Below are positions 1 to 62,004 of a DNA stretch of 62,004 nt, one piece after another; position 1 is the stretch's first letter; each line of letters begins with the position of its first letter. The stretch spans positions 1-62,004 of IMG/VR virus record IMGVR_UViG_3300003669_000091. One strand, given 5' to 3'. The notes under the pieces were generated by a model. It was not told the origin of the DNA. It searched no databases and saw nothing but the letters and a program-made list of their open reading frames with translations. The translations under genes were made by a program, and so were the position numbers. The DNA comes from a virus (Duplodnaviria; Caudoviricetes).

Positions 1-113
1 TCAGTGGGGCTCTTCATCTTTTGCCACCATTTCGCGAGGCGCTATTGTAACCCAGAGGGAAGCGTATATTGCCCTTCCAAAATGCTCTTCCCCCTTCGTC
101 TTGAATTTGCACA

Positions 114-251
114 CTAGCGCCGTGGAATCCACCATGGAACCCATGCCAGAGACGCCCAATTCCACCAGCAACGGCATTGGGCTTCCCATAATCGAATGGC
201 AGGCGGATGGACCACATTCCTTTCCTCCAAGCTGACGATCTTTGCACTCAT
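114..251 (-). CDS. Small Trp-rich hypothetical protein (45 aa), below the ORF-track cutoff
   Basis: ATG at 251 preceded by AGGTGAAACC; reads MSAKIVSLEERNVVHPPAIRLWEAQCRCWWNWASLAWVPWWIPRR; follows the lysis genes. Confidence 0.4.
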   Translation of the reverse strand: MSAKIVSLEERNVVHPPAIRLWEAQCRCWWNWASLAWVPWWIPRR

Positions 252-266
252 GGTTTCACCTAGCAA

Positions 267-878
267 CTACTTCTTGGCCAGCGCCGCTCCCAACTGCTGA
301 ATCGATGCCGACAGCGCATCCCGGTTGTCGCCACTACCCTTTGACGATCCGAAGAAGAATCCGACGACCTGCTGAGCATTGGCCGCCAGGTAGCCGATGA
401 TCGTCCCGAGGAAGCCAAAGATGGCTGCAACGATGCCGACATCCTTAATCGTGATCCCGCCGGAGAGCAGCAGATAGGAGCCCCACATCGCCAACCCGAC
501 AGATGCGGCGAAGGCGATCAAGATCACGATACCCAGCATGAACACGGCCCGGTTCATCGCGAACTTGTTGCGCGCGTCCTGGCCATCCTGCAGGTAGGCT
601 TTGGCTTCATCGAGACCGAGTTTGGCCATTTCCTCGACATGCTGGAAACCAAGCGACTGCATGCGCAGCTTGAACTCATTGTCCTTGTCCTTCAGCGCTG
701 CAATTTGCTCCGGCGTGGCTCCGGCAACTGCATTCGCGATCGACTCGGCCTCGGGCGATACTTCGGCCCCCAGCACCTCGCCAACCTCTTTCGCAGCCAT
801 TCCAATCAGCAACGGAACATTGCCGGTCGCAGCGGCACCAATCCACGGGAGAGCCTTCTTCAACAATTCGAGCATCAC
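267..878 (-). CDS. Holin-like membrane protein
   Basis: Two C-terminal hydrophobic helices ending FFFGSSKGS; overlaps the endolysin stop. Confidence 0.65.
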   Translation of the reverse strand: MMLELLKKALPWIGAAATGNVPLLIGMAAKEVGEVLGAEVSPEAESIANAVAGATPEQIAALKDKDNEFKLRMQSLGFQHVEEMAKLGLDEAKAYLQDGQDARNKFAMNRAVFMLGIVILIAFAASVGLAMWGSYLLLSGGITIKDVGIVAAIFGFLGTIIGYLAANAQQVVGFFFGSSKGSGDNRDALSASIQQLGAALAKK

Positions 879-1423
879 ATCACCACCCTTTCTTTAATCC
901 AACCATAGACGTACTTTTCGTTGGCCTGGCGCGTCCGGCTCAGTTCGACGTAGCGAGCTCCCTGTAGGCAATTGAGGGCTCTCACCATGACGTTTTCACC
1001 TTCCGCGCCGCGCCATGCGAGATAGGAGCGCAATACAGCTAGCGTTTTCGGCCCGATCGATGAGTCTTCAACCAGGTCTGGGTACCGTGTCCCTTCCTGA
1101 TTGAAGGCATTGAGCACCATCTGCAAAAATTCAACGGCCTTGGGTTGCCCCATATTGACGCCCGTATCGAAGAGCTCGGCCGCGATGGCAGAAGACAGTT
1201 GAGCGACCTGGTCGAACTTCGGGCCGGTCCAGTAGCGCTTTCGGTAGATGTTCTTGGCAACGGAGAGCGGCATGTCTCTCATCGGTTCTGTGTAACCGCT
1301 ATCCCGGGCAACGCCTGCGGTGATTCCATAGATGGTTTCACCGCCCAGGTCATCCGGATCGTTCGAATACCCACCTTCGCGCCTGATTAGCGCATCGAGT
1401 TCCCGCTCGATATCGAAAGTCAT
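875..1423 (-). CDS. Endolysin, glycoside hydrolase family 108 with peptidoglycan-binding domain
   Basis: REGGYSNDPDDLGGETIYGIT (GH108 EGGY motif), ELFDTGVNMG, C-terminal YVYGWIKER; start taken at ATG 1423 (ATGA overlap). Confidence 0.92.
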   Translation of the reverse strand: MTFDIERELDALIRREGGYSNDPDDLGGETIYGITAGVARDSGYTEPMRDMPLSVAKNIYRKRYWTGPKFDQVAQLSSAIAAELFDTGVNMGQPKAVEFLQMVLNAFNQEGTRYPDLVEDSSIGPKTLAVLRSYLAWRGAEGENVMVRALNCLQGARYVELSRTRQANEKYVYGWIKERVVM

Positions 1424-1896
1424 TTCGTGCTTCCTCCGTTGCGATCTTCGAACTGCTTCCAGGCCTTGAGTGTTTCGATGTCCTTCTCGTGAGTCGCAAC
1501 GATGGCTTGGACATTGCGCATGGCATCCATATGTTGCGAGTAGAAATACATGAGAGTCCCTTGGGCGGCCATCAAGATCACGGCAAAAATAGACCACAGC
1601 CAACCGGCTAGGCGCCACATGCCGCGGCCCTGATTGATAAAAGCCTCTTCGCGATCAATATGCGTGTCGTATTCGGTCCGGTGATTTGAAAACTTTTCTG
1701 TGACCTCTCGCACCGCTCCTACGTTGTCGATCAAGATGTTCGAGATTTGATACAGAATCAGGAGCCTTGCCCGCTCGCGTGGATCAGCCTCATCCTTGAT
1801 GAGTTCTTCGATTTGTTTTTGCATTTCAGAGTCGGCGCGTCGCATGATAATTTGGTCGTCGAGATTGTTTATTTGACGGTCAGGTAATCCGTGCAA
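1420..1896 (-). CDS. Lysis-associated membrane protein (holin/antiholin-like); start uncertain
   Basis: Coiled N-terminus, one TM helix (LAGWLWSIFAVILMAAQGTLMYF), directly upstream of the endolysin. Confidence 0.5.
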   Translation of the reverse strand: MHGLPDRQINNLDDQIIMRRADSEMQKQIEELIKDEADPRERARLLILYQISNILIDNVGAVREVTEKFSNHRTEYDTHIDREEAFINQGRGMWRLAGWLWSIFAVILMAAQGTLMYFYSQHMDAMRNVQAIVATHEKDIETLKAWKQFEDRNGGSTK

Positions 1897-2479
1897 CGCA
1901 AAACGCCACGTACTCAGAATTGACCGTCTTTACCTCTTCGAATGTGCATTGAGGAATGAACGAGTATGCAAGGCGCACATATTCGACCTCGATCTCACTG
2001 GCCTTGGCTGCTGATGCTGCGTTTTCAGCTATCACGTAGTCAGCAAACTGGTCAGCCGTGATTCCCATACCAGAAGCCATTTTTGCCAGGTATGCTTCCG
2101 CCGTAGAGTTGTCGCGCATGATCGTCGTACCGCCAGCGCCGGCCTTTGTTGCGTGCGCTGCCTTGATATTCTCGTCGTAGGCTGCGCTGATACCGGCCGA
2201 CTTCGAAAACGAATCCAGAGCAACCTGGCGTTGCAACTTGATTTGTTCCAGAGCGGTTTTACGCAACCCATCGATGTCCTTGGGCGTATTCTCGTCGCCG
2301 TTCCAGTAATAGCGATCATCCGCAGTGGCTGGAGCGTATTCGACAGTGATGCCAAGTTCGGCCAGCAGATCGGAATTCGTCAGATTGTCGGCTGGATGGG
2401 TAATTGCTGCTTCTCCATCACCGATAGTAAAGCTGCCATCCGGATTGAATTTGAGCGGCTGACCATTGTGCTTGTACAT
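1880..2479 (-). CDS. Tail fibre assembly/chaperone-like protein
   Basis: Follows the distal fibre gene; HPA..L...ELGIT..DDRYYW pattern typical of fibre-associated proteins. Confidence 0.55.
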   Translation of the reverse strand: MYKHNGQPLKFNPDGSFTIGDGEAAITHPADNLTNSDLLAELGITVEYAPATADDRYYWNGDENTPKDIDGLRKTALEQIKLQRQVALDSFSKSAGISAAYDENIKAAHATKAGAGGTTIMRDNSTAEAYLAKMASGMGITADQFADYVIAENAASAAKASEIEVEYVRLAYSFIPQCTFEEVKTVNSEYVAFCVARIT

Positions 2480-2487
2480 GATTTTCC

Positions 2488-4749
2488 TTATCTTGCGTTG
2501 GCATAGCGGAACGGGAATGCGGCAATCGAGAGATAGACATACATCCCACCCAAATTGACCCGCGATGAGCTTGAGCGCAACTTGAAACCATTACCGAGAG
2601 CATCTATTTGCTCACTTGCTGCAACGCTTTCTGGCGCATTGGAATTGAAGAACAACCCTGAGTTCTGGACGTTTGCCTTTTCTCTAGCCGAGTCCCAATT
2701 TATCCAGTCATTCGTATAGCCAGAAATGACCTTTACGGCGTTGAAAGCGGGCGATTCCAAACAGTAATTCGACGGTCCGTCAGTCGAACTATTTCCGGCA
2801 TACTTTCCTAGCTTGGTGAATCCTTCGATTTCCTCAATCGCGATCCAACGATAGGTCCCCGTCGGGATCGAGGCAGCAACTGTGAATCCTGATGCGGTAA
2901 CGCTACCGATAGTTGGGTCTGTGGTTTCTGGGCTGGTGGAATTGAGATACAGCAGCTTTCCCGCGGTCAGTTCCGGGTGGTAGAAAAACCAGTTGCTTCC
3001 GGCTTCACTCACCAGAATGATCGCCTTTCTGATACTTCCAAGGCCATCGGAAACCGTGTCTGCCACACCGGTAGTATGAATTAGGCGTCCCGTTGCAACG
3101 CCGTTCAGAGCGGAAACCTTCAGCGAGTACCCGACATATGCCGTACCACCAAACGCGGGCACTGCAGCCTTGGCTGCCACAGCGCTACTATCCAAGTAAT
3201 ATCCGGGATCATCAGAGAAAATCCACCGCCATCCCTCGGCAGCATCGCGACGCTTGATGATGTCGATATATCCAGACCACCCTGCTCTAGCTGCCGCCAG
3301 TTTTGCGGCAATATTGGCCCCAGAATCGGCTACTGATACGAATGCTGAAGAGGACTTAGCGATTTTCGGTAGAGCGAGGTTCTTCGTGCAGAGCGTCTTG
3401 TAGCCTGACGGCAGATACGAGAGCGGACGTTGGCCGAAGTTGGCGTAGCAGGATGTGGCGCCCGGAGCATAGTAGTCACCACAGGCAAAGGCGTAACGCT
3501 TGAGCGACGACAGTGCCTGGGTGGCAACAAGCGTGCCGTTCTTGTACCACTGGACCTGGGGAATGGTCATGTCGACGGCGACGCCGATGATGTCGTTGGC
3601 AGCCATGGCTGGAAGGCTACCAATGACCGCCGAGGCATTGCCGGTATAGATCACGTTGCCGTACCAGCCGTAGCCGCCGCCGATGTTCTGGCTGGCGCCT
3701 GGTCCATTGTCGAGGTCGGCAACGCCGATGAAGCTGACGGTGTCCTGCGGGATGAATTCGGCGTACCACTTGCCGTAGGCCGGCAGCGGAATCGTGCATG
3801 GGGTGAAGTGGTAGGTAGCGCTCGAGGAAAACTTCAGGCCGCCGTCGGTGATGTTGCCTGGAGAGAAGCCGTTGGCGGCGAAGTTCGCATCAATTACAGG
3901 GAAGCAATTCGTCGGCGTGTCCGTCATGCTGTCATAGGTAACGCCTGGCGTCAGCGAAATATTCGTCGCTACCCAGTTGTTCCCCTTTACCGAAGAGTCT
4001 GCGCAAAGCGTGCTCAAGCTACTCGTGTTGTCAAACGGGAGGAAACAACTATTTACCCCCCCCGCATCGACTACCGATTTTAGTTGCACCTTCGGCTTCG
4101 GTCGCCATTGTCCTGTTCTTGGGTGAAACAGGCCAAACATAGCCGAGAAATCAGTTGATGACCAATTTGCGTTCGTCACTCCCGTCGGATAACCATCAAT
4201 AAACGCGTAATGAGCTATATTTCCATCAAAATGAAGACTTCCCGGAGCATATCGACCGATGACATGTGGTCTCAATGTGTTGAAACCAGTCATCACATAA
4301 TTGAGAGGAATAGTGTTTGCCTGTAGGGTCTGAAGCTGCCCATTGATGTAGATGCGAACGCGATTCGCAGCAATTGCTTGTGATGTATCAACGGCTATAA
4401 CCACATCCATGAATTCGCTGATATCCCGGAACATGGCTGTTTGTGCGACATACCCTGTATATCCATCGTTTAACGCGAAAACCAATGCGTCACCGATAAA
4501 TCCTATGCAATCGTCGGCAACACCACTCTGCTGTACCGATAGAATTTGGCTTGTTACGCCAAAAACGGTGCGCCTTATCCAGGCAGCGAAGACAATCGTT
4601 TTCCCATTTCCTGCAACACTCGGTGTGCGGCTTAGGAATGGTGTTGCGCCAGACCGGAAGCGCAATGAGCGATCAATCTTTCCGTATTCATCAAGTGGAT
4701 CACCGGCCAGCGCCAGCAACAACGGATTGACGTTCCCAGGAACAAGCAT
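2488..4749 (-). CDS. Distal tail fibre / receptor-binding protein with LamG-like and SPRY-like beta-sandwich domains
   Basis: IDRSLRF start, LamG-like segment (RVRIYING..IGRY..FDGNIA), SPRY-like GKWYAEF...DIIGVAVD...NFGQRP, C-terminal YVYLSIA. Confidence 0.75.
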   Translation of the reverse strand: MLVPGNVNPLLLALAGDPLDEYGKIDRSLRFRSGATPFLSRTPSVAGNGKTIVFAAWIRRTVFGVTSQILSVQQSGVADDCIGFIGDALVFALNDGYTGYVAQTAMFRDISEFMDVVIAVDTSQAIAANRVRIYINGQLQTLQANTIPLNYVMTGFNTLRPHVIGRYAPGSLHFDGNIAHYAFIDGYPTGVTNANWSSTDFSAMFGLFHPRTGQWRPKPKVQLKSVVDAGGVNSCFLPFDNTSSLSTLCADSSVKGNNWVATNISLTPGVTYDSMTDTPTNCFPVIDANFAANGFSPGNITDGGLKFSSSATYHFTPCTIPLPAYGKWYAEFIPQDTVSFIGVADLDNGPGASQNIGGGYGWYGNVIYTGNASAVIGSLPAMAANDIIGVAVDMTIPQVQWYKNGTLVATQALSSLKRYAFACGDYYAPGATSCYANFGQRPLSYLPSGYKTLCTKNLALPKIAKSSSAFVSVADSGANIAAKLAAARAGWSGYIDIIKRRDAAEGWRWIFSDDPGYYLDSSAVAAKAAVPAFGGTAYVGYSLKVSALNGVATGRLIHTTGVADTVSDGLGSIRKAIILVSEAGSNWFFYHPELTAGKLLYLNSTSPETTDPTIGSVTASGFTVAASIPTGTYRWIAIEEIEGFTKLGKYAGNSSTDGPSNYCLESPAFNAVKVISGYTNDWINWDSAREKANVQNSGLFFNSNAPESVAASEQIDALGNGFKLRSSSSRVNLGGMYVYLSIAAFPFRYANAR

Positions 4750-5615
4750 CAGGAACCTCCGATGCGGGCGCAGATGATGCGCGTTGCGCTTTCGACGAAA
4801 TAGATCAGAAGGTCACGGGCGCCAGCCAGCGGCGTCAGCGCATCAAGAGCAACGCCATTTGCCGGGAACCAATACGATCCGTAGGCAATGGTGCGCGGCG
4901 TTACATCATTGGTCATGCGGATTGCTCCCGCTTGGCCTACCGGCATAGAGCTCGGATTGGCCATCACGATATTTCCAGTCAGCGTCCCGCCCCAGTTGTT
5001 GGCTTGAGACAGATCGAGCGTGATGGTTCCTGCAGTGGCAGGAAGCGGAGTTTCTGCGCCGCGCTGACCTTTGGTGAATACTTGTGGCAGGCCAAGGGAG
5101 GCAACGGTAATGCCCAAATCTGTCGATAGCAGGGCGCCATCCAGATTGGTCTGAATGATTTGCCATGCCGAGCCGACAGTGGCTTGGTTTCCCGATGCGG
5201 TACCGTCGACGATGCAGGTAATGATGTCACCGACCTCAACGTTCTTGCCGGCGCCGCCACCAATCTTGCCGGCAACGCTCGCGCGGAACGTGTGCCCACA
5301 GTCTGCCGCCGGATAGTTTGGATTACCCGAACAGTCAATGGCGCCCTTATAGACCATCGCATCATTCGCCGCCATCATGGTATTGATGTACGCCTTTACC
5401 GCCTTCTGCGTAGCCACGCGCAGATCACTATTGGCGGCCAGCGTGCTATCGGTATCGGCGACAAGGGATGCAGCAGTTCCGAGCCCAACGTATAGTCCCA
5501 ACAGATAGGCAAAGTTCTCGTCGATTTCGGTATAGCGGGTATTCCACAATGACGGTATTGCCGCCGGCTTCGGGGAGACTGGTATTTGCGTGATATTCAC
5601 GTGAGGAAGCGACAT
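4749..5615 (-). CDS. Proximal tail fibre protein
   Basis: LAANSDLRVATQKAVKAY and YKGAIDCS..GDII fibre motifs; lies between baseplate and distal fibre genes. Confidence 0.7.
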   Translation of the reverse strand: MSLPHVNITQIPVSPKPAAIPSLWNTRYTEIDENFAYLLGLYVGLGTAASLVADTDSTLAANSDLRVATQKAVKAYINTMMAANDAMVYKGAIDCSGNPNYPAADCGHTFRASVAGKIGGGAGKNVEVGDIITCIVDGTASGNQATVGSAWQIIQTNLDGALLSTDLGITVASLGLPQVFTKGQRGAETPLPATAGTITLDLSQANNWGGTLTGNIVMANPSSMPVGQAGAIRMTNDVTPRTIAYGSYWFPANGVALDALTPLAGARDLLIYFVESATRIICARIGGS

Positions 5616-5618
5616 CGC

Positions 5619-6404
5619 TTAGCTCCTATTGGTCCATTCAGTAATATTGGTGAGTACCTTATCGCCGAGGCTCCCTGCGGTATCGCCCAGATACCAGCGG
5701 TCGATATCGTCCGGCTCACTCAGCACGCGATCACGCCAGAATCGGAAAGACAGCACAAAGCGAAGGCCGATGACGCTGCTCAGCAGCCCGGCTATCTTGT
5801 CGATGCTCTCCGGCGATACGCTTTCGCCAAGGGTCACCTCGACGCGACTGGTGAGGTACAGCAAGTGCATGCTGATCTCGTCAGGGCTCATCGATTCGTC
5901 GGCGTGGTAGTAGTTCGTATCCAGGTTCCAGCTTCCATCAAGGAAGCAATCCTCTTCTCCCAATCGCCACACGTGCATTGAGTAGCCAGGAGTCAGACGG
6001 TGCAACCATTGCGGATAGTCTTTTCCGGGTTCATTCTCATGAACCATCTGCACGACATCACAATCGTTCGGGAACAGTAGCTGGAGATAGGTACGCAGGA
6101 AGTGAAGCCCCCTGCCCTGTGCGTTCCCGGATTTCCATGCACGGTACAGGTAGCGCATGGCGGCCTCTTCGCGATCACCCTGCAGCAGTACGAGACCATC
6201 GGAATTGACAGCTTGGCGAACCAGGTCGATAGAACCCAGGTGCGATGCGCCAAGGACATTGGCGTCGAATGTATCGCTCGCCAGATAGGTGATGAAGAGG
6301 TCGATGAAAAGCCGCTTCAGATCGGCTTCGATATCGTCGGCGGCAAAGCTTGCCTCGAGCGGCGCCATGTTCGGCAGTTTGGCATTGGCGAAATCGAGTC
6401 CCAT
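5619..6404 (-). CDS. Baseplate wedge protein (gpI-like)
   Basis: RGLHFLRTYLQLL and LDGSWNLD motifs; follows the J-like gene. Confidence 0.6.
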   Translation of the reverse strand: MGLDFANAKLPNMAPLEASFAADDIEADLKRLFIDLFITYLASDTFDANVLGASHLGSIDLVRQAVNSDGLVLLQGDREEAAMRYLYRAWKSGNAQGRGLHFLRTYLQLLFPNDCDVVQMVHENEPGKDYPQWLHRLTPGYSMHVWRLGEEDCFLDGSWNLDTNYYHADESMSPDEISMHLLYLTSRVEVTLGESVSPESIDKIAGLLSSVIGLRFVLSFRFWRDRVLSEPDDIDRWYLGDTAGSLGDKVLTNITEWTNRS

Positions 6405-7903
6405 CACCCGCCCCAGGCCTGTGCGACGACATTGACCGTAGTCACCGTCACGGTCAGGCTATCCGATGCCACATAGCGCCATAGTTCCGGTCGACTGGCC
6501 ATGGATGGCTCTTCAGCAATCGAGAGAATCCAGTCGGACTTGTTGTCTCCTAGCGCCGGAACACGGCTTTTCAGGAGCGCATACACTTTCTGGTAGAGCG
6601 GTTTATTCCGGCCGCGCCGAGATGCTGCTGCAACCTCGCCGAATGTCTCGAGAATGACATCGATGATCTTCTGGCGAACATCCGATGCGAGATAGGACGT
6701 GGCCACCTTTGCGCTGATCGTCATCGCAATCTTTGAGCGTACCGGCGTATAGAAGCGAACGTGGTAGCTATCGTCGGCCGCCAGAATCGTGTTTCTAATC
6801 GCAATTTGCGTGGCAGTCAGGCTACCGTCGTCAATTTCCTGCGGCGGCACCGGTGTCAGCGGGTTTGGCTCGGTCAGGACGCTCTCATCGCTTACAGCGG
6901 ACAGGCATGCAACGAACAGTGCATTGATGTTGGAGACAGATGGCCCCCGTACGGCTTCCTCAACCGATTCTCCCCAGACAGAAAGGAATTTCAAGCTGGG
7001 GAAAGATTGACGAACAAGGTAGTCGAATTCACCGTTGAAGACGGCGCTCTTGTCATAGACCGACGGATAGCGCGACAGCATGCGCAACGTAGCCATATCG
7101 ATTGGGTTTTGGCCGGCAAGCAATAGTTCATCCATTGCAAACTCGACCATGGCGTCCTGAGGACTTTGGATGTATTCGAACGACAGAGGGCTTCCGGCCG
7201 CCGGCGATACAGCCCCCGCCGTACGAGTAATGGTCAGCGTGATTTCATGACCATCGCGAGGCTGTGTGCCGACGACACCATCGAACCCAAAGCGGACATA
7301 CACGCGCCGCCGATCATCTGCTTCGACATGAAAGATTCGCTCTTCCGGCCATGAATTCACATAGCGATTGCGGAATTCATAGTCGCCATCATCATCGGAT
7401 ACCGCGATTCCAGCCAGGAACGAACCATCGTCCGATTCTGGTATCTCTATCGCGTAGAACGGGACGCTTCCGGATACGATGTGCGTGATGACTTCGACAG
7501 TCTGCTGAACGGCTTCAACTATCGCAGTACCCCCGTCAGCAGCTACAGCAGCTGCAGTTTCAATCCGCCATGAACGGCCGTTGGAATCGAGTAGCATTCT
7601 CCCGATTTCGACGGTAAATGGATCATCGTTTTTGTTGGTCACTCGCATGCTGATGCGCGCACGGGTTCCCTTCGGGACGATTCCGCGCATTGCAGCGTCG
7701 GCCAGTACCGTCGAGTCGCGTACCTTCTCAAACACCTCAGCGCGCGATGATTCAATTTGAGCCGAGAACATCGATAGCATGGTCGCTTGCGCACCGATCT
7801 GCTGGAGAATTCGCGGGTCTCCGGCACGATACAGCGGAGCGATGGTCGGATAGTCATCGATATTGGCTGCAACTGCGGCGATGAGATCGGCTTTTGTCAG
7901 CAT
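6404..7903 (-). CDS. Baseplate wedge protein, gpJ-like (P1 BplA-like)
   Basis: VYVRFGFDGVVG..P, STVLADAAMRG, GQNPIDMATLR..Y motifs; 499 aa. Confidence 0.75.
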   Translation of the reverse strand: MLTKADLIAAVAANIDDYPTIAPLYRAGDPRILQQIGAQATMLSMFSAQIESSRAEVFEKVRDSTVLADAAMRGIVPKGTRARISMRVTNKNDDPFTVEIGRMLLDSNGRSWRIETAAAVAADGGTAIVEAVQQTVEVITHIVSGSVPFYAIEIPESDDGSFLAGIAVSDDDGDYEFRNRYVNSWPEERIFHVEADDRRRVYVRFGFDGVVGTQPRDGHEITLTITRTAGAVSPAAGSPLSFEYIQSPQDAMVEFAMDELLLAGQNPIDMATLRMLSRYPSVYDKSAVFNGEFDYLVRQSFPSLKFLSVWGESVEEAVRGPSVSNINALFVACLSAVSDESVLTEPNPLTPVPPQEIDDGSLTATQIAIRNTILAADDSYHVRFYTPVRSKIAMTISAKVATSYLASDVRQKIIDVILETFGEVAAASRRGRNKPLYQKVYALLKSRVPALGDNKSDWILSIAEEPSMASRPELWRYVASDSLTVTVTTVNVVAQAWGG

Positions 7904-7905
7904 GG

Positions 7906-8190
7906 CTACCCTACCTGAAAGGCCTGCCCAGCGACTTCGAGGACGATATTCAGCTTATCCACGCCAGATGCCATGCCGTAGAGGTTGGTTGCTGCGGGAG
8001 GAAGAGCGTCAATTACTTCGACATCGTCGCGCAACTTTCCGATGAACTGGTCAGCCAGGTCGGCAGATAGCGGGTTTTGAAGCATCGCCTTGGCGTCCTG
8101 GCCGTACGATGATCCCAAATATCCCTCCACCGGCGTCTTGAGCCAGTGGCCGATCATGTCCTGTACATCGTGTCCGGTGATTTCTGCCAT
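7906..8190 (-). CDS. Baseplate gp25/gpW-like protein; predicted leaderless
   Basis: HWLKTPVEGYLGSSYG motif; ATG 8190 lies 6 nt after the -10 of the late-promoter motif. Confidence 0.65.
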   Translation of the reverse strand: MAEITGHDVQDMIGHWLKTPVEGYLGSSYGQDAKAMLQNPLSADLADQFIGKLRDDVEVIDALPPAATNLYGMASGVDKLNIVLEVAGQAFQVG

Positions 8191-8196
8191 GCCGCC

Positions 8197-8237
8197 ATTT
8201 TCACGGGCGGCCCATTGCCACCCAGGCGGTGTTTTCC
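8197..8237 (-). promoter_or_regulatory. Predicted late promoter 1 (GGAAAAC-N28-GAAAAT)
   Basis: GTTTTCC at 8231-8237 on +; -10-like hexamer at 8202-8197; same spacing as six other intergenic sites. Confidence 0.75.
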
Positions 8238-8240
8238 GTT

Positions 8241-9041
8241 CTACCGAGAGGCTACATTCCATCCTTTCCAATCGTCGCGATCGAGAGCGGCGATGGAACA
8301 CAGCATCATCGGCACGAGCATCGATACGTGCTTTCCTTGAGAATCAACCGGAGACGAAATTGGTTGGCCGATGCTCTCGATGACCAGCGGCGCATAGGTT
8401 TTCCCTTTGTAGCGCATTGCGATCATCGTCGGCGCTTTCGATGGCAACAGGACATCCAGTGACGATAGATTCCCTCTTCCTGCTTCGATACCACGCGAGA
8501 TAATTGTTCCGTCAGGCGATAGAACTTCCGGCAACGACCAATTCACAAGCTGATCAATGGGCGCCTCCACCTCCTTAGCTGGATTGATCCAGGCGCGAAA
8601 CAAGGCGACTATCGGAATTTTAGCGGGCGCCATTCCGGTAAATACCTGCGTCGAATTCAGCTTCGTGATACCCGTTCTTCCCTCGAATTGATTCATGAAT
8701 TCGCTGGATTTTTTTGACAACTCGGAAGCATTTGCCTGACCATTTTTCCCATTCTTTTGGCCGTCTCCGAAAACAGCATCGAGCAATGGCTGAAATGCTC
8801 CAGACTGGAGCATGGCCAACAGCGCCGGAGCTTTCGACTCCGCTCCAGAGTTTTCAAACGGGCTGTTCCAGGAAAGCGCCATTTCAAAGTTGGCTTCAGT
8901 CAGCGGAGCCCACACCTCGATATTGCCGATCGACTTTCCCTTCCGATCTACCTCGTAGAATTTGGCGATCAGGTGGTCGTTGAGATCATCCCAATTTGAC
9001 TTCAGGATTGTCTTTACGGCGCTCGGCGGTGTTGCTGGCAT
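8241..9041 (-). CDS. Virion morphogenesis protein (tube-initiator/baseplate-like)
   Basis: 266 aa, beta-rich C-terminus (YKGKTYAPLVIESIG); position in the tail cluster. Confidence 0.5.
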   Translation of the reverse strand: MPATPPSAVKTILKSNWDDLNDHLIAKFYEVDRKGKSIGNIEVWAPLTEANFEMALSWNSPFENSGAESKAPALLAMLQSGAFQPLLDAVFGDGQKNGKNGQANASELSKKSSEFMNQFEGRTGITKLNSTQVFTGMAPAKIPIVALFRAWINPAKEVEAPIDQLVNWSLPEVLSPDGTIISRGIEAGRGNLSSLDVLLPSKAPTMIAMRYKGKTYAPLVIESIGQPISSPVDSQGKHVSMLVPMMLCSIAALDRDDWKGWNVASR

Positions 9042-9052
9042 GGCAATTCCTC

Positions 9053-9077
9053 AAAAAAACGGGCACCGAAGTGCCCG
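9053..9077 (-). terminator. Intrinsic terminator after the capsid-sheath operon
   Basis: Minus strand CGGGCAC-TTCG-GTGCCCG followed by T7. Confidence 0.85.
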
Positions 9078-9108
9078 AAAACCCGATCAACACAGGTGGA
9101 GACAACCG

Positions 9109-9798
9109 TTACTTGCCAAGGCCGAAGCGGCGGCGAATCTTGTTCGACTTCATGCGGCGGATCATGGCGCCTGCCGAATGAGACTTCATGCCAGCTTTGC
9201 GGATGGCGACCTTTTGTTTCGCAGAAAGACGAACCGTTCCGGAAATGCGCTTCTTGATGCGAACCTTCTTGCCCTTGCGGATCGCCATCACGTTCTTGTA
9301 AGCAGCATCGAACACCGCGCCTTGCTCATCATCGCCGAACACGAAGGCATCGATTTCCTCGGCAGCGGCCTCGTCGCCTTCCGGCAAGGCCGTGCAAACC
9401 AGATCCTTGACGCGATCGGCTGCAGCCGGTTCCCAGTCGTTCAGCAGGGCGCCGGCATCCTCGTCGGAGACGCCCTTGGCGACCAGATATTCCCAGGCGG
9501 CGTTCAAGGCCACTTCCAGCACGCTTTGCTCGTCTTCGGTGATTTCGCCGTCGTGGTTCTCGTCGGCTACACCGACCAGCATGGCCATCAGTCGATCAGC
9601 CGAGGTTTCACCCTCGTCCAGGTCGTCTGTTTCGCACCATTGCTGGACTGCGGCAACGGCCTTCATTGCGATATGGTATTCGGCGTAGGCATCGGCACCG
9701 GTGACGACGATTTCCGGGTCGGCATTGTCCAGCGCCGGATTGCGCTTGGTCGCTACGGCAGCAAATGCCTGGCGCATCAGTTGTTGGGTAGATTGCAT
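9109..9798 (-). CDS. Virion protein with acidic body and very basic C-terminus
   Basis: Start at ATG 9798 after AAGGA; EF-hand-like DENHDGEITEDE; K/R-rich tail. Confidence 0.6.
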   Translation of the reverse strand: MQSTQQLMRQAFAAVATKRNPALDNADPEIVVTGADAYAEYHIAMKAVAAVQQWCETDDLDEGETSADRLMAMLVGVADENHDGEITEDEQSVLEVALNAAWEYLVAKGVSDEDAGALLNDWEPAAADRVKDLVCTALPEGDEAAAEEIDAFVFGDDEQGAVFDAAYKNVMAIRKGKKVRIKKRISGTVRLSAKQKVAIRKAGMKSHSAGAMIRRMKSNKIRRRFGLGK

Positions 9799-9812
9799 GA
9801 TCTTGAGTTCCT

Positions 9813-11456
9813 TTACACGGTGAGGGTCTGGGTAACAGTGATCTGGCGGGCGCAACCGTCGTACCTGAGGGAGTACGAGTAATCGACCTTGTCATACGGT
9901 CGGTTTGCATTGGGCCGCACGTCGTACTTGTAGGCGGCGCCGTTCATCTCCGGAGCGCTCGACGGGACCAACCAATCGGCCGCCTGGCAATCCGCGAAAA
10001 AGACCCGCATGAAGTCCGCCATCCGACTCACGGCGACCTTGACCGGCAGTTGCTTAAGCGTCGCCGCAAAGCGTGTGATCACGTCATCCACGCTGGACGA
10101 CATATCGGCCACGGAAATCAACTTCTTCAGGCTGTTCTCGACCTGCGCACAGGTGAGCGAGTCCTTGAATACGTAGCGACCACCACCGGTGAATACTTCG
10201 TACAGCACCGGATTGATTTTGGCCTTGGCCAAGTCGTTCATTTCCGGATTGCTCGGCGAATACACCTGAGTGATACCGTTCCGCTGAATCGGCCATTCGC
10301 GGCCGGCAATCGGGTAGTTCTTGGCGGCGAACCCCTTGCCGTTGACCGCTGCGTTGCGACCGCAGGCATACGCAATGTTGAGCGTGGCAGTTCCGAAGTA
10401 TCCCTTGCCGTTCAAGCCAGTCGGGTCGTTGCTCTTCAACGGAGTCCAAAAGGCGTGAATCAGGTGTGCCGTCAGGCTGGCGCCCATATTCAACTGTTCG
10501 ACGAATGCGATAGCGGCCTCGGGAGTGAGGTTGCCAGGCACGTCGAAGCGCAATTGGCGGTTCGTATCGAACGACAACTGAGCAAGCTGCGCCAACAGCG
10601 CCGGCGACTGGCTGCCACCGGCCGAGATGTAGGCGTAGTTGTGGATGGTGCTCTGCAACTTGGCGCGAGCAGCCATCAGGTTGGTCGTCGTGTAGGTCGT
10701 CCCGCCTTCGATGAAGCACACGAGCGTTCCGCTCTTGGCCCACTTCTCGCGGCCATTCGCATCGTAGCCGTAGGCGCTGTGCGTGGTCGCGATGCTGATA
10801 ACCGAAGGATCGATGGAAACTTCGATCGCATCGGTCTGGCTGGCTACGATATCCGGCAGATAGGCCGAATTGCCGTAGTCATCCAGTGCTGCCGGGTTCA
10901 GGGAACCAAAGAACTCATGGCGCAGATCGCCAGCGCTGTCGCGGATACGCAGTGCGATTCTGTCGTTCGCCTGGGCCACGCCGCCAACTTTCTTGGTGTC
11001 AGCATGAAACTCCATCTGGATACCGTCGTTGTAGCACTCCAGATCCTTGACTGCGAGCAGGTACGGCGTGCCGGGAAGCACGGCGTTCGCGGTCCAATCG
11101 ACATTGTCCGCAGTGCCGGAATTCGGTGTGGCAATCGCGTACTTGATCACTGCGGAATCGGAAGCAAGGCGCTGGACTACCGCTTCGTAAGCTCCCTTGT
11201 TGAGAGCTTCAACCACTTGAACGTAGGCCTCGTTCAAGGCCGACACACGCATGGATTCGCCCTTGCCGATTTTCTTGATCACGTTGCCGCGATTGATCTT
11301 GAAAGGCTTGTCGATGCGACCACGAGTAGCACGCATCATGATGCCGAATACCTGATCCGAGTTGTCGCTGATGGTCGGCAATTCGGATTCGTCGCGCAGC
11401 GGGTTAAGCTGCACACCTGACTCGGCCCCGAGTTGTCGGTCGAAAGCGGTAGTCAT
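9813..11456 (-). CDS. Contractile tail sheath protein (P1-like)
   Basis: 547 aa; RGRIDKPF N-terminal motif, NDLAKAKINPV, C-terminal Y..RYDGCARQI. Confidence 0.8.
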   Translation of the reverse strand: MTTAFDRQLGAESGVQLNPLRDESELPTISDNSDQVFGIMMRATRGRIDKPFKINRGNVIKKIGKGESMRVSALNEAYVQVVEALNKGAYEAVVQRLASDSAVIKYAIATPNSGTADNVDWTANAVLPGTPYLLAVKDLECYNDGIQMEFHADTKKVGGVAQANDRIALRIRDSAGDLRHEFFGSLNPAALDDYGNSAYLPDIVASQTDAIEVSIDPSVISIATTHSAYGYDANGREKWAKSGTLVCFIEGGTTYTTTNLMAARAKLQSTIHNYAYISAGGSQSPALLAQLAQLSFDTNRQLRFDVPGNLTPEAAIAFVEQLNMGASLTAHLIHAFWTPLKSNDPTGLNGKGYFGTATLNIAYACGRNAAVNGKGFAAKNYPIAGREWPIQRNGITQVYSPSNPEMNDLAKAKINPVLYEVFTGGGRYVFKDSLTCAQVENSLKKLISVADMSSSVDDVITRFAATLKQLPVKVAVSRMADFMRVFFADCQAADWLVPSSAPEMNGAAYKYDVRPNANRPYDKVDYSYSLRYDGCARQITVTQTLTV

Positions 11457-11465
11457 GATCGCTCC

Positions 11466-11903
11466 TTAGCTTTCGTTCTGCTGGTTGGAATCAGCAGCCG
11501 TGGTTTCACCCGCCGACTTCGACTCTTCCGCCTGCTTCGACTCTTCGCCCTGGCCAGTCGCATCCGTGGAGACCTTGTCGGAAGCCTTCGCTTTGCCCTT
11601 CGGCTTCTCGATTTCTTCCACCGTCATCGCCTCCTCGTAGCGATTGAGTTCGGCGATCTGCTCCACATCGGTCGTGAAGGTTTGCAGTTGTTCGAAACTG
11701 TCGATCACCACCGTCGCGCAGGATTTTTCTTCGTCGCAGACGTGTCCGAGGAACAAGCCAGCAACCGGGAATACCACCTGGCGCGGCATGTGATTGATCA
11801 CCTTTACGGTGAGCGGAAACTTGGCACTCTTGAATGCCTCGCCGACAACATCGTTGGCGTCCTTCCCGGTCAGGGAAGGAGCGCCGATGATTACTTTACG
11901 CAT
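11466..11903 (-). CDS. Hypothetical virion-associated protein
   Basis: Good RBS (AGGAG); between capsid and sheath genes. Confidence 0.6.
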   Translation of the reverse strand: MRKVIIGAPSLTGKDANDVVGEAFKSAKFPLTVKVINHMPRQVVFPVAGLFLGHVCDEEKSCATVVIDSFEQLQTFTTDVEQIAELNRYEEAMTVEEIEKPKGKAKASDKVSTDATGQGEESKQAEESKSAGETTAADSNQQNES

Positions 11904-11928
11904 ATCGATTCTCCTTTACCCAGCCCGA

Positions 11929-13590
11929 TTAGGAAGGCATGTTGATGATGTTGATCAGAGCGGCGCCCTTGGCAGACGGACCGTGCGGATTCAACTCGGT
12001 GAAGCTGCGGGCGTAGTAGCCGGCGCCTTCGTTAAGGTCGCCACCCATGGCCAACGGCTTGATGACAGCCGGTGCCGCGTCGCCAAGCACGACCGGGTTG
12101 CGGGTGACATCCGTTGCCTTGCCAATCGACAGCACCTTGGTTGCCGTTGCGGTGTCGTACTGGTCCATGTTCGGCGAGTAATAAACGTCGTAGAGACCGA
12201 ACAGGCGGCCAGCGCGGAAGATGCCGGGGCGATCGGAGATACCGGACGACTGGAAGATTTCCGCCGGCAAGAGGCGACAAAACGCCACGAACTTCTTGCT
12301 GCCGTAGAGATGTGTGATGCCGTGGTTCATGGTTGCAATCGCCATCACTTGCGATGCGATGCCGATAGTCGCCGCAAATTCCTGGAAGACCTGGGCGCGA
12401 GTCTTCTGAGCGCCCTGATTGGCCCAATCGAAGTTGAAATCGATCTGGTTCTGCTTTGCGATCCGCATCATCAGACTGAGGGAGTCGAAATGACGTTCGT
12501 TCGCGACCTGAGCATTGATGGCGATGATGCTCTCGCTGTACGGATCGAGGCCAAGTTCGGCCGACATCTGGGTACGCGAATCCGGCGTAACGCGCGTCAG
12601 AACGCGCCACGGAGAAGCGAACAGCGAGTACATATCGACGTTGGTGATGATGCTCGGCGTGATGGAGGGATCACGCTCATAGTCGATGAAGCTGCGGACG
12701 TGGAATTCGTTTGCCACCGGGAGCTTCGGCGTGGTGGTCATCGCAATGTCGCCGGTATCCGTGTTGATCGTGCCGCCGATCTGATACTCGGTACCGGATA
12801 CGTTGATGCTGCCAGACACGGCAGAGGTGCCAGATCCGACCTTGCTGATTTCGACCGCAGCCAGTTGGCCGTTGACATAGACCTGAGTGCGACCACGCAT
12901 CAACTTGACGGCGCCGCCGTTCGAATCACAGGTTTCGTCGTTGGTCTGGACCTTCGTCAGCTTGCCGGTAACGGTGCCATCGACTGCGGACACGGTACAT
13001 TTGTGCGTGCGCACGGACGACACGTAGCGCTTGCCAGAGTACGACGCATCCATCACGCCGTTCTGGGCATATTCGCCGAAGGTATCGCCGGCGACATGGA
13101 CCATGATGGCCAGCTTGGCTTCGTTGCTGGAGATGTCCGCCGGCAGGTAATGTGCGAACGGGATGGCTTCGCTGAAGGCCGACATGATGGCAACAACCGC
13201 ACGATTCGGTTGCAGCGACAGGTTGTCGGCGTGCATCGAGGTGGAGTCGAGGGTGCCGGCTTCCTTGCGACCATCCGTGGTCAGGCCGTAGGCAAGGTGA
13301 AACCCGTATTCGGCAACGTCGGCCGGCATCGGGCAACCATGGCGTGCTTCGTATTCGTTGGCACCGTCCAGGATGGCGCGGTGGATGAACTGGCGGTTGT
13401 CTTCGCCAGCTTCGTCGAGAACCGCCAGCAGGGCGTCCGGAACTTTGACCCCGGCGATGCTCTGGTTCAGGGCAATGGCCATGAAGTCGTCAGCGGCGGC
13501 CGAATCGAACGTGCCAGACTTGACGGAACTTTCACGAAGGCCTTTGACGAATGCGCCGGCCTCGTTGGTGCTGCGCTTGTTGCTTTCCAT
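11929..13590 (-). CDS. Major capsid protein precursor (P1 gp23-like)
   Basis: About 553 aa, strong codon bias, first gene after a late promoter; start 13590 has SD GAGG (alternative ATG 13608). Confidence 0.8.
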   Translation of the reverse strand: MESNKRSTNEAGAFVKGLRESSVKSGTFDSAAADDFMAIALNQSIAGVKVPDALLAVLDEAGEDNRQFIHRAILDGANEYEARHGCPMPADVAEYGFHLAYGLTTDGRKEAGTLDSTSMHADNLSLQPNRAVVAIMSAFSEAIPFAHYLPADISSNEAKLAIMVHVAGDTFGEYAQNGVMDASYSGKRYVSSVRTHKCTVSAVDGTVTGKLTKVQTNDETCDSNGGAVKLMRGRTQVYVNGQLAAVEISKVGSGTSAVSGSINVSGTEYQIGGTINTDTGDIAMTTTPKLPVANEFHVRSFIDYERDPSITPSIITNVDMYSLFASPWRVLTRVTPDSRTQMSAELGLDPYSESIIAINAQVANERHFDSLSLMMRIAKQNQIDFNFDWANQGAQKTRAQVFQEFAATIGIASQVMAIATMNHGITHLYGSKKFVAFCRLLPAEIFQSSGISDRPGIFRAGRLFGLYDVYYSPNMDQYDTATATKVLSIGKATDVTRNPVVLGDAAPAVIKPLAMGGDLNEGAGYYARSFTELNPHGPSAKGAALINIINMPS

Positions 13591-13646
13591 AAGATTTTCC
13601 TCTTCCATTGGTTGGCCGGCTGTCGGCTAAGTAAAGCTGCCGGGCC

Positions 13647-13687
13647 ATTGTTCACCTTGGTTTTGGAGGGAAAATCCGCCGTTTTCC
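13647..13687 (-). promoter_or_regulatory. Predicted late promoter 2 (GGAAAAC-N28-AACAAT)
   Basis: GTTTTCC at 13681-13687; hexamer at 13652-13647. Confidence 0.75.
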
Positions 13688-13692
13688 GTGTT

Positions 13693-15678
13693 TTAAGCGC
13701 TTGAGTATCCGCCTGTCACGACATGGGCGATTCGGCGGTTGGAAAGGTCCTGGCCAGGCTCATTGGCCGGCGGCGTGACGGTGATGTTTCGTCCTGCGTC
13801 ATCCGATGAAAGTGGGACATGAATCTGAGGGGCATCGGGAATCTGCGGGGGAGCCGGCATGGCTGGCATCGTGGGCAGCGGACTGGTGGCAATCTGCGGA
13901 TTTTTTGACACTGCCGAATATGTCTTGATGTAGCCGGAGGCATCCTTCGCCATTTGTTCGTAATATTTGAGCGGAGTGGTCCCGTTGGCATCTGCCTTTC
14001 CAGTTCCGCCTTTGGATACCTCCAGGGCGCCACCAATGCCAGCAATGTGGCGAGCCTTCAACAGGCCGGCAATCTTCCCCTGCGAGTCACCAGGCTGGAT
14101 CGCGCCTTTTCTCACCAATTCGGCATATGCCTTATCGGAATTGACCTTGAAGGCGCCGTCCTGAATATCAGCCGACGCCAAGTACTTTTCCTTGCTCATG
14201 CCGGATACCCAGTTATCCGGATTGTCCAGAAACTTACCCATGCCTCCGGATTTAGCCCACTCCCACTCAGACTTGAATCCACCAGACTTGATCGCGGCCT
14301 TCACTGCGGCACTACCGCCTTTGATCAGACCGGCATCGGCCAGCCACCCGGCGCCAGCTTGATAGCGGCCCATGTATCCCTGCTTGTTGAAGATGCCAAG
14401 TTCCCCGCCGCTACTTTCTGTTTCTGTTGTCGAGGCAACCAAAGCACGGGTATGCGCATCATCAAGGCCATCGATATTCCCTTGCGAGTATTCGGCCCCA
14501 GTGCGCAATGCCCGATCCTTTACCTTGTTCCCCTTCAATCCAGAAAAAAATCTGGCTATTCGACCTTTCTTCGCCTCGGCGTCCTGGCGCTCAAGTTCTT
14601 GATAGGTTCGATTCAGCCGGTAGTTGTATTCAGGCGACGCGGAATCGACGTTGGCGGCTGCCATCGCCGCACGCGCCCGGTCCATCCGCTCATACTCGTC
14701 GGTACCGTTCTGCTCGCGGCGATTCCTCTCTCGAATGGATTCAATTTCGGCATCCTTGTCGATACCGATCTTCTTCAATGCTTGCTTTGCCGGATCAGCA
14801 AGACCCTTCTGAATCCCCTCGGCAATATCCTTGTCAGCCGATGAGTTTCCGGTGAAGAACTTAACCAGGATTGCAATCCCTGCTGCAGCCGCAGTGAGTG
14901 CCGTTGCCATGGGAATCAGAAGCGGGCCAAGGCGTGTCACTGCAGCAATCAAGGCGGATGTCCACGACACGCCTCCGTCCTCGCCTGCGGCAGGCTTATC
15001 TTCAATCGCCTTCAGGCTTTTGACCGTTGCCTTTTCGTAGGTCGTCTGATCAGTACGGATGCCCTTGAGTTCATCCCACAACCGACCGAACCACGTGCTC
15101 TGCCTATTTTCTTCAGCATCGCCAAACATCGTCTTGTAGCCGCGCTTCAATGGCTCTGCGACTTCGTTGAATGCTTTGAATGTCGGGTCAGCTTCTTCTG
15201 AGTTTGAAATTCCTTCGGTTACTGCCGAAGCGACCCGCTGCGCAAAGCCGTCAGATGACATCAACAGCGAACTTCCGCCATCGACTCCGCCTGAGGATCG
15301 CGCGGATTGCGAACCGACTTCACCTGATCGCCCTATGAAGCGACCTCTTCCATCACGGATCCTTGTCGCAACCAGATTATTTGGCGCGACAGTTCGGCTA
15401 TCCGGCTTGGCCGCCTTGACCATTGCCGACATCTGCCTATTTACCGCAGCCGATATCTCTGCCTGAACAGCTGGAGTGGAACTGCGAACCGGCGCAACCG
15501 GCGTTGCTGGAGCTCTGCTCGTCCTGGTCGGAACCTGCGGCGAACTTCCCGATGACCCAGCAAGCGCCTGACGCATGGCGCGCACATCTGACTGGATCGA
15601 ACCAAGCAATGAAACCGCACGCTGAAGATCAATCGGGTCGCCAATCAGAAAGCCATCTGAATCGTGTTGGAGAGTCAT
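13693..15678 (-). CDS. Tape-measure-like protein with lysozyme/lytic-transglycosylase-like domain (P1 Sit-like role)
   Basis: Helical Ala-rich body, central hydrophobic segment, TETESSGG...YMGRYQAG lysozyme-fold motif. Confidence 0.65.
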   Translation of the reverse strand: MTLQHDSDGFLIGDPIDLQRAVSLLGSIQSDVRAMRQALAGSSGSSPQVPTRTSRAPATPVAPVRSSTPAVQAEISAAVNRQMSAMVKAAKPDSRTVAPNNLVATRIRDGRGRFIGRSGEVGSQSARSSGGVDGGSSLLMSSDGFAQRVASAVTEGISNSEEADPTFKAFNEVAEPLKRGYKTMFGDAEENRQSTWFGRLWDELKGIRTDQTTYEKATVKSLKAIEDKPAAGEDGGVSWTSALIAAVTRLGPLLIPMATALTAAAAGIAILVKFFTGNSSADKDIAEGIQKGLADPAKQALKKIGIDKDAEIESIRERNRREQNGTDEYERMDRARAAMAAANVDSASPEYNYRLNRTYQELERQDAEAKKGRIARFFSGLKGNKVKDRALRTGAEYSQGNIDGLDDAHTRALVASTTETESSGGELGIFNKQGYMGRYQAGAGWLADAGLIKGGSAAVKAAIKSGGFKSEWEWAKSGGMGKFLDNPDNWVSGMSKEKYLASADIQDGAFKVNSDKAYAELVRKGAIQPGDSQGKIAGLLKARHIAGIGGALEVSKGGTGKADANGTTPLKYYEQMAKDASGYIKTYSAVSKNPQIATSPLPTMPAMPAPPQIPDAPQIHVPLSSDDAGRNITVTPPANEPGQDLSNRRIAHVVTGGYSSA

Positions 15679-16586
15679 GGCGTCACGAATGTGTCGAGTT
15701 GCGAGAAGGTCATCTGGATTTCTTCGAGGTTGTCATCGCGGCGCGATAGATCAACCTCGAGATTGGCTGGCCTGAACAGGCCGATATCCTCATACCCTCC
15801 GGTCCTTTCATTGCTGATAGTCGAATGGACAACCCGTATCGTGATCGCGTAATGCCCGGGCGGACTTACCGTTCCGTCAGCCGCTGCCGCCGTTGCGCTG
15901 TGCGCTGAAAACCACCGTCGAATGGTTCCGGTTTCGTCATCCTTTGTCGAAATGCGCATCTCGATGGGCTCAGATGAATCAACAATGTCGACCGACGCTG
16001 CCCCTACACGCACCTTTTCCCCTGAAATGGTGATTGGTGCATATGAGACATCCGTCGCAAAGAGATTGAAGTGATCGAATTTCCAGCCTCTTCCGAACAA
16101 ATTGCTCGATACCTCAAGTAGGAATAGATTCTTCCTTGCGAATCGTGTCGCCCTGATCTTGTCGTGCAACCGCTTGGCTTCAAGCGGAGAGATGCCACCG
16201 AACAGAGGTGTCGGCCGTCCCCAGTATTTGACCTGTGACGCGACGCCGTCCATTCCTGGGAAGATGTCCCGCAACAGACCCGAGTCCAGTAACTGAAGGC
16301 CTGCACCTTGAATGTCGCCGTTCATGAGGCTGCCGGCGATATTTATCCCAGTCGTGACGTTGCGTAGCCTTCCTGGAGGCACGGCCCGGTTGAAGGCATT
16401 CATGGCCGCGTTCTTGGCCATGCCTACGCCGATAGTGGATACCGCCTGAGCAAGCTTACCGCCGCCCAACTCTTTGGCCACTGCGGACCCGATACCACCC
16501 AGCGCATTGTCCAGCATGCCCGATGCCGTAGCGCTCACACTTCCGGATGATGCAAGGGCGCGTGCCGTTTCGTCGTAAAGGCTCAC
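15675..16586 (-). CDS. Tail tube-like/baseplate hub protein
   Basis: C-terminal tube-like pattern (ISTKDDETGTIRRWF...LEVDLSRR..LEEIQMTFSQ). Confidence 0.5.
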   Translation of the reverse strand: MSLYDETARALASSGSVSATASGMLDNALGGIGSAVAKELGGGKLAQAVSTIGVGMAKNAAMNAFNRAVPPGRLRNVTTGINIAGSLMNGDIQGAGLQLLDSGLLRDIFPGMDGVASQVKYWGRPTPLFGGISPLEAKRLHDKIRATRFARKNLFLLEVSSNLFGRGWKFDHFNLFATDVSYAPITISGEKVRVGAASVDIVDSSEPIEMRISTKDDETGTIRRWFSAHSATAAAADGTVSPPGHYAITIRVVHSTISNERTGGYEDIGLFRPANLEVDLSRRDDNLEEIQMTFSQLDTFVTP

Positions 16587-16589
16587 TGA

Positions 16590-18131
16590 CTACTCCCCGC
16601 TCTCTGCGCCCGCGGGTGCGGCGGTAATCGCCTTGGCCAATGTTTCGGCAAGGTCATCGTCAAGCATCATGAACTTGGCCAAGAAGGTCTTTACCACGTC
16701 GGACGGAGCTCCGATGTCCTTAAGATCGCGCATAGTCTGAACCAGTTGCGCGCCTGCCAACATCTGGTCCGACTTGGTCTTCTGGCGTTCTGCCTCGAGG
16801 GCGGAAATTGATCCGTAGAAATTGACTGTCCACGGCCGCTCATGAACCGGGAACACGAACCCATACCGGTTCATGGTGTGGATATCGATCGCGTGGTTCG
16901 CAAATTCGGTGTAGGCATTGCGGATGACAAGAGAAACCTCGGCGGCCTGGGCCGATACCCGGAAAAACCCACCCTCTCCCAGCCCACCAGACAACTGATC
17001 GGCGAAGCCCAACATGGCGATATCTGACCCGAGGGCTCCGGCCATCATCTTTGCATGCAACAAGACATCCTCGATCGACATGGTTCCACCACGCCCCTGG
17101 CCATTACCCATTGACTGGATAGCGGCCACTTGTTTTTCCCCAAAGATCGGCAGGATGTGGCGAATTCTCTCCAGCACTGGCTGTCCTGACTTGACAGCCA
17201 TTTCCGCGCGCTGCTTCGATAGTTGGAGCATGTTGATCAGGGATGTGGTGAATTTCTTCGCTTGATCACCAGTCATTCCATCCATATTTGCAGTGACGAT
17301 CGATTCATCAATCGAATCCATCCATCGCTGACCAACGAGCCCCAGCAAAGAAGCCGACAACTTGTCATAGGCCGGCTCGGCATTGAAGAGAAACGACCCG
17401 CCGACCATTGCCGGCATGATCGGAAGCGCGTCGATATCGTCCTCGGTCAGTGCTAGGCGTAGCGACTTCTCTACCACGCCATACTGTGGAACCCATTGCG
17501 TGCGCGGCATCTTCAGACGTGCAATCTGGGATACGTCCATGCGCTCGAAATTGCGCTCGCCGAGATAGACGGCGAAACCGACCGTCCGACTTCCGCGCTC
17601 AAATGGTTGAACCAACTGCGGGCGCAACATCTCGTCGATGTGCAGATCGATCAGACCTTTACCACGGCGGGCGTAGATTCGTGCGTATGAGTCGCCAAAG
17701 GCGCACCCGGTGTAGCAGCTGGTGAAAGCTTCCTTATTGAGCAGCGGCCCAACGTTGTCGGCAATCTCCTTCACGATCTTGTCGAGGCGTTTGTCCTTTG
17801 CAAACTCAGGCTTTGTTTCGACGAAGATCCGCTGACCGGTTGTCTCATGGCCGCCCAGAGCGGTCGTTACGTGCAAACGCAATGCCGTCGAAACGAGAGG
17901 ATCACCTTCCATCTGTGCCCACTTGTCGTAGATCACCTGGCGGGCACGGGCTTCACGGTTGCCGCTTGAAAGCAGAGAGGCGACCGTTGTGGCACCGGCG
18001 CCGTAGAGAAGCGAGTCAGACTGCGATATCTGCTGTGCCGGAGCGATGAACGATGACGCCCATCTCCTTGCGCTCATTCCCATTCGGGACAGCACGCCGG
18101 CAGGTTTGGTTGGTGCGTTTTGAATAGGCAT
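16590..18131 (-). CDS. Portal protein (P1 Prt-like)
   Basis: 513 aa; QMEGDPLVSTALRLHVTTAL and MLGFADQLSGGLGEGGFFRVS resemble P1-type portals. Confidence 0.8.
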   Translation of the reverse strand: MPIQNAPTKPAGVLSRMGMSARRWASSFIAPAQQISQSDSLLYGAGATTVASLLSSGNREARARQVIYDKWAQMEGDPLVSTALRLHVTTALGGHETTGQRIFVETKPEFAKDKRLDKIVKEIADNVGPLLNKEAFTSCYTGCAFGDSYARIYARRGKGLIDLHIDEMLRPQLVQPFERGSRTVGFAVYLGERNFERMDVSQIARLKMPRTQWVPQYGVVEKSLRLALTEDDIDALPIMPAMVGGSFLFNAEPAYDKLSASLLGLVGQRWMDSIDESIVTANMDGMTGDQAKKFTTSLINMLQLSKQRAEMAVKSGQPVLERIRHILPIFGEKQVAAIQSMGNGQGRGGTMSIEDVLLHAKMMAGALGSDIAMLGFADQLSGGLGEGGFFRVSAQAAEVSLVIRNAYTEFANHAIDIHTMNRYGFVFPVHERPWTVNFYGSISALEAERQKTKSDQMLAGAQLVQTMRDLKDIGAPSDVVKTFLAKFMMLDDDLAETLAKAITAAPAGAESGE

Positions 18132-18161
18132 GGCGCGCCACGGTCTGAGGACAATGGCGCG

Positions 18162-18202
18162 ATGGTAGGCTTGCTATGGTGCGGAATATGGCTTGGTTTT
18201 CC
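18162..18202 (-). promoter_or_regulatory. Predicted late promoter 3 (GGAAAAC-N28-TACCAT)
   Basis: GTTTTCC at 18196-18202; hexamer at 18167-18162. Confidence 0.75.
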
Positions 18203-18230
18203 GCGAGAAGACTGGCTATTTCGGCAAGGC

Positions 18231-18500
18231 TTACTCAAGGACCGTCATTGAGCATGGCTTTCCGCGCCCTTTCCAGCCAGGCATTTCGATGTACGCTTGC
18301 AGGCGCCATTGGCCAGCTTGATTGATGTCACCCGCAGCGAGAACGTACTTGATTGCTGTAGCCCCGTCAGCTACCGCAATCCATTCACGGTCTTCGCCAG
18401 TCGGCGTGGTGACCTTTATTTTACGAACGGTCGCCGTACTGACATTGACCACACAATCGAGGGAAATCTCTGTCCCTTCATCGCCAACATAAACGCTCAT
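18231..18500 (-). CDS. Small Ig-like structural protein (BppU N-terminal-like)
   Basis: YVGDEGT...IKYVLAAGDINQAGQWRLQAYI pattern. Confidence 0.55.
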   Translation of the reverse strand: MSVYVGDEGTEISLDCVVNVSTATVRKIKVTTPTGEDREWIAVADGATAIKYVLAAGDINQAGQWRLQAYIEMPGWKGRGKPCSMTVLE

Positions 18501-18673
18501 TGGACTTCCTCTGCATCAATAGCCGAACTCAGGACGACCCTTTTGGTCAGCGGCCCTCTGACTTTTAGCTTGGTCTTAACAATTGGTGACTGGATAGAAA
18601 CCCGGCAGGTCACCGGCGACTTTTCCTGTAGCCTTGTCTGGATTGGTGATTGCAACGTGACGCGTTCTATCAT
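18497..18673 (-). CDS. 58-aa protein with periodic S-P-hydrophobic repeats
   Basis: ATGA overlaps at both ends; MIERVTLQSPIQTRLQEKSPVTCRVSIQSPIVK... Confidence 0.55.
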   Translation of the reverse strand: MIERVTLQSPIQTRLQEKSPVTCRVSIQSPIVKTKLKVRGPLTKRVVLSSAIDAEEVQ

Positions 18674-18807
18674 TTCAGTGATGACCTGAGCGCAATGCGC
18701 CGTGTGATGGGCGACAGCATGCGCACCCTCAAGCGCCGGATAGATGCCGCGAAATGTCCAAACCAATTTCCCAGTGATCGACCAGCAAAGCGCCCCATGT
18801 AGTTCAT
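18670..18807 (-). CDS. 45-aa basic protein missing from the ORF track
   Basis: ATGA overlaps with both neighbours; MNYMGRFAGRSLGNWFGHFAASIRRLRVRMLSPITRRIALRSSLK. Confidence 0.55.
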   Translation of the reverse strand: MNYMGRFAGRSLGNWFGHFAASIRRLRVRMLSPITRRIALRSSLK

Positions 18808-19436
18808 GATGCGTCCCTTGCGGTCACTGTTCTTGTGCCATCGCCGCCCATGGTTGCCGTGATGCGGTCCTTGGTATCAGCCAAATCCCTGAAAGATGGC
18901 GCAGTCCCATCAAGTCCTCTTGCATTGCCGGCAGCAAACGAGAGCAGTAGCCGCATGGCGCCGCGCAGATCAAGTGCTTGCTCGACGATGGAATCAAGAA
19001 CAGATTCGGCGATCTGCGCGAGCGTGTATTCGTTCCCGGTGGTCGTAACACGGATGATTTCGGCAACTGGAGGGGTATAGTCAATGAAGCAAGCGCCGGT
19101 CACCAGAGAACGGTCGAACGGATCTGAGCCATCGTCAGACAGCAGTTCGCCGGTCACGTTAAGGCGGGTCACGCCGGCCGGAATGACCAGCTTGGTTCCG
19201 CCGAGAAGGCGGGTATAGCGCGGTGTGCGCTTTGTGCCATCCTGATTCTTCGGCTCATTGCCGCGCGCCTCGAGGAATGCATCGAATGGGCGTACCGATT
19301 CGTCAGTCGCCCGCAGCGTCTTGTATTCCGGGTAGAGATCAGCCGTCGGATGAAAGCTCAAGACGCCTCCTATTACCTCTGAAGCGTCCAGATACACCCG
19401 GCGCGCAGGCCCATCGATGGAGGCGATAAGCCCCAT
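18804..19436 (-). CDS. Putative virion appendage protein
   Basis: C-terminal LRGAMRLLLSFAAG...FRDLADTKDRITAT..G.R pattern seen in phage structural proteins. Confidence 0.5.
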   Translation of the reverse strand: MGLIASIDGPARRVYLDASEVIGGVLSFHPTADLYPEYKTLRATDESVRPFDAFLEARGNEPKNQDGTKRTPRYTRLLGGTKLVIPAGVTRLNVTGELLSDDGSDPFDRSLVTGACFIDYTPPVAEIIRVTTTGNEYTLAQIAESVLDSIVEQALDLRGAMRLLLSFAAGNARGLDGTAPSFRDLADTKDRITATMGGDGTRTVTARDAS

Positions 19437-19445
19437 GGCTATCTC

Positions 19446-20924
19446 TCAGAGGTTGGTTTCGAGGCCAGGCTGACACGACACGTTGATCGTCGCCGTGCGC
19501 GTGATTGTGAATTCCGTCTTCGCTGCCGTGGCAATGCCATTGCCCTCGACCTCGACGATGCAGACCTTGTTGGTGCCGGCCGGACCGCCCAGCGTATCGG
19601 TGTCGATCGGGAATTCGAAAACGATATTGGCACCGTTAACCAGCCCTTTTACGGCGGCGCCGGACTTGTCCTGCACCGTCACTGCGTTCGCGGTATTGAA
19701 ATCGTTGGCGCCGGGGGCATCCTTGAAATAGACATGCCCCCAAGCGTTCGCGTCGGCTTTGGCGTTGGCGCCGACATCAATGATCACCGTCGGGAAGTAT
19801 GGGTAGGTACGTGCGGTGCCAGCGTCGGTGGTCTGTACGATACGCTGTTTGTCGACACCGACCAGCCCCTTAATTAGCAAGCCATTGCCGTCGGCACCGG
19901 AGCGCGTGACGATACGCCCCTGCGCGTCGTAGCTGTACCACGTACCGACGCGTTTGCCGTTTGTTACGCCGGTACCGGAGTCGATATCGTTGTCTGTCGC
20001 TGCTACCGCATCCAGGTAGGCAATGCACTGGTCAAGCGATGCCCCTGCAGTGTTATTGACCACCCAAGTGAATGTGCCGGCACCCTCGTTGAATCCAGGT
20101 TCGTTCAACGGAACCACCAATTTTTCAAGGCTCAGACCGGTGAATGGCGCAATGGCTGCGCCGCCATAGACGTTCGCTAGCGTGTAATTGCCGGTTGTCA
20201 GGTGATTCGACTCACCCAGCGCGAAACCTGCAGAAAAGCCGTCCATGATGGTGATACCCGAATCCACGAGCATCTTTCGGTCATGAACCTTGCCGAATGT
20301 GCGCAGGCTGATAGCCAGGTAAGTACGGCTATCGAAGTTTCCTGCTCCAGCATCACCATTCGCAGTCGATCCGAATACCTGAATCATTTCATCTACTGCA
20401 CCAGGGTAAGAAAAATTGACGGGGGCCCCACCCGCAGTCAGTTGGTAGTACGCTTGGCTCGCCGGATCGATGCTGCCCAACGAGCGCGAACCGAAGTAGA
20501 TTCGATTGACGGCACCGGAAGCTGATCGCCACACCATGCCGGTCCCACGCATCTTCTTGATGTCAGCCGTCGCTATCTTTCGGCCATTGGCCATTTCGTA
20601 AGCGCCAGCAAACTTGTACGAGCCAACCATGAACTTGTCGTACTTGCGCAGGGTTTCATTGGCTGCGCGGCGCATGCGCTCGAACTTATAGAGCGCGCGG
20701 GCCGTGATTCCTCCATTGGCACCGCCTGAATTCAGCAGTGGATTCGCAACTGCGCCGCCGCCAAAATCAATCGTTGCCAGTTCGTCGGCAGTGATGATCT
20801 GGACCTCGCCATTTGCCAGGTCGAAATAGATATTGCCGTTGGGGGCAGAACCACGCGGGTTTGTCGACTCCTTGAGTTTGTTCGCAGCCAGGTTACCGGC
20901 AGTGTCGAGATCGATGGTGGGCAT
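19446..20924 (-). CDS. Putative virion appendage/fibre protein (492 aa)
   Basis: Gly/Ala/Thr-rich beta composition; RBS AGGAG; in a late operon. Confidence 0.55.
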   Translation of the reverse strand: MPTIDLDTAGNLAANKLKESTNPRGSAPNGNIYFDLANGEVQIITADELATIDFGGGAVANPLLNSGGANGGITARALYKFERMRRAANETLRKYDKFMVGSYKFAGAYEMANGRKIATADIKKMRGTGMVWRSASGAVNRIYFGSRSLGSIDPASQAYYQLTAGGAPVNFSYPGAVDEMIQVFGSTANGDAGAGNFDSRTYLAISLRTFGKVHDRKMLVDSGITIMDGFSAGFALGESNHLTTGNYTLANVYGGAAIAPFTGLSLEKLVVPLNEPGFNEGAGTFTWVVNNTAGASLDQCIAYLDAVAATDNDIDSGTGVTNGKRVGTWYSYDAQGRIVTRSGADGNGLLIKGLVGVDKQRIVQTTDAGTARTYPYFPTVIIDVGANAKADANAWGHVYFKDAPGANDFNTANAVTVQDKSGAAVKGLVNGANIVFEFPIDTDTLGGPAGTNKVCIVEVEGNGIATAAKTEFTITRTATINVSCQPGLETNL

Positions 20925-20932
20925 GATGGCTC

Positions 20933-22747
20933 CTAGATATTGTGCTCAGGCGTCAGTGACGCAACAAAATTTGATGGGACATTCGGCACCGTGAGTTCTT
21001 GTCCGAACTCCTCAAACCCATCTTTCAAAATTTGAATCCATACCCTGTTACCGCCTTGGGTCTGAAAATCAAACGTGGCTCCAGGAGCAGTTTCCACCCC
21101 TGCCAGTTCGGTACCCAGGAAGCCAGGTATCGAGCTATCCAAGTCATAAATTCGTATCTCCGATGCGGCCAAGCTGACCCCTGCTGCGCCGGCGATAGTT
21201 GTTGTTTGGAGATTGGGGCGCGGGCCGTATCCTCGGTCGTACTCGAAAGGGCCTGCATCTTTAAATTCCGGCCCACCGTTGTTGTAGTTCGGCCGCTCTT
21301 TATCCGAAATGTCTGATGTGAGATTGACGAGCGCGGTGGCAATACCGTAATCGACCATTTTTGCTTGCGCGGCGGGGATTGCTCCGACGCCGGCCGGCCG
21401 GAAATCGTTGTTCGCGAAGTCTTTGAACACTTGTGCCGGATCGGTCATATCGATCCATGCGGTGACGGGTTCGTATGTCGCCCACACCAGACGCAAGTAA
21501 TGCGTGCCGACGCCTGCCCCGCTAAACGTCATTGCGACACCGTTGTACGCGCTTGCGACTGTGACATTGTTGCCCGTGATCGATCGGATGTAATAGACCT
21601 TGCTTGGGTCCAACGCGACACCGCCGACTGCCGGCAACGTCCCTGTCGTTTCAAACATGACAGGCTGATTGACGTTGAGCGTCGGCGTGCTCGCGCACGT
21701 CATCGTTGTTGTGCCGGTCGTTACCGTGATCGCGAGCTTGTCGGTTACTTCACCGATATTCCCCCTGAACCGGTTCGACGTGTATGTCGGCGATGCGCCG
21801 TAGTTCAGCGTGTTCGCGACAACTTCGTTGTTGTACACCGACGCCGAACAGCTTGCTGCAGCGGTGAGGCCAACCCCGCACTTTGTGACGAGGCAGTGAG
21901 CAACAGTCGATCCGCTATTGCCGTTCCAATAGATCCCGCCATACGGCCCTGTGAAGCCCATCACGATACAGTTCAGTACCGAGCATGGACCACCTACTAG
22001 AATGCCCTGACTTCCGCCCGGCCCTGTCTGCCTCACGATGCAATTGCGAACGAATGAATTTGATCCGCTTGGAGCAATACAGTAGGTTGCACTCGATGTT
22101 GGACTGTTCCGGCAAAAATCGAGGCCGTCTGTAGTGATGTTATTTCCACCGTGATACCAACACCCCGATCCGGTCGTTGTCAGCGTGTAGCCGAGTCCCG
22201 GAAATCCACCGTGAAAGGCCTCTGTTCGGACGCCATCCATGGTGCTTGTCCACAACGTTGTATCCGCGAAGCCATACGACAAGTTCATTGAAGCTGACAC
22301 AAAATCGTCAAAGGCTTCAATAAATTCGATCACATCTTCATCGCCGGGAACTGAGTTCGTGCTGCGAGCCAAATTTGCAGCTGCCTTAGAGGCGTATGCG
22401 CGCTCCGATCCTGGGGCTCCGTACCGAGCCTTCTGCTGTACAGACAACCCCTGCCAGATCGCTGACTTCATGATCAGTCCTGCTCCGGCTGATGTGAAGT
22501 TGATCTTCGAACTCAAGCTTGAATCGTAGTAGAGCTCGAATGTGCTGCTACTGATCCACTTTGCGTAGTAGTTCGTATTGAGCGCGAGGGCGGCTCCCGC
22601 AACGGTCGGCAGCGTTCCAGAAGCAAACTGTAGTCCTTTCCCGTTCCGCGTTCCATGGTCTGTCAGCGTGACGAGATCTGTTGTCGCGTTGATCGTGACG
22701 GCTTTGCCTGTGAGCCCACCCCAGACAACGCAGGAATAGACTTTCAT
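20933..22747 (-). CDS. Tailspike/adhesin-like protein with beta-helix and two repeated beta domains
   Basis: Pectin-lyase-like repeats (VRNCIV, VLNCIV, VAHCLV, VYNNEV), NDFRP...DAGPFEY closure, duplicated GTLP..G..L....YY domain. Confidence 0.6.
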   Translation of the reverse strand: MKVYSCVVWGGLTGKAVTINATTDLVTLTDHGTRNGKGLQFASGTLPTVAGAALALNTNYYAKWISSSTFELYYDSSLSSKINFTSAGAGLIMKSAIWQGLSVQQKARYGAPGSERAYASKAAANLARSTNSVPGDEDVIEFIEAFDDFVSASMNLSYGFADTTLWTSTMDGVRTEAFHGGFPGLGYTLTTTGSGCWYHGGNNITTDGLDFCRNSPTSSATYCIAPSGSNSFVRNCIVRQTGPGGSQGILVGGPCSVLNCIVMGFTGPYGGIYWNGNSGSTVAHCLVTKCGVGLTAAASCSASVYNNEVVANTLNYGASPTYTSNRFRGNIGEVTDKLAITVTTGTTTMTCASTPTLNVNQPVMFETTGTLPAVGGVALDPSKVYYIRSITGNNVTVASAYNGVAMTFSGAGVGTHYLRLVWATYEPVTAWIDMTDPAQVFKDFANNDFRPAGVGAIPAAQAKMVDYGIATALVNLTSDISDKERPNYNNGGPEFKDAGPFEYDRGYGPRPNLQTTTIAGAAGVSLAASEIRIYDLDSSIPGFLGTELAGVETAPGATFDFQTQGGNRVWIQILKDGFEEFGQELTVPNVPSNFVASLTPEHNI

Positions 22748-23125
22748 CTATGCCAATACCTCTGCAGCGCGACCGGGCCCGATAAGGCCGGATTGCTCCA
22801 GCAGTATCACGGCGGCAACGGTGTCGTGATCGTCGAGATTGATGACACCTCCCTGCGCAATTGTGGCATCGAGCAACTTCAGGTAATCGTCAAGCACGGC
22901 GCTTGCTTTGGCCGCGTCCCGGATGGCGATCCGCTCGTCTTGCGTAAAACGGCGCAGGTATGAAACGCCAGTGATGTCACGCGGCGGAGCCGGCGCGTCT
23001 TCAGGCTTGTGCGGAATGTGGTTGTATCGCGAGAACGGAAACTCTTTGAAATCCGTCGCGTCGTCAGCCGGATAAACATGCACGATTTCGCCGGTTTTGC
23101 GATCTTGCACAACCCATTCAGCCAT
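22748..23125 (-). CDS. Fibre-associated chaperone-like protein
   Basis: YLRRFTQDERIAI...INLDDHDT...GLIGPGRAAEVL motif common next to fibre genes. Confidence 0.55.
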   Translation of the reverse strand: MAEWVVQDRKTGEIVHVYPADDATDFKEFPFSRYNHIPHKPEDAPAPPRDITGVSYLRRFTQDERIAIRDAAKASAVLDDYLKLLDATIAQGGVINLDDHDTVAAVILLEQSGLIGPGRAAEVLA

Positions 23126-23435
23126 TTTTGTATTCCGATGCGTTTTGGTATCCGCGCATCTCGCTCACGTAAGCCATTGCACAGTGATTCGGGTCGCGGA
23201 AAAGCCAGTTGATGAATCGCTCGGCGCGGCGGTGCTGCTTGCGGTGCGTCCATGCAGAGATCGTTTCGTCTGCGTGGCTGTCGTTCAGGAACACCGTTGC
23301 AAGCCACTGATCTAGCGCGATCAGGGATTGAGTCGTATTGCGCATGATACCGATCCAGAAAAGACACCAAAACACGAGTCCAATCCAGAAAAAAAGCAAC
23401 GTCATCACTTTGCTTGCAGTTTCGAACCATTCCAT
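23118..23435 (-). CDS. Membrane protein, phage conserved hypothetical
   Basis: N-terminal TM; LIALDQWL...DETISA...INWLFRDPNHC motif. Confidence 0.6.
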   Translation of the reverse strand: MEWFETASKVMTLLFFWIGLVFWCLFWIGIMRNTTQSLIALDQWLATVFLNDSHADETISAWTHRKQHRRAERFINWLFRDPNHCAMAYVSEMRGYQNASEYKNG

Positions 23436-23641
23436 CAAAACACCGCCCTCACAAATACACGCCCATCCGGAGCAAATGACTCTTCAATAGGCGGCAAACC
23501 GATACCCGGCTCATGCCGATCTGTCAGGTACTGCAGTCCGCGCCGGTCAAGGAACAAGCGATCATTGCCACGACCGTTCTGGAGATGGAATTCGAGATAG
23601 GCATGTGCCTGCTCGACAGTCACAGGGATCGGAGCGCTCAT
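23435..23641 (-). CDS. Hypothetical protein
   Basis: ATG 23641 overlaps the HNH gene stop (ATGA). Confidence 0.45.
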   Translation of the reverse strand: MSAPIPVTVEQAHAYLEFHLQNGRGNDRLFLDRRGLQYLTDRHEPGIGLPPIEESFAPDGRVFVRAVF

Positions 23642-23961
23642 GACTTGCAATAGACCTTTCGTTCCCAACGGTCCTTGCACTCAGTTCCTGCGCACGACTT
23701 GATGCTGTTCTTCATCCACTGCATGTTTGCGACTGAGTCGCACCCTCCGCAGTCGAGCGGAATGACATGATCCTTTGACCAACCTGGACATGAACCACTC
23801 TTGCGGCCGGTCACTGGGCACGGGTAAATCCTCTGGAATTCAGCCTTGACCTTTTCCGATCTGACGATGGAATCGGAGCGCCCGCAGTAGCGCAGATCGT
23901 CTGCTGCCGAAACTTGGCACCAAATGATCATGCCGATGATTGCCGCAATGGCTTTTCGCAT
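23638..23961 (-). CDS. HNH-motif protein with N-terminal signal peptide
   Basis: DHVIPLDCGGCDSVANMQW HNH motif; MRKAIAAIIGMIIWCQVSA signal-like leader; SD TAGGAG. Confidence 0.75.
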   Translation of the reverse strand: MRKAIAAIIGMIIWCQVSAADDLRYCGRSDSIVRSEKVKAEFQRIYPCPVTGRKSGSCPGWSKDHVIPLDCGGCDSVANMQWMKNSIKSCAGTECKDRWERKVYCKS

Positions 23962-23989
23962 GATTGCTCCTACCGTTGATCGATGACCA

Positions 23990-24030
23990 ATGATAGGAGT
24001 CGCTTCATCACCAAATTTCGGCGGTTTTCC
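23990..24030 (-). promoter_or_regulatory. Predicted late promoter 4 (GGAAAAC-N28-TATCAT)
   Basis: GTTTTCC at 24024-24030; hexamer at 23995-23990. Confidence 0.8.
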
Positions 24031-24038
24031 TGTTCAGT

Positions 24039-26558
24039 TCAGGTTGTCGCATCCAGCATTTCCGCGATACTGTCGAGCGTCTTTCCAGCCTTCATGGCTT
24101 TGAACAAGCGATCGAAAGCCGCGTTGATACGCTCTCGCTCCTCGCCCTCAGGGTAAGGGTTCATCTGTCCGAACAGAGGGTCGAAGTAATGCTTGTTGTC
24201 GGCCATGGCTGACAGGTAGTCATTGCGCCTACCTGCACCGGCCAGGCGGTCTTCGCACCATGATTGGAATGCCCGTGCTGCCATCTCTTCCGTCTTCGAC
24301 CAATACGGTGTGTCGCCCGGGTCAAGGCGTGCTGATTCCAGAGCGAACGACGACATGCTGGGGCCGGCCTTCACCTCGATGCTGCCACCAGACTCGTTAC
24401 CGCCATGCCACGCAACCGCAACGCGCCGCCAGTCACGGGCCAATTTCTTGTCTCTCGGACGTGTCTTTCCTGCGAAGTATTCATCAATCGCCTGGACAGC
24501 CGCATGCACATCAGTCGCGCCTTTGATCAGCCGGCGGACGGTATAGCCGCTCACGTCTCCGGCCAGGTTGTGCTGTGCCAACTTGTAGTCGGAGGCGGTG
24601 TATTCGATAGTCTCGGTGGCCTTGTGCTCACCGTCCAACATGGCAGACCGAAGCCCAACGATGGCGTCTCGCAATTCGCCTTCCGGCAATAGCGCAGGAT
24701 TACTCGTGATGAAATCGCCCTTCCCGCCAGCCTGGCCAGTCACCACCTCGGAGATCATGTTATCGATAGCATGGAACCATTCGTGAGCAAGACAACCGCC
24801 GCCGCCCATCTTCGTCAGGTTCATCACCCGATGCACCGGCTCATAGTGGGCCCGCGGGGCGCCGCCGAAACCAGCATTCCCATGTCCGCGCGCACCGAAA
24901 GCCATGGCCAGCCGACCGGACACGGATACCTTGGTGTCTTCAACTCCGATCAAGTCAGCCAAGTCGGCAAATGCCGCTGCTGAACTTTCGACATGGAACT
25001 TGGCGCTGACCGGGTCTTTCAGAACCCAGTTGCCAGACTGCACATCCCGCAGGCCGAAGGCTGTCTTCAGGGATGCCGTGGAATCAACTACAACCGGCCG
25101 GCCGCCGGTACGCTCGTATTTGTCGATCACTTTCAGCTGGAAGCGAACATTGTTCTTGCTGACCTTCGGTGCAGGTTTTGCATCGCCCTTCTCTGCCCAT
25201 GACCAGTCGCCAACCTTACCCTGCTTGGCGGCTACCATGTGTCGCCGGAAGGCATCAGATCCTTTGCTTGTACGATAGTTCAAGACGCCGAAGAAGCGAT
25301 CACCCATCGTCGCCCAAGCTCGAGTTACCGGGTTCTCAAGTACGTTGCGAGCAATGGTCTCCCGCTCGATCTGGCGAATCTCGGCAACCAGTTTTCTGCG
25401 TTCAGCTTCAATCGCCTCAAGCTTTGGACGCTGCTCTACTTGCTTCTCGCTCCACACGTCCCACGCTGCATCGGCAACTTTCTTGGCCTCGGCTGCCGCC
25501 TCGAGCAGTTCAGGTTTTACCGCCCAGTTTCGGCGCGTACGCTTGCTCACCTCATGGTCTGCTGAATACTGCTGACCGCGGGCGCGCTGCGCAATGTTGT
25601 AAAGCACGTTGGTAGCTTCCCGCAACGTGTTTGCCTCGGCCGACAGCGCGAAGAGTCGTTCCCGAAGAGCCGCCGTGCGATCTGCATCTTCCGGCTTGAA
25701 CATGACGCCGTGCAGTTCATCGCGCATCTCGTCCAGGATCTTCGATACCTGTTCGACCGTCGTACAGGCCTCGAGCCTATCCCGCAGAGACTGCAGGCCA
25801 AGCGCGTAATCCCGGCGCGCCTGCGGAGTATCCTCGCTCGGCTCGGTTCCGATGGCCGCATAAATTCGATCAATCAGGAATGCGGTACCTGGCTCCATCC
25901 CAGCTTCACGCAGAGACGACCAATCGACCGCACCGAAAAGATTGCTCTTGGTGATCAGGTCCTTGGCCTCGCGCGGATTCTCCTCGATGGAATCCCAGTC
26001 GATATCGGTCTGATCGATACGCTTTCCAGTCCGGGCCCAGCTGCGAATGTTGGCGGCTGCCATCTCCTTGCGACTGCCGGCGATCACTCCCGTATCGCGG
26101 TACCGGTAGTTCGGGCTGTTCGGATCGTCGGAAAGCTCTTCCACTTCCAGGGACACCGTTCCCATCACCGTCCCGCCAAGTTGCGCGCGGATTCGATTGA
26201 TTTCGCCGACCAGTTTCAGGCGGGTGAGAGGTCCGTCCGCCGCCGGCAACGCCGCCTTGGTCCTGACCAACAGTCCGACCAGCTTCAGGCGTTCGATGGG
26301 GCTGATAGACGTTTCTTCGGCAGAATCCAGCGTGGTGCCTGGAAGCGGATCGATCAACTCGTCGTTGAACTGGATATCGTCGTAAAGGATGTCGAGATCG
26401 CATAGATCCTTTTCCAGATACTGGCGAGCGTGGTCACGCAACTGATCGATAGTGAAGCGATCGCCTTCCGGTTTGCCGAAATACTGGACGTACATGATCT
26501 TGGCCATGTTCGGGACGTTGAGGACGATATGGTTGATCTTCTGTTCGCGGGTCAGCAT
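24039..26558 (-). CDS. DdrB-like polyvalent protein with HEXXH zincin motif and LPD1-like C-terminus
   Basis: YRYRDTGVIAGSRKE, LAMAFGARG, AHYEP, LAHEWFHAIDN, YWS..EEMAARAFQSW, PYPEGEERERINAAF; start ATG 26558 after AGGAG. Confidence 0.75.
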   Translation of the reverse strand: MLTREQKINHIVLNVPNMAKIMYVQYFGKPEGDRFTIDQLRDHARQYLEKDLCDLDILYDDIQFNDELIDPLPGTTLDSAEETSISPIERLKLVGLLVRTKAALPAADGPLTRLKLVGEINRIRAQLGGTVMGTVSLEVEELSDDPNSPNYRYRDTGVIAGSRKEMAAANIRSWARTGKRIDQTDIDWDSIEENPREAKDLITKSNLFGAVDWSSLREAGMEPGTAFLIDRIYAAIGTEPSEDTPQARRDYALGLQSLRDRLEACTTVEQVSKILDEMRDELHGVMFKPEDADRTAALRERLFALSAEANTLREATNVLYNIAQRARGQQYSADHEVSKRTRRNWAVKPELLEAAAEAKKVADAAWDVWSEKQVEQRPKLEAIEAERRKLVAEIRQIERETIARNVLENPVTRAWATMGDRFFGVLNYRTSKGSDAFRRHMVAAKQGKVGDWSWAEKGDAKPAPKVSKNNVRFQLKVIDKYERTGGRPVVVDSTASLKTAFGLRDVQSGNWVLKDPVSAKFHVESSAAAFADLADLIGVEDTKVSVSGRLAMAFGARGHGNAGFGGAPRAHYEPVHRVMNLTKMGGGGCLAHEWFHAIDNMISEVVTGQAGGKGDFITSNPALLPEGELRDAIVGLRSAMLDGEHKATETIEYTASDYKLAQHNLAGDVSGYTVRRLIKGATDVHAAVQAIDEYFAGKTRPRDKKLARDWRRVAVAWHGGNESGGSIEVKAGPSMSSFALESARLDPGDTPYWSKTEEMAARAFQSWCEDRLAGAGRRNDYLSAMADNKHYFDPLFGQMNPYPEGEERERINAAFDRLFKAMKAGKTLDSIAEMLDATT

Positions 26559-26568
26559 AGCCGTCTCC

Positions 26569-29500
26569 TCAAGCCAGGTTGGCAGTAGCGGCCAGCATCG
26601 CGGCCTGGTAGGAATCAACAGCCCTCTCGAACAGGCCGGCCATTTCTGCATCGTCCTGATGACGCATGAAGGCAGCTTCGAGCAGATCGGCCAGGTCAGG
26701 GTCGCTGATGTCGGATACGGTACCGTCGATCACCGACTGAAACAGAGCGCGGTCGGCAGATTTCTGCGGATCATCCACAGGCTGGACCGGATCCGGTTGC
26801 GGCTCCACGACGGGCGGCGAATCATTCACTGTTGAAGCCTCGCTGACCGGCGCAGGCGAAGAACTGAAAAGGCTCTCGACCATATCGACGATTCCGCCGT
26901 AACTCGCAGCCCCTGCGGCATGCGCACCGCTTACCGCCACCGGGTTGGCGCCAGACATGCCGGTATAGATGATGGTCTCGCCCTGTTCATCGATTCGTGC
27001 TCGGCCGATACCCTGGCCATCCTTGATGATCTGTGCGCAAATTCCGTACGGCAGCGCCGGAATTCCTGTATCGGCGCCTTGATCGCTTTCGGCGTCATCG
27101 AACAGTCCATCCGACATCGAATAGTTGAAGTCGCCGAAATGGGCGTTTCCACCGAGGCGCCGGGTAGTGTCGCGAACGATCATGGCCGACTTGGCGAACT
27201 CAACCGTCTTTCCGGCAAATTCAGCACCATCCTTGGTTTCGGCGATCACGTCATCAACGTAGTAGCGGAACTCTTCATCGATATATCGTGCGATGGACTT
27301 TGCCGACGGATAGGCTTCCGGATCAAGGCGATCCTGATCGATATCGACAGCTTTTCCATCCTCGCCGAAGTGCCAGGATACCGATACGTCGATTGCACCG
27401 GAGTCTCCAAAGTAGATGGTGGCCACCAACGAACGCTCATCCAGGCTTACTTCCCAGCCGATGGCTTTCAGTTGCTCGGCAATGTCGGCCATGGTCAGCG
27501 CATCCGCGGTGGTTTCCTCTTCGATCACCTCCGGCGCTTCTCCTTCGATGAATAGGTTGAACACCAGGTGGCCATTGGAATCATCCAGCGTTGCCGGTGC
27601 ACCATTGACTTCGATTCCATCCGCGCCTATATTCTGAGTGTCGGTATTCCCTGAATTGTGATCAGGGGGCAATGCCGACACAGAGGCGGCGCTTGAGGAA
27701 TCAAGTGCCGTTTTTGTTTCCACCTCATCGGTGTCCAGCAACAAGTCGTAGTGGAATGCTCCATGCAAGTCTTCCTCAACGATCACGTCCAGAGCGATGA
27801 CATTGCCAGCAAGGGAAACTGAATTCTTCAGCCGGTAATAGCCAAACACTTCAGGCTTTTTGTGCTTCTTGAAGTTCTCCTCTGGAATAGAGGCAATAGC
27901 CGTCGAAATGATCGTCTTGATGGCTGGGATGATCTTCAGCTTGCGCGGATCAGCAGAGAACGCAATGGTTTCCTTGATGCCACGCTGACGGATTTCGACC
28001 TGCTTGCCGAGAATTGGGCAATCAACCCACTCTCCCCGCATCGCAACGAGAAAATCCTTGGCAGCGGCCCGAAGTGATTTCTTTCCATCCTCGGTATCGG
28101 GGAACTCTCCAAGTTCATTTCCGGTTACCGTAACCGTGGCAGGTTGCGCCGCTGACTTGGCAGCTTCCTCGGCTGCAGCCTGCGCGATCGCTTCCTTGCG
28201 ACGTGCGGTTTCGGCCAGCGCTGCAGCGTCCACTTCAGCAGCAATCACCTCCGGCGCCTTGGTCAGGTCGTCGACCATTTCATTGACCGAATAGCCGATG
28301 ATATTTTCACCGAACTTCTTGAATGTGAAATCGACCTCGCTGTCTTCCTTGTAGAGCCGAGCGTCAATCGGAGCCCTGCCTTCCCAGCCAAGCGCGCCAA
28401 GCGCCGAGCGGACAGCGTCGATGCGTACATTGAAGAAGGTATTCAACGCATCCTGATGCAGAGCCTGCAAGTCATCGCTCGCCATCACTGAAGCGTAGTT
28501 CTCCGCCATGGTCGGATCGAACGGAACAACGGCGGAAACCGCCGATGCATCCTTGACCATGTTGTAGGCCTCATCTGCCGTTGCCGACCAGTCGCTGCCG
28601 ACGCCGCTACCATCCGCATACAGAGCCTTGATCACTCGGAACGGAGTGTCCTTCATAACGTTGATCTGCACGGCGTAGGCCTGTCCCCACTCCTTAGCAA
28701 GCGCTCCCATCGCCATTGCCATCTGCTGATTACTGTCGGCTGGCATGAAGTCATCAGGTAGTTCTCCGGCTTCGTCCTGGATCACCCCGTAGTAATCCGG
28801 ATTTCCGATCCCCCAAAGCGTTCCATTGGCTTGCTTTTCAAGCTCTCTGAATCGACTCATTGCCGGTTGCGACTGAACCTGCATCGATTCGGCCTCGACC
28901 GTCGAAACTTCAATCTGGTGCAACAGGCCGGCCAGTTCAGATTCCATCCCGGCAATCTCGTCCTTGAGTGCCTGGATGCGATCCATCCGCTCGGCCCGGC
29001 GGATGTTCGCGCGCCGGAATGCGGCGCTGTTCTTGTCTGCCAGAAGCATGACGCGACGCGCGACTTCGCGAACGTTCAGGTCACGGCCGCGCTCGGGCGC
29101 TACGACAATGGTGATGTCCTTCTTGTTCAACAACCATTTCCAGCTGATGAGTTCATCATCCGGTGCCAACTTGCTTGGTGTCGAATCCGGGTTGTGCAGC
29201 AAAATCGAAATAGTCTGTCCGTCGGACAGTTCCCAGATCACCGCTACATTGACTACGCCACGGAAACGATAGGGGTCCGAAACTTGGAAAGACAGCGGCG
29301 TTACCGATCCGCCGGCGCGTTTCATCACGGTATTGATCACGTTCATGGTGCGCTCGATGGCAACGTACGGCGTTACCAGCGCATCAAGAGCGAGTACTTC
29401 GTCAGCGATCTCACGGAAATCATTCACGCAGATCGAATCGAATACCAATCCATCTTCCGCATCGTCACGCCGGATTTCGTAAAGAACCTGGTCAAGAGTC

Positions 29501-30099
29501 ATTCCGAGCGGCGTCGCGTTGGTTCCCCAATGCACCTTGTTGGTCATTTTCATGGATTCGTGTCCTTCGAAAGGGAGGTAGTCTTTGACGGCCGGGCGCG
29601 ACTTGTTGCCGTGCTTGAGCCACCATTTGAATTGGGCAATTGACATGGAAACGAGGCTTTTGAGCCCATCCCAACCTCGGTCGTAGCTGTCCAGATACGC
29701 ACGCTTGGCCATGGCCTCATCGATGAAGCCAAGCATCACCTTGTGTTCGTCAAACTTGCCTGCAACGTACTGATTTATTACGTAGACCATTTCGGCCTGA
29801 GGCCACGGACCAATAAAGCAATCGACCGCGTCTCCGTCTGCGCCCTTGGTGCCGCTCAGATATCCGTAGTGGGCGGCCAAGCGGGTACGCCACGACTTTC
29901 CGGAAGGATCGACGCCACATCGAAATGAGTTGCGCGGCTGCTCTATCGCAATGGGCAGGCCATGCAGCGAGACGCGCCCGACTTTATAGTTCCCCGCTTC
30001 ACATTGCGCCTGGGATGGGGTGGGAATCGGGTTGTTTCCGAAGGCTCCAGAGTGAGCGCCGGCCTCAATCCGTGAAAAGATGTCGTGGTGGTTTGGCAT
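26569..30099 (-). CDS. darA: DarA-like antirestriction polyvalent protein (InPPase-like + DarA core + LPD3-like + DarA C-terminal domains); predicted leaderless
   Basis: HYGYLSGTKGADGDAVDCFIGP..FDEHKVMLGF; LSDGQTISILLHNP..WLLNKKDITIVVAPERG; TGNELG..HYD; DRALFQSVIDG C-terminus. Confidence 0.8.
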   Translation of the reverse strand: MPNHHDIFSRIEAGAHSGAFGNNPIPTPSQAQCEAGNYKVGRVSLHGLPIAIEQPRNSFRCGVDPSGKSWRTRLAAHYGYLSGTKGADGDAVDCFIGPWPQAEMVYVINQYVAGKFDEHKVMLGFIDEAMAKRAYLDSYDRGWDGLKSLVSMSIAQFKWWLKHGNKSRPAVKDYLPFEGHESMKMTNKVHWGTNATPLGMTLDQVLYEIRRDDAEDGLVFDSICVNDFREIADEVLALDALVTPYVAIERTMNVINTVMKRAGGSVTPLSFQVSDPYRFRGVVNVAVIWELSDGQTISILLHNPDSTPSKLAPDDELISWKWLLNKKDITIVVAPERGRDLNVREVARRVMLLADKNSAAFRRANIRRAERMDRIQALKDEIAGMESELAGLLHQIEVSTVEAESMQVQSQPAMSRFRELEKQANGTLWGIGNPDYYGVIQDEAGELPDDFMPADSNQQMAMAMGALAKEWGQAYAVQINVMKDTPFRVIKALYADGSGVGSDWSATADEAYNMVKDASAVSAVVPFDPTMAENYASVMASDDLQALHQDALNTFFNVRIDAVRSALGALGWEGRAPIDARLYKEDSEVDFTFKKFGENIIGYSVNEMVDDLTKAPEVIAAEVDAAALAETARRKEAIAQAAAEEAAKSAAQPATVTVTGNELGEFPDTEDGKKSLRAAAKDFLVAMRGEWVDCPILGKQVEIRQRGIKETIAFSADPRKLKIIPAIKTIISTAIASIPEENFKKHKKPEVFGYYRLKNSVSLAGNVIALDVIVEEDLHGAFHYDLLLDTDEVETKTALDSSSAASVSALPPDHNSGNTDTQNIGADGIEVNGAPATLDDSNGHLVFNLFIEGEAPEVIEEETTADALTMADIAEQLKAIGWEVSLDERSLVATIYFGDSGAIDVSVSWHFGEDGKAVDIDQDRLDPEAYPSAKSIARYIDEEFRYYVDDVIAETKDGAEFAGKTVEFAKSAMIVRDTTRRLGGNAHFGDFNYSMSDGLFDDAESDQGADTGIPALPYGICAQIIKDGQGIGRARIDEQGETIIYTGMSGANPVAVSGAHAAGAASYGGIVDMVESLFSSSPAPVSEASTVNDSPPVVEPQPDPVQPVDDPQKSADRALFQSVIDGTVSDISDPDLADLLEAAFMRHQDDAEMAGLFERAVDSYQAAMLAATANLA

Positions 30100-30105
30100 T
30101 TGGCG

Positions 30106-30146
30106 ATTGTGCGGCCCGCCACGACACCCCAATTTCTTGGTTTTCC
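30106..30146 (-). promoter_or_regulatory. Predicted late promoter 5 (GGAAAAC-N28-CACAAT)
   Basis: GTTTTCC at 30140-30146; hexamer at 30111-30106; ATG 30099 follows after 6 nt. Confidence 0.8.
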
Positions 30147-30153
30147 GGGCGAC

Positions 30154-30648
30154 CTATGCCGACACCGTTGCAGGCCTGAGCAATCCCAGCTTCTCACGAG
30201 CGGCATTGATCGCGTCCTTGAGGTAGTCGCGCCGCTCGATCAGGATCGCTTCCATGCGCGGTGCAGCCGTCCGGATTCCCGGAGGCATCTTTACCAGCGT
30301 CGCTGCCAACCGCTTCTGGAACGCTACCCTACCGTTCTCCATCGCCTTGGTGATTTCCTCGATGGCCTTCTCATGGTCATCCTGATTCTTGATCGGAATC
30401 ATCCTGTCGTTGACCAACACCTGGAAGATATCTCCAGTCTGCTTGATGCGCAGCGTTGCTGTCTGGCCATCGCCGAAAATCATGCGCAGTTCGCGATAGC
30501 TCACCCCGGCTACCCGCTTGACGCCACCCGATGTATCGGCTTCGACAACCTTGGCTCCCGCCCTCAAGAAATAGCGCTTGGCCTCCACGGTACCGGCATC
30601 TTTGCCGGTCATTCCGCTGAAATTGAACAGAAGGCGTTTGTTTTCCAT
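30154..30648 (-). CDS. hdf: Hdf-like protein (homologue of a DarA fragment)
   Basis: FGDGQTATLRIKQTGDIFQVLVNDR..P mirrors the DarA DGQT..N motif; directly upstream of darA as in P1. Confidence 0.7.
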   Translation of the reverse strand: MENKRLLFNFSGMTGKDAGTVEAKRYFLRAGAKVVEADTSGGVKRVAGVSYRELRMIFGDGQTATLRIKQTGDIFQVLVNDRMIPIKNQDDHEKAIEEITKAMENGRVAFQKRLAATLVKMPPGIRTAAPRMEAILIERRDYLKDAINAAREKLGLLRPATVSA

Positions 30649-30669
30649 TTTGAAGTCCTCTCGTTTGAA

Positions 30670-31302
30670 TCAATTCACTGGGCCAGTGTTGCCGCCGCTG
30701 GTCTTGTCCTGGTGAGTGTGCTGATCGCCAATATCTTTTCCGTTGCACGAGATACCACCGTCAATGTCGATCTGCCCGATCAAGTTGAAATTGCCAGACA
30801 TAGAAGATCCGCTACCATCCCCGTCCTGCACAGACAGGGATTTGGCGACGGTATGATTTCCGGTACAAGTCGTGATCGGAGAATCGCTGATGATCTGCGG
30901 GGCCTGAAGGATGATCTTCGTGTCAGACTTGATCAGCACATCACCGCCAGCGATAAGCTTCATCAGCGTGGTAGCAAGCAACTCCATGTTCTTGTGGTGC
31001 CAGCGGCGCCAATCGACAGAATTTCCGGTCTGCGGATTGCGGTATCCGGTAACGATCGGGTACCTCGGGTCCGCCCCGATAAACTCGACCCACACAGGAT
31101 CACCATCCAGCATTTCGATCTCTGTGGAAAATTGACCGTTTCGCGATTTATCCCCGATGGAGTACTCGATCTCGGCTTCCGGAAGAATGCTTCCTCCGTC
31201 GGTCAATCCGGGAATCTCGATGCGACAGGTGCGCTTGTTTCCGTTGTACGAACGGACTATTCCCGGGTACTTTCCCGGCATCAGGCCAACATCCATGCTC
31301 AT
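30670..31302 (-). CDS. Baseplate central spike (gpV/gp5-like)
   Basis: OB-fold YPGIV..CRIEIPG..GDPVWVEFIGADPRYPIV; C-terminal HTH metal-binding apex (QHTHQD..GGNTGPV). Confidence 0.85.
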   Translation of the reverse strand: MSMDVGLMPGKYPGIVRSYNGNKRTCRIEIPGLTDGGSILPEAEIEYSIGDKSRNGQFSTEIEMLDGDPVWVEFIGADPRYPIVTGYRNPQTGNSVDWRRWHHKNMELLATTLMKLIAGGDVLIKSDTKIILQAPQIISDSPITTCTGNHTVAKSLSVQDGDGSGSSMSGNFNLIGQIDIDGGISCNGKDIGDQHTHQDKTSGGNTGPVN

Positions 31303-32189
31303 GACTTCTCCGCCAGCCAGAGCCGACTGTACTGATTGGACCCGCTACCATCGGTGCCGCTTTCGAAGACATGCACTGCGGTCACCACAGCCAGGTCGCC
31401 ATACCCAACGATTCGTATCATGTCTCCGGCTGATCGGCTGTATGTCGGCCCAGTCTTGATCACGCGGCGATGCACGAGCGCCGACGACATGTTGCGCAAC
31501 TGAAGCGGAGTCTTGAATGGTGAGTACCCGACGGAACGGGCTTTGGTGCGATCCCCGAACACGAACTCGCCGGCGGCATTCAGCGAAAAGAACCACGGCA
31601 ACTCATGCCGTTCAAGGAATTCGCTCTCCACCTCTTCATAGGCGTTGTCGGCCAGTGTCTCAGCCGGCTCCTGCCGAAACAGATCGGCAATCCGCCTGAA
31701 CTGCAGGCGGCCATTCTTCCAGCGGACAATTCCGCCCTCTTCTTGCAGTATGCGGGCGACGTGGAAACTCGGCACACCGCCCACCGGGCAGACAAAACGC
31801 GACACAGAGAAATCGGATTCGACGGCCTTCAGCGAGCAACCGGCAGCACGGTACAGCCCGAACAGCGTAGCGTTCTCGGCGATGAGCGCTCGTTCTCGCA
31901 CGTAGGCCATCAGCTTGCAAGAGTTGATCAGCGCAATCACCTTCTGAGCGCCCATCTCTCGGCGCCCTTGCGCCATGCGATTCGAGACATTTCCGACATA
32001 GACGATGGATAGTTCATCGCCATTGGCGAGAGATATCGTCTTCCCTTCGACAATCTTGCGCTTCAAATCCTCATCGAACCTGATTTCCGCCTCAAGCGTC
32101 ACCGGTACCGGCGAAGCATCGGATCGGATTACGGCAGAGCGGATCATGTCTCCCTGAATCTGCCTTCCATCTTCGGTGTAGAGAATCAT
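31299..32189 (-). CDS. Baseplate hub (gpD-like)
   Basis: Upstream of the spike; C-terminal AGD..I.G....VVTAVHVF pattern. Confidence 0.6.
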   Translation of the reverse strand: MILYTEDGRQIQGDMIRSAVIRSDASPVPVTLEAEIRFDEDLKRKIVEGKTISLANGDELSIVYVGNVSNRMAQGRREMGAQKVIALINSCKLMAYVRERALIAENATLFGLYRAAGCSLKAVESDFSVSRFVCPVGGVPSFHVARILQEEGGIVRWKNGRLQFRRIADLFRQEPAETLADNAYEEVESEFLERHELPWFFSLNAAGEFVFGDRTKARSVGYSPFKTPLQLRNMSSALVHRRVIKTGPTYSRSAGDMIRIVGYGDLAVVTAVHVFESGTDGSGSNQYSRLWLAEKS

Positions 32190-32195
32190 TGACGG

Positions 32196-32561
32196 TCAGA
32201 CCGTCACGATGGCCATCGAAAATGCCTGTCTCGGCATTTCTGCCTCAGCACGTTCGATGTCGCCCGACACCTCGGCAACTTGACGGCCAAATGCATCGAT
32301 GCCCATCACTCGCGAAGCCTCCAGCTGAATAGCCGTCTCGCGCTCGACGTACAGAAGGAACAATGGTCGGATCAGCGCCCATTCCGAATCGGTCAGTTTC
32401 GAGTTGGCACTGATTGATCCGGATGATGTGGATAGCTCGGAGAATCCAGAATAGAAGCGTGTGGCGGCCACGGCCTGAGCCAAAACGACATCGCTATCCA
32501 GCATAACGCCCACGGGGCGTTCGCTGGATAGAAAGGCATCGACAAGGTCAGAGACTGTCAT
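32196..32561 (-). CDS. Virion morphogenesis protein (head-tail adaptor-like)
   Basis: Helical 121 aa in the tail operon. Confidence 0.5.
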   Translation of the reverse strand: MTVSDLVDAFLSSERPVGVMLDSDVVLAQAVAATRFYSGFSELSTSSGSISANSKLTDSEWALIRPLFLLYVERETAIQLEASRVMGIDAFGRQVAEVSGDIERAEAEMPRQAFSMAIVTV

Positions 32562-32564
32562 GGC

Positions 32565-33065
32565 TTAGCTGTAGTTCGACGAATTCCCGGGGATCACTTC
32601 CCCGAAATAATGGAAGAACAGCGTGCCGTTGAAGGTCAGAACCTGGGAGCGGTTTTCCCAGTCGCGGTCCGGATTGTCCATCTGCATGAAGCAATCGACG
32701 ATGCGCTTGGCGCGCAGGAACTTGACCGGCGTTCCTTCGTAAATCTTGGCGTTGAACACGCCACCCTTGGCCAGCAAATCGATGAGCATCTTATCGACCG
32801 AGCCAGCGATGGTTTCGTAAAAGGCCACAGCCCCTTGCTGATGAACCTTCGCCTGCTGCGGTTGCCAGGCGCCGCCGCCCAACGGCGTTGATATCTCGAT
32901 TTCTCCGGCCGGAGAGAGTTCAGGCCAAGGAGCCTGCTTCGCCAACAGGTACATCTGCTCGAAACCTTCAATTTCGAAGGTGAAGTCAGAAGCAATGGCC
33001 TTGGCACCCTGACCGGCAGCGCCATCATAGAACTGCTTGAGGTAAGCGGCATTGGAGACGGTCAT
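32565..33065 (-). CDS. Tail tube-like protein
   Basis: 166 aa, strong codon bias, first gene after a late promoter; beta-rich tube-like pattern. Confidence 0.6.
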   Translation of the reverse strand: MTVSNAAYLKQFYDGAAGQGAKAIASDFTFEIEGFEQMYLLAKQAPWPELSPAGEIEISTPLGGGAWQPQQAKVHQQGAVAFYETIAGSVDKMLIDLLAKGGVFNAKIYEGTPVKFLRAKRIVDCFMQMDNPDRDWENRSQVLTFNGTLFFHYFGEVIPGNSSNYS

Positions 33066-33102
33066 GATTTCCTCGCATTGGTGTGGTTTTCCATGCGAGT
33101 AA

Positions 33103-33143
33103 AGTCTGAGGCGGCCGTTTACCTCATATTTGCGCCGTTTTCC
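33103..33143 (-). promoter_or_regulatory. Predicted late promoter 6 (GGAAAAC-N28-CAGACT)
   Basis: GTTTTCC at 33137-33143; hexamer at 33108-33103. Confidence 0.7.
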
Positions 33144-33149
33144 GATGTG

Positions 33150-33458
33150 CTATCGTCGTTTTGAGAGCACCTTTCCAAGGTATCCGATTGACCGGATGAC
33201 ATCGTTCAAACGCGAGACGATGGCTGATTGCGCCTTCCCCTCGGCCTCTCTTCCCTTTTTCCAGGAAGCAAACGCCTTTCCGGTGAAGAACTGGCCGGCG
33301 TCGCTGGGGCACATCTTGAAGCCAAGCGGCAGAGGGGTATTTGCGTACAGCGCCAGGTTATGCAACATCGCCTCGAGACTGTCCGATAATTCTGCGCGTG
33401 AATTCCGAGATACAGGAATAGGCAGGAAATCGGGCCGGAGGAAGGTCTGCGCCTCCAT
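33150..33458 (-). CDS. Small tail-assembly-chaperone-like ORF (start 33458 or 33368, or a frameshift extension)
   Basis: Overlaps the 3' end of 33358-34119; LALYANTPL..GFKM.PS...F resembles chaperone C-terminal extensions. Confidence 0.45.
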   Translation of the reverse strand: MEAQTFLRPDFLPIPVSRNSRAELSDSLEAMLHNLALYANTPLPLGFKMCPSDAGQFFTGKAFASWKKGREAEGKAQSAIVSRLNDVIRSIGYLGKVLSKRR

Positions 33459-34119
33459 CCCCCCCTTTCCTTGGTAGGAATACTGGTCCTGATTCAGAAA
33501 ATTCAAGTTGGAACAGGTGCGACAGCTTGACTCGCGCCGCTTCGAACATGGCAACCATGACTGCGAAATCGCTTTCTGCATACGCCATCAGTATCTTCAT
33601 GCGATCAGCCAAGGCCTCATCGCTGATACTTACGCCTACCTGCTCTCTGTCCTGATCACGAATGAACTGGGCAGCCATGGCCCCGACCATCCAATGGAGG
33701 CGTCCTGATATTCCAGAAATCTCTCCGTTCAGTCGTTCGATCGACTCCGCCATGGCACCGGTCAGATGCTGCAAAAGCCAGACATCTCCACCGTGCTCAC
33801 CGGCCGCCACAGTCGGCGACTTGTGGTCGACGGAAGCATCCAGATAGTCCGAATACCTCCCATTGCCAACTGAAAAATCCGGTCCATCGTCGGATACCGA
33901 TGCCAGGTAGTGCGCAGTGGCCATGGCTCTCTCTTGGACAGTCCAATCAGCCGGGTCAGCTACGCCCTTGATGCTCTGTGTGGCTCGACGCAAGAACTCC
34001 GTGGTGGAAGCTTGCTCGAGACTATCGGGGATTGCCATTACAGCCAGCGAATCACCGATGGCAAGTTCTCGCAACTGAAGCGTCAGTCGGCGCGTACGCA
34101 GGGTCGGGATATGGATCAT
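33358..34119 (-). CDS. Baseplate/tail assembly protein
   Basis: 253 aa; LQLRELAIGD and WTVQER motifs; in the tail operon. Confidence 0.55.
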   Translation of the reverse strand: MIHIPTLRTRRLTLQLRELAIGDSLAVMAIPDSLEQASTTEFLRRATQSIKGVADPADWTVQERAMATAHYLASVSDDGPDFSVGNGRYSDYLDASVDHKSPTVAAGEHGGDVWLLQHLTGAMAESIERLNGEISGISGRLHWMVGAMAAQFIRDQDREQVGVSISDEALADRMKILMAYAESDFAVMVAMFEAARVKLSHLFQLEFSESGPVFLPRKGGDGGADLPPARFPAYSCISEFTRRIIGQSRGDVA

Positions 34120-34628
34120 GGTTCCTCGCTTGGAGCGATTACGTGCAAGTCGTCGCGTCTGTTGCAGACAAAGCGTCGCGTGTAGGGTGGAATACCGATA
34201 GTCGTTTCGGTATCGACAATCTCGAATGCCAGTTTCACGATGTCACCGATAATCAGGTAGAAGACATCACCCTTTGCCGGTTCGAACCATTTTTCGGTAC
34301 CGGGTTCTTCCTCTGGCTCAATCAGAAAACGGAACTCATCAACTCCGGACGGCCCGTTGCTTGCATCCCGGCGTTCGTTCAATTGCCCTGGCGAGAATTG
34401 CTCGGCCGGAAGCACGTAGCCATTGCCGATCCATTCCCAACTGATGTCCTCTTCGTCCTCAGAACTGATCACCCCAAGGCCGCCCATAGTCGGCATGCCG
34501 GACTCTTTCGGAGCATCGCGATTGATCGTCTTTCGAAAGACCTGGCAATTCGCGGAGTTCGGATGGTGAATCACCACGTTTCTCGCCATCTTGTTGATGG
34601 CATTCGGTACGCCATTCAGCATGCGCAC
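34116..34628 (-). CDS. Virion morphogenesis protein (head closure-like)
   Basis: Beta-rich, PAKGDVFYL motif. Confidence 0.5.
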   Translation of the reverse strand: MRMLNGVPNAINKMARNVVIHHPNSANCQVFRKTINRDAPKESGMPTMGGLGVISSEDEEDISWEWIGNGYVLPAEQFSPGQLNERRDASNGPSGVDEFRFLIEPEEEPGTEKWFEPAKGDVFYLIIGDIVKLAFEIVDTETTIGIPPYTRRFVCNRRDDLHVIAPSEEP

Positions 34629-35704
34629 TATCCTTTCTGAGCCGCTGCGGCCGCTGCGGCAATTTGTGCATCGGTAAAACCAAGCGCCTTCATGCCGGCG
34701 ATCTGTGCATCGCTAATTCTTCCACTTGAAAGTGCTGTTGCAATACTACGTGATGCAGCGGCAACACGCTTTGGCGAAGGCGCCTGTTCAGCGGCTTTGG
34801 CAAGTGCTCTGCGAGTACGCGCTGCTACTCGGTCGTTATCTCTTCGCCTCTTTGCTGCGTCGATATCTCGACCGCGCTGTTTGGATGCCGCCGCAGCCGT
34901 CTCCGCCTGTTTCTGTGCAAGATTGGCCTTCCCTGTCTCGGATGCGCGGGTCTTCTCGATCATCCTTGTGAGGAAATTGAGAACGCCAGGGCCCGACTCG
35001 ATTTCAGCCATCACACGCAAGACGTGCTTACAGGCAACGCCATGGAGGTTCGGGTTACGAATCTTCGGGTAGCCTGATTCTGGCCGACCCGCATTGAATC
35101 CTCCGATGCTCGCAATGTAGCGGAACCAGTAGCGGTGCCTTCCACAGTCGCAGTCGAACGCCAGGGGCTGTTTCCGGAGCCATTGAGCAGACTTCTTTGG
35201 TGCATCATTTGCTCCGATTGCCGCGGCAAAGTACGACATGAAGGCAACGGTCACATGATGACGCGTAACGTCAGAATCGGGACCGGCATTGGTCACAAAG
35301 CGGACTTTCTCGCGGAGGGATGAAACTGCCACCGCATGCCGAATCTGAGTGTTTGCCTTTTCACGGTCCTCGGCGAGAGAGAAATCAAGCACCTTGCGCG
35401 CGGTGATCCCACCCTTGTACTTCCCCTGCAGCATTCGGATGTTGTGCCGATAGGCTGCAAGGTCGTCGGCTGTAATCGCCCGTACGGTACCGCCGAGGGT
35501 GGTGTAAAGCAGTCGCGTGGCGTCGTATTCGCCCTGGACATCATTCGGATTGAGGATGATTGACTGAGGGTGGCGTGCCGCCTCTGTCCGCTGCTGCAGG
35601 TCAGCCTTTGCACGTTGCTGCTGTTCCTTGACCGATCCCTTGACCTTGCCAAGCCAGGATGCTGTCGACGATTTGCCGGTACTCTTACCCTTTGGTTTGG
35701 CCAT
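34628..35704 (-). CDS. SWIM-type zinc-finger phage protein
   Basis: FDCDCGRHRYWFRY...GVACKHVLRV (CxC...CxH). Confidence 0.7.
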   Translation of the reverse strand: MAKPKGKSTGKSSTASWLGKVKGSVKEQQQRAKADLQQRTEAARHPQSIILNPNDVQGEYDATRLLYTTLGGTVRAITADDLAAYRHNIRMLQGKYKGGITARKVLDFSLAEDREKANTQIRHAVAVSSLREKVRFVTNAGPDSDVTRHHVTVAFMSYFAAAIGANDAPKKSAQWLRKQPLAFDCDCGRHRYWFRYIASIGGFNAGRPESGYPKIRNPNLHGVACKHVLRVMAEIESGPGVLNFLTRMIEKTRASETGKANLAQKQAETAAAASKQRGRDIDAAKRRRDNDRVAARTRRALAKAAEQAPSPKRVAAASRSIATALSSGRISDAQIAGMKALGFTDAQIAAAAAAAQKG

Positions 35705-35705
35705 G

Positions 35706-36044
35706 CTACTCAGCCCAGACCGGAGCGCCGCTGTTGCGATATTCCGCGATCGACTCGAAACCAGCCATCCGCTTGATTTGCATCAGCTGCCCTTCAGTCG
35801 GGAGGGTCAGCCTGACCATCGGGATACCAACGTCAGGGGAACTGATGCCTGCTGCAGCCATCACGGCCAAGTACTCGTCACGCCGGCCATAGACGCGCTG
35901 GGAAATGAGGGTCGGGTCCATGACTTCGTCAGGCGTCACCTCATGCCATATCGCCTGCTCCCACATTTTCGTACGCAGAGCAAAATCACGCACCGCTCGA
36001 TAGAACCGGTTGGCGGCGCCGGTATCCTTGTCGATAGCACTCAT
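35706..36044 (-). CDS. Baseplate gpX/gp53 LysM-like protein
   Basis: EVTPDE..DPTLISQRVYG....LAVMAAAG...LTLPT. Confidence 0.6.
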   Translation of the reverse strand: MSAIDKDTGAANRFYRAVRDFALRTKMWEQAIWHEVTPDEVMDPTLISQRVYGRRDEYLAVMAAAGISSPDVGIPMVRLTLPTEGQLMQIKRMAGFESIAEYRNSGAPVWAE

Positions 36045-36544
36045 ATCGAGACAATCCGGCCTTGCATGATGGCGACCTGGGCGTCGTAAATGGTATCCAT
36101 CATGTCGAATACCTTCGCGGCAGTGTCGGCCTTACGGTAGGCATACCAACAGCTGGCCAGTGCCGCCATCTGCAAACAACTGATCCCTTCCGAAACGCGA
36201 TATTTAGGGCCGCGCGTGTCAGCGCCATCCTTCTCGATCACGGAATCAGGATTCGCTCGCTGGGCTTGCTGACCGAACACCAGGCGAGGGCTTTTTTCAT
36301 CCGTCGCGACGCCAGACAGCAAGGCATAGTAGGCCACGATGGCATCGGCGATATCGTCGTTGGAAAACGTTGCGTCGCGCTCGATACCTGGCTCGTTGGT
36401 GATCACCATGCAATCGCGCAACCGATCGCGCCGGAATGCCGCCTCGCGACTGATGACCAAAACACCCGTATCTTCGGCATAGGCCGAGTAGAGCGTCATC
36501 ATCTTCCCGCCAAAACCAGAAATGGTGGTCTGAATCGGGATCAC
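36041..36544 (-). CDS. Hypothetical protein in the morphogenesis operon
   Basis: Overlaps both neighbours by 4 bp. Confidence 0.6.
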   Translation of the reverse strand: MIPIQTTISGFGGKMMTLYSAYAEDTGVLVISREAAFRRDRLRDCMVITNEPGIERDATFSNDDIADAIVAYYALLSGVATDEKSPRLVFGQQAQRANPDSVIEKDGADTRGPKYRVSEGISCLQMAALASCWYAYRKADTAAKVFDMMDTIYDAQVAIMQGRIVSI

Positions 36545-37269
36545 GGGCGCGGCTCCGTATTGACGCCGACAACCTCGATCACCAGCGGATAGCCAGCCGG
36601 GTCGGTCGTGCTGCCCACAGTGCCCTGCCCGTCGTTCGGCTCATTGAGCTTCGGTGCGGAGAAAAGCGGGATCGAGGCCTTGAGTGTGAGATCGGCCGCC
36701 AGCACGGAAAGGTTTTTGTTCCCTGTCTTGACTTCAATGGCCGGAACTTCCGGTGTCTCGATCTGGACCGGGAATGGCAAGGCCTCGCCGGCGAAGCTGT
36801 ATTGGGCGAAGAACCGGCGATTATCGACGGCATCCACGAACAGCGAGAACTGCGAAGCCAGTGATTTGGCCGTCGCTTCATCCACAGCGCAGAACGCGAC
36901 CTGGGCGCGGATGTCGCCGCCCATAACACGCAGGCCGAAACAGCGCTCCTTCTCGTCGCCCGGAAGAATCACATCCATGCGCTCTGAAATCTGGCGTCCG
37001 AAGTCACGACCGGTCGGGATGTAGTCCTTCGCCATGGCGACGATCACAACCGGTAGCTTCGGCGGCTGGGTAGGCGCTTGGTCTGTATCGTTGCGCTGCC
37101 ACGAGGAAACCATTTCCTCGACCTGATCAATCATCCGGCCCGGGGCCCAGACGCATGACTTTGCTAGGCCGCGCACAACGAATTCATGCATCGGCTTGGT
37201 TGTCGGTACCAGCGACGAATAGAACTCGGCGATGTAGGTGCCGAAGGCTTGTTTGACCTCGATGGTCAT
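36541..37269 (-). CDS. Tail completion/terminator-like protein
   Basis: KLPVVIVAM motif; position after the protease gene. Confidence 0.5.
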   Translation of the reverse strand: MTIEVKQAFGTYIAEFYSSLVPTTKPMHEFVVRGLAKSCVWAPGRMIDQVEEMVSSWQRNDTDQAPTQPPKLPVVIVAMAKDYIPTGRDFGRQISERMDVILPGDEKERCFGLRVMGGDIRAQVAFCAVDEATAKSLASQFSLFVDAVDNRRFFAQYSFAGEALPFPVQIETPEVPAIEVKTGNKNLSVLAADLTLKASIPLFSAPKLNEPNDGQGTVGSTTDPAGYPLVIEVVGVNTEPRP

Positions 37270-38096
37270 CAGCCCCTACCGGCCTTTGAGAAGGAAGCGA
37301 CGATGCGATCGTATTCGGCTGCTTGCGCCGGATCGGTCTTCGATGGCTCAATGATCCGCGGCAGAGCAGACTGTCGGAACAATGCAGAGTCGCGACGGAT
37401 GCGCTCAACAGGCTCGATGCTTACCGAAAATCCAGCAGTTCCATCCAGGGTAAGAATAGGCTTCATTTTTCCGCTGGCCAGCATGGACAGCAATTGCTCG
37501 TTCTCGGCGCGCAGGTTGTCGCAGGTATCGGCCAAGGCATCGTTGAGCGCCGTCGCCGAATCGTACAGCGCCAGCATGCCGCTAACCTGCTCTTTGTAGG
37601 ACGCTGAAGCCATGTCGTCGAGCGTCATGCCTTCCGTATCGTCCATGGTCAGTTCGTAGCCACGGTTACCCGAGTAGTTCGGGCTCAGCACATAGTCGAA
37701 ACCGTAAAACCGGTTGTTGATTTCATCGATGGCGGAAGAGAACCCGCCGGTCTTTCCGTTGTACAGCCGAGCAGCAAGCTGCCCCGCTTCCGTGTCCAGG
37801 AATTCGACCTTGTGTTCGATGGTTCCGTCCTGGTAGGCGCGGAGATGCGTCGAAACGATTGCTGGTTCTACCTTCTGTGCCTTGCCATTGGCGATGCCAC
37901 CCTCGGCGGCATTCAGGCCCCAGATGCGGCGAGGCCAGTGACCGTAGAACCCGACCAGGTCGCGTAGCTTTACCCGCTCCTGACAGGCCGGGCCGTTGAT
38001 CTCGCTGCAGATGGCCTGAATGTTGAAATTCCGCTCTTTACCGGTGAAGCGCCGGCCGCGGTCCTTCAGGTTGTATTTGATGATTGGCGTTTCCAT
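37269..38096 (-). CDS. pro: Prohead (head-processing) protease, P1 Pro-like
   Basis: GFYGHWPRR, IEHKVEFLDTEAG, GGFSSA, FYGFDYVLSPNY; start ATG 38096 after GGAGAG. Confidence 0.8.
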   Translation of the reverse strand: METPIIKYNLKDRGRRFTGKERNFNIQAICSEINGPACQERVKLRDLVGFYGHWPRRIWGLNAAEGGIANGKAQKVEPAIVSTHLRAYQDGTIEHKVEFLDTEAGQLAARLYNGKTGGFSSAIDEINNRFYGFDYVLSPNYSGNRGYELTMDDTEGMTLDDMASASYKEQVSGMLALYDSATALNDALADTCDNLRAENEQLLSMLASGKMKPILTLDGTAGFSVSIEPVERIRRDSALFRQSALPRIIEPSKTDPAQAAEYDRIVASFSKAGRG

Positions 38097-38121
38097 TGCG
38101 CATCTCTCCGGTGATGCGCTG

Positions 38122-38162
38122 ATGTTATGGTCGCTCGGTTGATGCTTTCCTCGTTGTTTTCC
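38122..38162 (-). promoter_or_regulatory. Predicted late promoter 7 (GGAAAAC-N28-TAACAT)
   Basis: GTTTTCC at 38156-38162; hexamer at 38127-38122. Confidence 0.8.
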
Positions 38163-38256
38163 TTGGAACCCGCCATGCGATGTCATTTCACACCAATCAA
38201 CTTCATAGCCTGATAATTTCGCTGAATCGGATGAATCAATCGTTGTCCTACTACTC

Positions 38257-38553
38257 ATGAAGACAAAAAAGCCAAAATGGTATGAGGTTGAAGAACAGAA
38301 ATCGCCTCGCCACCATGAAGACAGCCAGCTTCGCGGTGAAGTGTCGGCCATGCTCGCCGAGCTCGGACCTGATCACCCTGCAGTTTCGGCATTCAATGAA
38401 GGGGCTTCGACAGTCGAGGCATGCCACCTCATTGACCTTGAGGCGAACAAAGAACTCGTGGAGAGGATCAATGCTGCCTATGTAGCCTGGGGCGATCGAT
38501 TCAGGAATGGCACGCCAAAGTACTTTTCGCCATGGAAAGGCAATGACCAGTAG
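38257..38553 (+). CDS. Moron-like hypothetical protein on the opposite strand
   Basis: Fills the gap between pro and terL without overlap; AT-richer upstream region. Confidence 0.6.
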   Translation: MKTKKPKWYEVEEQKSPRHHEDSQLRGEVSAMLAELGPDHPAVSAFNEGASTVEACHLIDLEANKELVERINAAYVAWGDRFRNGTPKYFSPWKGNDQ

Positions 38554-38560
38554 ATGCTGG

Positions 38561-40138
38561 TCAAGCATCCGCGAACATATCCTCTGCCTGCTTTGCCGCA
38601 TGAGCCGCCGCCGAGTCGCTGTCATTCCCGGCATAGCTGTCGCACACCATGTAGGTCGTCGCCTCGAGGAAGGCAAAGGACATGGCATCAATCAAGTCAG
38701 GCGACTTGATGCCATCGCGCCGCATGTCTTCCTTGCTCATCATTACGTAGCGCAGGCCGCCTGCCTCGCTGAAGTGGTATGGAAGCCGGCTGCCCTGTGA
38801 AATGATCTTCTCGCGCAACTTCTTGTCCAGGCCTTGAGGAAGCACCACGCGTCCCTGTCGAATCGCATCCCTGAAGCGGACCATGGCGCAGGCACGCTGG
38901 TTGTAGAAGCGGTTCTTGTATTCCTTCTTGAAGCATGGGGCGCCCCAATTCACTTTCACCACCGGCACGCCAGAGCGCTCGATCAGTTTGCATACCGTGT
39001 GACCAGCGCCACCTGAATCCACGTAGAGCGTCGCGTTAGACAGGTTGCCGACGAGATTTACCAGGTCTCCGGCAAGGTCAATCTCGTTCTTGTCGTTCGA
39101 GCAGACCGGTATCTTGATGTACTCAACGCGCCGGGCATCCTGACCATGGTCCGCATTGCCGATTATCTTGGCGACAATGGCTACTGAGTCATCACGTAGC
39201 TCACCCAATGCAACGTCGGATAGTACGACCAGGCCGAACGGTTCATCGTCATTGATGATCTTCCTCGGCTTGAACGCCTCATCCATGTCCGCCCGCGTAA
39301 GCAGCACATTGCCGCTGCTCTGTGCAAACAGGCCAAGCACCCGAATCTGGTACTCAACAGAGTTCCGCCCTCCGCTCTCGTCAGCCCGCTCTTGGAGCCA
39401 TTTCAGCGTGACAAAGGGCGAGCATTCAGAATTGAATCGGAGAGCATGCCAACTCCCACCATTCGCCTTGCTGAGCGTGTGATGTGAGTCGTAAAACCGA
39501 CCAGCGTTGCGCGCTCCCTGAGAAGCGATCAATGTCCGGTTTCCGGCCTGAGTCTGTGTGCCGTCGATAACGTCGTAGTGGTCATCCGACACGCCGGCCG
39601 CCTCATCGACGATGATCAACTGCCAATATCGATGCTTGCCGGCGATCGATATCGATTCTCCCCTCGGCATGGCCACCTGTTTGATGAACCACTGCTCGGC
39701 GTAGCCATTCACGACAACCTGCTTGGCCGTGATCGTGAAGAAATCATTGATCCAGGCATGCGGACCGCTGGCGATAGCTACCCTGGCATCTTTCATTTCC
39801 TTCCATACGCCGTCGGCGACCTGCTGGATGACCGGAGCGCCGATGTAGGTATTCGATCCGATCTCTACCTTGCCTTCGTAGATGGCCACTGGGTGACACA
39901 GCAGATGCCAAAGTGCGATGCGCGCGAAGGTTGCAGTCTTTCCCGTGCCGGTCCCTGACACCACTGACACCTTGGCGTTCTCCGGCGTGATCGCAAGGAA
40001 CAGATCCTCTTGGTCCGCGCTGGGGCTGAAACCGGTTACCTCGACCGCAAAGCGCAACGGGTCGGCGTGATAGCGCTCAACGAAGTCCGCAAAGCGAGGA
40101 TCGGCAAGGAGGTTTCTATTCTTCTTCTGCTGCGCCAT
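38561..40138 (-). CDS. terL: Terminase large subunit (P1 PacB-like)
   Basis: Walker A VSVVSGTGTGKT, Walker B LIIVDEAAG, nuclease LSDVA..DDSV and SPDLIDA. Confidence 0.92.
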   Translation of the reverse strand: MAQQKKNRNLLADPRFADFVERYHADPLRFAVEVTGFSPSADQEDLFLAITPENAKVSVVSGTGTGKTATFARIALWHLLCHPVAIYEGKVEIGSNTYIGAPVIQQVADGVWKEMKDARVAIASGPHAWINDFFTITAKQVVVNGYAEQWFIKQVAMPRGESISIAGKHRYWQLIIVDEAAGVSDDHYDVIDGTQTQAGNRTLIASQGARNAGRFYDSHHTLSKANGGSWHALRFNSECSPFVTLKWLQERADESGGRNSVEYQIRVLGLFAQSSGNVLLTRADMDEAFKPRKIINDDEPFGLVVLSDVALGELRDDSVAIVAKIIGNADHGQDARRVEYIKIPVCSNDKNEIDLAGDLVNLVGNLSNATLYVDSGGAGHTVCKLIERSGVPVVKVNWGAPCFKKEYKNRFYNQRACAMVRFRDAIRQGRVVLPQGLDKKLREKIISQGSRLPYHFSEAGGLRYVMMSKEDMRRDGIKSPDLIDAMSFAFLEATTYMVCDSYAGNDSDSAAAHAAKQAEDMFADA

Positions 40139-40148
40139 GGTCAGAGCA

Positions 40149-40688
40149 TCAGATCAACCCCAGATTGGCCGCACGCCAGATCACCAGATCGACAGTTGCA
40201 ACACGATCACCACTTAACTTGGCCAGTCGACTACACAAGGCACTGACACCCTCGACACCGGCCACGCGAACCAAGTGACGGTCGGGCTTGGCGACATCGT
40301 GACCAAAGTTCTTTGCAAGGTGCCAGCAGGTGATGGAACCGATCCACGGCAGCGCCATCAGGAACAAAATCTTGTCTTCAGCAGCAAGGTACTCGGCCAG
40401 CAGCCGTTCCCGATTGGCAAAGACATGATCGATTGCCGAGGCCTTTCCCTTGTGGCCGAAAACATCGGCCGCGCTGCCGCCGGTGACCACGGCTGGATAA
40501 ACCTTTCCCCAGATACGCTCGGCAACCTGATTCTTCATACCGCTGTTGAGTACAACCCATGCGAACTCACGCCAGAAGACCATCGGATCGGCAACCGTCT
40601 TGACGTTCTGGGCCCACTCGATCTCATGACCGTAGCCGAGCGCTTCGATTTCATCGCGCAAGGCACGATAGCGGTCAATGCATAGCAT
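40149..40688 (-). CDS. Helix-hairpin-helix DNA glycosylase-like protein
   Basis: LMALPWIGSITCWHLAKNFG.DVAKPDRHLVR (HhH followed by PD). Confidence 0.7.
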   Translation of the reverse strand: MLCIDRYRALRDEIEALGYGHEIEWAQNVKTVADPMVFWREFAWVVLNSGMKNQVAERIWGKVYPAVVTGGSAADVFGHKGKASAIDHVFANRERLLAEYLAAEDKILFLMALPWIGSITCWHLAKNFGHDVAKPDRHLVRVAGVEGVSALCSRLAKLSGDRVATVDLVIWRAANLGLI

Positions 40689-40887
40689 GGCGCCTCGCAT
40701 CTGCGCATTCCTGATTGGCGGCCTCGATGGTCGTCTTCAATTCAGCTATCCACTCGCACTTGACCCTTATCAAATGCGTTCCATTGGTGATGCCGGGCTG
40801 TTCTGAATAGGTGAAGCCAGCAGCATCGATGTGCTTCTTGAAGATATGCAGTTTCCAGGCGTCAATGACCACACCGACCGTTTTCAT
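40675..40887 (-). CDS. Hypothetical protein
   Basis: ATGA overlap with the upstream gene; SD GGGGAGG. Confidence 0.6.
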   Translation of the reverse strand: MKTVGVVIDAWKLHIFKKHIDAAGFTYSEQPGITNGTHLIRVKCEWIAELKTTIEAANQECADARRHAMH

Positions 40888-41144
40888 GGCTTCCTCCCCT
40901 GCGGATAGATCCATTCAGGATCGGTGGCGAAATGGGCATGCGCCTGCCTGGCGTTGCCAGAATCGATCTGTGCCTTCAACTTCTCTGCCGCGTCGCACAT
41001 CTTGTTGTAGGCCTCGACGGTACCGACCTGATTTTCCATATCGAAAATGACGCGCCGCAGCCCGTAGTCACATGGCCGCATGATTCGCTTTGGTGCCGGA
41101 CGGCTTGTGCCTTCATCGGCCTTGAGTTGGTGTATTTCTGCCAT
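40884..41144 (-). CDS. Hypothetical protein
   Basis: Tightly packed ORF in the accessory cassette. Confidence 0.55.
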   Translation of the reverse strand: MAEIHQLKADEGTSRPAPKRIMRPCDYGLRRVIFDMENQVGTVEAYNKMCDAAEKLKAQIDSGNARQAHAHFATDPEWIYPQGRKP

Positions 41145-41146
41145 GG

Positions 41147-41398
41147 CTACGAGACTACAACCCAGTCTTCGGCCTGCATGTCGTCGGTTTCCGGCACATA
41201 CAGGGCATTCGACCATGCTCCGATGAATACACGGACCGGCTTTTCATCGTGGGTCCAAGCATGCGCCAGCCTGCACGGTTCGCGGCCCATGTCGTGGATA
41301 GGGACAGGACCGGCCTCAACGAGGCGACAATCCTGATCGCTTTGGCGCTGCACGACGGCGCCGGCCAACATGGCATTGACGGCTTCAGGCCACTTCAT
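41147..41398 (-). CDS. DUF2829 / Tad2-like protein
   Basis: N-terminal MKWPEAVNAMLAGAVVQR and C-terminal YVPETDDMQAEDWVVV match the family pattern; ATGA overlap. Confidence 0.65.
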   Translation of the reverse strand: MKWPEAVNAMLAGAVVQRQSDQDCRLVEAGPVPIHDMGREPCRLAHAWTHDEKPVRVFIGAWSNALYVPETDDMQAEDWVVVS

Positions 41399-41607
41399 GC
41401 CAACTTCCTCAGCCGAGCGTTCTCCCTTGCAACGCTGTCCTTCAGCGATCGCCTTGCAGCCTTGATTCGCATGACAACATGCCTCCGATTCTGACAATCT
41501 CTCGCTGACAAGTGCAGGCAGTAGCGATAGTGGCGACCGTTGGCCATCGTCCGCTCCATGTACCAAGAAACGCTCCCGTCAGCCCGGGCTACTTTGCGAT
41601 TGCGCAT
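41395..41607 (-). CDS. Basic hypothetical protein
   Basis: Tightly packed ORF; start uncertain. Confidence 0.5.
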   Translation of the reverse strand: MRNRKVARADGSVSWYMERTMANGRHYRYCLHLSARDCQNRRHVVMRIKAARRSLKDSVARENARLRKLA

Positions 41608-41870
41608 GATTTTTTCCCTTTCTTCTCGGCACACGTGAGACACACCGGCGATATCACCTTGACCGGTCGTTTGCGGATCATCGCTTCTGAGTGGTCAAAC
41701 TCAGAGCTCAGTTCCTGCGGGTACCGCCACAGCCCACAGCGCCCACACTCGACTTGGCGAAGGCCTGCCTTGTGCTGGACCTCTGCCCACTCGTGCCACT
41801 GTAGGTAGCCTTCCGGCGCCGGGTCGCCAGGCTTGTAATCCGATTGCTCGAGGATGCAGGCGATGCTCAT
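41589..41870 (-). CDS. Zinc-finger hypothetical protein
   Basis: PEGYLQWHEWA, CGRCG, CLTC. Confidence 0.6.
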   Translation of the reverse strand: MSIACILEQSDYKPGDPAPEGYLQWHEWAEVQHKAGLRQVECGRCGLWRYPQELSSEFDHSEAMIRKRPVKVISPVCLTCAEKKGKKSCAIAK

Positions 41871-42202
41871 TTCGCGCATTCATTTTCTGATCGTGCAAGG
41901 TCGTCACACACCAGGCGAATGAAGTCCTCGAGCGTGGCGATGGTGCGCATCTCTTCACCGAGCAGCCCGGCCTGCATCGTCTTGGCTCCGAGGTTGCATT
42001 CCATCCACCACCATTCCAGCCATTCATCAATGAAATAGGCGTCTCCGAGTGCGTCCTTGTACCCGCCAATGAGCGCCCAGATCGCAGCGTTTAGACCGGA
42101 CTCAGGGGCCATCATCAACGCGCTATTGAGCAAGTCAGTGATCCGTTCGATCTCGGTAACGCGCTCATGAAACTGCCGTATCGCCTTCTCAACCTTCTCC
42201 AC
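41867..42202 (-). CDS. Hypothetical protein
   Basis: WLEWWWMECNLG motif; SD GGAG. Confidence 0.6.
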   Translation of the reverse strand: MEKVEKAIRQFHERVTEIERITDLLNSALMMAPESGLNAAIWALIGGYKDALGDAYFIDEWLEWWWMECNLGAKTMQAGLLGEEMRTIATLEDFIRLVCDDLARSENECAK

Positions 42203-42419
42203 AACTACTCTCCATTTCTTCGAACAGATCGCCCGTCATCTCGTCGGATACAGCCCTGACACGCCGTATTGCTCCAGCGAATACCGCCCGCAACCGAGCC
42301 AGTTCAGGCTGGTCAGCAATGGCACGCTCAAGGCATTCCGGTCCGATCATGACGGCGATACTCGCCTCGCTGGTCAGCACCCTGTTGCATATTCGGCAAC
42401 GGGCCACGTCAAGCACCAC
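42189..42419 (-). CDS. DUF6011-like zinc-binding protein
   Basis: CRICNRVLTSEASIAVMIGPEC. Confidence 0.65.
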   Translation of the reverse strand: MVLDVARCRICNRVLTSEASIAVMIGPECLERAIADQPELARLRAVFAGAIRRVRAVSDEMTGDLFEEMESSCGEG

Positions 42420-42786
42420 GCCCCTTGTTCCACCAGCGGTAGAACGCTTTCGGACCTTCGTCGCAACTCCAGCAGCGGCGCTCCCGCATCAGCAATAGAA
42501 GCTGTTTGGCCTGCGGTCTGGTCATCTCGAAAGCTTCCCAGCACCAGTTTCCGAACCATGGAATTCTGCGAACAAACGGGAACCACACCCGGTGGATACG
42601 AAAGCGATTGCGCTGGTGGTCGACGGTGATGGTTACGCCTTCAACATGACGATGCTCAAGGCTCGCGTCCCATGCGGTAGAACCTATCTGATATAGCGAC
42701 TCCACATTGATGCCATCGACGCGGCCGGTGAAGATTCCGTTGGCCGGGTCGTTGCATGCGAAACTGATGCGAATGCGCCTGCTCAT
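42409..42786 (-). CDS. Hypothetical protein
   Basis: ATGA overlap with the peptidase gene; WFGNWCW motif. Confidence 0.55.
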   Translation of the reverse strand: MSRRIRISFACNDPANGIFTGRVDGINVESLYQIGSTAWDASLEHRHVEGVTITVDHQRNRFRIHRVWFPFVRRIPWFGNWCWEAFEMTRPQAKQLLLLMRERRCWSCDEGPKAFYRWWNKGRGA

Positions 42787-43115
42787 GTGGATAGCGCCCC
42801 ACTGACTGAGCGCTCTTCGATTTTCGCGATGTACCCGGCGTGCAGCGATTCGAACGCCGCTTCCCATTCCGGTCCGTGGTCGGCGTCATGCCCTGCCACG
42901 ACATGCGCCAATTCGTGAGCAAGGATCTCGGCGCAATTCAGGTATGGCAGTTCAGCCGATATCACGACCTGGGGAACGCCTTCACCGAAAATGGTTACCC
43001 CGTGTCCTTCCTTCAGTTCTCCGCCGAACACGATCTGTGCCGAGTGGTCTGGGTATAGCCGGTCAAAGACCTCAATCAGGTCGTGCAACGGGTCGTGGAA
43101 GATAGTCAGCGCCAT
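42783..43115 (-). CDS. Small zinc metallopeptidase (SprT/ImmA-like HEXXH)
   Basis: ILAHELAHVVAGHDADHGPEW. Confidence 0.75.
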   Translation of the reverse strand: MALTIFHDPLHDLIEVFDRLYPDHSAQIVFGGELKEGHGVTIFGEGVPQVVISAELPYLNCAEILAHELAHVVAGHDADHGPEWEAAFESLHAGYIAKIEERSVSGALST

Positions 43116-43124
43116 CGGTTGCCC

Positions 43125-43835
43125 TCATTTCTTCAATTCGATGATCGTGGCTGGCCTATGAACTGGACCAGCCCATTCAAGGCTACCGAATCCAGGCCAG
43201 TTGCTCAGGTCTTGAGACCAAATGCAGGGCGGGATGCCGGCCGCGAAGAAACTGAAGTTGATATCGACGAAGTAGCGGCGGCGTCCTTCTGACTTCTCCG
43301 AATTGATGCCGATGTTCGCCCTCGCCATGACCATTCGATTGAAGTTCCCACCTCGTACCCAGAAGAACTCTTCCGGGGAGCCGCGAAGATCATCCACGGT
43401 CGGGGCGGACTTCCTCCACTCCATGGCCATGGTCGCCTGCTCATTGGTGGATACCTCGGCATCGACTATCAAGAACGATTCGATTTCAGCGCGAGCGGCA
43501 TCAATGTCGTCGACCATCTCCCACGAGCTCTCACCCTGCTCCCAATGGGTCCGGCTCATCCCGCAAACGTTGCAGATTTCCAAATCCTCGCCGGTAGGCC
43601 ATCCCTTCGGGTCAAACCTGGTGTCCTTGTGTTCGCACGGTCTGATATCTGCGATCCTGGCAGGAATATCACCACCATCGACAGGCGGCATGCCTGCATC
43701 GATCAACTCACCGCGAAACACAACACGCCTAACAATCTCGCATGGAGGTTCATTGAGAATGGTTTCCGGAACCACCTTCGGAACATCAATCTGTACGAAT
43801 ACCAATCCGCCTGGCCTGGCGTTGATTATCGGCAT
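43125..43835 (-). CDS. Hypothetical multidomain protein
   Basis: 236 aa with CEH...CNVCG and a WAGP C-terminal segment. Confidence 0.55.
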   Translation of the reverse strand: MPIINARPGGLVFVQIDVPKVVPETILNEPPCEIVRRVVFRGELIDAGMPPVDGGDIPARIADIRPCEHKDTRFDPKGWPTGEDLEICNVCGMSRTHWEQGESSWEMVDDIDAARAEIESFLIVDAEVSTNEQATMAMEWRKSAPTVDDLRGSPEEFFWVRGGNFNRMVMARANIGINSEKSEGRRRYFVDINFSFFAAGIPPCIWSQDLSNWPGFGSLEWAGPVHRPATIIELKK

Positions 43836-44098
43836 GGCGGCTTACCATCCCGGAACACCTTACGCGCCATATCGACGCTTGCGAGGTATGGGCGAACATC
43901 GCGGCCAACAGTCTCGAACAGAGCGCGGAGGCCGGCTTCGTGCGGCTGCATGTAGGACTTGCCCATATTTTCGTAGAAGACCTTCAGAAAGGCATCCACT
44001 CCGTACCCGACCAGTGCATCCAGCGCTCGGCATTCAGCTTCGGTCAGCGTGGTCTTCACCTTCAGTTCGATATCGACCATCGGCTTCATGTTGGCCAT
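43826..44098 (-). CDS. Hypothetical protein
   Basis: LTEAECRALDALVGYG..FLKVFY pattern. Confidence 0.6.
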   Translation of the reverse strand: MANMKPMVDIELKVKTTLTEAECRALDALVGYGVDAFLKVFYENMGKSYMQPHEAGLRALFETVGRDVRPYLASVDMARKVFRDGKPPCR

Positions 44099-44856
44099 TA
44101 CGCGGCATCCTTTCCGAACAGGTCATTGGCTGGCGGATTAACTCCCATGAGGAAGGCAATCTTGGTCAATCCCTTCCCAGTGACCATCACCTGCTCGTAG
44201 TTCTTCACCGTCCCATCCTCTTGCGGCTTCGGATAGACCTTGTGCGTTAGGAACCCAGACTGGATTCGATCCTGGTATGCCACCCAGCCGCCTGATCCAC
44301 CGACACGGCGATACGTCCAGCGGCTCTGACTCAACCATGTGAAGAGCCGGCCGGGGGCAATCTGGAGCAGTTTCGCCGCGGTCGTGATGTTCCACATACC
44401 GTCAGCCGATGCGATGGTGTCGAGAGCCAGAGCCTTGGGAGCGACGATAGCCAGTTGCGCTTCAGCCTTGGCCTTCCCTTCGGCGAGATCAGCTGCCAGT
44501 CGGAGCGCTTCGGGAAGCGACTGCGGAACAGCGATCGCCGGCGCACGGGTGACCATCGCATCGTAGGCACGAACTACCTTTACCTGGAAAGTAGCGCTGA
44601 TCCACATCGCGTAGGAATAGACGAGTTCCTTGCATGCGTAGGTTCCCGGCGCAGAACCTCCGCGAACGGCCTCCGCTGGGGCAAACGCCATATCTGGCGT
44701 TAGCTCACGGACCATCTTCTGGAACATCTCGGTTCTGGTCCAGCGATTCGGGCTATCCGCATCCATACCCCCAGCGGCCCGGTGAAGTTCGTTCAGACAG
44801 AAACGCCCATGCTGATCCTGGTGAATCACGGTACCGCAAACTGTCAGTTCGTTCAT
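44098..44856 (-). CDS. ant: Antirepressor, KilA-N plus KilAC/ANT domains
   Basis: GRFCLNELHRAAG, GTYACKELVYSYAMWISATF (KilA-N); PQSLPEALRLAADL; APKA..D; QVMVTGKGLTKI. Confidence 0.9.
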   Translation of the reverse strand: MNELTVCGTVIHQDQHGRFCLNELHRAAGGMDADSPNRWTRTEMFQKMVRELTPDMAFAPAEAVRGGSAPGTYACKELVYSYAMWISATFQVKVVRAYDAMVTRAPAIAVPQSLPEALRLAADLAEGKAKAEAQLAIVAPKALALDTIASADGMWNITTAAKLLQIAPGRLFTWLSQSRWTYRRVGGSGGWVAYQDRIQSGFLTHKVYPKPQEDGTVKNYEQVMVTGKGLTKIAFLMGVNPPANDLFGKDAA

Positions 44857-44858
44857 GG

Positions 44859-45098
44859 CTACTCAGCTTTGCTGGGTTGGTCGATCAGCGCCTGAATGTC
44901 CTCGGCGCGCCAGGCCACCAGGTTCTTGGAAATCTTCACGGGCTTCGGATAGCGGCCAGACTTCACGCCGGCGAACCAGGTCGAGCGCGAGACGGGGAAA
45001 ATCGCTGGCACCGGCGGTTTCGCCTTCGGGTTTCCAATGATCTGAGGGAGCCGCAGAAGCTGCCCGGCGGACGGGCTGGCAGTGTTCGCTTCCGACAT
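44859..45098 (-). CDS. AlpA-family HTH regulator/excisionase-like protein
   Basis: LLRLPQI...PVSRSTWFAGVKSGRYPKPVKIS..VAWRAEDI. Confidence 0.9.
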   Translation of the reverse strand: MSEANTASPSAGQLLRLPQIIGNPKAKPPVPAIFPVSRSTWFAGVKSGRYPKPVKISKNLVAWRAEDIQALIDQPSKAE

Positions 45099-45151
45099 GC
45101 TTCAATCTCCTTCTAATTCGGGTGGATTGATTAAACCGCGCTTGGACTTCC

Positions 45152-45661
45152 TCAATTCCTACCGTTTTCCGGATTTGGCATTGAAGCCACTCCCTGATCG
45201 CGCCAAACCCAAATCCACTTTCTTCGACCGCGCCGGCCAGATCGCTTGTCTGTTCCGCTGCTGGAAAATGCTTCCCGAGACCACCCATCGAACCGATACG
45301 TGTTTCCGTTGTGCAGGTCAGCATCCTGATAGCTGATCGCAAATTCGTAACCCATCTGCGGGAAGACGAATTCACGCCACAGACGGAGCACGACCCTGCA
45401 GAGTCCTGATCGCTCAGCACAGAGGCGCGATAGTTCGCAACCATTCGCCCGTGTGATGTGACCGAGGCCGCCGCCGACTCGCTCGCGGATTAGCGTCGAC
45501 ATCATGGCTACGCCCACCGGCCGGCCGTCGTGGCATAGGGCGTAATGCACGCCAGCCTCATTTCCACGCAGGAGCGGGCCCATCTTGTGGCCCCATCGGA
45601 GGAGGCAGTCATTGGCCTGGACAAGGCTTATTTCTTCGAAGGTGACGAGTGGAATCAGCAT
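45152..45661 (-). CDS. Mom-like GNAT-fold DNA modification protein
   Basis: GRPVGVA, ELSRLC, ISYQD..HNGNTYRFDGW resemble Mom/XF1762-type motifs. Confidence 0.6.
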   Translation of the reverse strand: MLIPLVTFEEISLVQANDCLLRWGHKMGPLLRGNEAGVHYALCHDGRPVGVAMMSTLIRERVGGGLGHITRANGCELSRLCAERSGLCRVVLRLWREFVFPQMGYEFAISYQDADLHNGNTYRFDGWSREAFSSSGTDKRSGRRGRRKWIWVWRDQGVASMPNPENGRN

Positions 45662-46803
45662 GGTTGAAACTCATCATCGTCGTCATCGTCATCGCGCGGG
45701 ATCGGTTCGACATCAACCACATCAGTCAGGCCGCGCTCTGCCAGAACCGTGGCCTGCCGCGCCCGGGACTTCGCCATCTTCTCCTCGTAGAGTTTGGCTA
45801 GCTCATCGCCCGCCGGCAGGTTGATGTTGACCTCCATCTCCTTGTCCTTGAACAGCCCATGGACGCGCGCAAGGTTCTCCCGAGCCTTCTCCTGGCTGTT
45901 GGTCAGTATCTCGATACCTTCCCGACCTTCCTTGACGCCCGCAAACATGGCCAGCGCCGCCGGCGACAGCTTCCGGGTGTCCTGAATGAAGGTCTCGCCC
46001 ACGCCTTCGCCAAAGCAGTCCGGGCATTCATTGTTGGGGTCTTTACGCTTGTCGAACCAGTCGCCATCGATGCCTTCGAACTCGCCGATGTCGCTTTTGC
46101 CTGACGACTTTGCCAAGAGCTCGGCGCGCTTCTCTTCGTGACCGATCTTGGCTTTCTTGAACTCGGCCGGCGTGTATTGGTACCGGAAGTCCTTACCCCA
46201 GCAATGGCGGCAGCAGGTTCTCCGGTACTGGCTCAACTCGTTCGGGTTGGCCGTGGCGATAGCTTCCCACGTCTGGACAACTGCATCGCCGTCAATGCCA
46301 AGGCGTTCTAAGCGATCAGCCATCAGCTCATCAATGGCAGCCCGAATTTCTGGTTTTTGAAGGAGGTCCCACGCTTGCGCGCCAGCAGAACGTTCTGAAT
46401 AGCCCGCGCGGATGGCGGCCCGGGTACCATTCCAATCTATCGTGTATTCCCTCACAAAAAGCTGTTGCATATCAGTGAGTTGATCGAATGCGCCAAGCTT
46501 GGCGACTGGATCACTGGGAATGGTTTTCGTGGGAATCATGGTTTCGCGATGGTTTTCGGAAACCTTGGAAACCTTCGATGGTTTTGAAACCTTGTTTGTC
46601 GATACCTTGGCATGTGCCGAAGAATCAACAGCCGTAGGGCTCTTCGTCCATCCCTCGCTCAATGCTTTCTTCCGCACTGCGGGTGCAGACACAGGCAGGT
46701 CAAGCTCTTCCACCAACCACGAATAGCCATCGCGCGTGTCGCCTTCCCACTTCTTGCGGACCTTGCCCCATTGCTGGGGAGAGAGTTTCGGTTTTGCCGC
46801 CAT
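45655..46803 (-). CDS. terS: Terminase small subunit with N-terminal HTH and Zn-ribbon insertion
   Basis: QQLFVREYTIDWNGTRAAIRAGYSERSA..QAWDLLQKPEIRAAI; CCRHCWG...CPDCFGEG. Confidence 0.9.
   Translation of the reverse strand: MAAKPKLSPQQWGKVRKKWEGDTRDGYSWLVEELDLPVSAPAVRKKALSEGWTKSPTAVDSSAHAKVSTNKVSKPSKVSKVSENHRETMIPTKTIPSDPVAKLGAFDQLTDMQQLFVREYTIDWNGTRAAIRAGYSERSAGAQAWDLLQKPEIRAAIDELMADRLERLGIDGDAVVQTWEAIATANPNELSQYRRTCCRHCWGKDFRYQYTPAEFKKAKIGHEEKRAELLAKSSGKSDIGEFEGIDGDWFDKRKDPNNECPDCFGEGVGETFIQDTRKLSPAALAMFAGVKEGREGIEILTNSQEKARENLARVHGLFKDKEMEVNINLPAGDELAKLYEEKMAKSRARQATVLAERGLTDVVDVEPIPRDDDDDDDEFQPC
46520..46608. repeat. Cluster of about 8 short GAAACC/GGTTT(T)C-type repeats inside terS (candidate pac site)
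   Basis: ATGGTTT at 46520, 46538, 46549, 46578; GAAACCTT at 46559, 46568, 46586; GATACCTT at 46601. Confidence 0.55.
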
Positions 46804-46806
46804 GGG

Positions 46807-47481
46807 TCAGAAGGCCAGGTCGAGTTGTTTGGTATCGCCCGAGCTCGCCGCACGCAACGTCCCACGCACACGATTGACCTGTGCTCGTGCGCGCCTCGCA
46901 AGCTCACCAGCCCGGTTGATCGCAGCCTCAAGCTTGGCGCCGCCGATCAGGTCCTCGTAACATGGGTTCATGTCCCGGAAGCGGTCCATCGCAGCGTTCG
47001 CCTCTTCCATGCTGTTCAGCACTTCAATGGTCGCCGTCTCGGACGTGTCGATCATCGTTTGCAGGCGCACGAGGTGATTGATCTGCGCTGCGGTCGTTTT
47101 CTCCATGGCATCGCGCAACCAGGTGCCGATTTCGCGCTCACGTGCAAGGCGAGGATCCCGTTCCCAATCATCCGCCACGCCGAAGAGGAAATCGATCGAC
47201 ACTTGGTAGAGCTTCGCGGCGCGCATGATCGTCAGCAGCGGAACGGAATCGGTATCGGAAGCCCCTTCGATCTTGGCCAGCTTCGATGAATTGGAGTATC
47301 CGAGCTTGATGGCAGCCTGCTGTTGGCTCAGGCCGGACATATCACGCGCTTCGCGCATCCGGGAGCCGACGACCTTAACCAGAGCCCTCTGCTCCTGCTT
47401 GCTGTCGCGAACAGTCAGGCGGCTGTTTGCTGCCTTGGTTGCCCTGGCCTTCTTCGTCCTGTCTTCAGCGCTGATTGTCAT
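46807..47481 (-). CDS. XRE-family HTH regulator; candidate late-promoter activator
   Basis: GSRMREARDMSGLSQQQAAIKLGYSNSSKLAKIEG...YQVSIDFLFG; immediately upstream of terS. Confidence 0.75.
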   Translation of the reverse strand: MTISAEDRTKKARATKAANSRLTVRDSKQEQRALVKVVGSRMREARDMSGLSQQQAAIKLGYSNSSKLAKIEGASDTDSVPLLTIMRAAKLYQVSIDFLFGVADDWERDPRLAREREIGTWLRDAMEKTTAAQINHLVRLQTMIDTSETATIEVLNSMEEANAAMDRFRDMNPCYEDLIGGAKLEAAINRAGELARRARAQVNRVRGTLRAASSGDTKQLDLAF

Positions 47482-47524
47482 TTATACCCCCTGGTCACTC
47501 GAGTCTCCATTCCAGCTACTTTCC

Positions 47525-47851
47525 TCATCCAGCAAGCTTCAGCCACCCCTGGCGAAGCCAATGGCGGACCGTCCGAATAGCGCCGCGGCGCCAGTACCAA
47601 ACCTTTTCTTCCCGGGACAGGTTCGCCCGGTCATCAAGTTCCATGTGGCAGTTGTGGCAACCGGCCGCAACGATGTCGTCTGCCTTGATGCCAATTCCTA
47701 TCCCCTCTTCCTGCCAGTTCGAGTGACATGGCTCCAGGCCGTCCATGGAATACCCGATGCAGCCCGGAATCTGCAGGGTGCATTCGTTCATCCGGTGACA
47801 CAGGTCCAGGATCTTGCGGTTGCGGAATGCCTTGTTCTTCTCGATCGCCAT
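47525..47851 (-). CDS. DUF1364-like Zn-binding nuclease-domain protein
   Basis: CTLQIPGC...CHSNW...GIGIKADD...GCHNCH..LD. Confidence 0.75.
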   Translation of the reverse strand: MAIEKNKAFRNRKILDLCHRMNECTLQIPGCIGYSMDGLEPCHSNWQEEGIGIGIKADDIVAAGCHNCHMELDDRANLSREEKVWYWRRGAIRTVRHWLRQGWLKLAG

Positions 47852-47853
47852 GG

Positions 47854-48273
47854 TCAGAAATTCCTGATGTTCTGATTTCGACCGGTGCGGCGAAACGCCT
47901 CTTCTCGCTTCAAGAAAGCGAGGTGCCGGCAGTGCTCGCAGCGGTCCTGTGTGTTCTCCGGGTTCTTGATCGCTTTGGCGGTACGGGTCGAATACCGACC
48001 ACATGAGCAGCGAACAACCCAATGGCGTGCGTAGTCAGCGCTGATCCCCAGCACTACGAATCGGCCGAACGTCATTCCAGCCAGATTGATGAATCCGGAC
48101 GCGTTGCGCTCGACCGACTGAATTTCCCGGATGGCCAACGGCGTGTCGCTATCACGTGTCTGAACGTGCTTGGCCGGCTCATAGTGGAATCCGCGAGCGG
48201 TGACCTGGGCCGCTACCCGATCAACCGGGCGGCGGGCATGAAAGTCGTCTGGAATGCCGGCAGCTTTATTCAT
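47854..48273 (-). CDS. Hypothetical Cys-rich protein
   Basis: NLAGMTFGRFVVLG..WVVRCSCG..CEHC. Confidence 0.6.
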   Translation of the reverse strand: MNKAAGIPDDFHARRPVDRVAAQVTARGFHYEPAKHVQTRDSDTPLAIREIQSVERNASGFINLAGMTFGRFVVLGISADYARHWVVRCSCGRYSTRTAKAIKNPENTQDRCEHCRHLAFLKREEAFRRTGRNQNIRNF

Positions 48274-48620
48274 CGCACATGCCTCCACACGATGTAGGCT
48301 GCTCCGATAGCTTCCCAGACTGAGAAGAACGTCATGCTGCGCTGTTGCACCGCTGACTCAACCGGAATGGCTATCAGATCGATGCCGAGCGAGAGCAGCG
48401 CATAGGCCGATGCGGTCTGCACCGATGACATGCTCGTTACCAGGAATAGCAGCGCCATATGCACGATAAAAGCCATCGGGTTTTCGAAGCGCAGGACCGA
48501 CGCGATAGCCGACAGCGCAAACACACTGATCATCAGTCCGATGCTACGGGTCGGAAGTCCCGTCATTGGGTGCCGGATCGTGATCAACAGCCAGATGTGG
48601 TGAGCGAGGCAGATGATCAT
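48270..48620 (-). CDS. Multi-pass membrane protein
   Basis: About 4 hydrophobic segments; ATGA overlaps on both sides. Confidence 0.6.
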   Translation of the reverse strand: MIICLAHHIWLLITIRHPMTGLPTRSIGLMISVFALSAIASVLRFENPMAFIVHMALLFLVTSMSSVQTASAYALLSLGIDLIAIPVESAVQQRSMTFFSVWEAIGAAYIVWRHVR

Positions 48621-49105
48621 GCTTCCTCAACGAATGAATCGGCCATCTCTTGCACGGCCTCGGCAGTCATTTCCGGCCAGTACGTGGCCGCGATGTGTCG
48701 GCAGAACGCCTTGCACACCTCGAAAAATTGCCCCTGATCCATGTTCTCGAATGCCAGCGAACGCGGTACCCGATGGATCAGTTCGCCGTGCCCGGGCATG
48801 ATGATCTTCGTCTCGTCACACTCGATGTTCCCGTCCAGTTGCAACGTCTTGAGCACCTGGTGAGCGTCCTGGCCTGCAAAGGACTCGATGTTCCGGCTGC
48901 ACAGCGTGCCGATGCGGTGAGCAAGTCTCCAGAACCCCGGGCTGCGGGGCTTGGTAATCTCCACAGCCACCAGATCATCCACACGGTATCCACGCTCACG
49001 AATGCGCGTCACGGTGTAGCTGTCGGCCGGCACAAGCGCGCCTTTCACGAAGCGGAACATCAGCCGCTCCCGGCGCTGCTTGGGTGGTTGTGCAGTCTGG
49101 GGCAC
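48617..49105 (-). CDS. DUF1367/NinB-like protein
   Basis: GALVPAD...KPRSPGF...PRSLAFENMDQGQF. Confidence 0.7.
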   Translation of the reverse strand: MPQTAQPPKQRRERLMFRFVKGALVPADSYTVTRIRERGYRVDDLVAVEITKPRSPGFWRLAHRIGTLCSRNIESFAGQDAHQVLKTLQLDGNIECDETKIIMPGHGELIHRVPRSLAFENMDQGQFFEVCKAFCRHIAATYWPEMTAEAVQEMADSFVEEA

Positions 49106-49111
49106 TGGCGG

Positions 49112-49294
49112 TTACCGGAAAGCCTTGGGAAAGCGCTTTTTGATGTCGGCCATACCGCGATTCATGAACTCTGCACGCTCATCGCAACCGACTGGGAATG
49201 CCGAATTGACGGGGAATTTCGCGTAAGCGTCGTCGTGAAGCTTCTGGATTGACTTCCTGGCTTCTGCCATTTGGCTTTGTGCGGTATTGCTCAT
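49112..49294 (-). CDS. Hypothetical protein
   Basis: Strong SD AAGGAG. Confidence 0.6.
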   Translation of the reverse strand: MSNTAQSQMAEARKSIQKLHDDAYAKFPVNSAFPVGCDERAEFMNRGMADIKKRFPKAFR

Positions 49295-49320
49295 GTCGGT
49301 ATTGCTCCTTTTCGATTGGG

Positions 49321-49554
49321 TTACAGCAGCGATGCCTGCTGTGCGTTTTCTTGTTTGGCGTGCCAGGCAGCCGAAGCCATCGATTTCAGGCGCTCAACGG
49401 CCTCGCTGCCGCGTTTTTCGAGAACCATTCCGTAGAATTCAGCACGTTCCTCGTGGGGCATACTGTCTACCTGACGCGCTTCGCACTCGGCCATGAACCG
49501 AGGTGTCCAGGTGCAGTTCGGGCGGGAACACGGGTTCTTTCCGCACATGCTCAC
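49321..49554 (-). CDS. Hypothetical protein
   Basis: ECEAR.V..MP..ER..F...V.EKRG pattern common after phage replication genes. Confidence 0.6.
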   Translation of the reverse strand: MSMCGKNPCSRPNCTWTPRFMAECEARQVDSMPHEERAEFYGMVLEKRGSEAVERLKSMASAAWHAKQENAQQASLL

Positions 49555-50326
49555 ACCACGTCCTTACGATTGCTCTGTGCGGACGCGACAGCCTCTGCCG
49601 CGGCCAATTTTCTGGCCTGAAAATCAGCGCGCATTCGCTCCTGTTCATCCCGGCGGCGCCGATCAGACTCGCTCCGCGCCCTGGCAAGGTTGTCCCGGAT
49701 TTCACGGCAACGCCGGCTGATCTCTTCCGATTCTTTGCCGTCCATGGCGTCACGGTGTTCCATCGGAGCGCCGAGCAGCAGGCTGACAACAAGTCCGCTT
49801 CCGCTTGGCGCCGGCAACAGCCCAGCAACTGCGTTTTCGGTCAGCATGCCGGTCTCTACCGCACGGGTCAGGACAGCACGCCGCTGCGCCGTGTCCCATC
49901 CGAGCGAGGCAGACCACTGGGCTGGTCTGCGCTGCAAACGCGCGTCGCTCACCAAGCGTTCATAGGCATTGCGAAACGCCATGCGGGCGCCGACCTTGTC
50001 GCCTGCTTCCAGTACGGATCGTGCGATGGCGAACGCTTCCTGCATCTCGCTTGACCAGACCACCGTAGCGGACTCGTCCTGAGCATCAAGCGCCCGAGCC
50101 CATGCCTCATCGGCACTGGGCCGGCCATCGGACACTCGCTCGAGCACTGCGCCGAGGGTGAATCCGCCAGGGCGAAGCTCGCGCCGGCAGCGTTGCAACG
50201 CCACGATTACCGCCTGGACGTTGCAGGTCATCAACTCTTCAGCCATGGTCGCTTGAGCTATGGCCGATAGCTGCGTGTTGGTCAATTCTGCCGTGACGGC
50301 TATCGCATCGAGCAGGTTATCGATGC

Positions 50327-50330
<4 letters not shown>
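49551..50330 (-). CDS. Replication protein P-like (helicase loader/inhibitor)
   Basis: DGRPSADEAWA..DESATVVWS.EM..AF...ARMAFRNAYERLV; directly follows the initiator. Confidence 0.65.
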
Positions 50331-51411
<1,081 letters not shown>

Positions 51412-51415
<4 letters not shown>

Positions 51416-51876
51416 TTTTTCTGCCGAATTTCGATGATATGGATTCCGTGGACCGTGGCCATGAGGTGGCGCTTGATCCGGAAGCCTTCCGTTACCTTCT
51501 CGGCTCCCTTCACGTCTTCGACGATCTGTTTCCCATCCTGGCGATAAACGAAATCAGCGAGGTAGCGCAGCGGAGGCGACATCCGATGCCTGCCATGAAG
51601 ATGGACGGCCGGTGCCAATTCGAACGACACCTGACACTGGAGATCGGTGATAACGCCACACTGCTGGAGCAATCGCAGCTGGTTGTAGCGCTTGGCTTCG
51701 ACCTTGCTATCGAAGTTGATGTTGTCGATTCGCACCCTGACGTTGCCGTGTTTGCTGCGGCGCTTCACGGTACCGCCGTGAGCAGTTGTCACGATAGTGT
51801 TTGCGTTTCGTCCTTCGGGCTTCTGCAGGCGTGCTTGCATGGCTTCCAGATCGCGTTCTGATAGGCGACGTGTCAC
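51412..51876 (-). CDS. DUF1064-family PD-(D/E)XK endonuclease
   Basis: SKHGN...FDSKVEAKRY..L..LQCQVSFEL...YLADFVY...VEDVKG. Confidence 0.85.
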
Positions 51877-52748
51877 GCGGCTATCTCTCCACCAACATGG
51901 ACAAAAGGAGCAGGTTCAAGGCCTTTTTCGAAGGCTTCCTTGATGCGCTTCAGATGCAGTCGAAGTGACTTGATTTCCTCATTCTCATTGAGTCGATCAG
52001 CCAAACGACTGGCGCGCCCAATGATCTGATAAACCGCTGCGTCTGCCGGCAATCCAAGGGCAACAGCCAATTCAGCCCTGCATTCGGTGATACGCGATGT
52101 GTCTCGCTCAATATCCAGCGACAAACTACGAGCGGCCTCTTCGCGTTCTTTGCGAATCGATGCCGCTTGCGTCTCGAGGCGTGTCTTTTCAATGACCAGC
52201 CTGGCTATTGCTTGGTCACGATCTGCCAACGCATTGGCCAGTTCACTACCGTAGCGCTTCATGATTGCCTTGTTGGCACGGTATTCATGATTCAGGTTGC
52301 GCGGTTCGTGGCAGCGATTGTTGATATCAACCTGACGCCATATCCCGCCCATGATCAGTTTTAGCCAAACATCCCGACTCAACGTTTCGATGTGCTTCAA
52401 GGTTGGCGCCTTCAAGGTTCTCCAGCCATCTTCATTGCGCACCATCAACCCGCATCCGACAGGAACATCGGCCTTGGTGATCAGTCCGGCCGGTACCGCG
52501 AAGGTGACGCCGGCGGCGTACTGCAGATAGCTATTCCACTTACCTGAGGTGATGTCGCGGCGGAAGTCGGCGACGCTGATCTTGATCTCATAGGCGAGTG
52601 GGACGAACTTGGTGAAGCTCTTCGGTATCGTATAGATGTCCGGCCGCGGCGAGCCGGCCGGACCAAGTTGCATGTCTTCCCAGACAACGCGCTCACGGGT
52701 GGCGCGAAGGTGGGCGGCCAGGTCGGCGAGAAGTTCGTTGTGCGTCAT
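51873..52748 (-). CDS. MmcB-like PD-(D/E)XK nuclease with coiled-coil C-terminus
   Basis: RPDIY...AYEIKISVADFRRD..KWNSY...FAVPAGLI...P.GCGL. Confidence 0.75.
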   Translation of the reverse strand: MTHNELLADLAAHLRATRERVVWEDMQLGPAGSPRPDIYTIPKSFTKFVPLAYEIKISVADFRRDITSGKWNSYLQYAAGVTFAVPAGLITKADVPVGCGLMVRNEDGWRTLKAPTLKHIETLSRDVWLKLIMGGIWRQVDINNRCHEPRNLNHEYRANKAIMKRYGSELANALADRDQAIARLVIEKTRLETQAASIRKEREEAARSLSLDIERDTSRITECRAELAVALGLPADAAVYQIIGRASRLADRLNENEEIKSLRLHLKRIKEAFEKGLEPAPFVHVGGEIAA

Positions 52749-52751
52749 CGG

Positions 52752-53846
52752 TCACCCACACAATCCATATGATGAAGCGCACATATCTGGCTCGATAAAA
52801 TCCGCAAGGAACGTCATCTGCCGGCCACCGCGGCCAGTGTTTGCCCACTCGATCACGGCTTCGACGCACTCGGCTTGATAAATCGTCCGAAGGTCGTCGT
52901 TGTCGCGGTGGAGTTCCTTGTTGAAGAAGGTGGAGAAGCCGCGCTTGGCAGCTTGTGAAACCAGCTCCTCCCAGCGGGCTTTCTCTTCGAGGTGGCCAGA
53001 GAAGCGGACCGAAATCTGAACAATCTCGTCCTTGCCGACGTTGATGCACGGCATACAGCCGACGCGGCCCATGCCCTGCTTATAAAGAGGGTTCGGCTGC
53101 AGGCCATTTCGCCCGCAGTACTCGAAGACCTGCATGGCGGTCCATTCAACCAGAGGCCGGAAGGCGTAGAGATTCGGGCCGATGCGCTCGATCTTCTTGG
53201 CGTGCTTGCGGTTCTGGCTCTCGTCGCGGCGCACACCCTGCCAGCTGATCACCTTGTGGCCCTGGTCAAGCAGGTTGATCTGGAAGGCCACGGCCATGTT
53301 CCGCTTCAGTTCCTCGGTGTAGAACTGTGCCTTACGGCTAGGGAAACGCCCCTTCCAAAGGCAGAGGTCCAGGAACGGGTTTCCGGTCGGGTGGAGGATG
53401 GCCAGTGCCCGGCGCTTTGCCTTGTTGGTCCAGCGCACGCGACGGCCGCCGCCGATCTTCTTGGTTTTCTGGGTCAGCGCGCAATATGGATTGTCGTCCT
53501 TCTTTTTCAGAGTGAAGCGGAGGCGCCCATGGCCATCACGCGCCCATACCGGGTTTCCTTGATCGTCAAAAATGTCGACTTCGTCATACTTGCGACCGAT
53601 CCGCTGGTCGTTGGCGATGAACCGGCGCTTGGCGGCAATCTGCTCAGAGAAGTCGGCCTTCAGGCGAACGATGGTGATGTCTAGGGCCTGCTCCATGTAG
53701 GCCAGGTACTTGTAGACCTCGGCGTGCTCGTTGCCGGTGTCGCAGAAGATCGGGATCACCGAGTCACGCGGGCAGCGCTCCAGCGCGAGCAGTAGAGTGG
53801 CTGCGCTGTCCTTACCGCCAGATACCGAAACTACGTGGTGAATCAC
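52752..53846 (-). CDS. Phosphoadenosine phosphosulfate (PAPS) reductase-family protein
   Basis: PP-loop SVSGGKDS, FCDTGNEH, WQGVRRDES..R, NPLYKQGMGRVGCMPCI. Confidence 0.9.
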   Translation of the reverse strand: MIHHVVSVSGGKDSAATLLLALERCPRDSVIPIFCDTGNEHAEVYKYLAYMEQALDITIVRLKADFSEQIAAKRRFIANDQRIGRKYDEVDIFDDQGNPVWARDGHGRLRFTLKKKDDNPYCALTQKTKKIGGGRRVRWTNKAKRRALAILHPTGNPFLDLCLWKGRFPSRKAQFYTEELKRNMAVAFQINLLDQGHKVISWQGVRRDESQNRKHAKKIERIGPNLYAFRPLVEWTAMQVFEYCGRNGLQPNPLYKQGMGRVGCMPCINVGKDEIVQISVRFSGHLEEKARWEELVSQAAKRGFSTFFNKELHRDNDDLRTIYQAECVEAVIEWANTGRGGRQMTFLADFIEPDMCASSYGLCG

Positions 53847-54061
53847 GGCACTCTCCTATGCAGCATGTTGAACGCACGGCGCAAAACATATGACCTGGCA
53901 ATGCTGACTACCATGAATATCAGGCCGATTTTGATGTTCTCCCAAAAGGTGAAGGTCGCGCCGTAGAACGGATAGACGACAAGTTGCACGGCCAGATTGA
54001 TGAAGTAGCCGATGATCGTGTTTGCCCACGCTTCGATTAGTGACTGGAACCGGCTCTGCAT
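53843..54061 (-). CDS. Small two-TM membrane protein
   Basis: MQSR.QSLIEAWAN...SIARSYVLRRAFN, often seen beside phage methyltransferases. Confidence 0.7.
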   Translation of the reverse strand: MQSRFQSLIEAWANTIIGYFINLAVQLVVYPFYGATFTFWENIKIGLIFMVVSIARSYVLRRAFNMLHRRVP

Positions 54062-54171
54062 TACATCGACTCCTTACCACCAATCGCCGCCCATATCCCA
54101 ACCAACCCGATCACTACGAACGGCGACACGCAGAACGCAGACAAGATGATTTCGTCAATCTCGCCACTCAT
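54061..54171 (-). CDS. 36-aa single-TM peptide
   Basis: ATGA overlap upstream, TAATG overlap downstream; SD GGAGG. Confidence 0.5.
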   Translation of the reverse strand: MSGEIDEIILSAFCVSPFVVIGLVGIWAAIGGKESM

Positions 54172-56810
54172 GCCGCCTCCGGCATGTCGAAGGTATCGAA
54201 CAGGCTGGGCATGCTCATCTCGCGCTCGGCAGCCTGCAGGTAATGCACGCCATCCATGAAGTAGCGCGTCGAAAGCTCGGTGGCGATGCCCTTGCGGCCC
54301 TTCAGGATGGCGCGGTACGGAACGCTCATGATTCCTCCGAAAGGATCGAACACCGTCTCGCCCTTCATGGAAAACTGTTCGATCACACGGTCGACGATAT
54401 CGAACTGAAGAGGGCACAGATGCTGTTCTTGCCCCTTCTGCGCCTGAATCATGTTCAGGGTCCGCATGCGGGCAATGTCTGTCCAGACATCATCCATCCA
54501 GGAAGGCGGCTGCAGGAGCATGAACGACGAAGGCAACCGGCCGAAGGCATCGATCGTCTCGCCGATGCGGACATGCTGTTCGAAGTCGTAGATGTTCGCC
54601 AGGTGGAAATCCCGGAACCAGCGGAAAATGATGTCGTGGTCCAGGGTCTCCAGTTCTTCCGGCGTCAGCATGCGATTTCCATTGGAACGCATGAGGGCAT
54701 GGGCATCGACCTGCCAGCGAGCTCGGCTGTATCCGGTGCCGGGAATCTCCTTGCCGTTACGCACCCACGGAATGACGTTGCCAGTGGCGTCCTCGCAGTT
54801 CGGCTTGGCCTTGGTCACCGGCTCATCGGCGTAGGAATTGCTGGTGTCGGTCGGCGGCTTGCGGAACAGCAACAGGTACTCCGGCATGCCGCACCCCATC
54901 TTGGTACCGTCTTTGCACTGCTCAGACCAACCGAGTCGATAGGTCTGATTGTTCTCGCGCACGACATCGGTCACGATGGTCTTCATGCCCATATAGCCGA
55001 AGCCGTGCTTTGTGTAGTGCTCGATGCACGTGGCGTGGAACGGATAGACAGTCTGGAAGCCGAGGCCTGTCATGCCGCCAGGAACGATCCGGTCCTTGAC
55101 GTGGATGGCCGCAATGCGACCAGGCTTCAGGACGCGTAGGAGGTTCGGCGTCAGGAAGTCCATCTGTTCGAAAAAATGGGCGTTGTTGTCGGAGTGGCCG
55201 AAGTCAGAGTAGTTCGGCGAGTACTCGTATTGGGTTGAAAACGGGATGCTGGTGATGATCAGATCGATGCTGTTTTCGTCCATCGCTGCCGCCTCGAGCA
55301 CGCAATCGTTGTTGATCGCGCGGAAATTCCTGCCGGTAACTTCGATGCGCTCGACACCCATGGAGCGCTTGAGCGTTTCAGCCATGGCTGCCGTCGAGAG
55401 GCCGTATTCCTTGATGATTTCAGTCATTCTTGCCACCTGTTCGTTGTGTTGCTGCCATTTCTGCTCGAGGATTCGGCGCACTTCGCGCTCCTGTTCGGTG
55501 TAGATCAGGTCGATGCGGACCTTCTTCTCTTGAAGAAAGCGATGTAGCCGGTGAATGGCTTGAATGAAATCGGAGAACTTGAAGCCGATGCCGAGAAAAA
55601 TGGCCCAGGCACAGTGCCGCTGGAAGTTGCAACCAGAGCCGAGCATCACTGGCTTGCCGGCCAGTTCTCTAAACTTCCCCTCCGAGAAACCGATGATCCG
55701 CTCGGCCTTGACATCGTCTTCCTGGCCGCCAAACACGCTGACCACATCGGGAATCGCCTTCTCAATCGCATGGCGTTCTGCCTCAAGGTCATGCCAGATG
55801 ATCCGATGAGCATCCGGGTCGCCCTGGCGAAGCTCCATCATCTTGGCGATGCGTTCCGGCAAGCTCTCACGCTTCTCGCGTGCAGAATCGACCACGCCGA
55901 TAGCCTGCTGCTTGATCAGCTGGCCCTGGCCACGGAAGTCGAATCCTGCCTCCGAGTGATCGGCCGGGATCTCGTGCCAGTTGATCTCCATCTCCGGCAG
56001 TGCATAGCCTTCGTCAGAGAAACCAAGGTCGGAAGGTTTCTGAACGAAGATGCCCCAGGACGCTACCCACAGCCAGAACTCTCGCTCCTTGTGCGGATGC
56101 AGGGTCAGCTGGTCGGCCTTCTCAGCATTGCGCTTGAAGAAACGGGTCTTCCCAGCGCCGACATCCATCACGCCGAGGAATGCCGAGTATGCGAGCAGTT
56201 CGATGTACTCATTCGGGCTGGGCGTCGCGGTCGCAACGAAACGGTACTTGACCCCTTCGCTCAACACTCGGTCATTCATGGTCTTGCGGTCGCCGGCGAA
56301 GGTGGCCATGAACTCACGGAATGTCTTCGTTCCACCGAAGCCGCGCAGGATGGCCGCTTCGTCAAGACTCGCCACAATGAAATGCCGCGGGTCCAGTTTC
56401 CCATCGCGGACCGTTTCATAGTTGGTCAGGTAGATACCAGGGCCATCGCACTCTTCAATCCGCCGGATGAACTTCACCTGAATGCCGAGCATGGCCGCAT
56501 CGCGCATGAATTCCTGACGGACGCCCAGCGGGATGACGATCAGGCCCATGCCTTCAATGCCGAAATTCCGGAGCGCCAACTGCAGGATGAGGCGGACCAC
56601 TTCCAGCTGGATGATGCTCTTACCGAGGCCGAATGCGGCGAAGCACGCCGCCCGCCCCATGAGTACCATCCAGCGGACGATTGCGCGCTGATGCGGCTTC
56701 AGAATCGGATTGATCTCGGACTCGTCGATGTCGAAGCCGAGCGAGTCGGCCATGACGACCTTGGCGCGGAGGAAGGCTTGATAGCGTTCGATCAGGTCAC
56801 CAGACATCAT
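54168..56810 (-). CDS. SNF2-like helicase fused to an N4/N6 DNA methyltransferase
   Basis: LKPHQ, FGLGKS, LDEAAIL, TATPSPN, GCNFQ, QAIHRLHRF; then DLIITSIPF, HLCPLQ, VFDPFGGIMS. Confidence 0.9.
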   Translation of the reverse strand: MMSGDLIERYQAFLRAKVVMADSLGFDIDESEINPILKPHQRAIVRWMVLMGRAACFAAFGLGKSIIQLEVVRLILQLALRNFGIEGMGLIVIPLGVRQEFMRDAAMLGIQVKFIRRIEECDGPGIYLTNYETVRDGKLDPRHFIVASLDEAAILRGFGGTKTFREFMATFAGDRKTMNDRVLSEGVKYRFVATATPSPNEYIELLAYSAFLGVMDVGAGKTRFFKRNAEKADQLTLHPHKEREFWLWVASWGIFVQKPSDLGFSDEGYALPEMEINWHEIPADHSEAGFDFRGQGQLIKQQAIGVVDSAREKRESLPERIAKMMELRQGDPDAHRIIWHDLEAERHAIEKAIPDVVSVFGGQEDDVKAERIIGFSEGKFRELAGKPVMLGSGCNFQRHCAWAIFLGIGFKFSDFIQAIHRLHRFLQEKKVRIDLIYTEQEREVRRILEQKWQQHNEQVARMTEIIKEYGLSTAAMAETLKRSMGVERIEVTGRNFRAINNDCVLEAAAMDENSIDLIITSIPFSTQYEYSPNYSDFGHSDNNAHFFEQMDFLTPNLLRVLKPGRIAAIHVKDRIVPGGMTGLGFQTVYPFHATCIEHYTKHGFGYMGMKTIVTDVVRENNQTYRLGWSEQCKDGTKMGCGMPEYLLLFRKPPTDTSNSYADEPVTKAKPNCEDATGNVIPWVRNGKEIPGTGYSRARWQVDAHALMRSNGNRMLTPEELETLDHDIIFRWFRDFHLANIYDFEQHVRIGETIDAFGRLPSSFMLLQPPSWMDDVWTDIARMRTLNMIQAQKGQEQHLCPLQFDIVDRVIEQFSMKGETVFDPFGGIMSVPYRAILKGRKGIATELSTRYFMDGVHYLQAAEREMSMPSLFDTFDMPEAA

Positions 56811-59197
56811 GCCACCTTCCGTACAGCCATCCACGGTGCGTTCAATTCGAGAGTTCCTTGCACCATCACCGGATTGACGCTGTTTCCGCACATGCGGACC
56901 TGGGCCGAGGTAGAGAACTTGCGCCCGTCGTGACCGCGATCAATGATGTAGTCGGCCGGAAAATCCTGACCGTTGAACAGTTCCCGCGGCTTGAGCATGC
57001 GCAACCTGATGTCGACGATCACGTAGGGAGTGCCATGGATGAGGACGGTCACCAAGGCGAGACGATCCTTCGTCGTGATCGTGTTGAGTGGCCTGTCCAG
57101 TTCGCTCCACTGGCCACCCTCGCTGTAGTACTCCATCAGGAAGGCCGCGACGCGCAAGGCACCCTCCTCGTCTTCCTTCGATAGCTGGCACTCCACCAGC
57201 CCAAGGCGGTTTTCCGTCGTAATGGTTGCCAGCGGGTCGGAAGCATCTCGGCAGCGGCTTGAATCGTCGGTGTAATAACTCGAGAGAAATGCCGAAACCA
57301 TGCCGTGATGCTCACCGCCGGCAGAAATCGTACGGATCGGCTCTTCGATGTCACGCCCATCACAGTTCTGGCGAAGGTGAGCCAGGTGTGCAGTCACCAA
57401 CTGCTGCTGGCTGCCGCTATTCGTGATGGTGGTCATCGGATCAGAAAGTTCGCGGCCTACCGTCGTGTTGAATCCGTCGTTCGCCTGCATCATGTAGGCC
57501 GTGACGACAGCGGTATCTGCCTTGGCGGTCACCGTATTCATCGGATCACCGGCTGTTTTCGGCTCACTCTGCCCGGCTCGGCCCCCAACGCCGGCCAGGA
57601 TCGCAGACGCTACAGCGTGACCTCCGCCGCTGGCTACAACGGTACCGAGCGGATGCTGAACATCCTTTACGCCGTGGCTTCTGCGCTTGGTATCGCCTTT
57701 CCCTTCTCCATGCCCAGCATGAACCATGACTGCTGCTGCAAGAGCCTGCTTGCATCCCTGTGCCACGACAGTGCCCATGGGAGCCTCGATATCTAGTGCG
57801 CGCGGCGCCTTCCCTTCGCGCTCGCCATAGCCAGTCTGCACAAGGGTTGCGGCGGCCAACATCGTCTCGCCGCGGTGGGCTGCCGTGATGGTCCGCATCG
57901 GGTCTTCAACGGAATGGACACGATCAGCGCCTTGATGCGTCACCGGGACCAAGACGGGTGAAGCGATACCCAATGCATGCGGGGCGCCGGCTGGCCGAGC
58001 GCTGCCAGCCCCCGAGGTGATCGTCGGCAACGGCTCATCCACACCATGCCCGATGCTATCGCCGCGGAACTTGGCGAGAACCGGTGTCGCGATGGCAAGG
58101 CCTCCTGTCGTTGTAATCGTGTTCAGGGGAGCCTCAACAGAATGAACTCCGTTCCTGAGTGCCGCACTGGTCTGATCGCAACGAACTATGGTTGGAGTCG
58201 CGAGCGCAAATTCACCGCCCTTGGTCGCTGCCGTGACGGTGCGAAGCGGATCGGTGATCGCATGCGCCGTGTCGGTTCCGTTGTAGTGCGCAATCGGCAC
58301 GATGAACGGATTGCCGTTATCCAGCACGTAGCGTTTGATGCCCTTGGCGATGCGACGCATGGTGGCCGGCGCCAGCGGCTTTGTCCGGGTGAAGATCGAC
58401 TTACCGATATCGGAGAAATCGATGCACTCTGCAGCTGCCTTCCACTTCTTCTGCTTCCCTTGCGGATTCTTGAAGAACTCCTTTTCCTGGAATAGGATCG
58501 GCTGACCATCACGGCGGGCAATCATGAACAGACGCTCGCGAGTAGTATGTCCGCCCATTTCAGAGGCGACGATGATTCGCCAATCAACCATATAGCCCAG
58601 TGATTCGAGCGTAGCGACGAACTTCCGCCAGGTTTGACCTTCACGCTTCGGGTCCGGAATGAGGTACTGGTTTTGCACCGGAACGCGCTCGCCGGGATTT
58701 GCAACGCGATTGATCTTCTTTCCCGTCGTCGGGCAAGGCATCACATCAAGCGTGACAACGCGACCAGTGGCCTTATCCCGCTTGGCGATCAGCGGGCCCC
58801 ATTTCAGCATCTGCTTCACGTTTTCCATGCTGATAACGTCGGGCAGCACCTGACCGGCCCAGCGTGGCAGTACCCATCCCAGCCCACGGATTTTCTTCGA
58901 GCGAGGCTGACCGCCTGCGGCTTGGCTGTGATGCGTGCAATCTGGGGAACCATGCAACCAACCTACCGGCCTACCTTGGGTCGCTCCGCGCGGATCCACT
59001 TCGAAAACATCGGCGATGAAGTGCCGCGTCAGCGGGTGGTTCATCCGGTGCATCGACAGCGCATCGTCGTTGTGATTGATGGCGATGTCCGGGCTCCGCC
59101 CAAACGCACGCTCAAAGGCGACGGACATTCCACCGCCACCAGCAAACAGATCGACGATCAGCTTTTCATGAACGTCGAGAATGAGTTGCTTGCCCAT
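56807..59197 (-). CDS. C5-cytosine DNA methyltransferase with tandem TRD-like repeats
   Basis: DLFAGGGG, SPDCTHHS, MENV, RERLF, RML.PREL..QDFP..Y, GNSV; start ATG 59197 after GGGAG. Confidence 0.92.
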   Translation of the reverse strand: MGKQLILDVHEKLIVDLFAGGGGMSVAFERAFGRSPDIAINHNDDALSMHRMNHPLTRHFIADVFEVDPRGATQGRPVGWLHGSPDCTHHSQAAGGQPRSKKIRGLGWVLPRWAGQVLPDVISMENVKQMLKWGPLIAKRDKATGRVVTLDVMPCPTTGKKINRVANPGERVPVQNQYLIPDPKREGQTWRKFVATLESLGYMVDWRIIVASEMGGHTTRERLFMIARRDGQPILFQEKEFFKNPQGKQKKWKAAAECIDFSDIGKSIFTRTKPLAPATMRRIAKGIKRYVLDNGNPFIVPIAHYNGTDTAHAITDPLRTVTAATKGGEFALATPTIVRCDQTSAALRNGVHSVEAPLNTITTTGGLAIATPVLAKFRGDSIGHGVDEPLPTITSGAGSARPAGAPHALGIASPVLVPVTHQGADRVHSVEDPMRTITAAHRGETMLAAATLVQTGYGEREGKAPRALDIEAPMGTVVAQGCKQALAAAVMVHAGHGEGKGDTKRRSHGVKDVQHPLGTVVASGGGHAVASAILAGVGGRAGQSEPKTAGDPMNTVTAKADTAVVTAYMMQANDGFNTTVGRELSDPMTTITNSGSQQQLVTAHLAHLRQNCDGRDIEEPIRTISAGGEHHGMVSAFLSSYYTDDSSRCRDASDPLATITTENRLGLVECQLSKEDEEGALRVAAFLMEYYSEGGQWSELDRPLNTITTKDRLALVTVLIHGTPYVIVDIRLRMLKPRELFNGQDFPADYIIDRGHDGRKFSTSAQVRMCGNSVNPVMVQGTLELNAPWMAVRKVA

Positions 59198-59288
59198 GCT
59201 ATAGTTGCTCCCGCTTTCAGCACGCCGCCCGGACCCGGCAAGGTCACCAACGGGCGGCATTTTCATTTCCGCTTGGCTCGGATGACGC

Positions 59289-59387
59289 CTAACCCTGTGG
59301 GTAGTCACTTACCCCAAGCGCTAGGTCTGTGATAACGATCATTGCCGTTACAAGAAGAGCCATCAGGAAATCCGTGATGACTTTCAC
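59289..59387 (-). CDS. 32-aa hydrophobic peptide
   Basis: GTG start; MKVITDFLMALLVTAMIVITDLALGVSDYPQG; fills the gap after cII. Confidence 0.3.
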   Translation of the reverse strand: MKVITDFLMALLVTAMIVITDLALGVSDYPQG

Positions 59388-59392
59388 GTTCT

Positions 59393-59854
59393 TCACCCGC
59401 GAACTGCCTTCAGCACCTGGCCAGCTGCTTGCATGAGTGACAGCAAAAGAGGCTCAAGCATCTGGCGCTCTGCAGCATTGAAATGGAAGTCCTTCGCCGC
59501 CTCGGTGCCCTTGCCGAACAACTCCGATGCAGTGCTGATCAGCGACAGGAAAAGGCGGACAGCCTCGGCAGGCGACTGATCTTCAAGCGCCATGTCCAGC
59601 GGAATCTGGTCGACGAGTTGTGCCAGAGCAAACATGGCGCGCTTGGCCTGGGCCAGAGTAATGATTTCCAGGATGGCGGCGAACGACGGCGGCGGCGCGT
59701 CGTGATCCGGGTTGATTCCATTCGACAACGTGTTGCCATTCATCCCCATTGCATCGGCCAGGGCACGAATGCCGCCAGGGAATTCCTTGGCATCTGCCTG
59801 GAGCGCGAGGAACAGCGCGCGATGAATCTCCTTGGTCGGTTTGTTGTGTCTCAT
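59393..59854 (-). CDS. cII: CII-family phage regulatory protein
   Basis: FPGGIRALADAMGMNGNTLSNGINPDH HTH; position after cro; SD GGGAG. Confidence 0.75.
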   Translation of the reverse strand: MRHNKPTKEIHRALFLALQADAKEFPGGIRALADAMGMNGNTLSNGINPDHDAPPPSFAAILEIITLAQAKRAMFALAQLVDQIPLDMALEDQSPAEAVRLFLSLISTASELFGKGTEAAKDFHFNAAERQMLEPLLLSLMQAAGQVLKAVRG

Positions 59855-59958
59855 GGCGAATCTCCCTTTTTGTTCGTCTAAATATTCATTTGGTATCGTG
59901 GAAAATGATCCACATGGACTTCAACTACTTAACCAACTATCAAGTAACCATCGCCCTG

Positions 59959-59996
59959 AAAAAAGGCGCCCCGGAGCGAAATGCTCTGCGGGGCGC
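59959..59996 (-). terminator. Intrinsic terminator after cro (tR1-like position)
   Basis: GCGCCCCG/CGGGGCGC stem with inner GAGC/GCTC pairs, then T6 on the minus strand. Confidence 0.75.
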
Positions 59997-60025
59997 TAGG
60001 AGGGAGACAGAGAAAATCATGGTGC

Positions 60026-60265
60026 TTAGGCCGCTTTTTTGTCGCAGCTTTGGTCAGAACTCTCTTCGCCCGCAGAAGATGAACTTGATGCTCTATTTTT
60101 CTCGAGCAGTCCGAAAATGGCAGTTCCGCGATCGAACGAGGTCGTCTTGTGTTTTCCTGTTCGCAACCGATAAACGATGCTCTGAGCGGCTTTGATTTCT
60201 TTACCGATTTCGGTATCGCTCATGCCTCTATCTACAAGTTCCTGGAGGGCAGTTTGAATATCCAT
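60026..60265 (-). CDS. cro: Cro-like repressor
   Basis: 79-aa HTH (GMSDTEIGKEIKAAQSIVYRLRTG), divergent from cI. Confidence 0.85.
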   Translation of the reverse strand: MDIQTALQELVDRGMSDTEIGKEIKAAQSIVYRLRTGKHKTTSFDRGTAIFGLLEKNRASSSSSAGEESSDQSCDKKAA

Positions 60266-60271
60266 ACGCCT

Positions 60272-60300
60272 AGTTTGATACGTTCGCGTAGCACTGTCAA
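60272..60300 (-). promoter_or_regulatory. pR-like promoter (TTGACA-17-CAAACT), leaderless to cro
   Basis: -35 at 60300-60295, -10 at 60277-60272, ATG after 6 nt. Confidence 0.75.
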
Positions 60301-60339
60301 TACGTTCGCGTGTTTGCCCTCGCCTATACGTTTGCGTAT
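60278..60339. promoter_or_regulatory. Three palindromic operators ATACG-TTYG-CGT(A/G)
   Basis: Copies at 60278-60290, 60300-60312, 60326-60339 overlapping both promoters. Confidence 0.85.
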
Positions 60340-60342
60340 TGT
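60314..60342 (+). promoter_or_regulatory. pRM-like promoter (TTGCCC-17-TATTGT), leaderless to cI
   Basis: -35 at 60314-60319, -10 at 60337-60342, ATG at 60350. Confidence 0.7.
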
Positions 60343-60349
60343 TGGTGAG

Positions 60350-61012
60350 ATGAGCTATATGCGACAGGTCCTTGCCGCCTTCATGGCATACCGAGACGAG
60401 AACGCCTACGACCTTGAGGATCGATCAACCGTCCCCCAGGCAACGATCAATCGCTACCTGACTGGGAAGCACAAAAATCTATCAGTCGATAATGCTAAGA
60501 AGATCGCCAGTGCATACGGCCTGTCGGTGAGCCAGTTTCGAGGTGATGTTCCCCTGTCTCGGGAACAGCAGATTCAGCTGCTGAACGGAAGCAAAAAGCA
60601 ACGCCACCATCTGATGGTCAAACACCATGTCCTTGATCCACTGCAAATCAAGAAAGGCAATCCATCGGTCACTGATGAATTGATTGAACTACACGCGTTC
60701 ATTGAAGAATTTGGACATGTACTGGAGCGCGATTCGGCGACAGTTTCCAATATGGAAAAGACTGAAACAACGTCCTCACACGATTCGGACGATTCAGCCC
60801 CATTGGCAGTAGTCAATCAACTATCCGCAGACGAAGAAATGATCCTGAATTTCTTCAAGCGTTCAGGTCAAGAAGTAAAGGATGCAATGCTTCGTATGGC
60901 TGGTCAGCAAAGCGTCATAAGTTCTACTACCGATACGCATAAATATGCGAGGAAGCGCTATCCATTGCCTGACATGTCAACTGGCAGAAGGAATAAAACC
61001 AAGGTACGCTGA
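60350..61012 (+). CDS. cI: CI-like repressor (XRE HTH; no recognisable S24 peptidase domain)
   Basis: NAYDLEDRSTVPQATINRYLTG..KKIASAYGLSVSQFRG; start moved to ATG 60350. Confidence 0.8.
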   Translation: MSYMRQVLAAFMAYRDENAYDLEDRSTVPQATINRYLTGKHKNLSVDNAKKIASAYGLSVSQFRGDVPLSREQQIQLLNGSKKQRHHLMVKHHVLDPLQIKKGNPSVTDELIELHAFIEEFGHVLERDSATVSNMEKTETTSSHDSDDSAPLAVVNQLSADEEMILNFFKRSGQEVKDAMLRMAGQQSVISSTTDTHKYARKRYPLPDMSTGRRNKTKVR

Positions 61013-61027
61013 CCGGCTTTTTGGCCA

Positions 61028-61270
61028 ATGAACAAACGACCACCGTACTCCATTGAAGGAACTCTTAACCTCGCTGTAGTAAGCGAACTTGAAGACCTGC
61101 TTGACCAGGCTCGCCGAGGGCAACTTTATGGTCTAGCCTATGTTTCTGTTGGACGCAATAATCAAATCGATGCCGGGTCTGCTGGAAATCTTGGGCGTGA
61201 TCACATCAAGGCCGTTGGTGCGCTGCACTTGGCTGTTTCGCTGGCTGAAACGGCAGCCTATGAATGTTAA
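61028..61270 (+). CDS. Hypothetical protein
   Basis: LEDLLDQARRGQLYGLAYV; follows cI. Confidence 0.6.
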   Translation: MNKRPPYSIEGTLNLAVVSELEDLLDQARRGQLYGLAYVSVGRNNQIDAGSAGNLGRDHIKAVGALHLAVSLAETAAYEC

Positions 61271-61563
61271 AATTGCTGCGGGATGAGTCAGCCGGCGCAT
61301 AGAACGCCGACCGCCCACCCCGCAGCAATGCGGTCACGTGACTGGGCTGTGCCCTGTTATTTGCGCCCGGTGCCAGCCGGGCGTTTTGTTCACTGCCGGG
61401 GAATATCTGCATAGCATTTTGCACCACTGTTAAACAATGCGCAACAAACAAACGGAAAACTGGTTTCCCTCAGTATTTGACTGCCAACATGCGTATTTGA
61501 TTACACACAATTAAAATACATGTCATAAAGCGATACAAAATATCAACATTTGGCGATATATAA

Positions 61564-62004
61564 ATGCGACTCTTATTTATTCTGGCAATTTTTCTGACTC
61601 CAGCTATCGGAATAGCTGAAAAGTCATCGGCCGCTCTACTCTCTAGAGATGAAATGTCGCAGATCGCTGGAACCATGTTTGAAAGCTATCGATACGGTCG
61701 CGTTAATCAAATGGCCAGGGATGAAAACGACTGCTGGGAAGATTCAACGCGTCTCAATAAAATTGATTCGGCAATCATCGCTGGTTGCGCTACTGCAGCT
61801 ATCGCCGGCGGACTGATCGAAGCCTCGTACGCAAGATCCCAGCGACGTAGCCCACATCCGAAATACACGGGTGATGCGATCCGGGATAGGATCATGGTAA
61901 GGTCCCGGCTGAGCAGCACTGAAACGCAGAACATTCTGGACATAACTGTGCGACCAAACATTGATGCCATCATCAGCGGGCTATCTGGCGCCGGGATGCG
62001 CTAG
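61564..62004 (+). CDS. Exported protein with signal peptide (moron-like)
   Basis: MRLLFILAIFLTPAIGIA leader, two Cys; AT-rich upstream region. Confidence 0.7.
   Translation: MRLLFILAIFLTPAIGIAEKSSAALLSRDEMSQIAGTMFESYRYGRVNQMARDENDCWEDSTRLNKIDSAIIAGCATAAIAGGLIEASYARSQRRSPHPKYTGDAIRDRIMVRSRLSSTETQNILDITVRPNIDAIISGLSGAGMR

Follow-up and report, generated by a model that had tools for sequence, protein, structure and literature searches.

A conserved GGAAAA element upstream of -10-type hexamers at seven predicted late promoters of a P1-related phage

Introduction

The locus studied here raises the question of how a tailed phage might switch on its scattered blocks of virion and lysis genes. It lies in a 62,004-nt stretch of DNA, hereafter the window, from an IMG/VR record that is about 70% complete (IMGVR_UViG_3300003669_000091). 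In the window, GGAAAAC was originally reported to lie exactly 28 nt upstream of an NANNNT hexamer at seven intergenic positions and predicted to define a new class of activator-dependent late promoters. Xanthomonas phage Rb1 was the sole isolate of the clade that a search of 50,697 phage records yielded; related prophages and viral contigs came from Burkholderiales, Rhodocyclales, Methylococcales, Halomonas, Pseudomonas and other groups. The explanation that best fits the data, and that we consider probable as a whole, is that the sites are sigma-70 late promoters with a GGAAAA-bound activator, most likely a 224-aa Xre-type protein.

Results

The window contained 21 copies of GGAAAAC, against 7.46 ± 2.65 expected, a count that none of 100 shuffled sequences reached. 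The composite GGAAAAC-N28-NANNNT occurred seven times (expected, 0.38 ± 0.55; maximum, 2 in 100 shuffles) and was on the minus strand in all seven cases. All seven coordinates and hexamers, as well as the exact 28-nt spacing, were reproduced from the sequence, and the six in-gene copies of the motif that had been named as lacking the hexamer (4598, 8398, 30640, 32652, 57209, and 58820) indeed lacked it. Four minus-strand copies that had been overlooked (33086, 45164, 50882, and 60151) had no NANNNT at N28 either (0/4). A GGAAAAT copy at 2487 is a ribosome-binding site.

As predicted, all seven sites were intergenic and each lay ahead of a block of virion or lysis genes. At six of them, an open frame of at least 94 codons ended 3–28 nt ahead of the motif, while the seventh (38162) lay between a plus-strand ORF (38257–38553) and a protease-like gene. 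No composite site was found upstream of the terminase genes of the window, nor upstream of the gene for the candidate regulator itself.

The seven predicted late promoters, all on the minus strand, are numbered here in the direction of transcription. Promoter 1 (38115–38162; motif 38162–38156, hexamer TAACAT 38127–38122, predicted start ~38115) precedes the protease-like gene (38096–37269; phrog_30560), whose counterpart in Rb1 carries the annotation prohead core protease, and a block that extends down to ~33150. Promoter 2 (33096–33143; motif 33143–33137, hexamer CAGACT 33108–33103, predicted start ~33096) precedes the tail tube gene (33065–32565; phrog_1120) and a block that ends with an Hdf/DarA-like gene (30648–30154). 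At promoter 3 (30099–30146; motif 30146–30140, hexamer CACAAT 30111–30106), the block encodes a 1176-aa DarB-like/transglycosylase protein and an 870-aa LPD1 protein. Promoter 4 (23983–24030; motif 24030–24024, hexamer TATCAT 23995–23990, predicted start ~23983) heads genes without family match, from 23961 down to 18231, that are missing from Rb1. Promoter 5 (18155–18202; motif 18202–18196, hexamer TACCAT 18167–18162, predicted start ~18155) is followed by the portal gene (18131–16590; phrog_1497, E 5.9e-151) and two more genes. The block of promoter 6 (13640–13687; motif 13687–13681, hexamer AACAAT 13652–13647, predicted start ~13640) comprises the genes for the major capsid protein (13608–11929; 51% identity to the Rb1 MCP and 24% to P1 gp23) and the sheath (11456–9813), followed by further genes. 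Promoter 7 (8190–8237; motif 8237–8231, hexamer GAAAAT 8202–8197) precedes a 94-aa gene, baseplate and fibre-like genes, and the endolysin gene (1618–875). The gene content originally assigned to these blocks was broadly recovered for the protease-like, tube, DarB-like, portal, capsid, and baseplate-to-endolysin blocks, but not for the supposed 'appendage' block (24030–18231), which had no family match; its 604-aa protein showed beta-helix matches below Pfam's cut-offs.

No canonical -35 was evident at any of the seven sites, as had been reported: the best match to TTGACA at a spacing of 16–19 nt was 1–3/6, no better than at random positions. A TG extension was likewise absent (0/7 sites). Some of the hexamers are weak, such as CAGACT with its 3/6 match to TATAAT. 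Canonical sigma-70-like sites were scarce between 7.8 and 27.7 kb (3 versus 8.8 ± 2.5 expected). Distances from hexamer to start codon, taken as the first ATG or GTG opening at least 60 codons, were evaluated for 91 non-redundant sites. The start codon lay 6 nt past the hexamer in 7/91 and 7 nt past it in 2/91, and any other distance below 20 nt was seen at most once. This 6-nt peak fits a transcription start 7 nt past a -10 box and argues that the hexamer acts like one; a rise in A/T content at +47/+48 from the motif start is consistent with the same start position.

At promoters 3 and 7, an ATG (at 30099 and 8190, respectively) lies 6 nt past the hexamer. The predicted start at these two promoters would be the A of the start codon, and their mRNAs are therefore probably leaderless. 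Both layouts are repeated in Rb1 (at 51754 and 65025, respectively), and the 6-nt hexamer-to-ATG pattern points to leaderless late mRNAs as a recurrent feature of the clade.

With a start 7 nt past the hexamer, the four A's of the motif would fall at approximately -45 to -42, which is the position of the proximal UP subsite. GGAAAA might thus resemble an UP element, an A-tract to which the host polymerase is recruited through its alpha subunit with no phage activator, timing being set otherwise. A/T peaks at intervals of ~10–11 bp along the spacer (+13 to +16 and +23 to +26), which point to one helix face, would suit such an arrangement. However, the two G's were as invariant as the A's in hosts of 40% to 67% G+C, which an A-tract rule leaves unexplained, and an UP subsite alone, without a -35 or a TG extension, is not expected to make a working promoter. 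We consider this explanation improbable.

The original prediction proposed conservation in related phages as a check, and the motif and its spacing were found at the same genes and on the same strand in many distant relatives. Two details changed in the process. The conserved core was GGAAAA, with a variable seventh base, the C being particular to the window; and the spacing, exactly 28 nt at all seven window sites, had its mode at 28 but ranged from 27 to 29 in relatives. The G noted four bases past the motif, present at 6/7 window sites, was not conserved in relatives, where this column was merely T-poor (A34 C55 G59 T7, n = 155).

In 44 sources (the window, phage Rb1, and 42 prophage loci), GGAAAAN-N28-NANNNT occurred 139 times in forward and 9 times in reverse orientation. 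The corresponding counts were 72 and 1 for the exact GGAAAAC composite, which was present in 26/42 prophage loci, and 112 and 14 for the composite with free seventh base in 70 IMG/VR loci. Sites were thinned at 75% identity, but many loci are close kin, so shared descent still inflates these counts. Since most of them were restricted to hexamers with A in the second and T in the sixth position, the invariance of these bases in frequency tables is by construction, and their sole test is the spacing peak. NANNNT stood at exactly N28 in 62/131 distinct forward GGAAAAC copies of the 42 beta- and gammaproteobacterial prophage loci, against 2–16 copies for each other spacing from 18 to 41, and in 1/42 reverse-strand copies.

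Gene by gene, a composite at N27–29 was scored when it lay at most 260 nt upstream of a homologue. It preceded the capsid gene in 59/60 cases, the protease gene in 50/56, the tube gene in 29/30, the portal gene in 5/8, the DarB-like gene in 3/5, and the 94-aa gene in 3/4. Frequencies were far lower for the built-in control genes (TerS, 0/59; TerL, 4/66; sheath, 3/49; baseplate wedge, 0/3). A chance origin of the composite is excluded by the shuffle counts, the N28 spacing peak, and this gene-by-gene conservation. That motif, strand, and spacing recur at the same genes and are absent ahead of operon-internal genes argues for a regulon. Together with the -10-like hexamer and the missing -35, this recurrence in distant relatives supports the activator dependence originally proposed, and we infer that the seven sites are very probably activator-dependent promoters.

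These data also bear on two readings in which the motif would not activate transcription. Six of the seven sites lie at gene-order breaks relative to Rb1, as might be expected of a recombination or module-boundary signal, and P1 has asymmetric repressor operators scattered over its genome, a precedent for a repressor operator. A position of -47 to -41, with fixed phasing to the -10 and no -35, is however the wrong place for a repressor to stop polymerase; homologous exchange would need more than a 6-bp core, and two gene-order breaks relative to Rb1 had no site at all. We regard an operator or other DNA site as very improbable. Still less credence was given to an RNA-level signal (processing or translation) or to a chance or compositional effect, the latter being refuted by the shuffle, spacing, and gene-by-gene tests. 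GGA-rich words can resemble ribosome-binding sites, as the copy at 2487 illustrates, but the motif lay 60–110 nt ahead of most start codons, its distance was fixed to the -10-like hexamer and not to the start codon, and no Rfam family matched the signal.

A candidate for the activator of the predicted late promoters is encoded at 46807–47481 (minus strand), between an HNH/YbcO-like nuclease gene (48022–47525) and TerS (46803–45655). The 224-aa product combines an Xre-type helix-turn-helix (~residues 39–100) with a long C-terminal helical hairpin. It matched phrog_8, HTH_31 (E 1.8e-5; 25.4 bits, Pfam cut-off 27), and the ImmR profile (E 7.7e-8). The fold of its helix-turn-helix was closest to C.AhdI and C.BclI, and also resembled ImmR and SinR (target TM 0.76–0.87); it had the five helices of a cro/cI-type DNA-binding domain (target TM 0.83–0.87 with C.AhdI, ImmR, and SinR). 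The best Foldseek hit had an E of 3.4e-3, with none below 1e-3. A homodimer model scored 0.63, versus 0.00 for the best of 3 controls; the mark set for this score is reached by 20/30 proteins solved as pairs and 1/23 solved as single chains. Model runs agreed in at least 90% of contacts, with a partner pLDDT of at least 77.

The candidate shares 41% identity with its Rb1 homologue, and no other regulator-type protein of the window had a homologue in Rb1 at E <1e-5. The 224-aa protein was present in 5/5 prophage genomes tested, and its gene lay directly ahead of TerS in most of 63 viral loci. Its recognition region, GYxNSSKLAKIE, was almost invariant, which matches the invariance of GGAAAA. Composites were four times denser downstream of the regulator gene (89 in 572.5 kb) than upstream of it (18 in 493 kb) in the 63 loci, 46 of which had at least one composite downstream. 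The link between regulator and motif is an association within one lineage; a second gene arrangement, found in L101 and similar loci, is not independent because it carries the same virion genes. Whether the 224-aa protein is the activator that reads GGAAAA is, in our judgement, evenly balanced.

The symmetry of the site weighs on this assignment. The mean match to an inverted half-site, TTTTCC, peaked at 1.9/6 over a baseline of ~1.3 (n = 155), matches of at least 5/6 occurred in at most 6/155 sites at any single offset, and no upstream partner was found. The site thus has no clear dyad, although the candidate was modelled as a symmetric dimer. Such asymmetry would suit another reader of genuine late promoters: a small Lpa-like RNA-polymerase-binding factor, a sigma-remodelling protein, a phage sigma factor or some other phage protein. 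The window has many small genes without a family match, and with a record that is ~70% complete, a further factor could be encoded outside it. Against this stand the lack of any PF08281 (Sigma70_r4_2), PF08765 (Mor/C family; E up to 0.1) or Lpa match in the window, a 28-nt spacing at odds with recognition of a -35/-10 pair by a single sigma factor, and the occurrence of the 224-aa protein, the sole regulator-type gene product shared with Rb1 at E <1e-5, in all loci examined. A reader other than the 224-aa protein was accordingly judged unlikely.

Discussion

According to the preferred reading, in which an Xre-type activator binds GGAAAA, host sigma-70 RNA polymerase would use the seven sites as late promoters, each with a -10-type hexamer (nAnnnT, mostly tAnAAT-like). 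An activator would be needed because the -35 box is missing; it would bind GGAAAA at ~-47 to -42 relative to the start, a helical turn farther upstream than a -35 box would normally lie. Transcription would begin 7 nt past the hexamer, with one block of virion or lysis genes headed by each promoter. The activator would most likely be the 224-aa protein, whose gene closes the early operon and is directly followed by TerS. One subunit of its dimer may occupy the strong GGAAAA half-site and the second a weakly conserved T-rich stretch ~11 bp downstream, from which, in the manner of class II activators, it could contact either sigma region 4 or the alpha subunit.

Phage P1 is the closest system for comparison. 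It has 11 late promoters, with one for each late operon (PMC10695390). The use of separate promoters for many late operons is shared with the window (7) and Rb1 (8 exact sites and 2 variants). According to the P1 annotation, its promoters resemble those of the window in that a -10 hexamer is paired with a short conserved element farther upstream and a -35 is lacking. The virion genes of the two phages are distant relatives, as indicated by the capsid identity to gp23 and by PmgB-, PmgG-, Hdf-, and DarB-like proteins, and the genes for the HNH nuclease, the regulator, TerS, and TerL follow one another as pdcB, lpa, pacA, and pacB do in P1. The elements themselves differ: the P1 element is a 9-bp box at ~-22, 4–9 bp from the -10, whereas that of the window is GGAAAA, 28–29 bp upstream. 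An Lpa-type promoter was rejected, since information content did not exceed 0.22 bits in columns +20 to +33 from the motif, which include the -22-box positions, and the element that is conserved lay 28 nt upstream of the hexamer. No Lpa homologue was found by six-frame search of the window (record ~70% complete), the candidate activator bore no resemblance to Lpa in BLASTP (E 74) or hhalign (probability 0.4%), and the motif was not in excess in P1 itself (5 forward and 3 reverse copies, versus 1 and 5 for a control pattern).

In phage Mu, late and middle promoters are activated by C and Mor, respectively. The late ones have -10 hexamers without a typical -35 and a C site that reaches into the -35 region, with its centre at -43.5 (PMC2582627). 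A start 7 nt past the hexamer, as supported by the start-codon peak and the A/T rise, would centre GGAAAA at ~-44.5. The Mu site is a 16-bp imperfect dyad, whereas the window site is dominated by one 6-bp half with a weak dyad, and the Mor/C search cited above covered the ~70% complete record. The claim of a new class is better narrowed: the element is unlike the P1 Lpa type, but the kind of promoter, with a -10, no -35, and an upstream activator site, is known from P1 and Mu.

Among Xre/cI-type activators placed beside sigma, lambda cI (at PRM) and the controller (C) proteins of restriction-modification systems, which include C.AhdI and C.BclI, activate from sites overlapping the -35 region. 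These small proteins lack its 120-residue helical hairpin, and Xre/cI/C-type activators serve one promoter, whereas the predicted asymmetric target of the candidate, modelled as a dimer, occurs at 7–10. In P2, 186, and P4, one small protein (Ogr, B or Delta) activates several late operons from promoters with a poor -35. Their activator sites, TGT-N12-ACA dyads near -55 that are read by zinc-finger proteins, differ from GGAAAA, and a small zinc-finger gene beside TerS in Rb1 had no window homologue at E <1e-5. A promoter of the ECF sigma type, with elements 16–18 bp apart, was rejected: the spacing was 27–29 with a sharp peak at 28, and no conserved positions occurred 16–18 bp after the motif (n = 155).

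The clade of P1-like temperate phages of beta- and gammaproteobacteria is large and almost uncultured. A tentative reading, to which we give slightly less than even credence, is that an undescribed family of activators, with an Xre helix-turn-helix and a dimerising hairpin, occupies the Lpa slot of P1. All ~7–10 late promoters would have been rewritten to a new asymmetric element, GGAAAA at ~-44, several of them giving leaderless mRNAs, and the promoter-headed blocks reshuffled between relatives. If the activator assignment is true, this would be a clear example of an unrelated regulator taking over the genomic slot of another, with every target promoter changed to match, and the compact activator-promoter pair may serve as an orthogonal expression switch. 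The signal provides a simple rule by which the late operons of related prophages and viral contigs, hundreds in number, could be located, and a candidate master switch of virion production can now be named in the 224-aa Xre-type protein.

The overlooked motif copy at 45164 is a near miss, GGAAAAC-N28-TTTAAT (45129–45170, minus strand), with T for A at hexamer position 2, and was left out of the site count. It lies 31 nt ahead of a 79-aa excisionase-like gene (phrog_2790) and an Ant-like anti-repressor gene (phrog_63).

Gene Order and Relatives of the Provirus

The provirus record (62,004 bp; G+C content 56.6%; completeness estimate approximately 70%) carries nearly all of its genes on the minus strand. 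In order of transcription, a cI-like repressor gene (60149-61012, plus strand) is followed by a CII-like gene, two large genes with DNA-methylase domains, a PAPS-reductase-like gene, replication genes, and NinB. Minus-strand genes for an HNH/YbcO-like nuclease (47525-48022), a 224-aa helix-turn-helix protein (46807-47481), TerS (45655-46803), and TerL (38561-40138) lie further along, and the virion and lysis genes come after TerL. The early operon (52752-59308, minus strand) encodes a 907-aa N6/N4-type and an 833-aa C5-type DNA-methylase-domain protein as well as a 364-aa PAPS-reductase-domain protein, which suggests functions in DNA modification. Within a replication-protein gene (50327-51415), a perfect hexanucleotide tandem repeat (50822-50874; 8.8 copies of TCCCTG on the plus strand) would encode a Gly-Gln repeat when read on the coding strand.

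TerS and TerL, adjacent in Xanthomonas phage Rb1, are separated in the window by a 5.5-kb insert (40149-45655, minus strand) with many small ORFs without a family match; PHROGs searches with the ten ORFs called there returned either nothing or families of unknown function. Also in the insert are genes for an excisionase-like protein of 79 aa (44859-45098) and for an Ant-like anti-repressor (44098-44856), and a near-miss of the motif described below, GGAAAAC-N28-TTTAAT (45170-45129), sits ahead of this pair.

The virion genes show a distant resemblance to those of P1, with a capsid protein 24% identical to P1 gp23 and genes for PmgB-, PmgG-, Hdf-, and DarB-like proteins. The Rb1 capsid protein is 51% identical, while every other capsid match among 50,697 phage records reached at most 27%. 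The capsid family is large in prophages and metagenomes, with at least 545 proteins at E ≤ 1e-20 among 8000 candidates scored. As a single-protein query against viral contigs, the capsid protein retrieved no relative, and an alignment of capsids was needed. Using such an alignment, 42 prophage loci were fetched, with 20-kb flanks, from beta- and gamma-proteobacterial genomes with G+C contents of 40-68%.

A Spaced Motif Ahead of Seven Virion Operons

The window contains 21 copies of GGAAAAC, against 7.46 ± 2.65 expected. According to the original prediction, this motif, followed after exactly 28 nt by an NANNNT hexamer acting as a -10 box, constitutes a late-promoter class that heads seven virion operons. 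The composite GGAAAAC-N28-NANNNT was indeed found seven times, always on the minus strand, with motif starts at 38162, 33143, 30146, 24030, 18202, 13687, and 8237, whereas 0.38 ± 0.55 copies were expected and no more than two occurred in any of 100 shuffles. Six in-gene copies had been reported to lack the spaced hexamer, and this held for all ten other minus-strand copies. At six sites, the upstream open frame ends 3-28 nt ahead of the motif; the seventh adjoins a plus-strand ORF. The absence of a canonical -35 element was likewise reproduced, with a best match of at most 3/6 at all seven sites, none of which has a TG extension. Few canonical sigma-70-like sites occur in the late region: three were found between 7.8 and 27.7 kb, against 8.8 ± 2.5 expected. 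A scan of the window that allowed one mismatch and spacings of N27-29 yielded no further convincing site. On the basis of sequence, the seven sites are likely to be activator-dependent late promoters. A search for sequencing runs listed metagenome DNA runs and none from RNA.

In order of transcription, site 38162 is followed by a protease-like gene and then by baseplate and tail genes as far as a PmgB-like gene. Site 33143 precedes the tail tube gene and four further genes, the last of which is Hdf/DarA-like, and site 30146 precedes genes for a 1176-aa DarB-like/transglycosylase protein and an 870-aa LPD1 protein. The block behind site 24030 starts with a gene for a 107-aa protein and comprises six genes, without family matches above the cut-off and missing from Rb1; a PHROGs search with four of them returned nothing. 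Site 18202 heads the portal gene and two others, site 13687 the major capsid gene, sheath, and others, and site 8237 a gene for a 94-aa protein, followed by baseplate and fibre-like proteins and an endolysin (875-1618). The terminase genes of the window have no composite site.

Some further features of this region were noted. A 98-aa ORF without a Pfam match (38257-38553, plus strand) lies between TerL and the protease-like gene, opposite to all of its neighbours, and its start adjoins the putative late promoter at site 38162. Two minus-strand open frames (33150-33581 and 33358-34119) overlap by approximately 220 nt and both match Rb1 (tblastn; Rb1 41629-41913). For the second gene in order of transcription, the ATG at 33311 is the probable start (53 aa); its frame also looks conserved further upstream, which may reflect, for example, an overlapping start or a frameshift. 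Of the terminator-like hairpins in the late region, the best (9060-9077, minus strand; seven pairs, six of them G-C, followed by seven T) falls between a 248-aa gene and a PmgG-like gene, within the block of the putative capsid promoter.

Conservation of the Composite in Related Loci

In the prophage loci, the exact composite occurred 72 times in forward and once in reverse orientation, in 26 of 42 loci; several of the remaining loci are fragments of 1-8 kb. Among 131 distinct forward copies of GGAAAAC, 62 had NANNNT at exactly N28, as compared to 2-16 for other spacings from 18 to 41, while on the reverse strand this applied to one of 42 copies. Since base 7 of the motif varies among relatives upstream of the capsid gene, the conserved core is GGAAAA. 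With base 7 left free, 139 forward and nine reverse matches were obtained in 44 sources, and 112 and 14, respectively, in 70 IMG/VR loci. Rb1 showed eight forward matches and neither reverse nor control-pattern matches, and its darA and tube genes are preceded by variant sites (GGAAATC and N27, respectively). P1 had no excess of the composite (five forward and three reverse matches, against one and five for the control pattern).

The clearest test of conservation is a comparison of homologous genes, in which Rb1, the 42 prophage loci, and 63 viral loci were searched for the composite at N27-29 within 260 nt upstream. It was present ahead of the capsid gene in 59 of 60 loci, the protease-like gene in 50 of 56, and the tube gene in 29 of 30, and also ahead of the portal (5/8), DarB-like (3/5), and 94-aa (3/4) genes. 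For the control genes, the corresponding numbers were 0/59 (TerS), 4/66 (TerL), 3/49 (sheath), and 0/3 (baseplate wedge). Exactly N28 was found in 34 capsid, 39 protease, and 18 tube loci; these lower counts indicate that the spacing varies by one base around a mode of 28. Conservation in relatives therefore applies to the GGAAAA core upstream of homologous genes, but not to base 7 or to an invariant N28, and this comparison supports the originally proposed activator-dependent regulon.

Many relatives (e.g., loci L059-L081) carry a composite inside the regulator gene, which encodes the homologue of the 224-aa protein, approximately 300 nt from its start and approximately 300 nt before TerS. 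This position is beyond the 260-nt limit, so that the 0/59 for TerS does not exclude it. The site is missing from the window, which reads GGAGAAAAC there. In a few relatives (Rb1 at 690; locus L067 at 9843), a composite occurs just ahead of the regulator gene, and in several an intrinsic terminator immediately precedes the putative capsid promoter. A group of GGAAAAC...TATATT sites approximately 6 kb after the capsid gene of relatives had been considered as a promoter lying within a coding region and maintained in spite of codon bias. The frames of Rb1 and the window led to the withdrawal of this reading: no more than the final codons (G-K-P) of the PmgB-like gene are covered by the motif, and the hexamer falls in the intergenic gap. 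No such site is present at this place in the window, although the protein is conserved.

Relative to Rb1, six of the seven sites (33143, 30146, 24030, 18202, 13687, and 8237) fall at breaks in gene order, as read from the tblastn table, and the promoter-headed blocks thus look like units reshuffled among relatives. Two further breaks, after 35706 and after 34116, are without a site.

Shape of the Signal and Behaviour of the Hexamer

Base counts were made on 155 sites thinned at 75% identity, in which GGAAAA was fixed by the search. Position -1 was mostly C (82 of 155), base 7 was variable (C66, A46, G22, T21), and T was almost missing from +9 to +11, counted from the motif start. Positions +13 to +16 were A/T-rich and +18 and +19 G/C-rich, while places 4 and 5 of the hexamer favoured A. 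Peaks of A/T recurred every 10-11 bp or so (motif, +13 to +16, +23 to +26, hexamer, and +47/+48), which suggests that a single face of the helix is important. No clear second copy of the motif, whether as dyad, inverted, or direct repeat, was found: the T-rich stretch at +13 to +16 is a weak candidate, and there is none upstream.

Judged from its sequence context, the hexamer appears to behave as a -10 box. Among 91 thinned sites, the distance from the hexamer to the first ATG or GTG that opens at least 60 codons was exactly 6 nt in seven cases and 7 nt in two, whereas any other distance below 20 nt occurred in at most one site each. The 6-nt layout with ATG is found at window sites 30146 and 8237 and at their Rb1 counterparts (51754 and 65025). 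Transcription starting 7 nt after the hexamer would, in this layout, produce leaderless mRNAs beginning at the A of the ATG (30099 and 8190 in the window), and would place GGAAAA at about -47 to -42. The starts so predicted for the seven window sites are 38115, 33096, 30099, 23983, 18155, 13640, and 8190. In 12 of 25 capsid leaders, a stem opens at nucleotide 3 of the predicted transcript, with sequences that differ between relatives (loci L010-L050). Folding of these leaders (mean z -1.0; z below -1.5 in 10 of 25; +0.13 for the window's own leader) points modestly to a conserved 5' hairpin.

A Candidate Activator

Searches of the window for Mor/C (PF08765), for sigma region 4 (PF08281), and for P1 Lpa were all negative. 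The best candidate for the activator, with about an even chance of being correct, is the 224-aa protein (46807-47481), in which a long helical hairpin comes after an Xre-type helix-turn-helix (model pLDDT 80). In fold, its helix-turn-helix comes closest to restriction-modification controller proteins and to ImmR and SinR (E 3.4e-3 for the best Foldseek match); with the whole model, Foldseek gave nothing at E < 1e-3 and the helix-turn-helix alone matched. Among the regulator-type proteins of the window, it is the only one with an Rb1 homologue at E < 1e-5. Homologues were present in all five prophage genomes tested and in 70 viral loci, directly before TerS in most of the 63 strong matches, and 27 aligned sequences show almost no variation in the recognition region. 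The density of composite sites is fourfold higher downstream of the regulator gene (89 in 572.5 kb) than upstream (18 in 493 kb). These links between regulator and motif are associations in a single lineage. Loci with another gene arrangement (e.g., L101) carry the same virion genes and so add no independent evidence.

A homodimer model of the protein scored 0.63, against 0.00 for the best of three controls. Of 30 proteins solved as pairs, 20 attained the mark for this score, as did one of 23 solved as single chains. The homodimer runs shared at least 90% of contacts, with a partner pLDDT of at least 77; pairing is supported as a prediction. Taken as a whole, the best explanation of these results, late promoters served by a phage activator, is probably correct.

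Relation to Known Late Promoters

Phage late promoters with a -10 box, without a -35 element, and with an upstream site for a phage activator are a known kind. In P1, according to PMC10695390 and the GenBank annotation, 11 late promoters carry a 9-bp box near -22, which is read through Lpa; the layout of these promoters was taken from the annotation together with PMC10695390 and PMC8198154. Mu is described in PMC2582627 as having four late promoters, in which C reads a 16-bp dyad centred at -43.5. The late operons of the window recall those of P1 in how many there are and how they are arranged, and the regulator gene occupies an equivalent slot, since the order nuclease, regulator, TerS, TerL corresponds to P1 pdcB, lpa, pacA, pacB; however, the 224-aa protein is unrelated to Lpa. 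The likeness to Mu lies in the position of the upstream site. No description of the motif was found in the literature searched, which left subscription journals and supplements outside its scope; in the one phage paper that contained GGAAAAC, the sequence is listed as a ribosome-binding site (PMC2628397). The original designation as a new class therefore has to be narrowed, as the general kind is known from P1 and Mu; the signal is set apart from both by its sequence, its symmetry, and the family to which its likely activator belongs.

Follow-up and report, generated by a model that had tools for sequence, protein, structure and literature searches.

Hairpins at late promoters of a P1-like prophage: computed folds consistent with T4-type, promoter-gated ribosome-binding-site locks at four of five sites

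Precedents in T4 and P1

The closest described precedent comes from bacteriophage T4, in which the genes e (lysozyme), soc, 49 and I-TevI carry hairpins that sequester the ribosome-binding site (RBS) and are relieved when transcription starts at an internal late promoter; PMC3014915 also lists cases of the homing-endonuclease type (I-TevII, I-TevIII, mobE and segB) and describes some T4-like phages with a gene e devoid of such a hairpin. The first-pass annotation of the DNA studied here had invoked e, soc and I-TevI as precedents, and all three are indeed named in that review. A further point of comparison is P1, whose late promoters are activated by Lpa and share a conserved element, an inverted repeat of 9 bp at -22, which is 4–9 nt away from the -10 box (annotation of NC_005856.1; PMC10695390 and PMC8198154).

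The window, that is, the whole stretch of 62,004 nt that was analysed, holds an incomplete provirus (~70%), a distant relative of Xanthomonas phage Rb1 and of P1. The logic of the lock is already known from single genes of T4, and the window would offer an additional case, in a P1-like prophage. As in T4, the SD and/or the AUG are paired in longer transcripts (here in predicted folds), and the predicted promoter lies in the DNA for the 5' strand of the stem; given the predicted transcription start site (TSS), RNA from that promoter would be devoid of this strand. A small HNH-like nuclease among the locked genes echoes the homing endonucleases of T4, and conservation among relatives is patchy in the window lineages as it is among T4-like phages. 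In contrast to T4, however, the window phage is temperate and P1/Rb1-like; its promoters are of a sigma-70 type, GGAAAAC-N28-tAnnAT, whereas T4 late promoters read TATAAATA; the 5' arm is mostly the discriminator between -10 and +1; four operon heads with a predicted lock occur in one genome, alongside leaderless members of the same promoter class; this class would also supply much of the read-through RNA; and the lock is predicted from sequence and computed folds.

With P1 the window shares related virion genes (27% identity between its portal and P1 Prt), a DarA_N polyvalent protein, dispersed promoters of a special class ahead of morphogenetic operons and the absence of a canonical -35 box. 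A promoter of the P1 Lpa type was nevertheless rejected, as GGAAAAC is not an inverted repeat and precedes the -10 box by 28 nt, against 4–9 nt for the P1 box. Searches by tblastn with P1 Lpa against the ~70%-complete window, the relatives G001, G002 and G004 and part of Rb1 gave best E values of 1.2–1.9, and none of the PHROG matches for 20 ORFs was named a late activator, although a remote homologue could escape such scans.

The GGAAAAC promoter class and its predicted start sites

GGAAAAC occurs 21 times in the window, against 7.5 expected, with 17 of the 21 copies on the gene strand. When seven intergenic GGAAAAC sites are aligned over 48 nt, a -10-like hexamer appears at positions 29–34 after the motif, and a PWM trained on these seven, whose own scores are thus circular, picked up an eighth GGAAAAC promoter. 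The promoter is bipartite (GGAAAAC, 5 nt, an A/T-rich hexamer, 17 nt and a tAnnAT -10 box) and is kept in relatives, which thus share the promoter model implied when the first-pass annotation put the 5' arms upstream of the TSS or across it. For instance, among loci collected via portal homology, without imposing the motif, [TC]AC[CT]AT stands at 29–34 in L003, L004, L005, L006, L007, L009, L010 and L011, with the variants CAAAAT in L008 and TATGCT in L056. In relatives, GGAAAAC-N29-ANNNT keeps to one strand (forward/reverse counts of 7/0, 5/0, 0/2 and 0/4), and the reversed control of this pattern gave 1, 0, 0 and 0 in the same relatives. These elements would make up a sigma-70-type promoter with GGAAAAC at about -47 to -41, the A/T-rich hexamer at the -35 position and a 17-nt spacer, a class on which a presumed activator factor would act.

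The +1 is predicted 7 nt past the -10 box, a calibration taken from leaderless ATGs in the window and in relatives, where the A of the first ATG stands at position 41–42 after GGAAAAC (g30099 and g8190 in the window; the portal in G002, G003, G005, G004 and L011; L037; L020). Leaderless mRNAs are exemplified by lambda cI transcribed from PRM, and two window promoters, together with many in relatives, appear to have no SD and an ATG that coincides with the predicted +1:

GGAAAAC 30146-30140, minus strand: leaderless promoter of g30099; -10 box CACAAT 30111-30106; ATG 30099 exactly at the predicted +1
GGAAAAC 8237-8231, minus strand: leaderless promoter of g8190; -10 box GAAAAT 8202-8197; ATG 8190 at the predicted +1

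Translation of such mRNAs would likewise depend on initiation at their own promoter, but through a 5'-terminal AUG, whereas at the leadered sites the dependence would arise through loss of a hairpin arm. The product of g30099 is a polyvalent protein of 1176 aa with InPase, DarA_N and LPD3 domains; in its long RNA the AUG lies inside a stem whose 5' arm is upstream of +1 (z -1.97). The 94-aa product of g8190 is conserved, and its gene is apparently leaderless in relatives as well; in the fold, the GGCGGC adjoining the ATG is paired to bases that lie upstream of +1 (z -0.54).

Hairpins and opening energies at the leadered promoters

Five leadered late promoters had been taken as the full set, but a sixth of the same class (45170-45123) precedes the gene starting at 45098:

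23961 to 24030, minus strand: promoter and leader of the HNH-like gene; GGAAAAC 24030-24024, A/T-rich -35-like AAATTT 24018-24013, -10 box TATCAT 23995-23990, predicted TSS ~23983, ATG 23961
33065 to 33143, minus strand: promoter and leader of the tail tube gene; GGAAAAC 33143-33137, -35-like AAATAT 33131-33126, -10 box CAGACT 33108-33103, predicted TSS ~33096, ATG 33065
38096 to 38162, minus strand: promoter and leader of the prohead protease gene; GGAAAAC 38162-38156, -10 box TAACAT 38127-38122, predicted TSS ~38115, ATG 38096
18131 to 18202, minus strand: promoter and leader of the portal gene; GGAAAAC 18202-18196, -35-like CATATT 18190-18185, -10 box TACCAT 18167-18162, predicted TSS ~18155, ATG 18131
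13590 to 13687, minus strand: promoter and 50-nt leader of the major capsid gene; GGAAAAC 13687-13681, -35-like ATTTTC 13675-13670, -10 box AACAAT 13652-13647, predicted TSS ~13640, ATG 13590
45098 to 45170, minus strand: sixth leadered promoter, of g45098; GGAAAAC 45170-45164, -10 box TTTAAT 45135-45130, predicted TSS ~45123, ATG 45098

The tube and portal genes were assigned through phrog_1120 and phrog_1497 (E 6e-151), respectively, and the protease and capsid genes through 49% and 51% identity to the Rb1 genes annotated 'prohead core protein protease' and major capsid protein; the hexamer CAGACT is common to the tube promoters of the window and of Rb1. The gene g45098 encodes an AlpA-like regulator (Pfam PF05930) and is followed by an Ant-like anti-repressor gene (PHROG Ant family, 44098-44856).

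All five inverted repeats of the first-pass annotation are present at its coordinates, and they and their promoters lie on the minus strand. In the HNH-like gene, 23999-23988 pairs with 23978-23967 over 12 positions (10 Watson-Crick pairs, one G-U and one mismatch) around a 9-nt loop, with -11.0 kcal/mol for the helix by itself; its 5' arm includes the -10 box, and its 3' arm covers the SD UAGGAG and stops 5 nt short of the ATG. The tube stem (33099-33093 with 33078-33072; seven perfect pairs, 14-nt loop, -8.1 kcal/mol) has a 3' arm that overlaps the SD GAGG, whereas in the protease stem (38119-38113 with 38104-38098; seven perfect pairs, 8-nt loop, -10.8 kcal/mol) the loop holds the SD GGAGA, and the 3' arm falls between SD and AUG. 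The portal leader has no SD before the ATG at 18131; its stem (18161-18155 with 18140-18134; seven perfect pairs, 14-nt loop) reaches -10.2 kcal/mol, or -17.2 kcal/mol when extended, and its 5' arm is the discriminator. In this leader CGCGCCAT is present twice and TGGCGCGCCA is palindromic, and the stem may have originated by a 24-nt insertion or duplication. In the capsid leader, eight perfect pairs (13676-13669 with 13600-13593) join the -35 region to the SD region across a 68-nt loop, with -4.3 kcal/mol for the helix by itself. A search of the whole window with Rfam 15 returned no match at gathering score.

The cost of opening the RBS (-14 to +5) was computed for short, TSS-initiated and for long, read-through RNA, and S17 denotes the rise in this cost due to the 17 nt directly upstream of the predicted TSS (all in kcal/mol; z against shuffles):

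HNH-like gene: 7.7 short, 15.8 long; S17 12.0; leader fold z -2.54 long, +0.52 short
Tube: 3.5 short, 13.3 long; S17 7.3; z -2.11 long, +0.98 short
Protease: 2.8 short, 14.0 long; S17 10.5; z -2.07 long, +0.80 short
Portal: 7.8 short, 17.2 long; S17 8.9; z -2.11 long, +0.82 short
Capsid: 4.8 short, 7.7 long; S17 -0.7; z -0.50 long
g45098: S17 2.5; z -0.35 long

The claim that the hairpins form in read-through RNA only is supported, given the predicted TSS, by the opening energies at the HNH-like, tube, protease and portal genes (S17 of 7.3–12.0 kcal/mol), and so is the expected contrast between long and TSS-initiated leaders against shuffles; both fail at the capsid gene, whose long leader folds no better than shuffles. 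The portal, previously considered the weakest site, is among the strongest, and the weakest is the capsid, where the stem adds only 2.6–3.0 kcal/mol, the long value ranks 40th of 63 genes, and the homologues likewise have no local lock (S17 0.1 in G001 and -1.0 in Rb1). The capsid lock is thus weak, as is that of g45098, where the effect peaks at 5.0 across -17 to -1 and 24 of 60 upstream shuffles match the observed value.

Stems at chance level had been named as the outcome that would speak against a lock; among 55 other window genes with five leader lengths each (275 trials), none reaches an S17 of 7 and one reaches 5, an outcome unchanged under three definitions of the RBS window. The long-minus-short difference in the same 55 genes, at four leader lengths, averages 0.1–0.5 with maxima of 4.6–7.6, and 0/55 reach 8, while the long-RNA values at the four locked sites (13.3–17.2 kcal/mol) rank 1, 3, 7 and 10 of 63 genes. 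When the 5' end is moved, the opening energy of tube, protease and portal drops between -6 and 0, and that of the HNH-like gene between -16 and -10; for the majority of the locked cases, the step lies 0–6 nt away from the predicted +1. With a second, independent tool, only 3–7 of 200 shuffles fold as well as the four long leaders, whose minimum-energy folds include the stems first noted. Stem length by itself is not rare: of 63 gene starts, 11 have a perfect stem of 7 bp or more with a 3' arm that reaches into -20 to +3, and four of these 11 belong to the five sites; what is rare is the placement relative to the predicted TSS. The result hinges on placing the TSS to within ~3 nt, for with a TSS 3 nt further upstream the stems are partly restored and the short-RNA cost rises to 7.5 (tube), 8.1 (protease) and 13.2 kcal/mol (portal).

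Across six lineages, S17 is at least 7 at 10 of 21 leadered promoters, with comparable locks of unrelated stem sequence in four lineages other than that of the window:

G001 portal, stem GCGCAT/ATGCGC: S17 8.6
G001 tube, stem AAGCCCTTA/TAAGGGCTT: S17 9.0
G001 promoter at 55371: S17 7.1 (30/60 upstream shuffles match this value)
G002 protease, stem GCCCCT/AGGGGC: S17 14.3
G004 promoter at 33046, stem GAGCCC/GGGCTC: S17 7.5
L056 portal, stem CCCGCATC/GATGCGGG: S17 8.2

By comparison, an S17 of 7 is attained at 2/81, 0/69 and 0/31 genes of G001, G002 and G004. None of the four leadered promoters of Rb1 is locked (S17 0.3, -1.0, -0.4 and 2.2), nor are those of the G002 tube (0.2), G002 66733 (0.5), G004 8089 (2.3) and G001 23426 (1.0), and LPhot and LPpac, two of the 11 P1 late promoters, show no clear lock (1.7 and 4.6). 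The first-pass description of the device as systematic was therefore an overstatement, given the weak capsid and g45098 sites, the 10 of 21 promoters across lineages and the four unlocked promoters of Rb1.

Proposed mechanism and competing readings

A promoter-gated RBS lock of the T4 type is, in our judgement, the best explanation and a fairly probable one, supported in silico at the HNH-like, tube, protease and portal sites. At the last three, the GC-rich bases that lead from the -10 box to the predicted +1 are complementary to the SD or to what directly precedes the AUG, and at the HNH-like gene the -10 box itself is the complementary stretch. RNA arriving from upstream would hold both arms and form a local hairpin (7–12 bp stem, 8–14 nt loop), raising the cost of opening the RBS by about 8–11 kcal/mol, a difference that would presumably be felt in translation; RNA from the promoter itself would start inside or just past the 5' arm, and would thus leave the RBS open. 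In this way, translation of the leading gene in each morphogenetic operon would depend on the firing of that gene's own promoter. Such read-through RNA is plausible on the sequence: the genes are co-directional, no intrinsic terminator emerged upstream of the five promoters in a consensus scan, and terminator-like matches were at chance level (20 against 19.3; 18 against 17.7). Likely sources are upstream promoters of the same GGAAAAC class, such as that of g30099 for the HNH-like gene, and since read-through would come largely from these neighbours, a rationale of early versus late timing is weakened; the purpose may be to keep the genes silent in the lysogen or in the early phase, or to shield the dosage of their proteins from late operons upstream. 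At the HNH-like and portal genes, the upstream stop codons lie 39 and 69 nt ahead of the 5' arm, respectively, so that ribosomes terminating there would not open it.

The hairpins could also be real but serve another end (3'-end protection, processing, or a pause or termination that insulates operons), with the overlap of RBS and start being secondary. Their location in intergenic gaps at operon junctions would suit this, as would the better folding of long leaders than of shuffles and the tube hairpin of G001, followed by UUUUGUU and resembling an intrinsic terminator. We regard it as unlikely, however: a U run is absent after all five window stems, none of which was matched in the terminator scan, and their identity as intrinsic terminators was rejected accordingly; stems of 7–12 bp are short for RNase III; and a 3'-end stabiliser needs neither a 5' arm ending at +1, where the energy step falls in most locked cases, nor a 3' arm on the SD or AUG. 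There is even less to recommend a TSS upstream of the hairpins, ~18 nt past GGAAAAC with the A/T-rich hexamer as -10 box, which would leave both arms on every transcript and turn the hairpins into constant dampers of translation or 5' stabilisers, with short and long RNAs equally closed at four sites. That hexamer is A/T-rich in the window (AAATTT, ATTTTC, AAATAT, CATATT), and GGAAAAC would then stand near -21, resembling the P1 -22 box; but in GC-rich relatives it is no longer -10-like (CCTGAG, GCGGGC, CCCGCG, ACCAAC, GCTGAT), whereas the hexamer at 29–34 remains tAnnAT, the ATGs of homologous genes in many lineages lie exactly 7–8 nt past this downstream hexamer, and the two hexamers are separated by a 17-nt spacer. 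A closed RBS on all portal, tube and protease transcripts would, moreover, be odd for abundant virion proteins.

Finally, the complementarity may be a by-product devoid of function, arising from GC-rich discriminators, purine-rich RBSs, CAT facing ATG, and duplications or palindromes. Shuffling the upstream 47 nt still leaves mean effects of 5.0 (tube), 6.6 (protease) and 4.3 kcal/mol (portal), with the observed value matched by 3 (tube), 3 (protease), 1 (portal), 1 (HNH-like gene) and 0 (capsid) of 60 such shuffles, and part of the energy effect is therefore compositional; the direct repeat and palindrome of the portal leader suggest an insertion relative to its leaderless relatives, conservation is patchy, with Rb1 lacking locks altogether, and RBS-touching stems of this length are found at the 11 gene starts mentioned above. 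We nonetheless give this account little credence as against a promoter-gated lock. When the 47-nt upstream segments of 13 other promoters are swapped in, all 13 fall short of the native value at each of the five sites. The S17 values of the 10 locked promoters are reached in 0 of the 275 window trials and in 2 of 181 genes of relatives, and the orthologous portal leaders of three lineages carry the stem in the same place in three different sequences.

Promoter geometry and the predicted start of transcription

The first-pass annotation placed an inverted repeat over the ribosome-binding site (RBS) at five leadered promoters, those of the HNH, capsid, tube, protease and portal genes, and all five repeats are present. 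Since perfect stems of 7 bp or more reach into positions -20 to +3 at 11 of 63 gene starts, stem length alone is unremarkable, and what matters is the position of the stem relative to the transcription start.

The motif GGAAAAC occurs 21 times in the window, where 7.5 copies are expected, and 17 of these lie on the gene strand. Alignment of seven window sites gives GGAAAAC-N5-[A/T-rich hexamer]-N17-[tAnnAT], and a PWM trained on those seven recovered an eighth promoter at 8237. Loci fetched purely by portal homology also carry GGAAAAC, followed exactly 28 nt on by TACCAT, CACCAT, CACTAT, CAAAAT or TATGCT; the hexamer adjoining GGAAAAC decays in GC-rich relatives. In four related records the pattern GGAAAAC-N29-ANNNT keeps strictly to one strand (forward/reverse 7/0, 5/0, 0/2 and 0/4), the reversed-pattern control giving 1, 0, 0 and 0 there. 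At ATG 30099 and ATG 8190 of the window, the A of the conserved ORF's first ATG lies 7-8 nt past the -10 hexamer and no SD is present, a spacing that recurs at the portal gene of the related records G002, G003, G005 and G004 and of the fetched locus L011, as well as at L037 and L020. These apparently leaderless ATGs set the predicted +1 at position 41-42 counted from the motif, and this single rule was applied to all sites with no per-site tuning; it puts +1 at about 23983 (HNH), 33096 (tube), 38115 (protease) and 18155 (portal). The geometry implied by the first-pass annotation is the one conserved in relatives, namely GGAAAAC, a -10 hexamer 28 nt on and the leaderless ATG spacing. This predicted promoter class, GGAAAAC-N28-tAnnAT with leaderless ATGs at +1, is a useful by-product of the analysis; its conservation extends to proviruses from Ectothiorhodospira, Halothiobacillus and uncultured hosts, including the prophage of Ectothiorhodospira mobilis DSM 237 (L010/G005).

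Other placements of the motif were considered. If GGAAAAC is set at -21 and the A/T-rich hexamer beside it is read as the -10 box, four of the five stems fall inside the short RNA initiated at the promoter, leaving no contrast with the long RNA that reads through from upstream; this model seemed to refute the first-pass interpretation until the relatives overturned it. It was dropped because conservation extends to the hexamer 28 nt downstream and to the ATG spacing, but in GC-rich relatives not to the hexamer beside the motif. Inspection of the aligned sites by eye gave neither the GG-N10-GC of a sigma-54 promoter nor, taking GGAAAAC as a -35 hexamer, a consistent -10 box 17 nt from it. PHROG scans of 20 ORFs and Pfam scans yielded no candidate activator.

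Xanthomonas phage Rb1 (L001) carries a variant form of the class. At its positions 12041, 28233, 37098 and 39574 the upstream motifs are GGAAAAA, GGAAATC and, at the portal gene, GGAACAT, with the 27-28-nt spacing to the -10 box kept; the -10 hexamers of the tube gene (CAGACT) and the Dar-like gene (CACAAT) are identical in Rb1 and the window.

Opening of the RBS in long and short RNA

Accessibility was expressed as the cost of opening positions -14 to +5 around the start codon, in the short RNA and in a long RNA extended by 60 nt; S17 denotes the contribution to this cost of the 17 nt directly upstream of +1. The sixth leadered promoter, that of g45098, was absent from the first-pass annotation.

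Opening energy (kcal/mol) and S17 at the leadered promoters of the window
Gene: short; long; S17
HNH: 7.7; 15.8; 12.0
Tube: 3.5; 13.3; 7.3
Protease: 2.8; 14.0; 10.5
Portal: 7.8; 17.2; 8.9
Capsid: 4.8; 7.7; -0.7
g45098: 5.4; 7.6; 2.5

When 55 other genes were truncated in this way, each at four leader lengths, the long/short difference averaged 0.1-0.5 and peaked at 4.6-7.6, and none of the 55 reached 8 at any leader length. An S17 of 7 was likewise reached in 0 of 275 window control trials, and among genes of relatives in 2 of 81 (G001), 0 of 69 (G002) and 0 of 31 (G004); the result is unchanged under three definitions of the RBS window. When the 5' end was moved base by base, the cost dropped between -6 and 0 at the tube, protease and portal genes, and between -16 and -10 at the HNH gene, where the -10 box itself forms the 5' arm.

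The comparison proposed at the outset, of long and short leaders against shuffled controls, was made with a separate folding tool, and the expected contrast held for HNH, tube, protease and portal (long forms z -2.07 to -2.54, matched in folding by 3-7 of 200 shuffles; short forms z +0.52 to +0.98) but was missing at the capsid gene; g45098 likewise gave no contrast.

Replacing the 47 nt upstream of +1 with the segments of 13 other promoters matched the native effect in 0 of 13 cases at each of the five sites. Among 60 block-swap shuffles per site, which preserve dinucleotide counts, the observed value was reached by 3 (tube), 3 (protease), 1 (portal), 1 (HNH) and 0 (capsid). Shuffled upstream segments nonetheless still add on average 5.0 (tube), 6.6 (protease) and 4.3 (portal) kcal/mol, so that the effect is partly compositional and reflects the GC-richness of the discriminator set against the G-richness of the RBS; the rest comes from the specific register of discriminator/RBS pairing. 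In silico, the folding models support a T4-type lock, that is, a hairpin closing the RBS in long RNA, at four of the five window sites (HNH, tube, protease and portal), whereas the capsid case is weak.

Predicted locks, leaderless starts and mini-ORFs among relatives

Every findable leadered promoter of the class in the relatives was scored with the same rule, G005 being left out as a near-duplicate of G002.

S17 at leadered promoters of relatives (G001, G002 and G004, related records; L056, fetched locus)
G001 portal: 8.6
G001 tube: 9.0 (hairpin, then UUUUGUU)
G001 55371: 7.1
G001 capsid homologue: 0.1
G001 23426: 1.0
G002 protease: 14.3
G002 tube: 0.2
G002 66733: 0.5
G004 33046: 7.5
G004 8089: 2.3
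L056 portal: 8.2
Rb1 protease: 0.3
Rb1 capsid: -1.0
Rb1 tube: -0.4
Rb1 DarA-like: 2.2

The predicted lock is found at 10 of 21 leadered promoters (the window's six included), and the suggestion that it is applied systematically was therefore overstated. A stem is retained at each of the three leadered portal genes, its 5' arm spanning positions 35-43 counted from the motif, and the stem sequences differ among the three lineages (CGCGCCA/TGGCGCG, GCGCAT/ATGCGC and CCCGCATC/GATGCGGG). This is the strongest conservation argument available, since the relatives are too distant for base-by-base covariation; portal scans of viral, genome and metagenome contigs returned relatives only at 52-64% identity. 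In the near-identical G002/G003/G005/L003 group, the 10-bp stem of the portal gene varies by a single C-to-U change that makes a G-U pair (L005) and by one mismatch (L010); double compensatory changes are absent. The capsid leader, of about 50 nt, is essentially unlocked in the three lineages examined.

The tube promoter of G001 (L008:5502-5580, corresponding to G001:56813) sits within a 9-bp hairpin, AAGCCCTTA/TAAGGGCTT, followed by TTTTGTT, and its promoter-initiated RNA would begin within the hairpin's 5' arm. Judged by its sequence, this hairpin would terminate read-through RNA and also mask the SD.

An ATG that coincides with the predicted +1 and lacks an SD is found in the window at 8190-8237 and 30099-30146 (both minus) and in the fetched loci L030, L016, L023, L019, L037, L020 and L011 (2349); such genes appear leaderless. 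At leaderless promoters, too, the AUG tends to be enclosed in a stem that has its 5' arm upstream of +1, as at the L030 portal gene (10-bp stem over the AUG, z -3.53) and g30099 (z -1.97), the others having weaker stems (z -0.5 to -1.5). The portal gene is leaderless in most relatives, whereas in the window, within 18131-18167 (minus), it has a 24-nt leader, which looks like an insertion relative to them. There, TACCAT-CGCGCC is followed by ATT where relatives show ATG, CGCGCCAT is repeated at the real start, and the ATT shares the reading frame of the ATG, no stop codon intervening. At L014 (G004:33046) and L011:10192, a 9-codon ORF runs from the predicted +1 and its TGA overlaps the main-gene ATG (ATGA); length and geometry are conserved between the two lineages, the peptides are different, and the arrangement suggests a leaderless mini-ORF to which the main gene is coupled.

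Proposed mechanism and genomic setting

RNA derived from upstream would contain both arms and fold into a short local hairpin hiding the SD and/or the bases flanking the AUG, while RNA from the gene's own promoter would start within or after the 5' arm and leave the RBS open. Read-through is plausible because the genes are co-directional and terminator-like sites are at chance level, a consensus scan placing none upstream of the five promoters. Transcripts from the g30099 promoter are predicted to run directly into the HNH promoter, whose motif starts 9 nt past the upstream stop codon. Ribosomes that terminate at the upstream stop codon would be too distant from the 5' arm to melt it, 39 nt away at HNH and 69 nt at portal, and as many downstream genes overlap by 1-4 nt, translational coupling could pass the lock down the operon. 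By analogy with T4, the lock could keep virion genes silent on read-through RNA of the early or lysogenic phase; it could instead uncouple an operon head from upstream operons of the same promoter class.

A broader reading, which we hold only tentatively and consider somewhat improbable, is that first-gene translation of most GGAAAAC-class operons is conditional on own-promoter initiation as a genome-wide design principle, through three interchangeable devices interconverting at orthologous genes: a leaderless start with its AUG at +1, a hairpin lock that would use the -10/discriminator region as 5' arm (and double as a terminator at the G001 tube gene), and a leaderless 9-codon mini-ORF with a putative AUGA overlap with the main start (G004 33046, L011 10192). 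If true, virion genes would be silenced in the lysogen and each operon's dosage uncoupled from its upstream neighbours.

As described in PMC3014915, a hairpin hides the RBS of T4 genes e, soc, 49 and I-TevI; the mechanism proposed for the window, where it is predicted from sequence and folding, is the same. The annotated late promoters of P1 differ from the window geometry: their inverted repeat, 9 bp long and placed at -22, is separated from the -10 box by 4-9 nt. Two of the 11 annotated P1 late promoters were scored by S17, LPhot giving 1.7 and LPpac 4.6, neither of them a clear lock. The window promoters are not of the P1 Lpa-dependent type, and no Lpa homologue is detectable in the window or the relatives searched. 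The window stems are not intrinsic terminators, and no Rfam family matches the window. The literature searched gave only T4 reviews and no report of the device in P1-like or temperate phages. So far the T4 lock has been regarded as a peculiarity of individual lysis and homing-endonuclease genes; should the present reading be right, a temperate P1-like phage group has such a device at several morphogenetic operon heads, beside leaderless starts. This would account for virion proteins being kept off or correctly dosed despite read-through in a co-directional, terminator-poor genome, and discriminator-RBS complementarity would offer a simple sequence rule for annotation and phage engineering.

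The 62,004-base IMG/VR provirus record, of about 70% estimated completeness, carries all its large tiling ORFs on the minus strand, and 6.3 kb of it gave no megablast match in the phage collection. The portal protein, matching phrog_1497 (E 6e-151), has 56.7% identity with the Xanthomonas phage Rb1 portal and about 27% with P1 Prt; the capsid ORF and the protease share 51% and 49% identity with Rb1 genes annotated as major capsid protein and 'prohead core protein protease', respectively, and the tube protein matches phrog_1120. The 107-aa 'HNH' product has a hydrophobic N-terminus and a DH..P...N stretch, which we take to be an HNH motif; its PHROG endonuclease VII match is weak (E 3e-5), and a Pfam scan gave no match.

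Further features of the window
26569-30099, minus: polyvalent protein, 1176 aa (Pfam InPase, DarA_N, LPD3), promoter leaderless
44098-45170, minus: AlpA-like regulator (79 aa) and Ant-like anti-repressor, GGAAAAC-class promoter
38257-38553, plus: ORF of 98 aa, no convincing SD
50822-50874, plus: (TCCCTG) x 8.8, a perfect tandem hexamer repeat that reads as GGGACA on the gene strand, inside a minus-strand ORF
9060-9077, minus: intrinsic terminator (CGGGCACTTCGGTGCCCG then T7), directly upstream of the SD of the gene starting at 9041

As the AlpA-like and Ant-like genes are driven by the GGAAAAC class, the class is not confined to virion genes, and the label 'late' may be too narrow. The polyvalent protein is similar to the P1 Dar anti-restriction proteins. 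The 98-aa ORF, matchless in PHROG and Pfam scans, is the only plausible plus-strand ORF in the 464-nt gap (38097-38560) between the terminase large subunit gene and the protease promoter, where the protease frame on the minus strand stays open up to a probably spurious ATG at 38351. The terminator at 9060-9077 is the sole clear intrinsic terminator on the gene strand within 8-48 kb.
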